Assembly (NCBI GenBank): GCA_038087875.1
Contig: CM075988.1
Coordinates: 23,128,001-23,192,000, forward strand
From: Malacoraja senta
Lineage: Eukaryota
Length of the DNA: 64,000 nucleotides
Direction of reading: 5' to 3'
The position numbers and the translations under genes were made by a program. This document shows positions 1 through 64,000 of this stretch, piece after piece. How positions within the stretch are numbered: the first letter of the stretch is position 1; the number at the start of each line of letters is the position of its first letter. Under the pieces are notes generated by a model that saw only the letters and a program-made list of their open reading frames with translations, ran no database searches and was not told the DNA's origin.

Positions 1-1646
1 ACAGTTGTTTGGTGAAGCTTCATCATGGCCAATATCAACCACAAAGTGAAGTCAATGATTGCAAGTACCAAGAATCCTCTCCTAAATTGAATCTTGAACT
101 GACTTGAAACTCAATGACTGGGCGGGTGGGACAGAAGCCTAACATCTCACACCACCAGGTTCAAGAACAGCTCCTTTCCTGCAACTATTAGCTTCTTGAT
201 CTTCCCTTTTGCACTGCCATGGACTTGCTTCCTAATTGTGTATTTTTGCACAAATTTTCTTTCAGTGTGCGGTAGAATTTGTGCATGATTTATATATAAC
301 TTCGGTTTTTAGTCTGCTGTCTGAGTCCATGTGCCTGTGAGCAAGTTTTTAATTATACCTGAAGTTCGTCGAGCTTGTGTTTGTGACTACAATCTCGACT
401 TGACTTGATGTGATGCACTGCAGACATACCTATCACAGTCTATTGATGAGACTCCAGCACCCTGAGTCACCCCATTCACAAGAACCGGCAGAGAAACTAT
501 ATGAAGGGTTTGCTACATAGTTCAATGCACTTTTTTGACTGAGTTTTGCGTACGTTTCATTCATACTCAGAGGGGAAGAGATCATCCTTCAAAAGGCATG
601 GTCTGTTTTAAGAAATATGATTGTATTATCACTGCCCTCTGGTGGTCAGATGATGTTACGAAAATAAAAGTATCTTCACACAGAGAGGCATGTGGTGAAC
701 TTTGTTGGACTGTGACAAACGTTCATGCAAAGGGTGGTAGGTGTATGGAATGAGCTGCCAGAGGAGGTAGTTGAGGTAGGGACTATTGCAATGTTTAAGA
801 AACAGACAGGTAAAGGATAGGACAGGATTGGAGGGGAAAGGGACATGTTGGGCAAGTAGGCAAGTAGACACTGTATGCCTCTTTGACTACGTTTTAATCA
901 ATTTTCCTTCAAAGGGAATGGAACAATTATCCCACAATCTCATTCACTTCCCACACTAGAGACAATTAAAATTTTTATTTCACAGATACTAATTAACCCA
1001 TAAACCCGCATCGTCTTTGGGATGTGGGAGGAAACTGGGACACCCGAAGGAATCCCACGCGGTCACAGGGAGAACGTGCAAACTCTGCACAGACAGCGCC
1101 TGAGGTTAGGATCGAACCCGGGACTCTGGCGATGTGCGGCAGCGGCTCTACCGGCTGTGCCACCGTGCTGCCCGACCTTTACCGTTATCTTTTCCAGCTG
1201 CAATGGATGGTTATTGACATGTCAATTGTCTTTCACTCTGCAGAGACGTCCCTTGACCATCAGGTTCAGTCAAGTCAGGTCGGGTTTACAAGGACGCTGA
1301 GCTACTAGTCCAGTGACAATCCTGCTCACAGCAGCATCACCAGCGCATAAACTCAGACAAACGCACAAAAACAAATTATACATAAATGACACTGAAGAAG
1401 GGTCTCGACCCGAAACTTCACCCATTCCTTTTCTCCACAGATGCTGCCTGCCCCGCTGAGTTACTCCAGCATTTTGTATCTATCTTCGGTTTAAACCAGC
1501 ATTTGCAGTTCCTTCCTACACAATGACACTTAACTTATTTGTTTGTGCACTACACGACTCTACGATTGCAAGGCATCAAAGGTGTTCTTTCCCCCATTCA
1601 TTGTACCCTTGGTGTGAGCGCGTGAAAACCCAAGACAGTATCCTAC

Positions 1647-1933
1647 CTGGCAGTTCCCTGCGAAGTTGCTCTGCAATGGTTGCGGACTGTAAGACATGAC
1701 CGAGGGGGGCCCCAGCATTGTGTAGCTGGGACAGGCAGCTTGCATGCACATGTCTTGCATGTACGGTGAGTTGACGGCATCGTGCGAGGGGTAACTGGGG
1801 CAAGGTGACCACTGTGACACCGGCTGTAGGCTGGCAGAGGATGGCTGAGGCAGCCATGTAGTGTGAAAGGTTCCCTCCTCAGCAGGTTGCACTGGTGATG
1901 AAGCAGCATCTGTCTCATGGAACACCGGATGTC
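1647..1933 (-). CDS. POU2AF1: POU2AF1 coding exon 4
   Basis: Acceptor ttatcttcag|GA; GHPVFHETDAA...EEGTFHTTWLPQPSSASLQPVSQWSPCPSYPSHDAVNSPYMQDMCMQAACPSYTMLGPPSVMSYSPQPLQSNFAGNCQ|gtagga aligns to human WLSQPTPATLQPLAPW...HEAVSCPYSADMYVQPVCPSYTVVGPSSVLTYAS. 287 nt. Confidence 0.93.
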
Positions 1934-2057
1934 CTGAAGATAAGAACAAAATAGCAGCAAGAAATTAATAATACACACACACATTCTCAGCCTTGATTGG
2001 CAGTGAACACTGATGCCAACAAACTTTCCTAAAATTATGCATTCTATGCTTTGAAAA

Positions 2058-2434
2058 GTATAGAGATTGTTAAGGGCTTGGACACGCTAGAGGCAGGAAA
2101 CATATTCCCGATGTTGGGGGAGTCCAGAACCAGGGGCCACAGTTTAAGAATAAGGAGTAAGCCATTTAGAACGGAGACGAGGAAACACTTTTTCTCACAG
2201 AGAGTGGTGAGTGTGGAATTCTCTGCCTCAGAGGGTGGTGGAGGCTGGTTCTCTGGATGCTTTCAAGAGAGAGCTAGATTGGGCTCTTAAGGATAGCGGA
2301 GTCAGGGGATATGGGGAGAAGGCAGGAACGGGGTACTGATTGGGGATGATCAGCCATGATCACATTGAATGGCGGTGCTGGCTCGAAGAGCCAAATGGCC
2401 TACTCCTGCACCTATTGTCTATTGTCTATTGTCT
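2058..2434 (+). mobile_element. CR1 LINE 3' end
   Basis: RTRGHSLRI motif and (CTATTGT)n tail. Confidence 0.9.
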
Positions 2435-3169
2435 AAAATTCTATAACATCATTATTAAAACGATTTAATAGGAATCCGATGGGTAACTTTTTCACACAAA
2501 GGGTGGCGGGTGTATGGAACGAGCTGCCGGAGGAGGTAGTTGAGGCAGGAACTATCGCAACATTTAAGAAACATTTAGACAGGTACATGGATAGGACAGG
2601 TTTAGAGGGATTTGCAGGCAGGTAGGACTAGTGTAGATGGGACATATTGGCCGGTGTGGGCAAGTTGGGCCAAAGGGCCTGTTTCCACACTGTAATGACT
2701 CCATTACAGAACTAAAGTTGCTCGAATGAGGCTACAGGTGCAGCCGGCACCCATTGGCAACTGTTTTTCCGGCATCGCTTCCTCAGCCTTTCCAGATTAT
2801 CCATTTTGCCGGACCAACAGAGGTCACGTACTAGTAACTCTACAATACACCTCTGACCCACTAATGATACCCTCCTGTGTCTTTAAGGCACCATGGGCTG
2901 CTAGAAACCTGAATAAAGAATTAACAATGAACAAAGAAATGAACAATAAACTCTTCCAGGACGGAGGCTCATGTCCCTAAAGACTTTGCTTCTCTCCAGG
3001 TTAAAGGAGGTGCCAGACCATCAGTTGCCGGAAAATCGGTGGTGGACCTGTACTTATATAAAAAAACTGAACACATTCCCCGACAATGGAACTCTGCAGT
3101 CCTCCTCTTGCACTGTGATGGACTTGCTCGCTTTCTCTAACTGCGTTTTGGACTATTGTGGACTATATT

Positions 3170-3935
3170 GTATATCAAGAGGACTGGAATACAAAAACAG
3201 AGTTGTAATGCTGAGGCTCTACAAGGCGCTGGTCAGGCGGCATTTTGAGTACGGTGAGTAAATGTGGGCCCCATATCTGAGGAAGGATGTGCTGGCTCTG
3301 GAGAGGGTCCAGAGGAGGTTTACAAGAACGATCCCAGGAATGAGTGGGTTAGGTCGACAAAATTGCTGGAGAAACTCAGCGGGTGCGGCAGCATCTATGG
3401 AGCGAAGGAAATAGCTTCTATTTCCTTCGCTCCATAGATGCTGCCGCACCCGCTGAGTTTCTCCAGCAATTTTGTCGACCTTCGATTCTCCAGCATCTGC
3501 AGTTCCTTCTTGAACATGAGTGGGTTAGTATATGATGAGCGTTTGCCAGCACTGGGCCTCTACTCGCTGGAGTTTAGAAGGTTGAGGGGGGACCTCATTG
3601 AAACTTGCAGATTAATAAAAGGCATAGATAGAGTGGATGTGGAAAGGATGTTTCCACTGGTGGGAGAGTCTAGGACTAGAGGCCGTAGCCTCAGAATTAA
3701 AGGGCGCTCTTTTAGAAAGGAGGTAAGGAGGAAGTTCTTTAGTTAGAGGGTAGTTAATCTGTGGAACTCATTGCCACAGAGGGCTGTGGAGGCCAGGTTA
3801 GTGGATATTTTTAAGGCAGAGATTCTTGATTAGAACGGGTGTCAAGGGTTATGGGGAGAAGGCAGGAAAATGGGATTAGGAGGTAGAGATCAGCCATGAT
3901 TGAACGACGGGAGTAGACTGGCCTAATTCTATTCC
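3170..3935 (+). mobile_element. CR1 LINE fragment, interrupted by the hairpin insertion
   Basis: LYKALVR...LGLYSLEFRRLRGDLIE...RTRG motifs. Confidence 0.85.
3351..3515. mobile_element. Palindromic Penelope-pLTR-derived insertion in a CR1 copy
   Basis: Perfect 64-bp inverted arms 3351-3414 and 3418-3481 with a 3-nt loop; flanked by direct repeat atgagtgggttag (3340-3352, 3516-3528). Confidence 0.8.
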
Positions 3936-4373
3936 TAGAACTTGCAAAAGTCTTCTTTGCAGAGACATGGGTCGGGTGGCAAATTGGGCAAACAAGTGAC
4001 AGGTGAAAGTTAAAACAAAAAAGTGTAAAGTGATAGATATTAGCAGAAAGAAAACAGGGAGTGAATATTGATTCGATGCCACAGATTTGAAGTGTGTGGA
4101 GGAGTGGTGGGACCTGGGTGCATAATTCTTTGTAAGTGGCAGTGATCATTAAGAAAGGAATTAATAAAACAAATGGGATCCTGAACTTTATAGATGGAGG
4201 CACAGAGTATAAAGAGTGAGAGACCTAATTTAATCTTTATAAAGTACTGGTTATGCCAGAACTGGAGTATTCATTCAATGAACATGCTTTAGAAAGAACA
4301 TAAAAGCTCTGAAAGGGTCCAGTGGAAATTCACTGTAATGGTTCCAGGAATGTTGGATTTTAGCTACAAGGTT

Positions 4374-4548
4374 AAAGGCCTGTCCCACTTGGGCGTCATT
4401 TGCGTGCCACGCATGGTGACGTAGGCAATGACGCGCGCGACCGCGCGTCATTGCCTACGTCACCATGCGTGCATCACGTGCTTCGTGACGTGTAAATGAT
4501 ATCGTGTAAATGACGCGCAAATGACTCCCAAGTGGGACAGGCCCTTTA
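4374..4548. mobile_element. MITE with ggcctgtcccac termini
   Basis: ggcctgtcccacttggg...cccaagtgggacaggcc; CpG-rich palindromic interior. Confidence 0.8.
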
Positions 4549-6085
4549 GACACTAGAATCTGAGATAATTCTCTTTGGAACAATGGAGGTTGAGCAGAGA
4601 TTTGATGGAGGGTTTCAAGGTGTAGCTGGGGTTAGCAAAGAGAAACTGTTCTGTTTGCAAAAGGTTTGAGGATCTGGGGCACAAAGTGATGTGGCAAATA
4701 TAAGAATATATTGTGAATATAAGAAGTTATTTTTATATATGCTGAGATTGGTTGTGAATGGGAATTCATGGCATGCATACTCTCAAAAGGGAATAACATT
4801 GGTACTCCCGGGATTGAGTGGGTTAACATATGATGATGGTTTGACCGCACGGGGCCTACACTCGCTGGAGTTTACAAGGATGTTGGGGGACTTCATTGAA
4901 ACTTACTGAATAGTGAAAGGCCTGGATAGAGTGGATGCAGAGAGGATGTTTCCACTAGTGGGAGAGTCTAGGATCAGAGGAGGTTGGTGAATCTGTGGAA
5001 TTCATTGCCACAGATGGCTGTGGAGGCCAAGTCATTGGGCATTTTTAAAGTGGAGATTGACAGATTCTTGGTTAGTACGGGTGTCAGGGGTTACGGGGGG
5101 AAGGCAGGAGAATGGGGTTGAAAGGGAAAGATAGATCAGCCCTGATTGAATGGCGGAATAGACTCAATGGGCCGAATGGCCTAATTCTGCTCCTGTGAAT
5201 TTATGAACTTGAATACACTAACATACCCCAATGCAGTTTAGGGAATGGCCAACCTCTAGGAGCAGAGGTAGGTCATTCGGCCGATCAAGTCTACTCAGCC
5301 ATTCAATCGTGGCTGATCTATCCTTCACTCTCAACCCCATTCTCCTGCCTCCTCCCCATAACCCCTGACACCCGCCACAATCAAAATACAATAACCTAAC
5401 GCAGACCTATACCCAATCAATCCATGAAAGATTCCGCACCCTGGTGGGTGTAGGAGCTCTAGGAGTACTTGGTGAAGGCAAAGGACACAATCTAGAAGTA
5501 GTACCTTCCCACAAAAGTGTCCATTACTCAGTACAGTAATAAAGCCTCAGTCCCATCAGCAACACTGATGGAGACATCATTAAAAATGATGGACATGCTG
5601 GAGGAACTCATTTACTGGAGTAAACCAAATGGTAGAATAACCCAGAACGGTCTCGACCCAAAATATCACCTATCCATTTTCTCCAGAGATACTGCCTGAC
5701 CCGTATTTTGACTCCGGCATTTGGTGTCCATCTTTGGTATAAACCAGCACCTACAGTTCCTTTTCATTTTATTAAAAGTGATTCTATTTAACACAATATC
5801 TGGTGATAAAAAATAACTGGCGGCTGGTTCTATTCGCTGACGGTCGCCAAAAGAAAGCAAATGATTATGGACCATAGTTACCGTTTTATGTCATAATATT
5901 TGGCACATATGATATAAACAAAAAATAACTAAAATAATGCCAGCTCACTGTCTCTGGCGATAAAAACAATGCCAATTTTAAATGGACTAACAATGACTTA
6001 CTGTATGTACTGTAGATAAATTATTAGGAGTTTCTAGCTGTCAAGTTACACTATTTATGCATTAACTATGTACATTGAATCTTAC

Positions 6086-6128
6086 CTATTTGTGAATAGC
6101 ATGTCATTGAGAGATGTGGCAAAACCAT
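6086..6128 (-). CDS. POU2AF1: POU2AF1 coding exon 3 (43 nt, MVLPHLSMTCYSQI-G)
   Basis: tttatgccaagcag|ATGGTTTTGCCACAT...CAAATAG|gtaaga; peptide aligns to human VVLPHQPLATYTTVG. Too short for the ORF track; read by hand. Confidence 0.85.
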
Positions 6129-6330
6129 CTGCTTGGCATAAACAAAAATACACAATTAGAAAAATGATAATATATGTTGTTGCTGTAAATACAAGATATT
6201 TTGATCTGAGGAATGCGATTAGTAATTTTATTTTGTAGGTAGGAACTACAGATGCTGGTTTACACTGAAGACAGACACAAAATGCTGGAGTACCTCAGCT
6301 GGACAGGCAGCATCTCTGGATAGAAGGAAT

Positions 6331-6365
6331 GGGTGACGTTTCGGGTCGAGACCCTTCTTCAGACT
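6331..6365 (-). ncRNA. Minimal hammerhead-ribozyme-like core in a Penelope-derived repeat (intron 2, sense to POU2AF1)
   Basis: agt-CTGAAGA-a-GGGT-ctcg-ACCC-GAAAC-GTC-accc on the minus strand. Confidence 0.6.
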
Positions 6366-7436
6366 GAGAGTCGGGGGAGAGGGAGACACAAAGATAAGGA
6401 AGGGTGAAAATGAGACATCAAAATAGATGCGGGCCAAGGAGATTGTAGAATAGATCGTTGTTAGCTCGGAGCAGGTGACAGAAATAAAACAATATTTAAT
6501 CTGTAACTATCTGGCTATGTTTGCTATGTTCTGTAACTGGCAATGTCAGGTCTGTGCCGCAGAGTCTGAAGGTTGTTGTATCCAATGTTGGTCACCATAC
6601 TTTATAGAAAGGGCGTGAACTTCAAGAGATGTCGGAGAAGGTTTCACTGGGATAGTCCCCGTGATAGACGTTTCTGTTGCAAGGCTAGATTGGAAAAGCT
6701 GGGATTGTTCTCTTCAGTCTGTGGAATTCTCTGCCTCAGAGGGCGGTGGAGGCAGGTTCTCTGGATGCTTTCAAGAGGGAGCTAGATAGGGCTCTTAAAA
6801 ATAGCGGAGTCAGGGGATATGGGGAGAAGGCAGGAACGGGGTACTGATTGGGGATGATCAGCCATGATCACATTGAATGGCGGTGCTGGCTCCAAGGGCC
6901 GAATGGCCTACTCCTGCACCTATTGTCTATTGTCTATTGTCTATCACAGAGGTTGAGAAGAGAATTGTCCGTGGCGTTTGAGATCATGATGGGTTTTGAC
7001 ATGGATAGATGGTCCCTGTAGCACATGTTCCAAGGACCAGAGGTCGCAGATGTATGACTGTAGTGGGGTGATGGTGGAAAGTTGTTTTCACACTGGAGTC
7101 CCCAATGACCGGTGGTGTGTCTCAGGAGTCATAGAGTGGAACAGCGTGGAAACTGGCCCATCTGCTCAACGTTCCCACACCTGCCAACATGTCCCATCTA
7201 CACTAGTCCCACCTGCCTGCGTTTGGCCCATATCCCTCCAAACCTGTCCTATCCATGCACCTGTTTAACTGTTTCTTAACTGTTGGGATAGTCCCAGCCT
7301 CAACTGCCTCCTCTGGCAGCTCGTTCCATACACCCACCACCATTTGTGTGAAATATTTACCCCCTCAGATTCCTATTATACAGTGCCGGGTCCATTGGTG
7401 TTTGACACCTACATCAAGAATTTGGTTGGGAGCGAG

Positions 7437-7746
7437 TAAAACCCCTGTCCCACGGTACGAGTTCATTCCAAGAGCTCTCCCGAGTTTGCCCTGATTCAAA
7501 CTCGGAGATTTACGGTAATGGCCACTCGTCGGTACTCGGGGCTCTCGTGGACATTGTTCAACATGTTGAAAAATCTTCACGAGTCTTCCCCTGCTTACCT
7601 GCCGTTAGCGTTACGAGCCGCTAAGAGACGTCCCCGAGCTCCGACGTACCCGCTACGTTCATTCTCCGTGCTTACCACGAGTTTGATTTTTTTTAAAACT
7701 CGGGAGAGCTCTTGGAATGAACTTGTACCGTGGGACAGGGCTTTAA
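7437..7746. mobile_element. MITE with cctgtcccac termini
   Basis: ccctgtcccacggtac...gtaccgtgggacaggg. Confidence 0.8.
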
Positions 7747-7933
7747 GGCATGGTTAGTAAGTTTGCTGATGCACTGCAATAGGTGGTGTCATGGATAGTG
7801 CAAGAGGTCATTAAGAATTACAGAGGGATCTTGATCAGCTGGGTTCACGGAATGGCAAATGGATTTCAATTCACATATGTGCGATGAATTACATTTTGGG
7901 AAGTAAAACCAAGGTAGGACCTTTCGATATTAT

Positions 7934-8225
7934 AGTTTAGTTTAATTTACTTTAGTTTAGAAATACAGCGTAGAAACAAGCCCTTCGGCCCACCGAGTCT
8001 GCGCCGACCAGCGATCACCCACACACTTGTTCTACCTTACTCACTAGGGACAATTTACAGATGCCCAATTGACCTACAAACCTGCGCATCTTTGGAATGT
8101 GGGAGGAAACCGGAGCACCCGGAGAAAACCCACGCGGTCACAGGGAGAACGCACAAACTCTGTGCAGACAGCATCCGTTGTCTGGATCGAACCCGGGTCC
8201 CCGGCGCTGTAAGGCTGCAACTGCT
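7934..8225 (-). mobile_element. V-SINE (HE1-like) in intron 2
   Basis: Same consensus on the minus strand; (TTTAG)n tail on plus. Confidence 0.85.
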
Positions 8226-8318
8226 ACATCAGCGAGCGGTAATTTCATGATACGTGCCTGATTATAGGCTGAAAACAAACCGGCTGCACATATTGACAAA
8301 TACTACTAAAATGCTCAC

Positions 8319-8441
8319 CGAGCTGCTGGGAGTTTGTATTAGTGTTCTCAACGTTCTTTCTCTTTCTTTTAAGCAGTTCCTTTACGGGATCTTTCACACG
8401 GACACCTAAATAAGGTCGCTGCTGTGACTGGTCAGAAGAAG
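8319..8441 (-). CDS. POU2AF1: POU2AF1 coding exon 2 with the OCA (POU-binding) motif
   Basis: Acceptor cttttccag|; translates (P)SSDQSQQRPYLGVRVKDPVKELLKRKRKNVENT..., matching human RPYQGVRVKEPVKELLRRKR; donor TCG|GTGAGC. 123 nt. Confidence 0.95.
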
Positions 8442-9085
8442 CTGGAAAAGTAGGAAGCAATAAATTTTGAGTGAACATTTTTAAATATCATGTGCTGATA
8501 AGCCCATGAACACACTCTGCAATGTGTAGAGATGGCCAACAACCTCTTTGAGCAAATCATTTTTTCCTCTCTGTACTGTATTTTGTTAGACCAGATATTG
8601 TCAGGATATTCAACCGTGTTCCTTTATGATCCCTCGTGTTGTTAAGAAGACAGGTGGACACTGTCGGAGACACAAGAGACTGCAGATGCTGAATCAGAAG
8701 CAACAAACTAATGGCCGGAGGAACTCAGCAGTGGCGAGCAAGAATTAATATAGAGGGATACAGCATGGGAACAGGCCCTTCAGTCCAACTTGCCTACACC
8801 GACCAACATGTCCCATCTACACTAGTCCCACCTGCCTGCATTTGGCCCAGATCCTTTCTAAACCTGTCTATCCATGTAAGCTGTCTAATTGCTTATTTAA
8901 TGTTGCAATAGCCCATGCCTCATTTACCTCCTCGAGCAGCTCAGTTCATGCACCAGCCACCCTTTGTTGAAAAAGTTACCCTTCAGTCACCTAAAACCTT
9001 TTTCCTCCTTCACCTTAAACCTATGCCCTCTAGTTCGCGTTTATCCTACTCTGGGCAAGAGATTCTGAGTGTGCTCCCGAACTAT

Positions 9086-9505
9086 TAGAAACATAGAAAA
9101 TAGGTGCAGAGTAGGCCATTCGGCCCTTCGAGCCTGCACCGCCATTCAATATGATCATGGCTGATCATCCAACTCAGTATCCCGTACCTGCCTTCTCTCC
9201 ATACCCCCTGATCCCCTTAGCCACAAGGGCCACATCTAACTCACCTCTTAAATATAGCCAATGAACTGGCCTCAACTACCCTCTGTGGCAGAGAGTTCCA
9301 GAGATTCACCACTCTCTGTGTGAAAAAGTTTTTCCTCATCTCGGTCTTAAAGGATTTCCCCCTTATCCTTAAGCTGTGACCCCTTGTTCTGGACTTCCCC
9401 AACATCGGGAACAATCTTCCTGCATCTAGCCTGTCCAACCCCATAAGAATTTTGTACGTTTCTATAAGATCCCCTCTCAATCTCCTAAATTCTAGCGAGT
9501 ATAAG
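9086..9505 (-). mobile_element. CR1 LINE 3' end
   Basis: RRLRGDLIETYKIL...FFTQRVVNLWNSLP on the minus strand; (TTTCTATG)n-type tail. Confidence 0.9.
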
Positions 9506-10174
9506 CCAATTCCTAAGTATATTCCTCTCATGATTTTACACACCTCCATAAAATCACTCTTCATCCTCCTACGCACCAGGGAATAGAGTCCCAGCCTGCT
9601 CAACCTCTCCCCTATAGCCCAGGCTCTCGAGTTCTGGGTAACGTCCTCATAAATTGTTGACGTTTCTGGGTCGAGGGCCTGCACCAGGACGGAGAATGGA
9701 GGCGAGTGATAGCTGGTTTGTGGAGGAGAGAGGGAAGAGTGAGACAGACAGGGGCCCGTTGGTGCTCAGTAGACTGAAGAGGGATGAAGGATAGGAGAGG
9801 AGACGGAGCCACTGGTGGAGTTAGGACACTGAGGCAGCTGGGTGACAGGTGGAAGCAGATGAGGACAACGAATGGCAGATGGGGCCAGGTGGGAAGGGAA
9901 GGGTGAAGGTGGAGAGAACAGCTACTGAGTTCTCTATGGGCTCTCTCTGTCACCAATTGCAATTGAATGAACGATGGGAAGCAAACTGATTAGGAGGGGG
10001 CTTGACAGGATGAATGTGAAGATGATAGTCCCTCTGGTGGAGGAATTTAGGACAGCACTAGAATTTGGCCCATCAAGTCTACTCCGCCATTCAATCATGG
10101 CTGATCTATCTTTCCCTCTCAACCCCATTCTCTTGCCTTCTCCCCATAACCCCTGACACCCGTACTAATAAAGA

Positions 10175-10815
10175 ATGTTGGCCTTCATAACAAGAGGAGT
10201 TGAATATAGGAGCAAAGAGGTCCTTCTGCAGTTGTACAGGGCCCTAGTGAGACCACACCTGGAGTATTGTGTGCAGTTTTGGTCCCCTAATCTGAGGAAG
10301 GACATTCTTGCTATTGAGGGAGTGCAGCGTAGGTTTACAAGGTTAATTCCCGGGATGGCGGGACTGTCATATGGTGAGAGAATACAGCGGCTGGGCTTGT
10401 ACACTCTGGAGTTTAGAAGGATGAGATGGGATCTTATTGAAACATATAAGATTGTTAAGGGTTTGGACACACTCGAGACAGGAAACATGTTCCCGATGTT
10501 GGGGGAGTCCAGAACCAGGGGCCACAGTTTAAGAATAAGGGGCAAGCCATTTAGAACGGAGATAAGGAAACACTTTTTCACACAGAGAGTTGTGAGTCTG
10601 TGGAATTCTCTGCCTCAGAGGGCGGTGGAGGCCAGTTCTCTGGATACTTTCAAGAGAGAGCTAGATAGGGCTCTTAAAAATAGCGGAGTCAGGGGATATG
10701 GGGAGAAGGCAGGAACGGGGTACTGATTGTGAATGATCAGCCATGATCACATTGAATGGTGGTGCTGGCTCGAAGGGTCGAATAGCCTACTCCTGCATCT
10801 ATTGTCTATTGTCTA
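10175..10815 (+). mobile_element. CR1-clade LINE (HER1-like), 5'-truncated, young
   Basis: Open frame LYRALVRPHLEYCVQFWSP...RTRGHSLRI...FFTQRVVSLWNSLP (CR1 ORF2 C-terminus) plus 3'UTR ending in (CTATTGT)n. Confidence 0.93.
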
Positions 10816-10983
10816 TCTACCTCTGCCTTAAAAATATCCATTGACGTGCTCCACAGCCTTCTGTGGCAATGAATTCCACAGCTTCACCACCCTCTGACTA
10901 AAGAAATTCCTCCTCATCTCCTTCCTAAAGGAATGTCCTTTAATTCCGAGGCTGTGACCTCTGGTCCGAGACTCTCCCAGACT

Positions 10984-11268
10984 CAATAGACAATAGACAA
11001 TAGACAATAGGTGCAGGAGTAGCCCATCGGCCCTTCGAGCCAGCACCGGCATTCAATGTGATCATGGCTGATCATCCCCAATCAGTACCCCGTTCCAGCC
11101 TTCTCCCCATATCCCCTGACTCCGCTATTTTTAAGAGCCCTATCTAGCTCTCTCTTGAAAGCATCCCTAGAACCTGCCTCCACCGCCCTCTGAGGCAGAG
11201 AATTCCACAGACTCACCACTCTCTGTGAGAAAAAGTGTTTCCTCGTCTCCGTTCTAAATGGCTTACTC
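10984..11268 (-). mobile_element. CR1 LINE 3' end, inverted relative to 10175-10815
   Basis: (CAATAGA)n tail and FFSQRVVSLWNSLP on the minus strand. Confidence 0.9.
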
Positions 11269-12613
11269 CTGGTTTCATTTTCAATCTGTTCCCAGTTCTG
11301 ATGAAAAGATTTCGCCCTCACAATTTATCGCGTTGACCGCACACGCTGACTGAATATTTCCAAAATGTGCTCATTTTCGCGTGAGTCACCTTCACCTCAG
11401 CTGCCTTGGCCTTCTCTGGCCGACCAATGCCGGGTCACCCCCCCCCACCCCAACGGCACCTGCACCTGACTAAGTGAGAAACCACCAAACACACGCACGC
11501 TTCAAGTGATTCACTGCTGTTGTTTACTTGTCCTTACACCCATCACCCACAGCTGTAGGATGTTCGTGACTGTAATCTCCGACAAGATCTGAAACCTTAA
11601 TCACCCAAGAAAAAGGCACCGATTTCTGTCATTTTACTTTACAAGGCCATATTTTAAATGATTATCTAAAGATGAAGCAGGAATTATTAAATTATTATGT
11701 GTAGGAAGGAACTTGAGATGCTGGTTTAAACCGAAGATAAGACACAAAAAGCTGGACTTACTCAGCGGGACAGGCAGCATCTCTGGAGAAAAGGAACAGG
11801 CAATTCTTAGTCTGAAGAAGAGTCTCGATCCGAAACGTCACCTAGTGTATTCCTTTTCTCCAGAGATGTTGCCCGACCCGCTGAGTTACTCCAGCTTTTT
11901 GTGTCTATATTCGATGTAAACGAGCATCTGTAGTCCCTTCCTTGACATGTGCCATGAGATGCTGGTTCATACCCAAGATGGACACAAAGTGCTGGAGTAA
12001 CACAGCCAAATCTTGAGCCAACTCTGCCTTACTTCTCTGGTGACAAAAATCTATGCTTTATTCTCTCTCTCTCACCAGAGATGCTACCTGACCCACTGAG
12101 TTACTCCAGCTTTTTGTGTCTAACTTTGATTCCATTATTGATGGCTTCAGGTAGGTAAATCTAAAATATTACCCACCTTCCTAACAACTGCTAGTATGAA
12201 AGAGATACAAGGGACTGCTGATGTTGGAATCTTGAGCAATAAAACAAAGTGCTGGAGGAACTCAGTCAGTCAGGCAGCATATGTGGAGGGAATGGGCAGA
12301 TGACATTTAGGATCGGGTATCTTCTTAAGAATTGATAGCCCTCTCTTCTCCAACTTTCTCCCCGCCTACAATCAGACTGAAGAAGGGTCCCGACCTGAAA
12401 TATCATCTGCCTGAACTGCCGAGTTTAGTTTAGTTTAGAGATATTGTGCAGTAACTGACCCTTTGGCCCTCCGGGTCCACGCCGACCAGCGATCCCCGTA
12501 CACTAGTTCTATCCTACATATTAGGGACAATTTTCAGAAGCCAAGTAACTTACAAACCTGCACGTCTTTGGAGTGTGGGAGGAAACCGGAGCTTACCCGG
12601 AGAAAACCAACCC

Positions 12614-13103
12614 AATAGACAGTAGACAATAGACAATAGACAATAGGTGCAGGAGTAGGCCATTTGGCCCTTCGAGCCAGCACCGCCATTCAATGTGATC
12701 ATGGCTGATCATCCCCAATCAGTACCCCGTTCCTGCCTTCTCCCCATATCCCCTGACTCCGCTATTTTAAGAGCCATATCTAGCTCTCTCTTGATAGCAT
12801 CCAGAGAACCTGCCTCCACCGCCCTCTGAGGCAGAGAATTCCACAGACTCACCACTCTCTGTGAGAAAAGGTGTTTCCTTGTCTCCGTTCTAAATGGCTT
12901 ACTCCTTATTATTAAACTGTGGCCCCTGGTTCTGGACTCCCCCAACATCGGGAACATGTTTCCTGCCTCTAGTGTGTCCAAGCCCTTAACAATCTTATAA
13001 GTTTCAATGAGATACCCTCTCATCCTTCTAAACTCCAGAGTGTACAAGCCCAGCTGCTCCATTCTCTCAGCATATGACAGTCCCACCATCCCAGGAATTA
13101 ACC
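12614..13103 (-). mobile_element. CR1 LINE 3' end
   Basis: ORF 12709-13089 is CR1 ORF2 C-terminus; (CAATAGA)n tail. Confidence 0.9.
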
Positions 13104-16100
13104 TTCTATCCTACACACAAGGGACAATTTTCAGAAGCCAATTAACTTACAAACCTGCACGTATTTGGAGTGTGGGAGGAAACCGGAGCTTACCCGGAGA
13201 AAACCAACCCAGGGAGAAGGTACAAATTCCACACAGACAGCACCCATAGTCAGGATCGAACCTGGGTCTTTGGCGCTGTGAGGCAGCAACTCCACCGCTG
13301 CGCCACCGTGCCGCCCACTGAGTATTTGCAGTATTGTAGCAAGATAGATGTGGGAGTGAATGATTTACGAAGCAGCAGGTTGGTTGGAAATTGCACATAA
13401 CCTCCTTTGAAGAAGTTGATGACTGCTTTTATTGTGGTTTGTCAAACCTTTGTATTGATCTATGAGCGGTAGAGCCTCCCCTGTTTTGCAGCACGGTTAC
13501 CTTCACTTCTTCCCACACAGTGTCAATGATCAGCTGAAGATTCACAGTTGTACATATCAAAGGAAATGTGCACACATACAGTACTTGCTCATCCAACACA
13601 GAAGAAGTGCCTCATATTATCTAACCTCAAAAACCATTGCTGAAAGGTCATTTATAGAGAAATAGTTCTGATAAAATGTCACTGACCTGAGATGTTGTCC
13701 CTGACATTTACCCATGGCACTGGAGAGTGCAGGAGGACTATTTCCACATGGAAGTAATAATTGATTCAGGTTGCCCATTTCATTTTTGCCATCATTTAGT
13801 TGGGATGTCAGGGGTTATGGGACCAAGGGCCAATGTACTGATGACCACGTGGGTTTTCTCCGGGTGCTCCGGTTTCCTCCCATATTCCAAAGACGTACAG
13901 GTTTGTAGGTTAACATGGCTTCTGTAAGTTGTAAAATTGTCCCTAGTGTGTTGGATAGTGCTTGAGTACGGGGGGGGGGGGGGGGGATCGCTGGTCGGTG
14001 TGGACTCGGTGGGCCGAAGGGCCTGTTTCCTCGCTGTATCTCTAAAGTCTAAAGTTCCCAAACAGCTAGAAATCCCAACTGCCGAAGAAGATGAGAGCCA
14101 TCCTTTTTAGGAGTGTTATTTATTCGGCACTCTCCGAACTCACGGCTCTCGTGTGGGTAGTGTGAATCGAAACATTGCTACTTTTTCTGCACTCTGTTTC
14201 CTATAAACTCACGTGAACAAGATGAAACACGGGGTGCTTAAATGGCTTAGCTTGAACATCATAACCCTGCCAAGTCCTCAGTGAGTTCACTTTTACAATC
14301 CACAGAAATGCAAAGCCTGGAAGAAAAACTAATTTCTAAACATACCTGAGCTATGACATTCCAGCAACAATAGTCAGTGCTCGTGGATTGTAATTGTAAT
14401 GTAATACTCTAATCTTCTCAGTAGGGATTCCCAGCTTCTATGAATACAGATTTCTCAGGTAGGGTCCCCATGAGACTTATTGTGCCAGCTTACAATAATT
14501 AAAAAAACAAAACAGGATTTTATGTAGGCAAGTTCCCAAACAGCCAGGGTGAGGAATCAGTGGGTGGAAAGGTCATAAGGTCATAAGTGATAGGAGCAGA
14601 TTTAGGCAATTCAGCCCATCAAGTCTACTCCGCCATTCAATCATGGCTGATCTATCTCTCCCTCCTAACCCCATGCAAACATGCAACACTCCCCCAGCTG
14701 GGCTCTGCAGGGTCAGGCTGGTTCATGGCTGGGTTTCAGGTATTAACCGTGAACTTGCAACCATTGCGACCTTTCCTCTCATTTTTTTTCTGGGAGGTAG
14801 GTGTTGTTGACAAGGCCAGCGTTTGATGCACCTTTCCAAATGCCCTTGAGGAGGAGGTGGTGAACAGTTCCCCCCAACACCCACAGTTTGTGTGGTGGGA
14901 CAGATACCATTGAGTTGGGGGCCACACCCTCTGTGGTCTCGTAGATCTGGGACTGATTGCTGATTGTAAGAGCAGCAAAATACTACAACGTGAATTCCCC
15001 TAACTGCTGTTTTGGTGGAAGCTGTAACTTGTTTCCTTCAACCTCCCCTCAAATTTGCCTTCAAAAAGTCAAAAATCATTTTAGTTTAACAATGAGTTTT
15101 TAGTTTAGTTTAGAGATACAGACCCATCGGCCCACCGAGTCCGCACCGACCAGCGATCCCCGCACATTAACATTATCCAACACAAGGGACAATTTTTTAC
15201 ATTTACACCAAGCCAATTAACCTACAACCCTGTGCGTCTTTGGAGTGTGGGAGGAAACTGAAGTTCTCAGAGAAAAACCTCGCAGGTCACGGGAGAACGT
15301 ACAATACAGACAAGCAGCTGTCGTCAAGATCGAACCCGGGTCTCTGGCGCTGTAGGTGTTGTAAGGCAGCAACTCTACCGCTGTGTCACCCTGCCACCCT
15401 GTCATATGAAATGTGTCATATTCAACACAAAAAAAATAATCATCAATTTGTCTTTCGTTGGTACTAAGGAAACAAATCATCCAGTAACATCCCACTGCCA
15501 ATTTCCTCTCACTGGCCTGCCCACTTCATTTCCATTGCCAACATCCCTGTGTGGTCTGAATCGTAACATTCAATGGAGACACAAGGAACTGCAGATGCTG
15601 GTGGAACTCGGCAGGTCAGGCAGCATCTTGGGAGGGAACGGACAGAATCAGGACTCTTTCAGACTGATGGAGTAGAGGGAAGAAAACTGGAGAAGAGCGG
15701 TGTGGATGGGGCAAAGTCTAGGTGGATACAGGTGAGGGGGGTTTGGTAGGCGGTTGGGTGGAGTTGGTGACCAAGGGTTGTGGTGAAAAGAAGACTTTGT
15801 CACTTACTCCACCCATCTGCCAAACAACCAACTCCCTTCACTTGTATCCACCTATCACTCACCAGGCTTTGCCTCTCACCCACCTCACTTTTCCAGCATT
15901 CTCTCCACTCCCTCCAACTCCATCAGACTGAAGTGGGGTCTTGGCCTAAAATGCTATCTGTCCATTCCCTCCACAGATGCTGCCTGACCTGCTGAGTTCC
16001 TCCACCATTTTGCCTTTGGCTCATAATTCAATTCAATGATTCAATTATACTTTATTGTCATGTGTACTTACATATACATCTAAGATGAATTGTAGTGTAA

Positions 16101-16206
16101 TGCTGTATATTACATATAACCCTTGAGTTAGAGGATGGTGAATCTGTGGAATTCTTTGCCACAGACGGGTGTGGAGGCCATCACTGGATATTTTTAAGGG
16201 GAAGAT

Positions 16207-16520
16207 TTGTTTAGTTTAGTTTAGTTTAGAGATACAGCGCGGAAACAGGCCCTTCGGCCCACCGAGTCCACGCCGACCTGCGATCCCCGCACATTAACGC
16301 AACCCTACGCACACTAGGGACACTTATACCAAACCAATTAACCTACAAACCTGTACGTATTTGGAGTGCGGGAGGAAACCGAAGATCTCGGAGAAAACCC
16401 ACGCGGTCACAAAGAGAACGTGCAAACTCGGTACAGACAGCACCCGTAGTCGGGATCAAACCCAGGTCTCCGGCGCTGCAAGCGCTGTAGGGCAGCAACT
16501 CTACCGCTGCACCACCGTGC
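16207..16520 (-). mobile_element. V-SINE (HE1-like)
   Basis: Full consensus on the minus strand. Further copies at about 950-1172, 13105-13317, 15098-15400, 22046-22380, 43274-43560, 58681-58996, 59790-60098 and 60481-60730. Confidence 0.85.
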
Positions 16521-18788
16521 AGATAGATAGATTCTTGAAGAGTACGGGTGTCAGGGGTTATGGGGAGAAGGCAGAAGAATGGGGTGTAGAGGGAGAGATA
16601 GATCAGCCATGATTGAATGGCGGAGTAGACTTGATGGGCCGAATGGCCTAATTCACTTATGACCTTAACCAGGTAAAATGATATAGTAGACTTCACCCAG
16701 GCCTCAAGTGTTGCCATGGTTTGGCACCGACATAGTTACAAAAGTTGACCGCACAGTCCCATCAGCCATGCCGCACGTAGCAACAGACTCCCCACCCTAC
16801 CCCCCTCCCCCCCTCATCTGGAACCCCCACCATTCTTAGCAGCCCCCCGCTGGCTCCCACTTTGTTATCGGCAGCCCCCTGTCCTCCCCAGTGCCCCCCC
16901 CTCCTCCCCCCCCCCCCCAAGATGGGTCTCTCATCGTTCATCGTAGTAGAAGGATGTACTATCATAAAATGGTATCATCATTCCATGTTAGACAAAAATG
17001 CTGGAGAAACTCAGCGGGTGAGGCAGCATCTATGGAGCGAAGGAAATAGGCAACGTTTCGGGTCGAAACCCTTCTTCATTCCATGCTTGTTTTCAGAAAA
17101 AAATAGTCTGTCCACAAACATTTTCTGGCAAGTGGTCAATATATAGATTTTGTTCAGAAACTAAAATCTATTAAGCAATATCATACAAGAGTCAGTGTAA
17201 AAAAGCAATGTAAGGTTCAACAGCTTGGTGCAGTTCCAGCAGGCAGTAATATACTTACTCAGCACGACATGCTACATTGCACACTAGGGTGAACATTATT
17301 TCCTCATTCGGATTCTCCTTTGACAAGTTTAAATCTTTCAATGTAAATTCAAGGGGATAGCCCTTCGAGGACGTACTTTTTCCATTCGGTCATCGTTACT
17401 CGGGATTCCATTTATACTATGGTTTGCAAATTGGTTGAAACCCACTGAGATAAGTCAAAGATAACTTGCACCAAATCACGAGAAATAATAATAATAAGAA
17501 CACCCATCATAAATTAAAAATACCGACGCGATGTTTTTGAAGAAATGACTTTGGAATAATTGCTTTCACTATAGTTTACTTTCATTATATCTCATTTTTA
17601 ACGTGGACCACACCAGGCTTCAGTCATAGAGAAGCACAGCACATGCATGGGCCCTTCAGCCCACCTCTTTCATGCTGGCCCTTTTGCCCATTCAGTGAAT
17701 CGAGGACCAGAGGACATAGGTTTAAAGTGAAGGGGAAAAGATTTAATAGAAATCCGAGGGGTAACTTTTTCAACACAAAGGGTGGTGGGTGTATGGAACA
17801 AGCTGCCAGAGGAGGTAGTTGAGGCAGGGATTATCCCAAAGTTTAAGAAGCAGTTACACAGGTATATGGATAGGACAGGTTTGGAGGGATATGGACCAAA
17901 CGCGAGCAGGTGGGACTAATGTGGGACTAATGTAGCTGGGACATGTGTGGACAAGTTGGGCCGAAGGGCCTGTTTCCACGCTGTATCACTCTATGACCGC
18001 ATTAGGACCATATTTTTCCATGGCTTGCCCATTAGGGTGCCTGTCTAAGGTTCTCTTGAACATCGTGATTGTGTACAATTCCTGCTCCTTCTCTGGCAGC
18101 GAGTTCCAGATTCAACTACTTTAGTTTAGTTTAGAGATACAGCGCAGAAACTGGTGGGAGAGTCTAGGACTAGAGGGCACAGCCTCAGAATTAAAGGATG
18201 TTCCTTTAGGGAGGAGATGAGAAGGAATTTCTTTAGTCAGAGGATGGTGAATCTGTGGAATTCTTTGCCACAGAAGGCTGTGGAGGCCAAGTCAGTGGAT
18301 ATATTTATAACAGAGATAGATAGATTCTTGATTAGTACAGGTGCCAGGGGTTATGGGGAGAAGGCAGGAGAATGGGGTTAGGAGGGAGAGATAGGTCAGC
18401 CATAATTCTGCTTCTATCACATGACCTTATGACCTTTGGCCCACTGGGTCTGCGCCGACCAGCGATCCGCCGCACATTAACACTATTCTACACTAGGGAC
18501 AATTAAAAAAAGATTATACCGAGGCACTTAACCCACAAACCTCTACGTCTTTGGAGTGAGGGATGAAACCAAAGTTCTCGGAGATAACCCACGCAAACGT
18601 ACAAATGTACAAATCTAGCAGTGAAAATGAGACTGCGTATAGACAGCACCCTTAGTCAGGATCGAACCCGGGCCTTAAGCGCTGTAAGGCAGCAACTCTA
18701 CCACCGCGCCACTGTGTCACCCTTCACTGAGTAAAAAACCGAGCACCTATTTTCCCTTTTGGAAAAATCAGAAGAAGGGTCCCAACAC

Positions 18789-19184
18789 GAAACGTCACTG
18801 ATCCATGTTCTCCAGAGATGCTGCCTGACCCGCTGACTTACTCCAGCACTCTGTGAAACGTCACCGATCCATGTTCTCCAGAGATGCTGCCTGACCCGCT
18901 GAGTTACTCCAGCACTCTGTGAAACGTCACCGATCCATGTTCTCCAGAGATGCTGCCTGACCAGCTGAGTTACTCCAGCACTCTGTGAAACGTCACCAAT
19001 CCATGTTCTCCACAGATGCTGCCTGACCCGCTGACTTACTCCAACACTCTGTGAAACGTCACCGATCGATGTTCTCCAGAGATGCTGCCTGACCCGCTGA
19101 GTTACTCCAGCACTCTGTGAAACGTCACCGATCGATGTTCTCCAGAGATGCTACCTGACCCGCTGACTTACTCCAACACTCTGT
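18789..19184 (+). repeat. 66-bp minisatellite, 6 units
   Basis: gaaacgtcaccgatccatgttctccagagatgctgcctgacccgctgagttactccagcactctgt starting at 18789, 18855, 18921, 18987, 19053 and 19119. Confidence 0.95.
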
Positions 19185-19214
19185 GTCTTTTTTTTTGTAA
19201 ACCATAGTGGTTGG

Positions 19215-19556
19215 TTCTCTCTGTCCTGGGTCTCCTCCATGGCCACAGCGAGCAACACCGGAAATTGGAGGAAATGCACCTCATATTCCGCTTGGGCAGT
19301 CTACATCCTGGGGGCATGAACATTGAAATCTCCCAACTCTGCTAGCCCTTGCTGTCCCCTCCCCTTCATCAGCCCTCTGGTTGTCTCCTCCCCTCCCCCA
19401 GCCCTCGGGCTCCTCCTCCGCCTTTTTTCATTTTTTCCTTTCTTCTCCCCACCCCCTATCAGTCTGAAGAAGGGTTTCGGCCCGAAACGTTGCCTATTTC
19501 CTTCGCTCCATAGATGCTGCTGCACCCGCTGAGTTTCTCCAGCATTTTTGTGTACC
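19215..19556 (+). mobile_element. Penelope-like retroelement 3' fragment (endonuclease C-terminus + pLTR)
   Basis: Translates VLGLLHGHSEQHRKLEEMHLIFRLGSLHPGGMNIE, typical of the Penelope GIY-YIG endonuclease C-terminus, followed by a pyrimidine tract and the hammerhead-bearing repeat. Confidence 0.75.
19461..19494 (+). ncRNA. Minimal hammerhead-like core in the pLTR following a Penelope endonuclease fragment
   Basis: agt-CTGAAGA-a-GGGT-ttcg-GCCC-GAAAC-GTT-gcc, downstream of the GIY-YIG-type C-terminal remnant. Confidence 0.6.
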
Positions 19557-20489
19557 TGTGGTTGGTTCAGGACTGTTTCTAATCAATAGTGACCCCATGT
19601 AAGTCAACGGTGAAGGACTGGGCCATGATAATGCCATTGAATGTCAAGAGTGGGTGGTCAGAGGACTATAGCATGGAAACAAGTCCACTGAGTCACTGCT
19701 GACTGTTCACCACCAATTTACACTAATCAATTCCACAACATATTATTATATTAAATCAAAATTGCTGGAGAAACTCAGCGGGTGAGGCAGCATCTATGGA
19801 GCAAAGGAATAGGTGAAGTTTCGGGTCGAGACCCTTGAGTCTGCAGAACCCGAAACGTCACCTATTCCTTCGCTCCATAGATGCTGCCTCACCCGCTGAG
19901 TTTCTCCAGCATTTTTGTCTACCTTCGATTTTTCCAGCATCTGCAGTTCTTTCTTAAACATTATATTAAATCAGTTATTATTTCATTGGAGACTAAGTTT
20001 CATTTTATTTTGAACTGCGTAACCAGGATTTAGTTTTCGTTAATTGTGTTCGTGTGTGTATCCAAATTTACCCTTGAATTCTGAAAAGAATGAGCAATCT
20101 TCTTCCTGTAAATCTCTGTGACGAACATTAATTTCTTATTTTAGACTGAACAGCAACCAAAACCTGAAAAATATCAAAAATACTAACCATCGATATTTCA
20201 GTTCCCTTCATTTGAACCCAGACATCCTCTCTCTTACTTAAATAGTGCAATAGTTCAAGTCTGATGACGTTAATCAGTGTCCACTTTCGAATTGGCTAAG
20301 TCTGCATCTATGTCCATTCCAATTCTCTCAGAATAACCCGTCTGAGGTTTTAGATGCAAAGTGCCGTAGTGACTTAGCGGGTCAGGCAGCATCTCTGGAG
20401 AAAAGGAATAGGTGACGTTTCAGGTGGAGACCCTTCATCAGACGAGTCTCAACCCAACACTCAACCCAACCCAACACTCATTTCAGCAT

Positions 20490-20990
20490 TTGGATGTCCA
20501 AAGGGACTTGGGGGTGCTGGCGCTGGATTCCCAAAAAGTTAATTTGCAAGTTGAATCAATAGTAAGGAAGGTGAATGTGATGCTAGCATTTATTTCAAGA
20601 AGACGGGAATACAAAGTCAAAGTCAAAGTCAATTTCATTTGTCACAAAAACAGGGATGTAATGCTGAGGCTTTATAAGGAACTGGTCAGACTGCATTCGG
20701 AGTATTGTGAGCAGTTTTGGGCCCCATATCCGAGGAAGGATGTGCTGGTGTTGGAGAGACTCCAGAGGAGGTTTACGAGAATGATCCTAGGAATTATTGG
20801 GTTAACATATGATGAGCGTTGGACAGCACTGGGCCTCAACTCGCTGGAGTTTAGAAGGATGAGGGGGCACCTCTTTGAAACTTACCGAATCGAGAAAGGC
20901 CTGGATAGGGTGGATTTGGAGAGGATGTTTCCACTAGTGGGAGAGTCTAGGACCAGAGGCCGCAGCCACAGCCGCAGAATAAAAGGACAC
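20490..20990 (+). mobile_element. CR1 LINE fragment
   Basis: QRDLGVL...LYKELVRLHSEYCEQFWAP...RRMRG motifs in ORF 20412-21011. Confidence 0.85.
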
Positions 20991-21106
20991 GGTGACCTTC
21001 ATCATTGTTGAGCCTGATTTAGGGTTGTCTATATATTTCCATGTTGTGCTGGTGTGTGGTCTGGAGGGGAACCTGTAACAACTAGAGTGCGGTCCTGACC
21101 TACCAT

Positions 21107-21845
21107 TAGGGTCACCAACTTTCTCACTCCCAAATAAGGGATAAAAGGTCAAAATAAGGGACAGATTCCTGACAGCAATTCGTTGACCGACTCGGCCGTG
21201 GCAGGGTGAATGATAATAATAATAATAATAGATTTTATTTTAAGGGCGCCTAATACCGAGGTCTCTAGGACACCTTACAATTTAAGAAACATATAAACAT
21301 ATAAACATATAATCAGAGTAAAATAAGTTATAAAGACATCACCAATACATAAATTAAAAACAGAAATTTGATCCAAAAAAGACAACAACAAAATTCAGAA
21401 AACACAACATGAAGGGAGAGCAGCGGCAGCCAACCGCGGCAGCGTACACTGAGTTGGCCCGGGTGCTGGACTGCACACAAAGCCCAGCCGGCGGGCCAGC
21501 TGAGGAGTTTTGGCCCAGGCGCCGGACGTCGCGCCCAAAGTCCGGCACCCCATGAACTGATGATCGGCCATGAGAAGGAGGGGTGGTGGTGGTGTCGGTG
21601 GTAAGCGAAGGTCTGAAGGTCGGACAGCTGGCTGGGCTGGGCGAGGCGCTGCTGCTGCTGCACTCCATGGGCTGCACTATGTCGGGATGGGTGAGGCGGG
21701 GCCGGACGCAGCACTCCGACCAGACAGTCCCCTCGACCCGAGTAGTAGCAGTCAAATACGGGACAAGGGCGGTCCCATACGGGACAAACCAATTTAGCCC
21801 AATATACGGGATGTCCCGGCTAATAAGAAACATTTGGCAACCCTA
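21107..21845. mobile_element. hAT-like non-autonomous DNA transposon with a nested insert
   Basis: Termini tagggtcaccaa / ttggcaacccta; 8-bp flanks cctaccat / tctaccat (7 of 8 match), the TSD length of hAT elements. Confidence 0.7.
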
Positions 21846-23130
21846 TCTACCATCTACCTCACTGGAGACCCTCAGACTATCTTTAATTGGCCTTTACTGG
21901 ATTTTATCTTGCACTAAACATTATTCCCATTATCATGCATCTGTACACAGTGGACGGCTCAATTGTAATCATATGTAGTCTTCCTGCTGGCTGGTTAGCA
22001 CGCAACAAAAGCTTTTCACTGTACCTCGGCACGTGTGACATGAAACTAGTTTAGTTTAGTTTAGTTTCGTTTAATTTAGTTTAGTTTAATTTAGTTGAGT
22101 GATACAGCATGGAAACAGGCCCTTCGGCCCACCGTGTCCTTGCCGACCAGCGATCACCCCACACCAACGCTATCCTACACACATTGTACAATTACAATTA
22201 TAGCAAGCCAATTAATCTACAAACCTGTACGCCTTTGGAGCGTGGGAGGAAACCAGAGATCCCACATGGTCAAGGGGAGAGTGTGGAAACTCCTTACGGG
22301 CAGCATCCGTAGTCAGAATTGAACCCGGGTCCCTGGCGCAGTAAAGCAGCAACTCTACCGCTGCGCCACCGTGCTGCCCCACTGAACTAAACAGAAAGTG
22401 TTGGTGAGCCAGGTGCTGTTGTCCTTGCCCAGCTGGTGGCATCCATTGCACCCAAGGTGTGAGAGGTGCTGCCACAGTAGTCCATGCTTGTCCCTCTATG
22501 TGCTGTTTGTTACATCGCATGTGAACCTGCTTCTCCTGAACAGTTAGAGTGATATTAGTTTAGAAACAAACTATCTTGATATGGGAGACAGTAACCGTGT
22601 ATTAGACCTCTTAATTGCATCTGTTTCCGCAAGGACAACAAAGTACCTCTTTAGAAGGGCAGCTTTGGGTTTGTTTCATGCCCGACTGGATTCCTTGAGC
22701 ATAACCTTGCTTGCACACAATACACTGCACTTGCACTCATCTGCAGAAAGTGCTGCAGCTAAAATATGAATCGCTCATTAGAGATACATCGCAGAGACAC
22801 ACCCTTCGGCCCACCGAGTCTGTGGCAACCAGCGCTGCTCACTCTGTACACTAACACTATCCTACACACTAGGGACAACTCTACCGAAGCCAATTAACCT
22901 ACAAACGTGTACGCGGGAGGGAACCGGAGCACCCGGAGAAAACCCACGCAGTCTCAGGAAGATCGCACAAACTCCATACAGACATCACCCGTAGTCAGGA
23001 TCGCACCCGGGTCTCAAGCGCCATAAGGCAGCAACTCTGTCGCTGTGCTGCTAATTTAGATTTAACAGAAAGAGATTTTCACCTCACAGTCACATATTGA
23101 TGCAAATGTTTTTTTACTGATTACAACCAG

Positions 23131-24425
23131 AATTCATTACCCAATCAGCCATCAAACAAAGCATTGATACCACAAAAACATTGATACCACCAGATATCAC
23201 AAGGTGATCTACATCCATCCCCCTTGATCTCTCATTTTTACACCTCACCCTTCCATATCTCTGTGTCTCCCTCTCCCCCAACTCTCAGTCTGAAGAAGTG
23301 TCTCAACCCAAAACGTCACCCATTCCTTCTCTCCAGAGACGCTGCCTGTCCCGCTGAGTTACTCCAGCATTTTGTTTGACAGGGTTGGCTGAACTCACAA
23401 ACTATGCCCTCAGGAAATCCATACAAATAAGACACAATTGTCAAATGAACACAATGATTCAATGCAGATAAGATCCTCATTACTGATTTACACACATTTC
23501 CTTCTGTTTTAACTGGTGATGATATCAGCGTGTGTCTATCATCCTTAAATGGTCTACCATGTCAGCCTTAATTATGCCCAGTCGTGGAAACATAAATTTA
23601 TAAAAAGTTTTAAAAAATGCTTACAAATGTATCACCAGCTTACCTGACAGAATTATTTATTTCTAAGAGGTAAGGCCAAATCAGTCGAGTGAAGCCCAGT
23701 GGCAGGTTAACCACCACAGTCCACAGGGTATCAGCACCCCAGGCCAAGCTCAACCAAGTACTGTCCCACCAACGGACACGAGTCCAGAGCCCAACCAGCC
23801 ACAGTCAGCGGTAGAGAGGAAGATGGAAGGGAAAAAAGCCGAATGGAGCAGTCACTGGCTGTGGCTGAAGAGAAAAGATGGTGTCTGGGCTGCCACGTGA
23901 CCATCTAGAGGCTAACCATAAGACACACACCCAGGGCTGATCACCCTGCGGTGGGCCTGCCTCGACTGAGGGGGTCTTGTGATAGAAGGGCGAAACACCC
24001 AGTGACGTTGAGGTACACAACTGAAGATGTGTCTGATTGGTAGCAAAATCGCCCAGTGGTCACCCCCAAGAATGTCCCAATTGAATATCTGCATTGAATC
24101 ATTGTGTTCATTTGACAATTGTGTCTTATTTGTATGGATTTCCTGAGGGCATAGTTTGTGAGTTCAGCCAACCCTGTCAACCAAAATGCTGGAGTAACTC
24201 AGCGGGACAGGCAGCGTCTCTGGAGAGAAGGAATGGGTGACGTTTTGGGTTGAGACACTTCTTCAGACTGAGAGTTGGGGGAGAGGGAGACACAGAGATA
24301 TGGAAGGGTGAGGTGTAAAAATGAGAGATCAAGGGGGATGGATGTAGATCACCTTGTGATATCTGGTGGTATCAATGTTTTTGTGGTATCAATGCTTTGT
24401 TTGATGGCTGATTGGGTAATGAATT
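23131..24425. repeat. Inverted duplication, about 340-bp arms (23131-23470, 24086-24425)
   Basis: Arms are near-exact reverse complements and include non-repeat sequence; 615-bp spacer. Confidence 0.92.
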
Positions 24426-25020
24426 GTAACATCCAGTCCTGCTAATCAATAAAATCAAAATTAAAATTTTGGGTAATGTTTACGAATTATTACAACAAGA
24501 CTTTCATATTAATTCCTTCTAATCGCCTATTTTTAGAGCGGCATTAACATCTGGTGGCAGCAGGTAGGGCTGCTGCCCGTCAGCTCCCGATCCTTGGTTC
24601 TGTCTGTGTGGAGTTTGCATGTTCTATCTGTGACTGCATAGGTTTCTCCCAGGCGCTCCTGCTTCCTCTTCACATCCCAAAGACACGCTGGTAAGTTAAT
24701 TACCCCTGCAAAGGTGTGGTCTACAGTATTGGTATGGTTCTATTATTATTGCCATGTGTACTGAGGCACAGTGATAAACCTTGTTTGTGTGCTACTCATT
24801 CAACACAAGGCATACAACGGGTGGTGCAATGAGAAAAATATCGAAATGCAGAATATAGTGTTACGGCATAATAGTGTTACAGTTACAGAGAAAGTGCAGA
24901 TGAAAAAAAAGTCAGGGCGCAGTGGGGTAGGTTGGGAGATCGGGAATACACCCTTACTTATGAGAGGATGATTCAGTAATCTGACAACAGCAGGAAAGAA
25001 GGGGAGTATTGTGGAGCAGA

Positions 25021-25860
25021 GGGACACAGCCCTGATTGGACTGATCCAGGATGGGGAGGAATCTGCCTACAGACAGGAAATGTCACAGCTGGGGTCCTGG
25101 TGCCATCGCAACAACCTGGAGCTCAATGCTCTTAAGACGGTGGAATTGACTGTAGATTTTAAGAGAGCTCCCCCTCCCCTCACCCCACTCACCATCAACA
25201 ACACCACAGTCACATCTGCGGAGTCATTTAAGTTCCTTGGAACCATCATCTCCAAGGCACTTAAATGGGAGGCCACCATCGACTCCACAGTCAAAAAGGC
25301 ACAACAGAGGATGTACTTCATGCGGTAGCTGAGGAAGCACAATCTGCCACAGGCAATGATGGTCCAATTCTACACGGCCATCGTAGAGTCTGTCCTCACC
25401 TTCTCCATCATGGTCTGGTTTGGCTCAGCCACCAAGCACGACACCCGGAGGCTGCAGCGAATCGTCCGATCAGCTGAGAAGGTTATTGGCTGCAACCTTC
25501 CCTCCATTGACGAACTGTACACTGCAAGGGCCAGGAAGCGAGCGGGTAAGACCATCTCTGACCCCTCTCACCCTGGCCACAAACTCTTTGAAGCACTTCC
25601 CTCTGGAAGGCGACTCCAGACTGTCAATGCCGCCACAGCCAGACATAAAAACTGCTTTTTTTTCCACAAGCAGTTGCTCTACTCAATAACCAAAAGTCTG
25701 TAGCCTCCTTTTGCTCTGGTATTTATTTCATTCTTCACATGTTTAAATTATAATGTTTTATTTTTAATTGTTACTGTATATCGTGTTGTTGCTTGCAGGC
25801 AAAGCACCAAGGCAAATTCCTTGTATGTATACATATTTGACGAATAAAATGTATACAATT
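25021..25860 (+). mobile_element. Rex1/Babar-type LINE 3' fragment (RT C-terminus, in-frame stop)
   Basis: DTALIGLIQDGEESAYRQE...WCHRNNLELNALKTVEL.VDFKR...FKFLGTIIS...KKAQQRMYF...FYTAIVESVLTFSI.VWFG. Confidence 0.85.
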
Positions 25861-25989
25861 CAAAGTTATTCAATTCAATCTAGGAGTGTTGGTACATTGT
25901 TCCCTTAAAGTTGCATCACGGCTAGATATGGTGGTCAAGAAGGCTTTTGGTTCATTGGCCTTTATCAGTCGGGGCATTGAGTGTAGAAG

Positions 25990-26312
25990 TAATGGGCCTG
26001 TCCCACTGTACGAGTTTACCCAAGAGCTCTCCCGAGTTTGAAAAAAAATCAAACTTGTGGTAAGCACGTGGAATGTACGTAGCGGGTACGTCGGAGCTCG
26101 GGATGTCTCTTAGCGGCTCGTAACACTAATGGCAGGTACTCGGGAAACGCGGTAAGCTCGGGAAGACTCGTAAAGATTTTTCAACATGTTGAAAAATGTG
26201 CACGAGAGCCCCGAGTACCTACGAGCAGCTATTACCGTAATTCTCCGAGTTCGATTTAGGGGAAACTCGGGAGAACTCTTGAATTAGCTCGTACAGTGGG
26301 ACAACCGCATTA
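25990..26312. mobile_element. MITE, same subfamily as 7437 and 28781 in opposite orientation
   Basis: gggcctgtcccactgtacgag...ctcgtacagtgggaca, inserted in an old CR1. Confidence 0.78.
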
Positions 26313-27637
26313 TAGTACAGCTTTAGAAGTTGTTAGTGAGGCTGCATTTGGAGTGGGATTTTTGGGGGGGTTTCTGGTATGACTGTACGGTAAATAAAAT
26401 TTCACTGCACCTTAAATGGTGCACGTGACACATAAAAGACCATTGAACCATTGTGTTCATTTTGGTCACCCGATTATAGGAAGGATGTTGTTAAGCTGGA
26501 AAGAGTACAAAGATTTATGAGGATGTTGCCAGGATTCATGGGGTTGAGCTATATAGGGAGAGGTTGGGCAGACTACAGCTTTATTCCATGGAGCGCAGGA
26601 AGCTGAGGGGTGAGATGGGTATGTTTAAAGAGACTATCAGATAGGTATGTCCATATGCAGGGAATCGAGGGGTATGGATTATGGGCAAGCACCTAAGAGC
26701 TGGTCTGGGCATTATGTTTGGCATAGACATTGTGGGCTGAAGGGCCTGTACCTGTGCTGCACCGTACTGTTCTACGATCTATGTTGGTGGCTGGGAATAC
26801 ACAAGCACTGAATGAAAACAAGGCTGTAATTTGATAGAATGGTGTATGTACAGGTGTGATTAATGGCTTGCAACTTTAGAATAAGCTTTCTGCTGATGTG
26901 CAAATCCATTGAAGGTTTCTTGGAAGTGATTACCATGTTAGAATTCAACCAAAGCGTTCATAGTGAACCATGTGAGCCAGGATTAGACCGTCGCTTTCAT
27001 CTCTGGAACAATGGTAATTATAATTAAACAGCTTTCACTTTAAATCTTATTGTGTTTAGTATTGATGAAGGATTAGTTGCAGATGTGGAATTATCACATT
27101 GCCATTATGTATAGTGATGCGTCAGACATTATTAAGAAATAATCTTAAGAACATTTTATCTGCGCACAATAAAATATACAAATTTGAACCAAGAGTCCAG
27201 TTAAGCCATTTGTCAATGTTACAAAAGGTAGCAGTGTTGGTCATACCCAGGCCTTGTGCCATTTGGAAGATGTTTTTAAAGGCATTATAATTCAATATAA
27301 TAAAACCATGAAATGGTTGCTCTAATGCAGCTTTGGAGGGTTTGATTGCATGGTGATGATTGAGGGCAGAGCAGCAGTGGGTTAATTGGCTTGGTATTAA
27401 AACAAATGTAAAAATTGTCCCTCGTGTGTGTAGGATAGTGTTAGTGTGCGGGGATCACTGGTCGGTGCGGACACGGTGGAATGAAAGGCCTGTTTCTGCA
27501 CTATATCTGTAAACTAAACTAAACTAAACTAAGCAACAACTAGCTAAGAGAGGCATTCGTGTACTTCCAAGCTGGTCTCGTGACTTTGATCATTGGGCGA
27601 TGGAGGTGTGTGGAGGAAATGTCATTTATGTCCCAGT

Positions 27638-28278
27638 CAATAGACAATAGACAATAGACAATAGGTGCAGGAGTAGGCCATTTGGCCCTTCGAGCCAGCA
27701 CCGCCATTCAATGTGATCATGGCTGATTATCCCCAATCAGTATCCCGTTCCTGCCTTCTCCCCATATCCCTTGATTCCGCTATTTTTAAGAGCCCTATCT
27801 AGCTATCTCTTGAAAGCATCCAGAGAACCTGCCTCCACCGCCCTCTGAGGCAGAGAATTCCACAGACTCACCACTCTCTGTGAGAAAAAGTGTTTCCTCA
27901 TCTCCGTTCTAAATGGCTTACTCCTTATTCTTAAACTGTGGCCCCTGGTTCTGGACTCCCCCAACATCGGGAACATGTTTCCTGCCTCTAGCGTGTCCAA
28001 ACTCTTAACAATCTTATATGTTTCAATGAGATTCCCTCTCATCCTTCTAAAACTCCAGAGTGTACAAGCCCAGCTGCTCCATTCTCTCAGCATATGACAG
28101 TCCCGCCATCCCGGGAATTAACCTTGTAAACTTACGCTGCACTCCCTCAATAGCAAGAATGTCCTTCCTCAAATTAGGGGACCAAAACTGCACACAATAC
28201 TCCAGGTGTGGTCTCACTAGGGCTCTGTACAACTGCAGAAGGATCTCTTTGCTTCTATATTCGATTCCTCTTGTTATA
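27638..28278 (-). mobile_element. CR1 LINE 3' end
   Basis: YRALVRPHLEYCVQFWSP motif with a frameshift; (CAATAGA)n tail. Confidence 0.9.
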
Positions 28279-28780
28279 AACCTTAAGTGGCCTTAAGTGT
28301 CATAACCTTAAGTGGCCACTTTATCCAGGAGACTCATGAGGAGGTCCTTCGAGTTTCTCGTCACCTTCTGCACAGAGTAATCTAAGATCGGGAGGGAGTG
28401 ACCGGAGGACGACCAGCATTCAAGGAAGATCTCCAGCAAATATTGAAAGACAAATCATCTGACACAAAGAGAGACACAAAAGCTGGAGTAACTCAGCGGG
28501 ACAGGCAGCATCTCTGGGGAGAAGGAATGGGTGACGTTTCGGGTCCAGACCCTTCTTCAGACTGAGTTCCGGTCTCGACACAAATCGTCACCCATTCCTT
28601 CTCTCCAGAGATGCAGTCTGTCCCGCTGAGTTACTCTAGCATTTCGTATCTATCTTCAGTATAAAACCAGCATCTGCAGTTCCGTCCTACACATTTCACC
28701 TGACAGTATCTCACTCTCTCTTTACGCATGAAAGGTGCGACGTTCTGAGCTGGAAAGGTTACAAGGCTTTGTGGTTCTCC

Positions 28781-29096
28781 TAAAGGGCCTGTCCCACTGT
28801 ACGAGGCAATTCAAGAGTTCTCCCGAGTTTCCCCCGATTCGAACTCGGAGAATTACGGTAATAGCCATTCGTAGGTACTCGGGGGGGCTCTCGTGGACAT
28901 TTTTCACAGTGTTGAAAAAACTTCACGAGTTACCGCGTTTCCCGAGTACCTGCCGTTAGCGTTACGAGCCGCTACGGGACATCCACGAGCTCCGACGTAG
29001 CCGCTACGTACATTCTACGTACTCACCACGAGTTTGATTTTTTTTTAAACTGGGGAGAGCTCTTGAATTACCTGGTACAGTGGGGCAGGCCCTTTA
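28781..29096. mobile_element. MITE
   Basis: taaagggcctgtcccactgtac...gtacagtggggcaggcccttta. Confidence 0.8.
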
Positions 29097-30092
29097 GTTA
29101 GTTTACTTCACTGCCACGTGCACTGAGGTACAGTGACCCATCACCCACTTATGAATCAGTTGCAAGACTACTCTAGCTCCCTAGATCCCCAGAGGAACAG
29201 AGATCGGCGCAGGATCCCAAGGGAACTTGTCCCGCTTCCAGATGGATTTGCCAATAAAGCTGAAGGGCACAATAGGCAATAAACCATTTGTACAGTGTGG
29301 TTTAAAGAAAGCCAGACAGTGTTATATTTCAAGGCTGAGCGAGAAGTCTGATTTTTATTATTCTTTAAAATAATCTTTGCTACAGCACGGTGGCGCAGCG
29401 GTAGAGTTGCCGCCAGAGACGCGGGTTCGATCCTGACTATGGGCGCTGTCTGTATGGAGTTTGTACGTTCTCCCACATTCCAGTGACATACAGGTTTGTA
29501 GGTTAATTGGCTTTGGTAAAAATGGTAAATTGCCCCTTGTCTGTAGCATTGTGCTAGTATATGGGGATCGGTAGGCCGAAGGGCCTGTTTCCACACTGTA
29601 TCTCTAAATAGAACTAATCCAAAGCATGAACATTGAATACTCCAATTTTGGGTATCAACCCCCTTTCTTTCCCCTTGTTCTCTTGTGTCCCCTCCCCCAA
29701 CCCTGATGTGCTCCCATTTTTCCCACTATCCTGCCTCCTCTCTCTCTCCCTCCCGTCCCTCTACATCTCTCCCACTGGCTTTACCATTCATTGTCACCCT
29801 CTCGTCTCCTTTTCATGTCTAGTCTTTGTCCACCCTTCTGCCAAAGCCCCCTCACCTGCATCCACCTATCACTTGCCACAGTATCCTACACACACTAGGG
29901 ACAATTTACAATTATACCAAGCCAATTAACCTACAAACCTGCACGTCTTTGGAGTGTGGAAGGAAACAGCCAGGGAACACCCAAGCAGGTCGCAGGGAGA
30001 ACGTACAATCTCCGTACAAACAACACCCGTAGTCGGGATCGAACCCGGGTCTCTGCGACTGCAAGGCAGCAACTCTACCGCTGCGCCACCGG

Positions 30093-30255
30093 TTGGGTTG
30101 TAAGCAGCCCAAGCAGAAGATTAGGTGCAGTTTGTGTGTGGCAATGGAGGATGCCCAGGACAGAAATGTCCGTGTGGGAATGGTAAGCAACCTGGAAATC
30201 TAGCAGGCCTTGGATGACAACACGCAAGTGTTCGGCAAAAACAGTCGCCTGGTCA
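30093..30255 (-). mobile_element. Penelope-like endonuclease remnant
   Basis: Minus strand carries SVLGILHC and HLIFCLGCLQPN remnants in shifted frames. Confidence 0.55.
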
Positions 30256-31401
30256 CACCGAAATGCCAGTTGTGTCAGTCAATTTATTCCTTCAGAAATA
30301 AAAGGTAGAAGGATTGTTTTCTATGGAACATCAGTTGAGGGGAAATTTGATAAAAGTATATAACATTATGATACTTTCAAGAGAGAGCTAGATAGGGCTC
30401 TTAAAGATAGCAGAGTCAGGGGATATGGGGAGAAGGCAGGAATGGGGTACTGATTGGGGATGATCAGCCATGATCACATTGAATGGCGGTGCTGGCTCGA
30501 AGGGCCGAATGGCCTACCCCTGCACCTATTGTCTATTGTCTATGCGAGGCATAGATAGGATAGACAGTCAGAACCTTTTTTCCCAGCGTGGACATGTCCA
30601 ACGCTCGAGGGCATGGCTACAAAGTGAGAGGGGGAAAATGTAATGGGATGTGCGGAGCAAGTTGTTTTTTCAGACAGAGGATGGTGGCTGCCTGGGACAT
30701 ATTGTCAGGGTGGCGGTGGAGGCAGATACGATAGTGGCATTTAAGAAGCTTTTAGATAAGCACATGGACTTTCAGCACATGGAAGAACATGGATCATTTG
30801 CCGGTAGATGAGATCATGTTCCACACCAACATTGTGGGCCAAAGGGGACATTCCTGTGGTGTACTGTTCTATGTACAATGTAACTTGTTGTGCAAGGCCG
30901 GAAAACTTTCTCCCATCTGACTATTAGAACACAGGGGTGGGAGATTGCAACCTTCACGTGGTCCACCCTGTTTCGATTAATGCAATTAATCCGACGTGCA
31001 CCAACAAAAGATCAAATAGAACAATTTGACCTACAACTTTAGGCTGTGCACGCCATATGCAAAAATAAGATTGGAACACAACCTGTCGAATATTTCCAGT
31101 AGTTCCTGAAGAGTTTAAGCCCTCTTCGCTTGACATTCAACGGTTTTATATTTACATGTCCTGCACTATCAATCCTGTTCATAAGTTCATTAGTAATAGG
31201 AGCATAATTAGGCCATTTGGCCCGTCAAGTCTACTCCGCCATTCAATCATGGCTGATCTATATCTCCCTATCAAACCCATTCTCCTGCCTTCTCCCCATA
31301 ACCCCTGACACCTGTACTAATCAAGAATCTGTCAATCTCTGCTTTAAAAAATATCCATTGACTTGGCCTCCACAGCCATCTGTGGCAATGAGTGCCACAG
31401 T

Positions 31402-32278
31402 CTTGGAGTTTAGAAGGATGAGAGGGTTTCTCATTGAAACATATAAGATTGTTAAGGACTTGGACACACGAGAGGCAGGAAACATGTTCCCGATGTTGGG
31501 GGAGTCCAGAACCAGGGGCCACAGTTTAAGAATAAGGAGTTAAGGGCCTGTCCCACGGGCATGCGACTCCATGTGGCAAGCGCGACCTAACCGCAAGCGG
31601 GGGCCGCGCGGGGGCCGCGCGGAGGTCGAGTGATCCCCGTACTGGGCCGGTCCTACCAGCAGCGGCTGCATGCGGCAAGCGCTACCGAATCGGAAGCGGG
31701 GGCCGAGCGGAGGGCGAGTGACGTCAAGATGGTGCATACGGCGTCGAGGCGGTGCGCACGGCCTCGATGCGGCTGCGGGGCGGCAGGCCGTTGCCACACG
31801 GAATTTTTGAACAGGGTCAGTTTTTCGGAGCCCCGCGCGATGTTGGGACCAGCTCCGCACAACTCCATACGGCTCCGGCGATCGAAGTGGGACCAGCCCC
31901 GCGACCTCCGCGCGGCCCCCGCACGGCCCCCCCCTTGCGGTTAGGTCGTCCTTGCCGCATGGAGTCGCATGCCCGTGGGACAGGCCCTGAAGCCATTTAG
32001 AACGGAGACGAGGAAACACCTTTTCTCACAGAGAGTGGTGAGTCTGTGGGATTCTCTGCCTCAGAGGGCGGTGGAGGCAGGTTCTCTGGATACTTTCAAG
32101 AGAGAGCTAGATAGGGCTCTTAAAGATAGCGGAGTCAGGGGATATGGGGAGAAGGCAGGAACGGGGTACTGATTGGGGATGATCAGCCATGATCACATTG
32201 AATGGCGGTGCTGGCTCAAAGGGCCAAATGGCCTACTCCTGCACCTATTGTCTATTGACTATTGTCTACTGTCTATTG
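31402..32278 (+). mobile_element. CR1 LINE 3' end split by a MITE
   Basis: CR1 sequence ...aataaggagt | aagccatttagaacgg... interrupted at about 31540-31990. Confidence 0.9.
31541..31989. mobile_element. GC-rich MITE inserted in a young CR1
   Basis: agggcctgtcccacgggcatgcgactccatg...catggagtcgcatgcccgtgggacaggccct-type long TIRs. Confidence 0.85.
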
Positions 32279-33924
32279 TGAGTCACCGTGGACCATAGGT
32301 CTGATGAGACCACTCATGCAGTGGAGAGAAAGAGGCGTAACAATTTGATCTTGATAATATCTAGATGTTTGCAACTGGAGGGGAGTGAGTCAGTAATGGG
32401 CACCCTGCATTAGTGACTCACCTCTTGACACCCCAATGACTTTCCACCAACTATGAGACACACAACGTCAGGTGTTTGATGGAGTACTTTCCACTTGCCT
32501 GGATGAGTGTAGCTCCAGCGACTCTCCTGAAGTGTCTCACTCTCTGAGACACTTATTTTCTTCACCATTCACCACTCCAGACATTGTCCCCATAGCAGAA
32601 GCGTCCACGTCGCGGGGCTGGAAACTGGAAGTATCCTGAGCTAATTCTGCCACCACCATCATCTACTGCGACAAGTGACGGCTTCCACTGATTGTCGCCG
32701 GAAGCTCGCGTCCTTTTCAGGACGGACGATGACAGCGAGGTCAACATTTGTAACAAGATGGACACGAAAAAAAGAAGTAGACCCCAGACATTCATTCCCT
32801 CCATTGACTCTAATGCCTACCATCTACAACATGCCTTTAAATTACTAACCGAGGCTAATTTCTCCCCAAACTTCAGCATCTATCAGCAAGGATAATAGGA
32901 ATCTGAGGGGTAACCTTTTCACACAAAGAGTGGCAGGTGTATGGAGGAGGTAGTTGACGCTGGGACTATCCCAACATTTAAGTAACAGTTAGACAGGTAC
33001 ATGGATAGGACAGGTTTGGAGGGATGTGGACCAAACGCAGGCAGGTGGGACTAGTGTAGCTGGGACAAGTTGGCCGGTGTGGTCAAGTAGGGCCGAAGGG
33101 CCTGTTTCCACACTGTATCACTCCATGACTTTATGACTATGACAAGGACTTTGTGAGCATGGAAACGCCCTCCACCCAAGCACCAAACTGACCTGGAAAC
33201 CTATCACCAGTTCATCGTTTTAAAGAGTTAAAGAAGGAACTGCAGATGCTGGAAAATCGAAGGTACACAAAAATGCTGGAGAAACTCAGCGGGTGCAGCA
33301 GCATCTATGGAGCGAAGGAAATAGACAACGTTTCGGGCCGAAACCCTTCTTCAGACTGATAGGGTGTGGGGAGAAGAAAGGGAAAAAGGAAAAAGGCGGA
33401 GGAGGAGCCCGAGGGCTGGGGGAGGGGAGGAGACAACCAGAGGGCTGATGAAGGGGAGGGACAGCAAGGGCTAGCAGAATTGGGAGAATTCAACCAGTTC
33501 ATCGTTACTGGGTCTAAATCTTGGAACTCTCTCTCCATTAGCACTGCGGAAGAACCTTCATTAAAGTTACCAGAATTTATGAAGGCTCCCAGCTTTTCCT
33601 GAAGGATTGGGCAATAAATGCTGACCTTGTTCTGATGGAAAAAAAAAAGTCAGTGACCTGGATAGAGTGGATGTGAAGAGGATGTTTCCAGCAGTGGGAG
33701 AGTCTCGGACCAGAGGTCAAAGCCTCAGAATTAAAGGACGTTTCTTTAGGAAGATCAGGAGGAATTTCATTAGTCGGTGTAGGGTGGGGCACCTTGGTTA
33801 GCATGAGCAAGCTGGGCCGAAGGGCTTCTTTCTGTGCTGTTTGACTCTATGACTGTGTGACTCTATAATGCAGCTAGTCTCCAGAGCCCTAGATTTGTAG
33901 TTCTATATAGAGGTTGTAAGGTTG

Positions 33925-34320
33925 TCCGTGGATTGTCACCTTGTCGTGGTGGAGAAGCTTGTGTGGTCCTGAGATCCTGAGAGCGATGTCGTCTGGAGCG
34001 ATGCTCCTGGTAGGGTCACCCATAGCGGTAAGGTCGAGGGGGAGGTCCCTGACAAAGAGCAATCCAACCAAGACCTCAACGGTGGAACAGGCGGAGGACG
34101 ATGGCTGACCTTAGTGGAGCGTCACACCGGCTGGGAAGGCGGATGAAGGCTGCAGCAGAAAAGGGTCCCCGGTCGTCTTGGACTCCATGCCACTGGATTC
34201 TGACCCAGATCTGTCAAGGACCGTGTGGTGGCTGTCTGTGCACCAGTCTCCCCACGTTAAGCAAAATCACGCGCAGGCGTCCTCCATGAGAGGACAGTCA
34301 CACTCGTTTCGAGTGACCAA
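33925..34320 (+). mobile_element. RTE-clade LINE 5'UTR-like fragment
   Basis: caccttgtcgtggtggagaagcttgtgtg...cctggtagggtcaccca...cctgacaaagagcaatcca resembles the conserved 5' region of RTE/Rex3/BovB elements. Confidence 0.55.
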
Positions 34321-34689
34321 GGTTGTGCCAATGACTGATTTGGACATGGGATCGCTTCCAGGAATCTCATTAGCAGCTGAGCCGGGGACCAGGGTCAAGC
34401 AATCAAAGGATTGATGAGGATAGAATCTCAGAACGCTAGAGAACTTGGGCCTTGGGCACTACAGGTGGGTGTATTTGCTTGGGAGAGAGAGGGATGGAGG
34501 ACCAAGGGAGAGATGGTAAACATGGTCGATGCTGGTCAATCTTGGGATCTTGCCCAATTTTTTTTTCTCTGACAAAAATTCAAAAGGGGATGTTATCATT
34601 TCATGCGAATCTGATGTTGCAATCATGTTAGATATGCAAATGGGAGTCACATTGGGAAGAACACAAATCAAGTTCCAAAATAAGGCAGA

Positions 34690-34997
34690 ATGGTGGCGCA
34701 GCGGTAGAGTTGCTGCCTTACAGCGCTTGCAACGTCAGAGACCCGGGTTCGATCCCGTCCACGGAGCTGTCTGTACGGAGTTTGTACGTTCTCCCCGTGA
34801 CCTGCGTGAGTTTTCTTCGAGAACCGGTTTCCTCCCACTCTCCTAAGACGTACAGGTCTGTAGGTTAATTGGCTTGGTATAAATGTAAAAATTGTCCCTA
34901 ATGTGTAGGATGGTGTTTATGTGCGGGGATCGCTGGTCGGTGCGGACTCGGTGGGCCGAAGGGCCTGTTTCCGTGCTGTATCTCTAAACTAAACTAA
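34690..34997 (+). mobile_element. V-SINE (HE1-like)
   Basis: A-box tggcgcagcggta, B-box gggttcgatcc, V-domain, (AAACT)n tail. Confidence 0.88.
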
Positions 34998-37026
34998 AAT
35001 AACTCAAAATAGCCTGTATTTCCCTCTATCCACAGTACTTTCTCAAACTCTGAAATAAAAAGTGCCATGCAATTACATTTCTAGGCCCACATTGTCAAGA
35101 CCATAACCTACACACCATGTCAGCAATGCTCGTCTCCCAAGAGAGAATTAATAATAACCTACTGTAGATGTGACTCATCACACAAGTGGAACAGTTCCAC
35201 CTTCTCCGAATCAAGCAGTTGATGCTGAGGATTTCAAGTCCGATTTGAGCTGTGTTTCGCTTTCATTTCTCGCAATGCCGGACATACCTGTGGAGCAGGC
35301 TAGGAGATGCTTCCAACTACAACACTAATATATCTGGTTCTTTAGGAAGTCCATTCACTCCATCTTTAGGAAGTGCAGCTGAGGAGGTAGTTGAGGCAGG
35401 TAGTATCTCAACGTTTAAGAAACATTTAGACAGCTACATGGATAGGGCAGGTTTAGGAGGATGTGGGCCAAATGCGGGCAGATGGGACTAGTGTGGATGG
35501 GACATGTTGGCCGGTGTGGGCAAGTTGAGCCAAAGGGCTATTTCCATGCTGTCTGGCTCTATGATTCTATTGCCTGACTACTTTTCCGCTCCTCAAATTC
35601 TAGTGCCGGTCATAGTTACCTCCACTCTCATCTACTCCATGCTTCTTCTCGGGACCCCGCTACATCTTGACATTCTGACAGTCAGGTTCAGATCTGACCA
35701 CGGTCTTATCCTTCTCTCCATTGCCACAATCCTCTGAGATCTCTGCATTCCTAAATCATTCTGATTCTACAAACCAGTCCGAAGAAGGGTTCCGACCCGA
35801 AACATCACCTATTCCTTTTCTTCAGAGAGGCTGCCGGACCGCTGAGTTACTCCTGGATTTTGTGTCTATCTTCCTAAATGATTGACAGTGAAATTAGCCC
35901 CATGCCTTAAATTTCCTTCCTTAAACCACTCTGCGTATCTCTAATCTTTGACACTTCTCAAAGCCTTCTTTGACTGAGTCCCAATTGAATGTACACTTTC
36001 ATAAGTTCATAGGTTCAAGCCATTCAGCCCATCAAGTCTACTCTCCCTTTGAATCATGGCTGATCTATCTTTCCCTCTCAACCCCATTCCCCTGCCTTCT
36101 CCCCATAACCCCTGATACCTTTACTGATCAAGAATCTGTCAATCTCTGCCATTGATTTGGCCTCCACAGCCATCTGTGGCCATGAATTCCACAGATTCAC
36201 CACCCTCTGACTAAAGAAATTCCTTCTCATCTCCTTCCTAAAGGTACGTCCGTCCTTATATTGAGGCCATGGTCTCTGGTCCTAAACTCTTCCCACTAGT
36301 GGGACATCCTCTCCACATCCACTCTATCCCAGGCCTTTCACTATGTTGGCTAATTTTGTTATGCGAGCAGATGTTGGTGAAATCTACCAATGTCATGGCA
36401 TACAGCCTTCTACTGAGATTTATCAGATTGTCTGAACTCTGAATATTCTCCTAATTTCTTTGCTAACTCTCACTGATCGTCAACTGGGCCTGTTCACTGT
36501 TTTCTCTGAAGTCAACGCAGCAGCAGCAGCAAGACAGGGCGGCAGGAAATGAGTGCAGATGATTCTCAGAAATATGTCACTACGGACCATATAAGTCACA
36601 GGATCCCCTCAAGAACAGGAAATGGGAGGTCAATGCTTTGAGGTATTGTGGTATACCCTCAGAACAATATCAAAGGTGGCGACTCATGGAGGAAAAGGTG
36701 TGTGCACAGTTTAGCTGTCGGAATGATCCATTCACCATCGGAATTATTCACGTTGGCGAGACGATCGATGCCGGGGTGATTCACGGCTTCGAAGGAAAAT
36801 GATGGTCAATCTTCTCCAGTGGCAATTGTCACATGTCGGGTAAAGGACAAGCCAGAAGCAAACGTGATAAGAGTAACTGTTTCCAACTTGAACTGACGGT
36901 GGCTGTGTGTACGATCGTGAGTCATGGCTCTGCTTGATCCTTCTAGGTGCTGGGCATAGCAAGGGTCAGTGAGTGGGCATCCCAATACATTCATCTACAC
37001 CAAATATTAGTAGAAACCAGTAAACT

Positions 37027-37310
37027 CACTCTCTCTCTCTCCCTCTCCCTCTCCCTCCCTCTCTCCCTCTCGCTCCCTCTCCCTCCCCCTCTCTCTCTCT
37101 CCCCTCTCTCCCTCTCTCTCCCTCCTCTCTCCCCTCCCCCCCTCTCTCCCTCTCCCTCTCTCCCTCCCTCCCTCCCTCCCTCTCTCCCTCTCCCTCTCCC
37201 TCTCTCTCTCCCTCTCTCTCTGTCTCCCTCTCTCTCTCCCTCTCCCTCTTTCCCTCCCCCCCCTCTCTCCCTCTCTCCCTCTCTCCCTCTCTCCCTCTCT
37301 CCCTCCCTAA
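37027..37310 (+). repeat. Polypyrimidine (CT/CCCT) low-complexity tract
   Basis: About 280 bp of almost pure C/T. Confidence 0.95.
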
Positions 37311-39322
37311 CTCTCCACGTCTCTCGGGGAGAAGGCAGGAACGGGTACTGATTGGGGATGATCAGCCATGATCACATTGAATGGCGGTGCTGGCTCGAAG
37401 GGCCAAATGGCCTACTCCTGCACCTATTGTCTATTGTCTATTGTCTCTCCCTCCCTAACTCTCTGCGTCTAACTCTCTCTGTCTTCCTCTCAGTCCAAGG
37501 TAATATTTTAACGTTAGGACATAGTTGGCAAGAGCTGCACCAGGGCTCTTGGAACAGCTGTAAAAACAAATACCGCAGATAAGAGTGTCTGAAGATGCAG
37601 AGGGAGAGGCGAGATAGCCTGGGATGATACGGGACCTCCAGCCTTCCTGCACACAGTGGGTTCCATGTAACCAGTTATTGTTGATGGCATCATTTCCAAC
37701 TCCTTATCTTTACTTCAGTGATTCTGATACCATCTGAAGCGACCAGACAATGATTCTAAAACACCAGTGTCGGCAAACACACACACACACACACAAGATG
37801 CCTGAGCTACCACGTTAGGTGCAGCACAGGAAGTTGATATTTAAAGAAAAATGTAATTTAATTTTAAAAAAACAAGGTAAAGAATCATTTTAAACCTTCC
37901 ATTATTTAGATATACTGAGACATACAGTCCTGCAGCTCTTTGGGCTAACGGAATCAAGGGATATGGGGAGAAAGCAGGAACGGGGTACTGATTTTGGATG
38001 AACAGCCATGATCATATTGAATGGCGGTGCTGGCTCGAAGGGCTGAGTGGTCTACTCTTGCACCTATTTTCTTCAGAAGGGCAGGCACCAAAAATGTACA
38101 CAGTACAGAGTCTAAAGAAGGGTCGAGACCTGAAACGTCACCCATTGCTTCTCTCCAAAGATGCTGCCTGTCCCGCTGAATGACTCCAGCATTTTGTGTC
38201 TATCTACGGTTTAAACCAGCATCTGCAGTTCCTTCCTACACAAAGAATCATTTTAGTTGTGTACATTGTAATCAATACTGTGTTCAGTCAATACATTTAT
38301 GTAAAGCACAGTGTTATGTAAAGAACTGTGTCATGTTGGTCAATGCTTGAGGCTCCTTAAAATAGTTTCAAGTAGTTATTCCACCTACGGCATGTAATTT
38401 AATATGTTTGGACCTGTTAAATAAGCAATTCAGTTCACACATGTCTAACTTGGTATTCACTGTGCAGGCAAAGCACTGGGTAATCAGTGGTCGGAATGGA
38501 CTCGGTGGGCCGAAGGGCCTGTTTCCATGCTGTATCTTTCAATCCATCAGTCCAGTTGAAAACGGCAATAGCTTTATAGTGGTAACAGGAATGCTGAGCT
38601 TGCTCCCGGAGAGGGGCCTTTCAGTAGGAGCTCTGCGTCAGTCTCTGTTATAAGGTCATAAGTGATAGGAGTAGATTAGGCCATTCGCCCCAACAAGTCT
38701 ACTCCGCCATTCAATCATGGCTGATCTAACTCTCCCTCCTAACCCCATTCTCCTGCCTTCTCCCCATAACCCCTGACACTTTGCTTCACTGAGAACTGTA
38801 GGCATGGTGAAGATTCTACCCAGCACCATGGCAGATGAGTTAAATTGTTAACAGGCAACTGAACCATCCTCTCACCAATTAGAGTGGTCCTGACCTCGCA
38901 TGTACCTCATTGGAGACCTTAGAACTATCTATGTCTGAAGAAGGGTCTCGACCCAAAACGTCACCTATTCCTTCGCTCCATAGATGCTGCCTCACCCGCT
39001 GAGTTTCTCCAGCATTTTTGTCTACCTTCGATTTTTCCAGCATCTGCAGTTCTGTCTTAAATAAAACTTAGAACTATCTTTAATCAGACTTTACGGGACT
39101 TCATCTTGCACTAAACCTTATACCTTTTATCCTATATCTGTACACTGTGGACAGCTCGATTGTAATCATGTATAGTATTTTTGCCGACTGGATAGCACGT
39201 AACAAAAATCTTTTCACTGTACTTTGGTACACGTGACATTGAACTAAACTCAACTCAATAATCCCAGGTGACTTGCTGCTCAGCCGATTGTGACAAGCAG
39301 AGGCGTCGTGACTCACTGCCGT

Positions 39323-39749
39323 TATTCACTGGAGTTTAGAAGGATGAGGGGGGATCTTATCGAAACATATAAAATTATAAAAGGACTGGACAAGCTAGAT
39401 GCAGGAAAAAATTTCCCAATGTTGGGTGAGTCCAGAACCAGGAGCCACAGTCTTAGAATAAAGGGGAGGCCATTTAAAACTGAGGTGAGAAAAAACTTTT
39501 TCACCTAGAGAGTTGTGAATTTGTGGAATTCCCTGCCACAGAGGGCAGTGGAGGCCAAATCACTGGGTGGATTTAAGAGAGAGTTAGATTAGAGCTCTAG
39601 CGGCTAGTGGAATCAAGGGATATGGGAGAAGGCAGGCACGGGTTATTGATAGGAGACGATCAGCCATGATCGCAATGAATGGCGGTGCTGGCTCGAAGGG
39701 CCAAATGTCCTCCTCCTGCACCTATTTTCTATGTTTCTATGTTTCTATG
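39323..39749 (+). mobile_element. CR1 LINE 3' end
   Basis: YSLEFRRMRGDLIETYKII motif; (TTTCTATG)n tail. Confidence 0.88.
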
Positions 39750-41619
39750 ACTCAGGCATGTTGGTAGAAACATGCATTAAATTTGTGCTTTGCTGGTTTC
39801 CTGTGAAGACGCAAGGGAGGGCATGTCTAACGTGCAGTAGTGCAAGCCACCATGCATGCAAGTGGCATCTGCAAGGATTTTTAATGCGTGCGTACATGCT
39901 AATCACATGTAATCACATGTAAGCGTGGGGGAGGGAAAGGTGCCAAATAACCTTTGCCATCTCTGACCATGATGAAAGCACTTCCAGTGAGGTCCTCAAC
40001 AGGACCCACTCTTGAAAGCAGTGGGGCTGATTCACCCGGCCTAACGCTGGACTAATGGGTTAGATGTGAGGTTAGACATATCGTCTCTCTGACACAGTGG
40101 ATGCAGAGGACAAGTAGTCAGAGTGGTTGTTTTTCCTCTTCCTCTTGGCTGCTCACCAAAACGTGAAAGACCTCGCATGCAGTCACAAGGAGAACGTGCA
40201 AACTCCGTACAGACAGCACCCGTAGTCAGGATCGAACCCGGGTCTTGAACGCTGTGAGGCAGCAACTCTACCGCTGCGCCACCATGCCGCCTCTGAATTT
40301 CCTTACAATTGTCTGTGATTGAGGATTTGAATCCCGTTTTTAAGGATGTGATTGAGCGTGTTCACCACGCAACAAAGGCTTTTCCCTGTACCTCGGTACA
40401 CGTGACAACAAACTAAACTGAACTAAGATAAACTAAAAACACCTCAATCGAGATACATCTGGTCCTTGAGAAAGATATCTATTGTACTAATCAGTGGATT
40501 TCCCAACAACACCTCTGGTAAGGCCCATCTCTTAAAACAAGGATCTAGTCTGCTTTCCTAATGATGGCCCAAGTTGCATGTTGTGCGAGAGGTGCAGTAG
40601 AAACTCCATTGACACAGACTGATATCATTGTCTTGTGCCTGAACTGAAACCCGCATTGTGAGATAGAGTGATGGATTCATAGAGTAATACAGTGTGGAAA
40701 CAGGCCCTTCGGCCCAACTTGCCCACACCAGCCAACATGTCCCAGCTACACTCGTTCCACCTGCCTGTGCTTGGTCCATGTCCCTCTAAACGTGTCCTAT
40801 GTGTGTTTTTGGAAGGAATTCTGTCCCTGATTTATGTATTGGTCTTTATAACCTATTTTTTTTTAAATTCTGATTATATGTTTTCTATAAATCTCTGTAT
40901 GGTGTCCTTGAGACCTCGGTTATAAGGCGCCCGTAAATAAAATCCATTATTATTATTATTATCCACGTACCTGTCCAACGTTGGGATAGTCCCTGTCTAG
41001 CAGCTCGTTCCATACACCCACCACCCTTTGTGTGAAAAAGTTACCCCTCAGATTCCTATTAAATCTTTTCCCCTTCACCTTGATCCTATGTCCTCTGGTC
41101 CTCGATTATCCTACTCTGGGCAAGAGACTAAGTACATCTACCCGATCTATTCCTCTCATGATTTTTTTTAATACACCTCTATAAGATCTGCAAAGTGCGA
41201 ATGCTGGCAAGTGCGAATCCACTTTATTATCATTGACTTTACACTTGAATTCAATCAACAAACACACAATGGACATATACTCAGCATCTGAATGGCCTTT
41301 ATCTCAGAATCAAGGCATAACATACAAGTAAAAAATGAACCAACTATTATTCATTTTCCACCTGGCCAAGGTCTAAAGCAATTTTTCCAACCCAACATTC
41401 TGGGTGTGAATCAGAATATCAATCAGATCCCCAAAAATGAACCCAATTTCACAAGCCAGGCACAGTCCGAGTGTCGCTCCTGGAGAATGCTATCCTACTG
41501 CATTCCAGTGTTGCCTTGTGTCCTACTTGCATTTACTTGGGTAACATGAGGACAAACTCATTCATATCCTTAAAAACTGGACTAATATCCTCAATTGGAG
41601 GCAACTGCAAGGAAATTCA

Positions 41620-41928
41620 GGGGCGGCACGGTGATACAGAGGTAGAGTCGCTGCCTCACAGCGCCAGAGACCCGGGTTCGATCCTGACTACGGGTGCCGG
41701 CTGTACGGAGTTTGTACGTTCTCCCCGTGACCGCGTGGGTTTTCTCCGGGTGCTCAGGTTTACTCCCACACTCCAAAGACGTGCAGGTTTGCAGATTAAT
41801 TGGCTTTGGGGTAAAATTGTAAATTGTCCCTAGTGTGTGGGATGGTGCTAGTGCACGGGTTGAACACTGGTCGGCGCGGACTCGGTGAGCCAAAGGGCCG
41901 GTTTCCGCACGGTATCGTTAAACTAAAC
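41620..41928 (+). mobile_element. tRNA-derived V-SINE (HE1-like), full length
   Basis: gggcggcacggtg head, B-box gggttcgatcc, V-domain ctgtacggagtttgtacgttctccccgtg, CR1-like tail and (AAACT)n. Confidence 0.88.
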
Positions 41929-42127
41929 AAAAAATCGGCCTTTCTCTTTAAAATTATGTTTTGATATTTCGCACAAGGCAGTCTTCCATTAACGGCAATC
42001 ATAACTCATGGAGAATACAATAGGGGGAGGATACACAATCCAAGTATCAAATTCATGGCGAATGCGTGAAAACCAAATGTAACATTGGCCTCTCCGCATG
42101 CAGTCTCCGTCAGTAGGAAAAACAGTT

Positions 42128-42470
42128 ATGGGCCTGTCCCACTTACGTGACTTTTTCGGTGACTGCCGGCACCCGTCATAGGTCGTTGCAGGTCGGCGAA
42201 AATTGTCAACATGTTGAAAATCCAGCGGCGACCAGAAAGACGCTACGACACTTTGGGCATCTGAGGAGACGACTCACGACCATACAGGCGACACCCTGGC
42301 GACATGTCACGGGGTGACGCCTGTTTGGTCGTGAGTAGTCGCCCAAAGAGTGGTACCTTGTTCTGGTCACCGCTGGATTTTCAACATGTTGAAAATTTTT
42401 GGCGACCTGCAACGACCTATGACAGGTGCCGGCAGGCACCGAAAAAGTCGCGTAAGTGGGACAGGCCCAT
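42128..42470. mobile_element. MITE with long TIRs
   Basis: tgggcctgtcccacttacgtgactttttcggtg...caccgaaaaagtcgcgtaagtgggacaggccca. Confidence 0.85.
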
Positions 42471-43964
42471 AAGAAGTTATGACTTGTACGCCTCAGTAAC
42501 AATTTCCCTTCATGCATTCAAGTATAGAGATGGAACTCATTTTTAATTAAGTTATTAAGAAAATGAAACCTAACCAAAAGTTTAAAAATACGGACAGAAA
42601 ATAAACCTCATTGTTTTCATCAGTACACAGAGTTTTTAAACCTACTTCCCTCATACGTACCCTGCCCCTGAGGTCCAGTGTCTTGGTGTGAACACTTGAG
42701 TTAGGCTGAAAGAGGAAGGGCTTACAGATGAGTAAACAGAAGTCAGTGGCCAACAGTGCAGGTGCCATCAATCGATCTCCCATGAGAGAAGGCCCTGCTC
42801 AGTATCGGGCAGGTTTAACTGTAATCCTGACCACTCGAACGTGCAAAGCAACCAAACTCAAACTGCACACATGTACAATTTAGCAACTCGGGAATTAAAG
42901 TTCTCTTCTGGTCAAAAGAGCTAAACTGTGGCATCATCCTGAATAATGCACGCAGCGTAAATCTTGAAAACCAAATGCAACACTGATAGGGTTGACTTCT
43001 CCTTCTCAAACGTTCTACATCAACTTGTTTCTCTTTACAGAACCGTAAGTAACTTTGGTCATAGAACAAACCAAAAAACGTTAAATATCAAGAAAAGGTA
43101 AGGATTGTCTGCTTCTTAATGTAAGATAGACACAAAATTGCTGGAGTCTCAGCAGGACAGGCAGCAACTCCTCCTTTCCTTTTCATCCAGAGATGCTGCC
43201 TGACCCGCTGAGTTACTCCAGCATTTTGCGTCTATCTTCAGTTAAACCAGCATCTGCAGTTCCTTCCGACACCGTTTAGTTTAGAGATACAGTGCAGAAC
43301 CAGGCCCTTCGACCCACCGAGCCTGCACACTAACATTATCATGAACACACTTGGGACAATTTACATTTATACCAAGCTAGTTATCCTACAAACCTGTACG
43401 TCTTTGGAGTGTGGGAGGATATCGGGGCACCCGGAGAAAACCCACGCAGGTCACGGGGAGAACGTACAGACTCCATACAGACAGGACCTGTAGTCAGGAT
43501 CGAACATGGGTGCCTGGCGCTGTGAGGCTGCAACTCTACCGCTGCGCCACCGTGCTGCCCACTGCTTATTAACTTTCTGGCTTCTGAGTGAAGTGCATTG
43601 TTGGGAAGGTGAATTATATATTGGGAGGAATAAAAACCTAATCACTGCTTTGCACAATGCATTGTAATTCCCCCCTCGAGCTCTGTCCCATTAATGCTCC
43701 TTGTGGACCTGGCAATAGCTTTCTATGAGCTGGCAGAAGTGTAATAGCCCCATTCCCGTGTGCTATCAATTTAACATGAATGGATATAACAGTGAAAGTG
43801 CATCAGTGTGTCTTTCATCAACTCCAAATAATTGCTGCACATAAAAGGTGGCAATATTATTTAATTGCTGTTTTCTGAATGGCAAAGCCTTGCCCATTTA
43901 CCAAACTTTGCTGAAGCGAACACTCTGAGAGGAATCGTCCCATCAGAATCGGTATATGGTGGCA

Positions 43965-44425
43965 TCGTGGTGCAGCGGTAGAGTTGCTGCCTTGCAGCGC
44001 CAGAGACTCGGGTTCGATCCTGACTACGGGTGCTGTCTGTACATAGTTTGTGCATTCTCTCTGTGCTCCGGTTTCCTCCCACGCTCCATTAGTGGTAAAG
44101 ATTGTAAATGTGTGTGCTCGTGTAATGGGGATTGCTAGTTGGCACAGACTTGTTGAGCGGAAGGGCCTGTTTCCCTTTGGCCCACTGAGTCCACACCGAC
44201 CATCGATCACCGCTCACACTAGCACTATCCTGCACTCTAGGGACAATTTACAATTTTTACCGAAACCAATTTATGTCTTGGGAGGAACCTGGATCACCCG
44301 GAGAAAACCCACGCAGGCCATGGGGAGAACGTACAAACTCGGTACAGACATCACCCGTCGGCAGGATCGAACTCGGGTCCCTGGCACTCTAAGGCAGCGA
44401 CTCTACAGCTGCGCCACCGTGCCGT
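43965..44425. mobile_element. Tail-to-tail inverted pair of V-SINEs
   Basis: Plus copy about 43965-44175 directly abuts a minus copy about 44176-44425. Confidence 0.75.
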
Positions 44426-44956
44426 CCTGATTCGAGTCAAACATTTTGCTGGATTACTCGTAGAATTGTCAGCCGCTCCAGCTCAATGATAGAAGCATGA
44501 TCCTAATGGCAATAAGATGCAGTGACTCCCTGCTTGAAAACAAGCCTGAAGCAATACCTATTCACCATGCTCCCATATGGCATTGCAAGTTCCTGCCTCA
44601 GAGCCCACAGCTCTGAACATTGAGGGATTCAATACTACGATCCTCTAATGTGGTGGCCCTTTCTCTTGTCCTCTACAATTTCCTTCACTAACAAAAGCAA
44701 CTTGAGAGTTCAGACGGAGGCCTGACATTTCTTCTAGTAAACTTTGGTTGAGTTTTGAACTAAAATGTTCACATTTGCGTGCCAAGAGTGAGGATTTAGA
44801 CTTTGTAATCGGTTTCAGCAGCGATATCAAGAAGCCAAAATGTTGCTATTAATCTCATTAGAGACGTACAGAAAAAACCAAACCAGTCCACACGGATCAT
44901 CAAGCGTCCATTTACATCAACCTTACGCTAATCTTATTTTATTCTCGTCATATTCA

Positions 44957-45573
44957 ATCGACAATAGACAATAGACAATAGACAATAGGTGCAGGAGTAG
45001 GCCATTCGGCCCTTCGAGCCAGCACCGCCATTCAATGTGATCATGGCTGATCATCCCCAATCAGTACCCCGTTCCTGCCTTCTCCCCATATCCCCTGACT
45101 CCGCTATTTTTAAGAGCTATTTTTAAGAGCCCTATCTAGCTCTCTCTTGAAAGCATCCAGAGAACCTGCCTCCACCGCCCTCTGAGGCAGAGAATTCCAC
45201 AGACTCACCACTCTCTGTGAGAAAAAGTGTTTCCTCGTCTCCATTCTAAATTGCTTACTCCTTATTCTTAAACTGTGGCCCCTGGTTCTGGACTTCCCCC
45301 AACATCGGGAACATGGTTCCTGCCTCTAGCGTGTCCATGCCCTTAACAATCTTATATGTTTCAATGAGATATCCTCTCATCCTTCTAAAGTCCAGAGTGT
45401 ACAAGCCCAGCCGCTCCATTCTCTGAGCATATGACAGACCCGCCATCCCGGGAATTAACCTTGTAAACCTACGCTGCACTCCCTCAATAGCAAGAATGTC
45501 CTTCCTCAAATTAGGGGACCAAAACTGCACACAATACTCCGGGTGTGGTCTCACTAGGGCTCTGTACAACTGC
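44957..45573 (-). mobile_element. CR1 LINE 3' end
   Basis: ORF 45255-45596 is CR1 ORF2; (CAATAGA)n tail. Confidence 0.9.
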
Positions 45574-48279
45574 ATTCCCAACAACTCCCCACTCACCTAC
45601 AGACCAGTGGTCAATTAATAATGATAACTACCAACATGCGTATCTTTAGAATGGCAGAGGAAAGCAGAGCCCCTGAAAGAAACCCTGGTGGACACATGCA
45701 TGTTGGGAAGTCAGTATTGAACAGAGGTTGCTGAAGCCACAAGTCAGCAATGGAATCCTGTGCTGTCCACTTAGGGCAAGAAATGATCAAACACCAATGG
45801 ATCAGAATTGACGATCATTTAAAATCTCTGGAGTCTGAAGAAGGGTCTCGACCCGAAACGTTGCCTATTCCTTCTCTCCATAGATGCTGCCTCACCCGCT
45901 AAGTTTCTCCAGCATTTTTGTCTACCTTTGATTTTTCCAGCATCTGCAATATTTTCTTAAACACTTAAAATCTCTTTGTATGTAAGGATTGGACAACTTA
46001 GATTCACGGTTGTTCTGTGTAGGGAGGAACTGCAGCTGCTGGTTTAAACCGAAGACAGACACAAAAAGCCAGGGTAACTCAGCGGGTCAGGCAGCATCTC
46101 TGGAGAAAAGGAATAGGTGACATTTGTTCTGATGAAGACTACTTCTTACTTCTAATAATATGCATTTTATGGTTTCATGTAGCTGTGTAAAGTGAGTTTC
46201 CGCTCATGCTTTCCGCAAGATGAGTTTCATAAGTTCATAAAGTCATAGGAGCAGAATTAGGCCATTCGGCCCATCGGGTCTACTCTGCCATTCAAACATG
46301 GCTGATCTATCTTTCCCTCTCAACCCTATTCTCCTGCCTTCTCCCCATGACCCCTGACACCCGTACTAATCAATTATCTCGTCTTGATCAAAACATCTGG
46401 ATGAGGTGAAATGGTTCACCAGTAAAAAGCAGGTGAATTTGGAAAGGGACTCAAAATGTGTTCCTCTGGATCTGTTGGATGTTGGGAAAACAGTGGATAA
46501 AGTTGGAAACCATCAACATAAACACAGATAAATTCATAGTCATACGGCAGGGGAACAGGTTTTGCAGTCCAATTCATCCAAGCCAACCAAGATGCCCATC
46601 TAAGCTAGTCCCATTTGCCTGCATTTGGCCATTATTCCTCAAATCTTTTCCTTTTACTTTACCACTAGTTTTCCGTGAATGAAATGAATAAATCCAGTCA
46701 ACAGCGTTCAAAAATACCTTAATTACACTAACAATCTTGGCAAAAATCAACTTGTTTCTTTGAAACGGCACAGAAGACATGTCTCTGTCAGCGAGATTGT
46801 GAGAGGGATGTGTTTCAGCACTGCCTTTACACGTCAAAGTTCCTCTTCAGTACCAAGGGAAAAAATCCGCCTGATTCAATGGTATTTTCAACTGTAATGT
46901 GTTTTGGAAATGAGCATGACCCAAGCCAACCATGGCAATTTGCCCCGCCTAGATACCTACTTCAATATCTGCTATCTATTTCCTATGTGCGCAAGTCTAC
47001 CTGTGGAAAATTATTTTAAAGCAGATTGGAAATTGAGAGGAATGGAAAGCCTCAGCTGACGAGAAACAGGTGCCGTTTGATCACCATATTAATGATCAGA
47101 CGACACGAATCATACCTCAGTTACCAAGGGGAAAAAATTAAAAATATTAACACCCCACAACGGAACTTGTTTGACAATTAAATATATGTGTAGGAAGGAA
47201 CTGCAGAATTGCTGGTTTAAACTGAAGATAGACACAAAAAGCTGGAGTAACTCAGCGGGTCAGACAGCATCTCTGAAGAAGGGTCTCGACCCGAAACGCC
47301 ACCTGTTCGTTTTCCCCAGAGACACTGTCTGACCCGCTGAGTTACTGCAGCTTTATGGGTCCATCTTCAGTTAAATAATAGCTCCGTTCATTTGATTTCA
47401 ACTAAAAATAATACATCCTCCGCAAGCCAATCGATGCATAGAATAATATTTCCTCCTCACTAATCCTCGATTCAAATGCCTGTGAATATTTGTGGGAGTT
47501 GACTGCTCTAATTTTGGCTAATTCTTTTATTTATTTTGCTAGGTAGATATTTCAATTGTAGATGATTGCGTTAAAACACTGAACCTTCTCTTGTTCAGTG
47601 AATGGAATAAAATGGTGAAAACAAATGACTTCATCAATAAATATCAATTGATGAAAATTGTAGAAGAGCAAAGAGACATCTCTATTTTTTTAGCCAGTGC
47701 CTGTTTGATTTGATAAAGTGTCTTATCAGAATTTAAAAATCAATGAAGCCAATTTCTACGCTTTTACATTGGAAAACATTGAGAGACTCAGTGGTGCCTG
47801 AGCAGAATAAGATAACGACTCAGAAAGTAAAGGTTTCCTCAAATCCAAACCCACACTTTCTTGGTATATTTAACTATTTCATTTCCCCCAAAGGTGCTGG
47901 AGAGATTAAGTATTAGCATGGATAATGTAATCATTCTAACTTGTTTCATATTTTTCAAACGGCTCCAAATGTGGCAGAGTATTTGGAAAATAACAACAAA
48001 AAAAGTTAGTCAGTTATACAGCATGGAAACAGGCCCTTCGGCCCCACTTGCCCATGCCGACCAAGATGCCCCATTTATTGTACACATAGCTTCATAGAGT
48101 AGTAGCTATGATACAGTAGCTTAAATGTTGCCTTTCTTTAACAAAGGACAAACAAGAGGGAATTTTACAACATACATTCTGCTTGAAAATTATTAATCTT
48201 CCAGAAACCTCAAAATATAAAACACACAACGTATATATGTCTTTGTGCAGACATGTAACAAAACATTATTATTATATTA

Positions 48280-48720
48280 GAGTCATAGAATCATAGAACG
48301 TGGAAAAAGGCCCTTCGGCCCAACTTGCCCACACCGACCAATATGTCCCATCTACAATAGTCCCACCTGCCTGCGTTTGAGCCATATCCCTCTAAAAATG
48401 TCCTATCCATGTACCTGTCTAACTGTTTCTTAAACATTGCAATAGTCTCTGCCTCAACAAACTCCTCTGGCTGCTTGTTCCAAATACCCATCACCCTTTG
48501 TGTGAAAAAGTTACTCCTCAGATTCCTATTAAAACTTTCCCCACTCACCTTAAACCTATGTCCTCTAGTTCTCGATTCCACTACTCTGGGCACGAGATTC
48601 TGTGCGTCTACCCAATCTATTCCTCTCATGATTTTTTACACCAATATAAGATCACCCCTCATCCTCCTGCATTCCAAGGAATGGAGTCCCAGCCTGCTCA
48701 ACCTCTCACTATGGCTCAGA
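48280..48720 (-). mobile_element. CR1 LINE 3' end (second subfamily)
   Basis: MRGIDWVD...SRTRGHRFKV...FFTQRVMGIWN motifs. Confidence 0.85.
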
Positions 48721-50573
48721 CCTATGAGTCCTTATTAGAAAAATAAATATACAATACTTCATAATTCAAAACAATTTACTCAAGAAGACTGGGTCCTTCT
48801 GCTGAATGACACCAAGGCAAATTCCCTGTGTGTGAATACATAGAAACATAGAAACATAGAAAATAGGTGCAGGAGTAGGCCATTCGGCCCTTCGAGCCTG
48901 CACCGCCATTCAATACGATCATGGCTGATCATCCAACTCAGTATCCTGTACCTGCCTTCTCTCCATACCCCCTGATCCCTTTAGCCACAAGGGCCACATC
49001 TAACTCCCTCTTAAATATAGCCAATGAACTGGCCTCAACTACCTTCTGTGGCAGACAATTCCAGAGATACTTGGCCAATAAACGTATTCAATTCACTTAT
49101 TCACTCATATGAAAACTTACCTCATCCACATTAAAATACTCTGTCAGTAAAATACTTTGAACAGGGCCATGATTTCAATTACAATAGATAGATTGAATTC
49201 CTTTATAATTCCATACAAATGCATTAATTGTCTGTCAACTAATATCTAAGAGTATAATTATCAGGGTAACTGAAAGATAAAACTATTCATTGAGTTGAGT
49301 AGCTGGTGTTTTTTTTAAGCTGATGGGACAGAGATTTACAACATGTCTGTTTATAAATAAAGCTCATAAGGTCATTCAGGAGCTGCTCAACTTTATCTGT
49401 GGGATTCAAAATTCTGAACCAGCGTTTTCAATCACACTACCTCTTTAAGGTATCTCTTTTGTGTCTCTTCGGTTTAAACCAGTGCCTGCTGTTCCTTCCT
49501 GCACATACCTCGTTAAGGTGCTTGTTAACCTGCTGACTACTTCCAGGTGAGACACAAAATGCTGGAGTAACTCAGCGGGGCAGGCAGCATCTCTGGAGAG
49601 ACGGAACGGGTGACGTTTTTGGGTCAAGACCCTTCATCAGATTGAGAGTCAGGGGAGAGGGAGACAAGTGCCTTCTGTCTCTCCAATGTTTATCTCAATT
49701 GATTTGTACCCTGCTAATATGGGATGCACATAGCCACTGATAGTTCTACAGTATAACTGCCGGGCCTTACTAATATTCTGTTAAAGCAACCTAAAATTAG
49801 TAGGTAGACAAAAATGCTGGAGAAAGTCAGCGGGTGAGGCAGCATCTACGGAGCGAAGGAATAGGTGACGTTTCAGGTCTTGACCCGAAACGTCACCTAT
49901 TCCTTCGCTCCATAGATGCTGCCTCACCCGCTGAGTTTCTCCAGCATTTTTGTCTACCTACGATTTTTCCAGCATCTGCAGTTCTTTCTTAAACCTAAAA
50001 TTAGTACTTTCTTGAAGCATCTTTCCTGATTTAAGATGAGTTTGAATTAACAGAATAAATCTGTGGATAACATACTTGTCGGATCAGTAAACCATTATCT
50101 CAATAAGATAATTTCATTTTTTGAATATTTCATAAATCTCTAATATTAAATATAAGTCCATGAGGTCATCGCTTCAGCCATTGGTGTGACCATAACACAA
50201 TACCACATTTTGAGTTTGTTATTATAATAAAATAATGATTGAATTAACATTTATGCACAAATATGCACTTTTACACATACAAAATTTGTTAGATAGGTGA
50301 GAAAAGTTCTTGTTATGTTTGATATCTTTCCTAGCTATTGGCAAGTGGACCTGAAGACAGCTCTTAAATCTTTGACACTTGACACGTGGAGTAAGTTTAA
50401 ATGTCTCTGTACACTGTGGACGGCTCGATTGTAATCATGTATTGTCTTTCCGCTGGCTGGTTAGCACGCGACAAAAAGCTTTTCACTGTACCTCGGTGCA
50501 CGTGACAATAAACTAAACTCAAACTAAACGTGTAAATTGTGCTGCATGTTAAAGAGAATAAAATTATACTCAC

Positions 50574-50601
50574 GTTTTTGCCAGTGCACCTTCTGTGCCA
50601 T
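50574..50601 (-). CDS. POU2AF1: POU2AF1 coding exon 1 (MAQKVHWQK + 1 nt)
   Basis: Minus strand reads tatACC-ATG-GCA-CAG-AAG-GTG-CAC-TGG-CAA-AAA-C|GTGAGT: strong Kozak, an xWQK motif like the MLWQK N-terminus of human OCA-B, canonical donor, phase 1 matching exon 2. Confidence 0.85.
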
Positions 50602-51200
50602 GGTATAGTCTCTCTCATCTCTCTCTGGTGCAGACAGTGTTGACATTGCTAAGTTCTTACAAAAGTGCTTCAGTGGAAGATGTGTACAAGCTACTGAATG
50701 AGCAGGGTGCTAAGACTTGAGGTCCCCGCTCTGCAGCTGATGTCATCGTGCTATGCTCCAATCTCTCCTCTTGTGGCCACCATTGTTTTTTCCTCAGCGC
50801 AACGTAATCAGAGCAAGAGGCAGAGCAGCACACGTTGCTCACAGCCGCCTCTGGAAGATATTATGCAGAGAGGGTAATCGTGTGCGATGGGTTTAATGAC
50901 TAGCCCCTGCCTTTAAACCGAAGGTTTGCTTCTCGTTTACAAAATTCGGCAAACTAATGATCGCGTAGCGACGGCGAGTTAAAGACATACTTAAAGGAAG
51001 CACCTGCAGAGTCTTACTGAAACAGTACATCCTGTTCTAAAGATATTTTCCTGTCTTAGATTTGGAAAGAAAAGGGACATCGAGTCTGTAACGCAATGTA
51101 TAAAAAGAGTCTTATTCGTGTTTCTGGGCTATTCCCATCTTTTATTACCTTTAGATTTACCAGATCATTTAATATGATTTTGCCTTTGTAGAAGAACAAT
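50602..51200 (-). promoter_or_regulatory. POU2AF1: Putative POU2AF1 5'UTR and proximal promoter
   Basis: Repeat-free stretch with raised CpG directly upstream of exon 1; contains TTTAAA (50912-50917) and CRE/ATF-like TGATGTCA (50738-50745). TSS not determined. Confidence 0.5.
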
Positions 51201-51241
51201 TATCTCATTTAAGTTGTCAATTTTAATGCCTTCAATGCCTT

Positions 51242-51698
51242 GGGCAGCACGGTGGCGCAGCTGGTAGACACAAAATGCTGGAGTAACTCAGCTGGACAGG
51301 CACCATCTCTGGAGAGAAGGAATGGGTGACGTTTCGGGTCGAGACCCTTCTTCAGACTGATCCGTTTCGGGTCGAGACCCTTCTTCAGACTGATAGCTGG
51401 TAGAGCTGCTGCCTCACAACGCCAGAGACCTGGGTTCAAACCTGATTTTGGATGCTGTTTGTGTGGAGTTTGCGCGTTCTCCTTGTGACCACATGGGTTT
51501 CCTCTGGGTGCTCCAGTTTCCTCCCACAATCAAAGATGTGTAGGTTTGCAGGTTAATTGGCCTTTGTAAAGTGTCCCTAGTGTGTAGGGAATGATTGAGA
51601 AAGTGGGGATACATGGAACTCATGCAAATGGGTGTTTGGTGATCGGCATGGGCTCGGTGGGCCGAAGGGCCTGTTACCATGCTGTATCTCTAAACTAA
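51242..51698 (+). mobile_element. V-SINE interrupted by the hammerhead-bearing insertion
   Basis: SINE head split by an insert flanked by direct repeat agctggtaga (51259-51268, 51395-51404). Confidence 0.8.
51324..51394 (-). ncRNA. Tandem dimer of the hammerhead-like core (33-nt period)
   Basis: atcagtCTGAAGAagggtctcgacccGAAACg occurs twice head-to-tail; the second copy ends in GTCaccc. Confidence 0.55.
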
Positions 51699-52489
51699 GC
51701 AACCTTTTCCTCATTAGGAGCAAAGTATGTGCGGTTTAAATGCGAAGGATAGGTTTAGAGGGATATGGGCCAAACTCAGGCACATGGGACTAGTATAGAT
51801 GGGACATGTTAGTTGGTGTGGGCAAGTTGGGCTGAATGGCCTGTTTCCACGCTGTACGCCTCTATGTCTCTAAAACAGAAAATGATGGAAATTCTCAACA
51901 GGTCAGACAGCATCCGTGGGAAGAGAATAAGAATAGGAGAAGAAACAGACTTAATGCCGTGGTCATAAAACAGGCACTGGCCCCCGTTCATGGTTCATTA
52001 TAATGCTCATTTCAAGCAAGAATCAATTGATACTGTATTATTCCTGTGTAAAATATAAAATGCACTCTTACTGAATAATGAAGAGTAAATATTAATCACC
52101 AACAAATTATATGGGGTCACAAGGAACTGCAGATACTGGAATCTTAATAAAACACAAAGTGCTGGAGGAACTAAGTGCTAACTGTGGGAATTTGTGGAGG
52201 GAATGGATAAGCAATGTTTCATGTCAGGACCCTTCTTCAGACCGATTGTAGCAGTGGGGAGAATACCTTATAGGGGAGGGACAGAGCCTGGCAAGTGGTA
52301 GGTGGATACCGCTGAGGCATGTCAGGCACACATTGGAACCTCCCACTTGACCTTGCCAAATAGCCCACTTTGTTTACGTATACCTTCCATTTCTTCCACC
52401 ATTCACTGAATCGGGTGAGAAAGCAAACATATTAATTACTTATATACACATCCCAGACACACACGTTACATGCTGGACATGGGTAATTC

Positions 52490-53300
52490 AGTCCATGTAG
52501 TTGGCAAGACCAAGCATAGGCAAGATAACTGTTTCACCGAACACTTGAGCTTGGCCCACCAAAGGCCTACTGGATCTCTGGTTTCTAATCATTTCAGCTC
52601 ATGTACCCATTCCCATTCCGAACTTTCAGTCCTGGGCCTCCTGCATTGCTCAGAGTGAGGCCACACACACATGGACTAGTTTAGTTTTGTTTATTGTCAC
52701 GTGTACCGAGGGACAGTGAAAAGCTTGCTCAAGAAGGAACTGCAGAGGCTGGAAAATCGAAGGTAGACAAAAATTAGAGGGAAACAAGTGACTTCTGTCT
52801 CTCCAATGTTTATCTCAATTGATTTGTACCCTGCTAATATGGGATGCACATAGCCACTGATAGTTCTACAGTATAACTGCCAGGCCTTACTAATATTCTG
52901 ATAAAGCAACCTAAAATTAGTAGGTAGACAAAAATGCTGGAGAAACTCAGCGGGTGCGGCAGCATCTATGGAGCGAAGGAAATAGGCAACGTTTTGGCCC
53001 GAAACGTTGCCTATTTCCTTCGCTCCATAGATGCTGCCACACCTGCTGAGTTTCTCCAGCATTTTTGTCTCCCTACAGTGAAAAGCTTTTCTGGTGGAAC
53101 CTTATATTCCGCTTGGGTAGCTTACAGCCCAACAGTACGATCATTGATTGTCATAACACTATGAACATGAACAGTCTGAAGAAGGGTCCCGACCCGAAAC
53201 GTCACCCATCCTTGTTCTCCAGAGATGCTGCCTGACCCGTTGAGTTACTCTAGCAATTCCTGTCTATCTTTGGTATGAACATTGAATTCTCCAATTTAAG
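52490..53300 (+). mobile_element. Degenerate Penelope-like endonuclease fragment interrupted by younger insertions
   Basis: VGKTKHRQDNCFTEHL...LVSNHFSSCTHSHSELSVLGLLHC, resuming as IFRLGSLQPN (about 53105) and MNIEFSN (about 53275). Confidence 0.7.
53173..53206 (+). ncRNA. Minimal hammerhead-like core
   Basis: agt-CTGAAGA-a-GGGT-cccg-ACCC-GAAAC-GTC-acc. Confidence 0.55.
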
Positions 53301-54784
53301 GTAACACCCCACCCCTTCCAACCCCCACTCCCCCTCTCTTTCCTGTCCACCCTAACCTTGGGTGTTGACTCATTTGTCTCACTAATCTGCCCCCTTCCCA
53401 ATCTACCTGTATCCATCCCATTTGGATTCACATTTCACTCCAGCTCTCCTTTATCTGACATCCTTTTGTCTCCTTGTCATCTCTGGCATTTGTCCACCCA
53501 TCAGCCAAGCAAACCCTGCACCTCAGCAGTATCCACCTATCACTTGCCAGGCTCTGTCCCTCCCCTATAGGGTTTTCTCCCCACTATTACAATCAGTCTG
53601 AAGAAGGATCCTGACCTGAAACATTACTTATCCATTCCCTCCACAAATTCCCACAGCTAGCACTTAGTTCCTCCAGCACTTTGTGTTTTATTAAGATTCC
53701 AGTATCTGCAGTTCCTTGTGACCACATATAATTTGTTGGTGATTAATATTTACTCTTCATTATTCAGTAAGAGTGCATTTTATATTTTACACAGGAATAA
53801 TACAGTATCAATTGATTCTTGCTTGAAATGAGCATTATAATGAACCATGAAAGGGGGCCAGTGCCTGTTTTATGATCACGGCATTAAGTCTGTTTCTTCT
53901 CCTACTCTTATTCTCTTCCCACGGATGCTGTCTAACCTGTTGAGTATTTCCATCATTTTTCTGTTTTTGAGACATAGAGGCATACAGCGTGGAAACAGGC
54001 CCTTCAGCCCAACTTGCCCACACCAACCAACATGTCCCATCTATACTAGTCCCATGTACCTGAGTTTGGCCCATATCCCTCTAAACCTATCCTATCCATG
54101 TACCTGTCTAAATGTGTCTTAAACATTGCAATAGTGCCTGCCTCAACTACCTCCTCCAGCACCTCGTTCTATACATCCACCACCCTTTGTATAAAAAAGT
54201 TACCCCTCAGGTTCCAAAGACATACAGGTATGCAGGTAAAATTGGCTTGGTATAAGTGTAAACTTTCCCTAGTGTGTGTAGGATAGTGTTAATGTGCGGG
54301 GATCGCTGGTCAGCGTGGACTCGGTGGGCCGAATGGGCCTGTTTCCATGCAGTATCTCAAAACTAAACTAAACTAAACTAATGCTTTCCCCCCTCACCTT
54401 AAACCTATGTTCTGGTCTCTCGTCTTCTAAAACCTTTAGATATGTGTGTCAAATAATGGATGAAACATTTAGAATACGATAAAATTTACGTAAGGTGAAT
54501 CACACTTTAATTTTCCCTTTCAGTAAAACCTCTGATAAATCTTACCAATGTATTAGTAATTTCCCTATATCTATAGGGCAAAACCCACATGAGGTTTTGA
54601 TTTTAAAAGTGATTGCAAATCTAATTCTCACTCTTGGAAACAAATTTTATCATTAAGAAACGTGACAGTGTGATGAATCTTGAGCAAAAAATACAAATTG
54701 CTGGAGTAGCATAACTGGTCAGGCAGCATCTCTGGAGAACAGAGATAGGTGCCGTTTCGAGTCGGGATCCATCTTCAAGAGCAC

Positions 54785-55051
54785 AGCACATTTTTGTAAG
54801 CACTGCCCAGGCCATCACCGGCTCTGAGCTCCCCACCATCAAGGGATCTATCATAGTCGCTGCCTCCAAAAGGCAGTCAACATCATCAAAGACCCCACAC
54901 CATCCTGGCCACACACTCGTCTCACCACTGCCATCGGGAAGAAGATACAGGAGCCTGAAAACTCTAATATCCAGGTTCAGGAACAGCTGCTTCCCTACAG
55001 CCATCAGGCTATTAAACACTACAACCTCATAAGCTATGAACTACAATAGAC

Positions 55052-55088
<37 letters not shown>

Positions 55089-55212
55089 GTTTGTTCTTTT
55101 TTTCCTGAATTTTTGTTATATTATTTATTATGTTTACATATTCTGTGCTGCTGCAGCAAGTAAGAATTTTAATGTTCTATCTGGGACACATGACAATAAA
55201 ACACTCTTGACT
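54785..55212 (+). mobile_element. Rex1/Babar-type LINE 3' end
   Basis: AQAITGSELP...IIKDPHHPGH...LPSGRRYRSL...RFRNSCFP remnants. Confidence 0.7.
55052..55088 (+). repeat. (TAT)n microsatellite
   Basis: About 12 perfect units. Confidence 0.95.
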
Positions 55213-55696
55213 ATTGATAGAAATTGTTGATACAGTGATATAAATAAATATATATATATATATATATCTTTAACAGTGGGAAAATCGCCCAAGACTCCAA
55301 AACACTGGGCTCATGTTCCATGCAATTCATAAGATTAGAAGCTGAAGTAAGTTTTCAAGATATTAAGGAGGTTTAACAGAATCGACAGGAGATATTTCTG
55401 TTCAATGGGGAATCTAGGAGTCACAGGGTCAAACAGCATGACAATAGGCTATTTGGCCCGCCCTGTCTCTGCTGACCAATGAGCATCCTTGTGTATTAAT
55501 ACCACCTGCCAGCATTTGGTCAGATATGTGGATAAGTAATTCAAGAGCTGATTTATGATAAAGACCCAGAGGTGACAAGGAGGAAATATTTGATTCACAC
55601 CGCACGTTGTTATTATCCAGACCTGCCTCACAAGATGGTGGATGCAGCTTGAATAGTAACCTTCAAAGAGTTTATAATTTTGAAACAGAAAAAAAC

Positions 55697-57210
55697 ATGG
55701 GCCCCATATCTGAGTAAGGATGTGCTGGCATTGGAGAGGGTCCTGAGAAGGTTTATGAGTATGACCCAGGGAATGATTGGGTTAACGTACGATGAGCGTT
55801 TGACGGCACTGGGCCTGTACTCGCTGGAGTTTAGAAGGATAATAATAATAATAATAATCATTTTATTTACTGGCGCCTTTCTAAAACCCAAGGACACCTT
55901 ACAATGCATAGAATCACAACAAAACAAAAAACACATAATCGGAATAAATTAAATAAAAAAACACCACAGTACACAAATCAAGGACAGAATTCAATTTCAA
56001 AAGCACCAAAAGAAAATAAGAAACACAATTTGAGGAGAGAGCAGCGGCGACCAATTCGCGCCAGCGTCCACTCTCCCCTCCGACCGCCATCTTGTACACG
56101 GACTGACAGGCACAGGCACAGGCACAGGCACAGCACACAAAATCATCCCCCCACAATGACCACCACTGTGGGGGAAGGCACAATGTCCAGTCCCCAACCC
56201 AGTTCTCCCCAGAGTCAGGCCCATCGAGGCCGCCACAGTTGCCTCTACGGAGGCCCGATGTTCCCGGCCGTCGGGAGAGTCGTCGGAGCGGCTGGAACGG
56301 CCGGTTTCCCAGCGGAGTCGATGGCACCTGAAGCCGACAGGGCCGCGCTGATTTGGAGCCACGAGGCTCCCGATGTTGGAGTCGGCGCCGCCGCCCGCAG
56401 CTGGTCGCTCCGCAGTCCCGCAGCCCGGAGGTGTTGAAGTCGGCGGTCCAGCTCACCGGAGCTCCAGCGCGTCGATCCAGCGCGGCGACCCAGGCAAGGC
56501 ATCGCCCGCTCCGCTCCCCGATAGCGCTCCAGCGCTGTGCCGCCACCGAAGCTGAAGGTGCTGGGCGGTCCCCGTCAGGAAACGGCGCTCAATGCCCGCT
56601 GGTAGGCCACGAGGACGGGTCGACGAGGCAGCCTGGAGAAAAAGCTGCCTCACCGACCAGGTAGGGACCTAGAAATAGTTTCCCCCATTACCCCCCCACA
56701 TTAAAAGTCAAAAAACCCCAAACAAACAAAGAAATAAAAAACACTAAAACTAAAGAAACAGTGAATTTGACGGACGGCTGCTGTTTAGCAGCCGTTCCTC
56801 CAAGATGGCGGCTCCCATGATGAGGGGGGGACCTCATTGAAACTTACCAAATAGTGAAAGGCCTGGATAGAGTGGATGTGGAGAGGATGTTTCCACTAGT
56901 GGAAGAGTCTAGCACCAGAGGGCTTAGCCTCAGAGTAAAAGGACGTACCTTTAGAAAGGAGATGAGGAATTTCTTTAGTCAGAGGGCGATGGAATGCTTT
57001 GCCACAGACGGCTGTGGAGGCCAAGTCAGTGGGTAATTTTAAGGTGGAAATTGACAGATACTTGATTGGTAAAAGGTGTCATGGTTTATGGGGAGAAGGC
57101 AGGAGAATGGGATTGAGAGGGAATGATAGATCAGTCATGTTTGAATGGTGGAGTATACTCGATGGGCCGAATGGCTTTCTTCTGTTCCAATGACTTATGA
57201 ATTTATGAAC
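55697..57210 (+). mobile_element. CR1 LINE fragment interrupted by a CpG-rich insertion
   Basis: WAPYL...LGLYSLEFRR breaks at about 55840 and resumes gaggggg-gacctcattgaaac at about 56820. Confidence 0.85.
55840..56817 (-). mobile_element. CpG-rich non-autonomous retroelement with an L2-type tail
   Basis: Minus-strand 3' end tgtaaggtgtccttgggtttagaaaggcgcc-type stem-loop followed by (ATT)n; GC-rich body; no recognisable RT. Related tails at about 21214-21280 and 40895-40960. Confidence 0.6.
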
Positions 57211-60200
57211 TCCTGAAATTTTCTAAGTCAAAACAGCAGGAGATAGATCCAATTACACAGCTGAACAACTCACTGACATATAATGCAGGCCAAATGATCT
57301 CCCTCTGTGCTCTCCCCAATATAGAATAAAAAATCCAAACTTTTATTAACATTATAAGTCACCAAATCCAAATGCAATTATCACAGTGAATGGGTTATAG
57401 GAAAGAAGTTGGCTATTATGGGAAAAGACTCAGAAATTTCTTATTGTTCTCAAACCGATATTCCATTTTATGAGTTAGGTTTCATGACTTTCATTTTTAA
57501 ACTGCACAACTCAATTCCTTCACTCTGGGGGAATGATTCATGATGATCTGTACTGGGGACATCATTAATAATAAGAATGACACATTTGGCCTTTGTAAAG
57601 TCCACTTTTCACATGCTAAAATAGGATAGGTGGATGGCAAGAACCCTTTTACAGGTCCAGCAAGCTATGGGCAAAGTACTGGGTCTGAGGTGAAAATGAG
57701 CCCACGTTCCTCCTACAAAGGAGAGTTACGACCTTTTAGAAAGGAAATAGAAGGGTTGGCCATGGACTTGCTGAGATCACCCTGCCTCAGGTAACATCCT
57801 CGCCCACAACAACACCTGCGTGGGTTTTCTCCGAGATCTTCGGTTTCCTCCCACCCTCCAAAGCTGTACAGGTTTGTAGGTTAATTGGCTTGGTAAATGT
57901 AAAAATTGTCCCTAATGTATGTAGGATGGTGTTAATGTGTGGGGATCGCTGGTCGGCGCGGACCTGGTGGGCCAAAGGGCCTGTTTCTGCGCTGTATCTC
58001 CAAACTAAACTAAACAGGCACAAGTCCAGGGGTACCCCACAGATACAGCACTTGATGTATCTTGTGTCAGAGGTTAAGGGGAGAAGGCGGGAGAATGTGG
58101 TCAGGAAGGAGAGAAAGATCAGCCATGATTGAATGACGGAGTGGACTTGATGGGCCGAATGGCCTAATTCTGCTCCTATCACATAATCTTATGATGATCT
58201 GGACATGTATTGTACTCCCCACAGTGCCATCTTATCGATGCAAAGCAGAGAATCAACTTGTTTTATCAAATACGCACAGAACATACGATCATCTTTTTGT
58301 GCCAACTTTAATGTTTACACTCGTGTTGTAGATCAAACTTTTAATAATTGTTCAAGATGAGTTATTTATTTGATATTTAATGTTTTTTTTTAATGATTTT
58401 AAATTACAAATTATTAAATATCCCTCACAACTTTTGTAGCCTGCAAAGAGAAGTCAGAACACAGCAAAGTGACCAAGGACCTTTATGTGGCGACTATTTG
58501 AATACCTTGGGTATGCAAGCTAAGAATTTCACTGTGACTTGTCACATGTGACAATAAAGTATTCAATTCAATTCAACTCAGCTGTATCTCAGGGAAGGAT
58601 CTCTGCATTGCATCGTTGGTGCCTCTGGTATCATTCAATGAGCACCAAAGTAGCTGCCAGAGGAGGTGCTGTAATAATCAGGGTGGCACGGTGGCGTGGT
58701 GGTAGAGTTGCTCGCAAACAGCACCAGAGACCCGGGTTTGATCCTGGCTACGGGTGCTGTCTGTATATTGTTCGCATGTTCTCCCCGTGACCTGCGTGGG
58801 CTTCCTCCGGGATCTCCGGCTTCCTCCCACACTCCAAAGACATACAGGTTTGTAGATTAATTGGCTTGGGTAAAATTGTAAATTGTCCCTAGTGTGTGTA
58901 GGATAGTGTTGGTGTACAGGGATCGCTGGTCGGCGTGGACTCGGATAGGGCTGAAGGGCCTGTTTCCGCGCCGTATCTCTCAACTTAACTAAACTAAAAA
59001 AAAATCCAGCTTTTGTGTCGAAACGTCACTCATTCCTTCTCTTCAGAGATGCTGCCTGTCTCGCTGAGTTACTCCAGCTTTATGTGTCTATCTTCGGTTT
59101 GAAGCAGCATCTGCTGTTCCTTCCTAAACATTCAAAAGAGAATTAGAAAGGTGCGTGGATAGGAAAGGTTTAGAGGGATATGTGCCAAACACGTGGCGTG
59201 ATGCGGCGATGACGCAGCGTGATGATGTATATGACGCAGCGTGACGCGACGTGATGACGTATTGACGGGCGGTATTTTTTCAAGTGTCACAACATTTTTT
59301 TGTCACCGCTGGATTTTGAAATGTTCAAAATCTTTTGGCGACACTGATATGTCGCCGAAAAAATCGGCAAGTTATCGGCCTCCTATAGCCACCCTTTCAC
59401 TGCATCAACCGCCCCCCCCCCCCCCTCCCAATTCAGCTCCCTGACCTCAACCTCGATTTAATGGGAAATTAATGACAAATATCAATAACGTCATCATCAT
59501 TACGAATGCAATCTTTGTGTCACTCGTTAATCAAAAATCGCTTTTCTATGAAGTAAAGGTGAAGATATTTATTTAGTTTATCAGGTATCGGTTCACTGTG
59601 GATGGCTTGATTGTAATCAGGTATAGTATTTCCGCTGGTGGACACAAACTGCTTGAGTAACTCAGTGGGTGAGGCAGCATCTCTGGAGAGAAGGAATGGG
59701 CGACGTTTCAGCACAAAAGTACTGGTGCTGTTGATGTGGAGTCTGCATGTCCTCCCTATGACTTCAAGAGTTTTCCCTTGAATGCTCCAGTTTAGTTTTA
59801 GTTTAGTTTAGAGATATATCGTGGAAACAGGCCTTCGGCCCACCGAGTCCACGCCGACCAGCGATCCCCCCCACCCTGCCCACACAGTAGGGGCAAATTT
59901 TATACCAAGCCAATTTATCACCAAACCTGTACGTCTTTGGAGTGTGGGAGGAAACCGAAGGTCTTGGAGAAAATCCACACGGTTACGGGGAGAACGTACA
60001 AACTCGGTACAGACAAGCACCCGTAGTCGGAATCGAACCCGGGTCTCTGATGCTGAAAGCGCTGTCAGGCAGCAACTCTACCACTGAGCCACCATGCCGT
60101 CCTTTGATTTCTCTCCAACTTCCCTCTCCTCATGAAAGACATTAACTGAGAAACAAGGAACATGAAAAGACTCGATACATCAAAAAAAAAACCATCAGGG

Positions 60201-63200
60201 TTACATATTCTAATCCTCTGTGGTCTACCACTTCTGCTGTGCATCACTGAATGCAAAGAAAAGTTAAGCACTTTTTTTTAAGGTTATTCTCCTGATAATA
60301 TCGGAAAAAATAGGTTCCATGCATTTATATATATAGGCATTTCCACTTCAAAAAAAGATATATTTAAGAAAGTATTTGGTTAAGGCAGAGGAAGTATGCT
60401 GCTATACAGGAAAGTAACGGCAGTCACCTCCTCTAATAATGCCACAGATTTTTTTTTTCTGTTAAAGTAGTTCATATTTCCAGCACGGTGGCGCAGTGGT
60501 AGAGTTGCTGCCTTGCAGCGCCAGGGCACCGGGTTCGATCCTGACCACTGGTGCTGTCTGTATGGAGTTTGCACGTTCTCCCCCTGACCTTTGTGGGTTT
60601 TCTCCGGGTGCTCTGGAATCCTCCCACGCTCCAAAGACGTGCAGGTTCGTAGGTTAATTGGCTTCGGTAAAATTGTAGATTGCCCCTACTGTGTGTGTGA
60701 GTGTGTAGGATAGAGTTAGTGTGTGGGGATATCTCCATCTTTTCTTTTCTTATTTCTTTTTTTTCTCTTCTGCACTGCTTTGGTAGCTTAGGGGTCTTTT
60801 CCTGCTCTTTTCTATTTTATTTATTTTCTCTTCATTCTTTTCTTTTTTCTTTCTTTGTTTTCCTTTTTTTTTTTTTTTTTCTTTTTTTTTAAAGGTAGGT
60901 TATAAGTTTAAAAATGAAGCTGCACAGTAATTGTATAATTGTTATGCCGATCGTCTTATCCTTGTACAATTACTTCTAATAAAAAAATTAAAAAAAATAA
61001 ACTAATCAACATTCAAAAGAGAATTGGACTGGTACATGGATAGGGAAGGGTTGGAGGGATTGGTTGCTTGTGTACCCAAAGGGGCAGGTTCAATGTCTGA
61101 CCCAGAACAGACATAAACTCCACGTCTTAAGTTGCAGGGCTTCAAGACCACAGCGCCTCAGAAGGTGCATTGTCAAAACTTGTTCCCCTCTCAATGAAAC
61201 ATCAGCTGACAGATGTACATGTGGCCACTGTCTGAACTCCCACAAAGGAAAACCCACCACCTCCTCACTTAGTTTCTGAGGGTTGACTTTCATCTCTGTT
61301 TCCTCCTGCGATATGCTCGTCAGGGAGTAGAGACGGATGCAGTGCTGAATGGAACCTGATCAGCTCCAAATTGCCACATGATCTGAAAAACAGGAGAGAA
61401 TATCAATATATCTTTTAACATGCCTTAAGTTTTGAACGCACCTATCATTTTCCAGTCTACACTTTTTTCATTAGGAATTGGCCATTTGGAATTGAATGCA
61501 GCTAGTTGAAGGGTAGGTTCCCTTCCATAGAACACGGCACAGGGGTCGACACTAAATGCTGGTGTAACTCAGCAGGTCAGGCAGCATCTCTGGAGAAAAG
61601 GAATAGGTGACGTTTCGGGTCTGGACCCTTCTTCAGACTGGTCTGAAGAAATCATACACGCGGTCTGAAGAAGGGTCCCGACCCCGAAAAAGTCACCCAT
61701 CTTTTTTCTCCCGACAGAGCACACGGAGGGAAACCCACGCGGATCCAGGCAGCACATGCAAACTCCACACAGACAGCACCCGGGGTCAGAATCAAACCCG
61801 GGTCCCTGGCGCTGGGAAGTAGCAGCTCTACCCGACGCGCCACCGTGCCGCCCTGTGTGTGCTACCCACAGTGGTTTGTGGAGGGAGAGTGAAATGCAAT
61901 TAGATCTCTCTGAATTAGGAGCTGCATTGAACTCCATTCAACACCAGTAGTCGAGAAACCATGAGACAAACTGTGAGATCTTGGAGATAACCTAGTCCAA
62001 CCAGATAGAATATAAAAAGCAAAAGAAAATAGGAGCAGACAAAATATGTAGGAAGGAACTGCCGATGCTGGTTTATACCGAAGATGGACACAAAATGCTG
62101 GAGTAACTCAGCAGGTCAGGCAGCATCTCTGGAGGAAAAGAACAGGTGATGATTCAGGTCGGAACCGTTCATCCGACCCAGTTTTCTCCAGAGATGCTGC
62201 CTGACCCACATCAGCTACTCCAGCATTTAGTGTCTATCTTCAGCAAATAGAAGCAGTTAAGACCCATTCAGCCTGCCCAACCACACAGCTGCCTCACAAC
62301 ACCAGAGACCCGGGATTGAGTCTGACCCCGGGTGCTGTCTGTGTGGAGTTTGCATGTGCTGCCTGTGCCCTCCGTGTGCTCTGGTTTCCTCCCACATCCC
62401 ACATCCCAAATGAACGACGGAGTGGACTTGATGGGCCAAATGCCCTAATTCTGCTCCTATAACTTATAAACCTGTGAAGCTGTTGGCAATTGTATTCCGA
62501 CTTCCAGCAGTGGCCGGGACCTCTTGTGGGGAACCTTTTTAATTCCACTTCCTTGGTCTTCGCATACTCGTCCTGCCCTGAGTCTCATTGCCCAATCTTT
62601 ATCTCAAACTGCCTTCCCAAGTAAACTCTTCCTGGTACACTCCTCCGGTGAGGAATTAGACAATAGACAATAGGTGCCTTCGAGCCAGCACCGCCATTCA
62701 ATGTGATCATGGCTGATCATCCACAATCAGTACCCCGTTCCTGCCTTCTCCCCATATCCCCTGACTCCGCTATCTTTAAGAGCCCTATCTAGCTCTCTCT
62801 TGAAAGCATCCAGAGAACCTGCCTCCACCGCCCTCTGAGGCAGAGAATTCCACAGACTCACCACTCTCTGTCGGAAAAAGTGTTTCCTCGTCTCTGTTCT
62901 AAATGGCTTGCCCCTTATTCTTAAACTGTGCTTAACTTAGCGCATACCGAGGTTTGAAAATTGATCATGACTTCATTCAGCATTCAATACAACACTGATC
63001 CTCAACTTGAAACATCAGAAGGGAGCCCTGGACATTAATAGAATCATATCTACAGCTAGAAAAAGAACAGCAAATATGCTGTAATCAGTTTACGATGTCT
63101 TTAGACAGCACTGGTGGTGAGTAGTTCCTGTTGATTGATGAGTGTTCAGCTGTGAGGTTAAGAGGCTGCTGAGTGGAGTTGAAATTAAACGTGACAGTGC

Positions 63201-64000
63201 TGGTGTCAGATAAGTGTGTGCACGCCTGTTACACCCTCTGCTCACTACTATTGTATCTAACGTGTTGACAAGGGTTTCAGGGAGAATTGTTCCACAGGTG
63301 CAGGCTCACATCGAAGGGACATTGCAGGCATTAATGTATTAAACAACATAAGCTAACAATTTTAATCTGTCAATATGTGGCTGTCCATCCTCCTGGGAAT
63401 AAATCAGAGATGTGTAACACATAGTTCTGCTTCGACTGAAGTGAAACTCCAGCAAAGTATTCTCAGTTTGCAAACATCTTTGGCCCAAACTCTTTAATTA
63501 AGCTTAAAGACTGGCCATACATGCCATCACTCCGTGAAGCATCCCTCCATTTCAAACTTTATTGGGTCTGCAAAACCCCCCAAAAATGCAATGAGTAACA
63601 AGTTACAGAAACCTAATAGAGTGATACAGCGTGCAAACAAGGCCCATCAACCCAATTTGCCCACACCAGCCAACATGTCCCAGCTACACTAGTCCAACCT
63701 GCCCGCATTTGGCCCATATCCTTCCAAACCTGTCCTATCCATGTACCTGTCTAACGGTTTCTTAAACGTTGGGATAGTCCCAGCCTCAACAGCCTCCACT
63801 GGCAGCTCGTTCCATACACCCACCACCCATATGTGTGAAAAAGTTGCCCCCTCAGATTCCTATCAAAATCTTTTCCCCTTCACTATAAACCGATGTCCTC
63901 TGGTCCTTGATTCACCTATTCTGGGCAAGAAACTCTGTGCATCTACCCGATCTATTCCTCAAATATAGACGCAAAGTGCTGGAGTAACTCAGTGGGTCAG

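Follow-up and report, generated by a model that had tools for sequence, protein, structure and literature searches.

How did a short sequence with a hammerhead ribozyme core come to be scattered through the POU2AF1 locus of a cartilaginous fish, and had its RNA been cut by the ribozyme before it was copied into DNA? The window, by which is meant the whole 64-kb stretch of Malacoraja senta DNA analysed here, is that locus; Pfam finds the POU2AF1 exons in it plus weak other matches. None of the 279 stop-to-stop frames of at least 65 aa that were run (out of 285 listed, with five low-complexity frames within 36947-37371 and another at 19320-19529 left out and a 45-aa endonuclease frame added) gave an RT or GIY-YIG hit, and neither a full-length element nor an RT domain is seen within the 64 kb. 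Pieces of Penelope elements occur at a density of about one copy per kilobase. An nhmmer search with a profile made from 12 copies in the window detects 61 pLTR segments at E<0.01, 32 on the plus and 29 on the minus strand, totalling 5,645 bases (8.8% of the window). A degenerate 28-nt pattern of the motif matches 14 times with at most one mismatch, where 100 dinucleotide shuffles give 0.00 matches on average; in the metagenome contigs it has 0 matches. The first-pass annotation had listed 17 coordinates, each of which carries the motif within a few bases; its sites are real but too few, since the profile search gives 61 segments. At the listed sites C3 lies at 1392(+), 6362(-), 11812(+), 12377(+), 19464(+), 23290(+), 24266(-), 28560(-), 33354(-), 35779(+), 38935(+), 45835(+), 47273(+), 51355(-), 51388(-), 53176(+), 61636(-) and 61665(+). 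Most of the approximately sixty Penelope pieces bear the minimal hammerhead motif already known from these elements. The individual copies are as follows, with signed numbers counted relative to C3 and the strand given where a feature has one.

1392..1521 (+): short copy beginning at C3, long 3' end with tail; TSD adjoining, with microhomology to the first bases
3351..3514: head-to-head pair, subfamily A1, both arms from +30 (2 nt past the cut site), 64/64 identical; 13-bp TSD
5644..5764 (+): old short copy, start about +4
6234..6430 (-): copy with pyrimidine-rich upstream sequence, intact motif 6335-6362; sense strand of a POU2AF1 intron
11699..11945: head-to-head pair, plus arm from -3, minus arm near +28; 11957-12006(-) and 12070-12132(+) are additional pieces
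12207..12408: head-to-head pair, old subfamily C
15562..16013: head-to-head pair, subfamily C, long upstream sequence on each arm
16984..17080 (-): short copy without tail, start +1; TSD with microhomology
18768..19194 (+): short copy, then a tandem array of six 66-bp units, the unit beginning at GAAAC and lacking the CUGANGA half-core
19218..19557 (+): longest of the young copies; GIY-YIG C-terminus as far as 19342, then a stop, a 3' UTR rich in pyrimidines and the intact motif 19464-19491; 11-bp TSD
19756..19959: head-to-head pair, A2, arms from +6 and +16 inside stem II; tail on one arm; 14-bp TSD
20351..20444 (-): short copy, start -2; core is the canonical CUGAUGA
23223..23375 (+): copy with upstream sequence; inverted duplicate at 24182-24332 through segmental duplication (pair counted once)
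28465..28692: head-to-head pair, minus arm intact from -6, plus arm from +9 with tail
33220..33492 (-): young A1 copy, 139 nt upstream, intact motif 33327-33354, tail, 14-bp TSD; reference for the read overlay
35774..35873 (+): copy without tail, homology from -4; candidate TSD 13 nt further upstream
38107..38241 (+): short copy with tail, start -3
38931..39062 (+): short copy with tail, start -2 after two extra bases; 13-bp TSD; G12 mutated (CpG)
43110..43271: head-to-head pair, arms starting at about +48 and +29
45830..45962 (+): short copy with tail, start -3 after GG; intact motif; 11-bp TSD
46017..46139 (-): copy, start about +21
47188..47373: head-to-head pair, TCTG microhomology at the joint; plus arm from -1
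49458..49666: copy with short upstream sequence, 49531-49666(-), plus tail piece 49458-49504(+)
49800..49993: almost perfect fold-back with its centre in the stem II loop; one arm tailed; 15-bp TSD; MFE -124.8 kcal/mol, z -22
51263..51395 (-): copy with a 33-bp duplication of the 5' part of the motif, first copy without U16.1; 10-bp TSD; start -7/-8
52497..53722 (+): long 3' end of an old copy; relic of the endonuclease at 52500-52676 and 53077-53133, then 3' UTR and a decayed motif at 53598; younger insertions at 52728-53075 and 53169-53273 break it up, and its end is mirrored at 52118-52317 through inverted duplication
52920..53080: A1 fold-back centred on GGCC of stem II, within a chimeric insertion
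53171..53279 (+): copy without tail, intact motif, start -4; 9-bp TSD; the host site is the endonuclease relic
54688..54777 (-): decayed short copy, start about +1
59019..59129 (+): copy, start +19 (base of stem II); similar copy at 59633-59714(-)
61545..61712: head-to-head unit whose junction, at -2, is a 10-bp palindrome; second restart also at -2
62046..62243: old head-to-head pair, minus arm from -2 with tail

The link to Penelope rests on what lies upstream of the motif. The segment 19208-19342 matches a GIY-YIG C-terminus (81% identity to P0001, E 1e-10), which bears out the earlier observation that an endonuclease C-terminus precedes the 19464 copy; the TSD sets this insertion at 19218-19557, where 19215-19556 had been given. 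Two window copies follow GIY-YIG C-termini in this way, at 19218-19342 and 52500-53133, the motif downstream of both occupying the pLTR. Outside the window, the longer relatives P0009, P0026 and P0029 carry RT, a CX4CX2C linker and GIY-YIG, and in the shark relative P0025 readthrough of the stop yields a peptide matching the translated motif (8/11 to 9/12 identical). A read overlay, consisting of contigs assembled from four runs (X5, X18, X19 and X21) under an 85% filter that biases the table of loose ends, shows X19 contigs running on from the 3' UTR into the endonuclease, with at least 72 loose ends at 33493 and an agreement of 0.78.

The copies also carry the marks of Penelope insertion: 5' truncation, an inverted partner, a 30-40 nt tail on one side only, and TSDs. 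The latter are 9-15 bp long, in AT-rich targets, and a TSD score of at least 9 is reached by 13 of 31 units against 4 of 400 random flank pairs; no microsatellite targeting is seen among the window copies. The 3' ends fall into two classes, with and without the tail: 24/61 lie at +122..+128, 34/61 at +84..+111 and 3/61 are shorter. Among the contig ends listed, a 3' peak at 33227 is common to the four runs, and two of them have another at 33261-33270. The 12 head-to-head pairs have arms 84-100% alike and 12 different junctions. No copy has a long ORF after the motif. The GIY-YIG link, the TSDs, the tail and the head-to-head arms thus agree with the first-pass annotation that the repeats are Penelope-derived; they are the 3' ends (pLTR plus an optional 30-40 nt tail) of an endonuclease-bearing PLE. 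The source is probably of the Neptune type. As described by Craig et al. (2021, PMC8557442) and Arkhipova et al. (2013, PMC3846280), EN+ Neptune PLEs share the C-terminal GIY-YIG, 5' truncation, an inverted 5'-truncated partner, a 30-40 nt tail at one end, TSDs of 8-10 bp or longer and palindromes at inverted junctions, and their CX2-5CxxC linker is found in the relatives of the window element. The window itself holds just the last 40-60 endonuclease residues, the clade is set through relatives at 44-81% identity, and its copies differ from those accounts in having AT-rich targets without microsatellite targeting.

The earlier reading of the motif, a minimal hammerhead of type I whose helix III is palindromic, is supported: the motif matches the published PLE min-HHR. 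As in the metazoan examples of Cervera and De la Pena (2014, PMC4209133), whose feature list includes an unpaired base between 9 and 10.1, there is a full core, that unpaired base, a G10.1-C11.1 pair, a palindromic 15.2-16.2 (ACGU in the consensus) and no loop 3; copies are mostly solitary, with opposite-strand pairs 100-700 bp apart. The unpaired nucleotide is A in 28/30 arms: the extra A that had been entered as a caveat is indeed present, but it is no flaw, being a defining feature of the PLE minimal hammerhead. G10.1 is found in 29/31 arms, and position 11.1, which sits in a CpG, is C in 29/38. Helix I has 2 bp and no loop 1, N7 is mostly A, and helix II has 4 bp as against 7-8 in Schistosoma and 6 in D. 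virilis, according to the same text. That text counts min-HHR copies in thousands in fish, coelacanth and Xenopus; in the portion available cartilaginous fish are not named and no sharp 5' boundary is described.

Ten of the 24 full-span arms show no damage to core, stem II, NUH or stem III palindrome, and the 11 core positions of the motif (C3 U4 G5 A6 N7 G8 A9, G12 A13 A14, A15.1-U16.1, H17) are kept in all six subfamily consensuses. One part of the refuting condition set in the first-pass annotation was a core no more conserved than its flanks between subfamilies; the core proves better conserved, weakly so, with differences at 0 of 11 positions compared to 15 of 56 downstream (one-sided Fisher p=0.047). 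Within subfamilies the non-CpG core differs at 15/279 positions and the downstream sequence at 124/2036 (p=0.79), and G12, in a CpG, is changed in 6/29 copies. Single copies decay neutrally. Selection on the hammerhead is probably confined to active masters, with the scattered copies as dead passengers. Subfamily changes at 11.4, 1.1 and 1.2 retain pairing as G-U wobbles, and two-sided changes in helices I or II do not occur among the subfamilies. The proposed check by covariation gave no support, pair counts showing no excess over shuffles (335 of the 500 attain the 86.9% paired that is observed). In Rfam no hammerhead family matches the window at E up to 10; the motif is seen by pattern and profile instead. 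The contig overlay has no variants at 3% or above in CUGAAGA, GAAA or stem II; since the 85% filter removes other subfamilies, this table is kept out of the argument on selection. In no case is the hammerhead fold the one of minimum energy, with P(stem II) between 0.00 and 0.36, and the 2D-folded dimer reaches -6 to -7 kcal/mol against -20 kcal/mol or lower for the cofold. Cleavage by the hammerhead would probably be weak, in dimer form or assisted by protein (the dimer result of Lunse et al. is taken from the review PMC6765202).

The 5' ends speak to the state of the RNA template. Of 52 independent arms, 39 run through the cut site, and 20 start at -8..+4 of C3. Over that interval the start hazard is 0.076 per nt, about tenfold that downstream (0.007) or upstream (0.010), with a binomial p of 3e-12; the 5' ends are hand-curated, and five of the 20 boundary copies (5644, 20351, 38107, 54688 and 18768) lack a clear TSD and an inverted arm to fix the end. 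In the contigs, junctions to mixed flanks lie at 33356, that is -2 (X19, at least 88 contigs; X21, at least 4), at 33355, or -1 (X5, at least 9), and at 33357, or -3 (X18, at least 20). The boundary sequence, TCAGT, resembles both an initiator and a splice acceptor. Five arms, representing four events, start instead at the cut site, +28..+30 (nominal p=0.012, post hoc and with ambiguous ends); a minority of templates may have been cut before copying. A fixed 5' boundary finds no description in the open-access main texts searched.

We consider it reasonably likely that the repeats are separate PLE 3'-end insertions, written by RT from RNA that the ribozyme had not cut. The PLE protein would nick AT-rich DNA and prime cDNA at one of two positions 3' of the motif, which would account for the two 3' ends; two RT start sites have been shown in vitro for Anolis Poseidon (PMC11167929). 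Synthesis would pass through the uncut hammerhead, and some two in three cDNAs reaching the motif's 5' edge would stop there, leaving run-off copies of about 100-135 nt; the likeliest reason is that the RNA starts at the initiator-like TCAGT. cDNAs primed in the downstream pLTR would extend into the 3' UTR and endonuclease, while hairpins would form when the cDNA folds on stem II or meets a short inverted microhomology, by self-priming or template switch. More tentatively, the commonest product could be a strong-stop-like cDNA running from the tail through the uncut hammerhead to a start 2-3 nt before C3, with the ribozyme at the very 5' end of the transcript, and the minor +28..+30 class would be rarer templates cut in vivo; such a position, if true, would account for a helix I as short as 2 bp. 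A parallel in mechanism is offered by Poseidon of Anolis carolinensis (Frangieh et al. 2024, PMC11167929): internal initiation, two RT start sites by which the tail is defined, AT-rich targets, a hammerhead not needed for insertion, and unprocessed, uncut RNA as the main substrate. It belongs to another clade, and its ORF starts at stem II, whereas here no long ORF lies 3' of the motif.

The short copies could also form an independent, SINE-like non-autonomous family, in which solo pLTRs are transcribed from TCAGT into an RNA of about 135 nt and mobilised in trans by Penelope protein. This has the run-off from uncut RNA in common with the reading we favour, only the RNA that serves as source being different. 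Some subfamilies may fit it; as an account of the short copies we regard it as possible rather than expected. By hand tally, none of the 14 arms of A2, B2 and D that reach the motif edge (two A-type intermediates included) extends upstream, as against 9 of 15 in A1, B1 and C, and non-autonomous PLE derivatives are described in PMC8557442. A1, B1 and C, however, each yield long and short copies with identical downstream sequence, purine-rich loose ends at 33360 in X21 and X5 indicate that other subfamilies have upstream sequence too, and a single window is a small sample. Judging from the tally, some short copies may derive from short stand-alone masters. We think it unlikely that the boundary is instead a 3' splice site, with an intron (pyrimidine tract plus CAG) ending just before helix I and bound splicing factors or a processed RNA end stopping the RT. 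Seven of eight copies with upstream sequence do have a pyrimidine share of 0.72-0.90 over -45..-6, seven of eight have CAG at -4..-2, and G at -2 is kept in most boundary copies while -3 varies; in D. virilis Penelope, PMC4209133 places the end of the intron at the 5' limit of helix I, and that intron is described in PMC2377424. But pyrimidine-rich 3' UTRs need not be splice sites, and TSD-bounded copies have only 0-4 extra bases before the boundary, so that no upstream exon was copied.

The first-pass annotation had called the family retrozyme-like, and a non-LTR retrozyme, with tandem units cut by paired hammerheads, circularised, reverse transcribed and reinserted, would share the type I hammerhead, the pLTR ancestry and the noncoding short copies (Cervera and De la Pena 2020, PMC7229834; Li et al. 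2026 preprint). Stem III is palindromic, of the dimer type; pLTR-derived retrozymes are reported in vertebrates, one cartilaginous fish included (10.64898/2026.07.22.740005); five arms begin near the cut site; and a tandem joint in an X19 contig maps at about +28 (33324 to 33266, two letters between), which GTY microhomology explains equally. The description does not hold up: 27 tandem-repeat rows examined over the 64 kb contain no tandem with two complete motifs head to tail, the 66-bp array lacking CUGANGA and the 33-bp duplication lacking U16.1 in one copy; circular permutation is absent; the 39 arms that span the cut site have both flanks in element order; the ends as a class lie off the cut site, with the PLE signature of TSD, one-sided tail and head-to-head arms; and the minimal ribozyme, with a helix I of 2 bp and no loop 1, is unlike the canonical type I ribozymes of retrozymes in PMC7229834. 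We rate a retrozyme origin as very improbable. That the hairpin copies are MITEs, DNA transposons in which the motif is incidental, is scarcely credible in spite of their long perfect inverted arms between flanking duplications, for the arms are the pLTR sequence of the single copies, one of them tailed, the junction differs in each of the 12 pairs, and the TSD varies from 9 to 15 bp. A Pol III origin of the short copies was dropped, an A box being absent by eye.

The element type and the ribozyme motif are already published, and the finding as written is ordinary. The in vivo role of PLE hammerheads is still open according to PMC8557442 and PMC11167929. In a genome where copies occur about once per kilobase and TSDs fix their ends sharply, cut and uncut templates can be counted, and the transcript start located, without experiment. 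If the strong-stop interpretation is true, the genome is a fossil record of the 5' end of Penelope RNA, and counting both classes genome-wide would yield the first estimate, in vivo, of the frequency with which a PLE hammerhead fires. A steep drop in depth at the boundary is seen in X5 and X18 contigs; it is no evidence of a transcript start, because contigs cannot show one and the organisms differ. In skate and ray repeat annotation, pieces of about 135 nt and hairpins should be treated as PLE ends and not as MITEs, microRNA precursors or retrozymes; the Rfam MIR matches in the window are fold-back copies.

The repeats are real and abundant, and they are the hammerhead-bearing ends of a Penelope-like element (PLE), a known element type. 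The motif is present at all 17 sites named in the first-pass annotation, and a degenerate pattern combining core, stem II and NUH gives 14 matches in the window at no more than one mismatch, where 100 shuffles average 0.00. A profile search of the window for the ~137-nt repeat, built on 12 window copies, returned 61 segments at E<0.01, covering 8.8% of the window. For all tallies, these were reduced to 52 arms (an arm being one repeat copy, single or within a head-to-head pair) by removing 3 segmental-duplication copies, 5 internal array units and 1 segment cut by the window end.

Judged by its sequence, the motif is the minimal hammerhead described in PMC4209133, with the full core, an unpaired base between positions 9 and 10.1, a G10.1-C11.1 pair, a palindromic 15.2-16.2 and no loop 3. 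In the window, helix II has 4 bp and helix I has 2 bp. Thus the "extra A" raised initially as a caveat counts as a family feature, since published minimal hammerheads carry the unpaired 9/10.1 base.

Between subfamilies, the core proved weakly more conserved than the sequence downstream, as a ribozyme reading had required: none of 11 core positions differs, compared with 15 out of 56 positions downstream of the motif (p=0.047), or 27 of 95 with the tail included (p=0.033; six consensuses), a contrast that is gone when all 26 structured positions are counted (5 differ, p=0.33). The differences inside the motif fall in loop II, H17, 11.4, 1.1 and 1.2, and the changes at 11.4, 1.1 and 1.2 preserve pairing as G-U wobbles; in the old subfamily C, two CpG positions of the motif also differ. 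In single copies, core and flank decay equally (15/279 versus 124/2036 differences), G12 has gone from many copies via its CpG, and the motif is intact in 10 of 24 full-span copies. Pair counts over 22 copies revealed no covariation beyond shuffles. The predicted ribozyme is probably under selection in active masters and not in dispersed copies.

In folding predictions, the active fold is never the minimum-energy fold, whether of monomer or dimer, in agreement with the low or protein-dependent activity ascribed to such motifs in PMC4209133 and PMC11167929. The host is a cartilaginous fish, by its nearest named protein matches, and the window is a POU2AF1 locus:

1563-1964, minus strand: POU2AF1 (OCA-B) exon, Pfam PF09310
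8248-8487, minus strand: POU2AF1 (OCA-B) exon, Pfam PF09310

An intact motif (6335-6362) lies on the sense strand of the intron between these exons, which would fit little or no monomer activity.

The Penelope endonuclease C-terminus that had been proposed to precede one motif copy was confirmed at 19218-19557, where the first 40 codons match the end of a GIY-YIG endonuclease (81% to the related protein P0001, E 1e-10). These codons end in a stop, after which come a tract rich in pyrimidines and then the motif with ~65 bases behind it. An older endonuclease end (52500-52676 plus 53077-53133) runs to a decayed copy at 53598. A third GIY-YIG relic, at 30092-30254 (-), is interrupted by a SINE-like repeat. 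In public sequencing run X19, 72 loose contig ends located where the 33220-33492 copy has its upstream edge run on into endonuclease. In P0025, a zebra shark relative, a peptide past the stop matches the translated motif, which independently links this motif to an element with an RT. Longer relatives combine RT, a CX4CX2C linker and GIY-YIG. Because this type of linker marks Neptune and Nematis PLEs (PMC8557442) and Neptune is the one of the two reported from vertebrates in 10.64898/2026.07.22.740005, the element likely belongs to Neptune. Four gene models (P0003, P0009, P0011 and P0015) fuse host exons to this endonuclease end, and are probably annotation artefacts of an abundant repeat.

The insertions share with published PLEs 5' truncation, an inverted partner and a one-sided tail, of 30-40 nt in PMC8557442, as well as target-site duplications (TSDs) and palindromic junctions, the latter interpreted as self-priming in PMC3846280. 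Flanking duplications score at least 9 in 13 of 31 candidate units versus 4 of 400 random flank pairs; TSDs measure 9-15 bp and are mostly AT-rich. Taking C3 of the core as 0 and the cut site as about +28, 3' ends form two classes, +122 to +128 (24/61) and +84 to +111 (34/61), both recurring as loose-end peaks in the public contigs. Arms of the 12 head-to-head pairs are 84-100% identical, the tail usually being on one arm; the centres lie in stem II in two pairs and in short inverted microhomologies in others. A long-range body-tail helix (+47 to +55 with +107 to +115), is predicted in 3/3 folded copies, at a z of just -0.9 to -1.8; it may indicate the region where RT starts. At 52728-53075, a chimeric insertion with a 14-bp TSD joins a tail piece, ~145 nt from the flank at 49656-49800 (in a region 92% alike over 308 nt) and an A1 fold-back, the donor locus copy being A2, not A1; this suggests two template switches. 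Two inverted segmental duplications (23131-23470/24086-24425, 99.7%; 51746-52317/53521-54093, 96%) each contain a PLE end plus flank.

The proposal that the family is retrozyme-like is not supported. Retrozymes, as presented in PMC7229834 and 10.64898/2026.07.22.740005, consist of tandemly repeated units, every one of which carries a complete and usually canonical hammerhead, whereas neither tandem structure in the window has two complete motifs, and 39 of the 52 arms pass the cut site. The six-unit 66-bp array lacks CUGANGA, and a 33-bp duplication has one copy without U16.1. The array, a minisatellite at 18789-19185, derives from element stretch +20 to +86.

The sole part going beyond the published accounts found is a fixed 5' boundary, which is directly open to testing; among the papers listed by our literature searches, none describes it. 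Starts fall within -8 to +4 in 20 of 52 arms, at a stop rate per base of 0.076 versus 0.007 downstream and 0.010 upstream (p 3e-12, hand-curated ends); an abutting TSD defines the end in six boundary events, and an inverted partner does so in six more. When contigs from public runs were aligned to the 33220-33492 copy, the listed junctions to mixed flanks fell at -2 (X19, 88 contigs; X21, 4), -1 (X5, 9) and -3 (X18, 20), with none of those listed at the cut site.

The boundary falls in TCAGT behind a pyrimidine tract, compatible with the initiator consensus. An Inr-like element is described in a rotifer pLTR, the PLE end repeat (PMC3846280). The same sequence also suits a 3' splice site, and in D. 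virilis an intron, described in PMC2377424, terminates at helix I according to PMC4209133; a splice site is nevertheless unlikely, and we prefer a putative transcript start, because no upstream exon is ever captured inside the TSDs. Internal RT initiation has been demonstrated for Anolis Poseidon (PMC11167929); RT priming in the upstream pLTR combined with internal initiation would give run-off copies ending at the boundary. A less likely source of some short copies would be short stand-alone masters: arms reaching the boundary extend upstream in 0/14 cases in A2, B2 and D versus 9/15 in A1, B1 and C (hand tally). Starts at +28 to +30 in five arms (four events; nominal p=0.012, post hoc, ends ambiguous), together with one X19 tandem joint near +28, at microhomology, count against a template that is always uncut.

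Elsewhere, 32579-32651 (+), probably a LINE 5' end that has decayed, holds the window's one HDV-like predicted fold, akin to the CPEB3 ribozyme (Rfam RF00622, 27.3 bits, cut-off 35; E 0.0046 window-wide, 3e-5 locally), with P2, P3, L3, P1.1 and the J4/2 cytosine present and P1 one pair short with a mismatch. A long hairpin at 5102-5350, from another repeat, partially matches Rfam MIR856, far under the cut-off. At least three further high-copy families have many matches (952-1173, 2051-2435, 2458-2707); one is young, its copies 92-97% alike, with LINE-3'-end-like 7-bp tandem repeats at its end.

Follow-up and report, generated by a model that had tools for sequence, protein, structure and literature searches.

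A phase clash in POU2AF1 of the skate Malacoraja senta is very likely a one-base assembly error in a gene predicted to continue into an ankyrin domain

The phase clash between exons 2 and 3 of POU2AF1 in Malacoraja senta is present in the assembly only and not in the contigs of sequencing runs. The extra A that causes it is very likely a consensus error: exon 2 is likely to be 122 nt long, exon 3 to be a normal in-frame exon, and POU2AF1 to be intact. Coordinates, except those given on G000:C12, refer to the window, that is, the whole 64,000-nt stretch of DNA analysed (GCA_038087875.1, CM075988.1:23,128,001-23,192,000), in which POU2AF1 lies on the minus strand. Matches to repeats in the local 154 kb cover approximately 52% of the window, and an Rfam scan of the window gave no matches.

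In a six-frame motif scan of the window, the OCA motif was located near 8406 and the exon 3 peptide at 6125, with exon 4 starting at 1934. Exon 2 (8319..8441, minus strand) carries the OCA motif between an AG acceptor and the donor TCG/GTGAGC and matches Pfam PF09310 with an E value of 6.7e-10; for exon 4 (1647..1933, minus strand; 287 nt, phase 1 to 0), the E value is 2.1e-25. The PF09310 scores of exons 2, 4, and 5 are 34.8, 89, and 76.6 bits, respectively, at a curated cut-off of 25.7. The OCA motif of exon 2 matches OCA-B (peptide of PDB 1CQT, E 1.1e-6) better than POU2AF2 (0.0059) or POU2AF3 (0.031). The gene is thus like POU2AF1 (OCA-B, OBF-1, or BOB.1; PF09310, 1CQT) in the OCA motif of exon 2 and in having PF09310 on exons 2, 4, and 5. 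According to PMC13043367 and PMC12807641, the OCA motif holds the POU domain of OCT1/2 in a clamp on octamer DNA, and by homology to 1CQT the skate motif would bind in the same manner. A POU2AF2-like OCA exon (G000:C12:22975694-22975780, plus strand; L008) lies ~110 kb past the 3' end and matches the 9PFP peptide by eye. This neighbour recalls the human cluster described in PMC13043367.

Coding exon 1 (50574..50646, minus strand) sits 42 kb upstream of exon 2. It comprises 73 nt from an upstream ATG, exits in phase 1 at the donor GTGAGT, and is identical at 24 of 24 positions with residues 1-24 of Amblyraja P0003 (tblastn). The upstream in-frame ATG (50646-50602, minus strand) is placed 15 residues before the usual start and is conserved in sharks and rays; for mammals, an OCA-B isoform from an upstream start codon is mentioned in a passage of PMC13043367. 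In intron 1, the segment 20317-20227 resembles the N-terminus of Rhinoraja P0004 in two frames (E 4e-4), and the first exon of that model seems to be spurious. Intron 2 contains a 49-bp inverted repeat (96%; 7439-7487 and 7696-7744) around ~200 bp, an arrangement that resembles a small DNA transposon.

As assembled, exon 2 has 123 nt and is in phase 1 at both ends, entering in phase 1 because this is the exit phase of exon 1. Exon 3 (6086..6128, minus strand) is an ordinary coding exon of 43 nt, phase 0 to 1, and its peptide MVLPH is readable from phase 0 only. It has a tandem acceptor (6131 and 6128, both phase 0), and the upstream AG adds one Gln in frame. Joining of exons 1 to 4 as assembled gives 85 residues and a stop at codon 86, 268 nt ahead of the end of exon 4. 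When exon 3 is left out of the assembled sequence, the frame from exon 2 to exon 4 is open and the OCA motif is kept. For the assembly, the exon boundaries, the exit phase of exon 1, and the translations of the joined exons therefore bear out what the first-pass annotation had stated: a 123-nt exon 2 running from phase 1 to phase 1, an exon 3 that fits phase 0 only with both tandem acceptors in phase 0, and an early stop with exon 3 but an open frame from exon 2 to exon 4 without it.

A run search for 8150-8600 matched 24 runs, one of which (X1) contained most of the words (0.71); none of the 24 is recorded as an RNA run. Four of the 24 (X1, X2, X4, and X5; one per organism) were compared with the assembly over 8250-8600 as contigs, not as raw reads; such contigs drop rare variants and can lose alleles. 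One T of the TTT at 8333..8335 (plus strand; AAA on the coding strand) is missing in all four, at depths of 30 (X1), 21 (X2), 3.9 (X4), and 19 (X5). This run, one base too long in the assembly, is the source of the phase clash. The contigs of all four runs give a 122-nt exon 2, the outcome that the first-pass annotation had assigned to an assembly artefact, and the base missing from them is the same A whose removal it had predicted would restore the structure. Two more sites differ nearby. The GG at 8453..8454 (plus strand), in the acceptor region of intron 1, is one base too long, a base being left out in all four runs. At 8552..8553 (plus strand), also in intron 1, the assembly has a single C where the contigs have CC, the C being added behind 8552 in three of the four (X1, X4, and X5); in X2 other changes lie directly beside this site. 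The discrepancies at 8453-8454 and 8552-8553 suggest a poorly polished patch.

X1 is represented by one 465-nt contig (depth 30) that spans all 351 nt compared, with no substitutions and three one-base gaps. All three differences are run-length changes in short homopolymers (8333, 8453, and 8552) within 220 nt. The state of X1 is common to organisms B, C, and D at 8333 (3/3) and 8453 (3/3) and to two of the three at 8552; the window is the odd one out. We infer that X1 comes from this species or individual; if it is the assembled individual, it does not represent an independent animal. Because the three run-length differences are clustered, substitutions are absent, and the reads appear to hold the ancestral state, a consensus error rather than an allele is indicated. 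The errors presumably stem from under-polished long reads. The pattern is like that of long-read homopolymer indel errors that mimic frameshifts: one-base changes clustered in short runs, no substitutions, and absence from the contigs; no difference from such errors was found. In a bacterial study (PMC8812927), errors of homopolymer length are described as the most frequent type to persist in long-read sequence.

A private frameshift allele would instead be a real additional A on one or both chromosomes, with an 85-aa product whose transcript would likely undergo nonsense-mediated decay. Such a null allele would be coherent, since from its stop to the next junction there are 268 nt; moreover, X1 may come from another animal, and an allele could have been dropped from the contigs. 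However, one haplotype would have to carry three one-base homopolymer changes within 220 nt while being free of substitutions over 351 nt, and all three changes point away from the state common to the other species. In real haplotypes, substitutions are usually several times more numerous than indels. A search of the assembly (G000) for a second haplotype copy found none, and one copy of the stretch was found. In X2, two allelic contigs are seen at 8428-8544, and in X1 none; heterozygosity can therefore show in such data. An allele of this kind is thus considered improbable. The first-pass annotation had regarded an assembly or allelic indel as most parsimonious, and the run contigs support this with the indel as an assembly error.

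The orthologues are consistent with the consensus error. A search for homologues of exon 4 found seven proteins among 29 candidates, the best matches being skate POU2AF1 proteins of 97, 95, and 86% identity. When the first 275 residues of the sawfish protein were used as the query of a word-based search, 34 of 1656 candidates with lengths of 296-944 aa were found to match. In 21 of the 23 OCA-motif homologues from both searches, the exon 3 peptide stands straight after exon 2. The first-pass annotation had proposed a comparison of exon 2 across cartilaginous fish, and in nine of the 11 cartilaginous-fish homologues the exon 3 peptide follows directly. It had also given NTTPSSS/MVLPH as the expected structure; the Amblyraja protein has this junction, its exon 2 ending in TPSSS as predicted. 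The peptide is missing in two of the 23 models, Leucoraja erinacea P0002, in which exon 4 is flanked by translated intron sequence on either side, and Callorhinchus P0012. Both are likely to be model errors, and skipping of exon 3 might occur in some species.

These two models could also be cited for the option that exon 3 was converted in this lineage from a coding exon into a poison exon, so that inclusion would cause a frameshift and skipping would give the working protein; the in-frame joining of exons 2 and 4 in the assembly, with the OCA motif kept, fits this as well. However, the additional base is missing in the closest run and in three other organisms, and exon 3 is identical at 15 of 15 positions in its normal frame with residues 66-80 of sawfish P0005. 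Furthermore, with a 122-nt exon 2, it is the skipping of the 43-nt exon 3 that breaks the frame, which is the reverse of the heading under which the clash was first reported. The likeness to poison exons coupled to nonsense-mediated decay is confined to the arithmetic of the assembly, in which inclusion leads to an early stop; the difference is that the skate stop hangs on a base missing from the run contigs. This option, raised in the first-pass annotation, thus does not stand, and its probability seems very slight.

Apart from the donor at 8319, there are four GT sites in phase 0 within exon 2 or shortly after it (8353, 8290, 8281, and 8254), and the frame is open up to each. They would permit the 123-nt exon to be real, with splicing by another phase-0 donor, the best candidate being 8281, or by a micro-exon. 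However, with a scoring matrix of approximate frequencies, the four sites score from -7.7 to -1.0, under every real donor of the gene: 8319 scores +2.6, and the 11 donors of the gene range from +0.9 to +7.2. CTC G/GTGAGC can thus be retained as the only strong donor of exon 2, as had been claimed, with four weaker phase-0 sites beside it. In addition, beyond 8305 the sequence of the other organisms no longer follows that of the window, so that the DNA there behaves as intron, and the extra peptide is found in none of the 23 homologues. Splicing of this kind can practically be discounted.

Under the consensus error, a 122-nt exon 2 would give phases of 1, 0, 1, and 0 across exons 1-4, and exon 3 would be a plain coding exon. 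Once the extra base is removed, the frame through exons 2, 3, and 4 is open, and the junction aligns with the orthologues without a gap. The clash is then without biological weight, but it would lead annotation to report a key B-cell gene as disrupted or to omit exon 3. Any single-base indel in this stretch of the assembly should be backed by reads.

The region 90 kb past the low end of the window was fetched, and exon 5 and seven more exons were found there, all on the minus strand of G000:C12. Exon 5 (23124547-23124276) encodes part of PF09310. The ankyrin domain is encoded by exon 6 (23112012-23111907), exon 7 (23110011-23109865), exon 8 (23094526-23094475), exon 9 (23091694-23091525), exon 10 (23089659-23089540), exon 11 (23086862-23086698), and exon 12 (23084328-23084263); relative to sawfish, exon 10 has one additional in-frame codon. 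The seven intact exons 6-12 span G000:C12:23112012-23084263 (minus strand; L004, L009, and L010), beyond the window. With the extra base removed, the 12 coding exons, which have AG/GT ends and compatible phases, are predicted to form one frame of 540 aa. This model is identical with sawfish P0005 at 473 of 539 positions (223/266 in the OCA-B part and 250/273 in the ankyrin part), and its first 266 residues are identical with Amblyraja P0003 at 256 positions. Because the identity to sawfish is higher in the tail than in the OCA-B part, the ankyrin tail seems to be under selection. The predicted protein would consist of the OCA motif, a Pro/Ser-rich middle region, and an ankyrin domain like those of IkB-NS and IkB-zeta; judged from its sequence, this domain would bind NF-kB. 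Mammalian OCA-B has ~256 aa and is not known to carry ankyrin repeats; the seven further intact ankyrin-domain exons distinguish the skate gene from it. Mammalian OCA-B is given as 34-35 kDa in part of PMC13043367.

A short form of 271 aa would arise by read-through of the exon 5 donor. The three skate database models (P0002-P0004) are all of the short form and end at 271-303 aa because this donor is read through. The same read-through is seen in the bird model P0023. Its tail resembles that of mammalian OCA-B. Of the proteins with an OCA motif, 19 of 23 extend into the ankyrin domain and four read through. Since the same read-through end occurs in three skate models and one bird model, the long and short forms may represent an old alternative choice. 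As for poly(A) signals, ATTAAA lies 528 nt after the read-through stop of exon 5 and the first AATAAA ~3 kb after the exon 12 stop; these signals gave no choice between the two forms.

The best PDB match of the sawfish orthologue is IkB-zeta 9BOR, which aligns in one stretch over residues 242-525 (E 2.4e-69). Pfam Ank families were found on the orthologues, with whose sawfish member the skate domain shares the identity given above (250/273). All three Asp residues of the D-x-D-x-D-T motif in the first repeat align with the 9BOR match. Asp-451 of mouse IkB-zeta is probably one of these residues. In a passage of PMC11393961, Asp-451 is reported to be needed for p50 binding. The skate product would have an IkB-zeta-like design, and its membership in the nuclear IkB group is a prediction from sequence. 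It shares with IkB-zeta (NFKBIZ) the two-part arrangement of OCA motif and ankyrin repeats, the OCA motif of IkB-zeta being already known (parts of PMC12807641 and PMC11393961). The differences are that IkB-zeta forms a separate clade in the ankyrin tree, that sharks have an IkB-zeta of their own (P0151), and that the middle region of the skate protein is PF09310.

A full HMMER search listed 150 matches, mostly long generic ankyrin proteins, among which 20 IkB-like ones were identified. The ankyrin tree contains 31 domains: that of the skate model, those of 11 out of the 19 long OCA-B proteins, and those of 19 out of the 20 IkB-like proteins; BCL3 and the classical IkBs are not among them. With a midpoint root, all 12 OCA-B rows fall into one clade (99/95), which groups with the IkB-NS rows (100/100) apart from the IkB-zeta rows; the monophyly of IkB-NS has a support of 53/75. 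OCA-B is thus like IkB-NS, or IkB-delta (NFKBID), in that the ankyrin domains group together, and the databases name several of the long OCA-B proteins 'NF-kappa-B inhibitor delta-like'. It differs in that Narcine has both a long OCA-B (P0008) and an IkB-delta-like protein (P0053), and in that IkB-NS proteins have at most half of the OCA motif, with a score that is not significant. We also considered whether the ankyrin exons are NFKBID wrongly joined to POU2AF1. This was rejected: the OCA-B domains form their own clade (99/95), its order broadly follows that of the species, and the separate IkB-delta-like protein of Narcine is further against it.

The half OCA motif, its helical half, was seen by eye near the N-terminus of the IkB-delta-type proteins P0045, P0053, P0054, P0056, P0057, P0071, and P0074. 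An OCA profile, built from the analysed proteins, was scanned against 61 candidates. For the half motif in IkB-NS proteins it gave E values of 0.07-6 among these 61, which are not significant. The profile matched IkB-zeta proteins and the lamprey IkB-zeta-like protein P0165 (E 8e-4 among 61 candidates). Because the lamprey protein has both parts, the combination of OCA motif and ankyrin repeats seems to be older than jawed vertebrates.

The long form is widespread in the databases. Four of the seven exon 4 matches, of 539-559 aa and named 'NF-kappa-B inhibitor delta-like', have PF09310 followed by ankyrin repeats. Ankyrin families are found on 32 of the 34 matches of the sawfish N-terminal search, from chimaera, sharks, rays, reedfish, alligator, turtle, and birds; 13 of these 32 are partial bird proteins. 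No mammal, amphibian, or teleost is among the 34 matches of this word-based search, whose length window bars short forms, so that it does not show where the tail was lost. The titles and abstract starts that were searched contain no description of ankyrin repeats on OCA-B, and a mention in Alpsoy et al. 2024 (Mol Cell) or Wu et al. 2022 (Nature) is possible. A 2026 review of OCA-B discusses shark and fish orthologues, and 'ankyrin' does not occur in its text (PMC13043367). The long models are already in RefSeq and UniRef, often misnamed IkB-delta; they are under-recognised rather than unseen.

Mammalian OCA-B is likely to have lost the ankyrin domain. With moderate confidence, we propose that OCA-B was originally a fourth atypical nuclear IkB and the sister of IkB-NS, with an OCA motif and an ankyrin domain that together could have linked OCT1/2 with NF-kB in B cells. 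The long form would have been kept in sharks, rays, skates, chimaera, reedfish, crocodilians, turtles, and birds. Mammalian OCA-B would then be a stump produced by read-through at the donor of exon 5, and the acidic activation patch in its C-terminal region would be what remains of the beginning of ankyrin repeat 1; such a patch, close to the C-terminus of OCA-B, is described in PMC13043367. If OCA-B outside mammals combines an OCA motif with ankyrin repeats as IkB-zeta does, the POU coactivators and the nuclear IkBs would be one family. The OCA motif of IkB-zeta would also have a simple origin, and in chicken B cells one could test directly whether the long form connects OCT2 with NF-kB.
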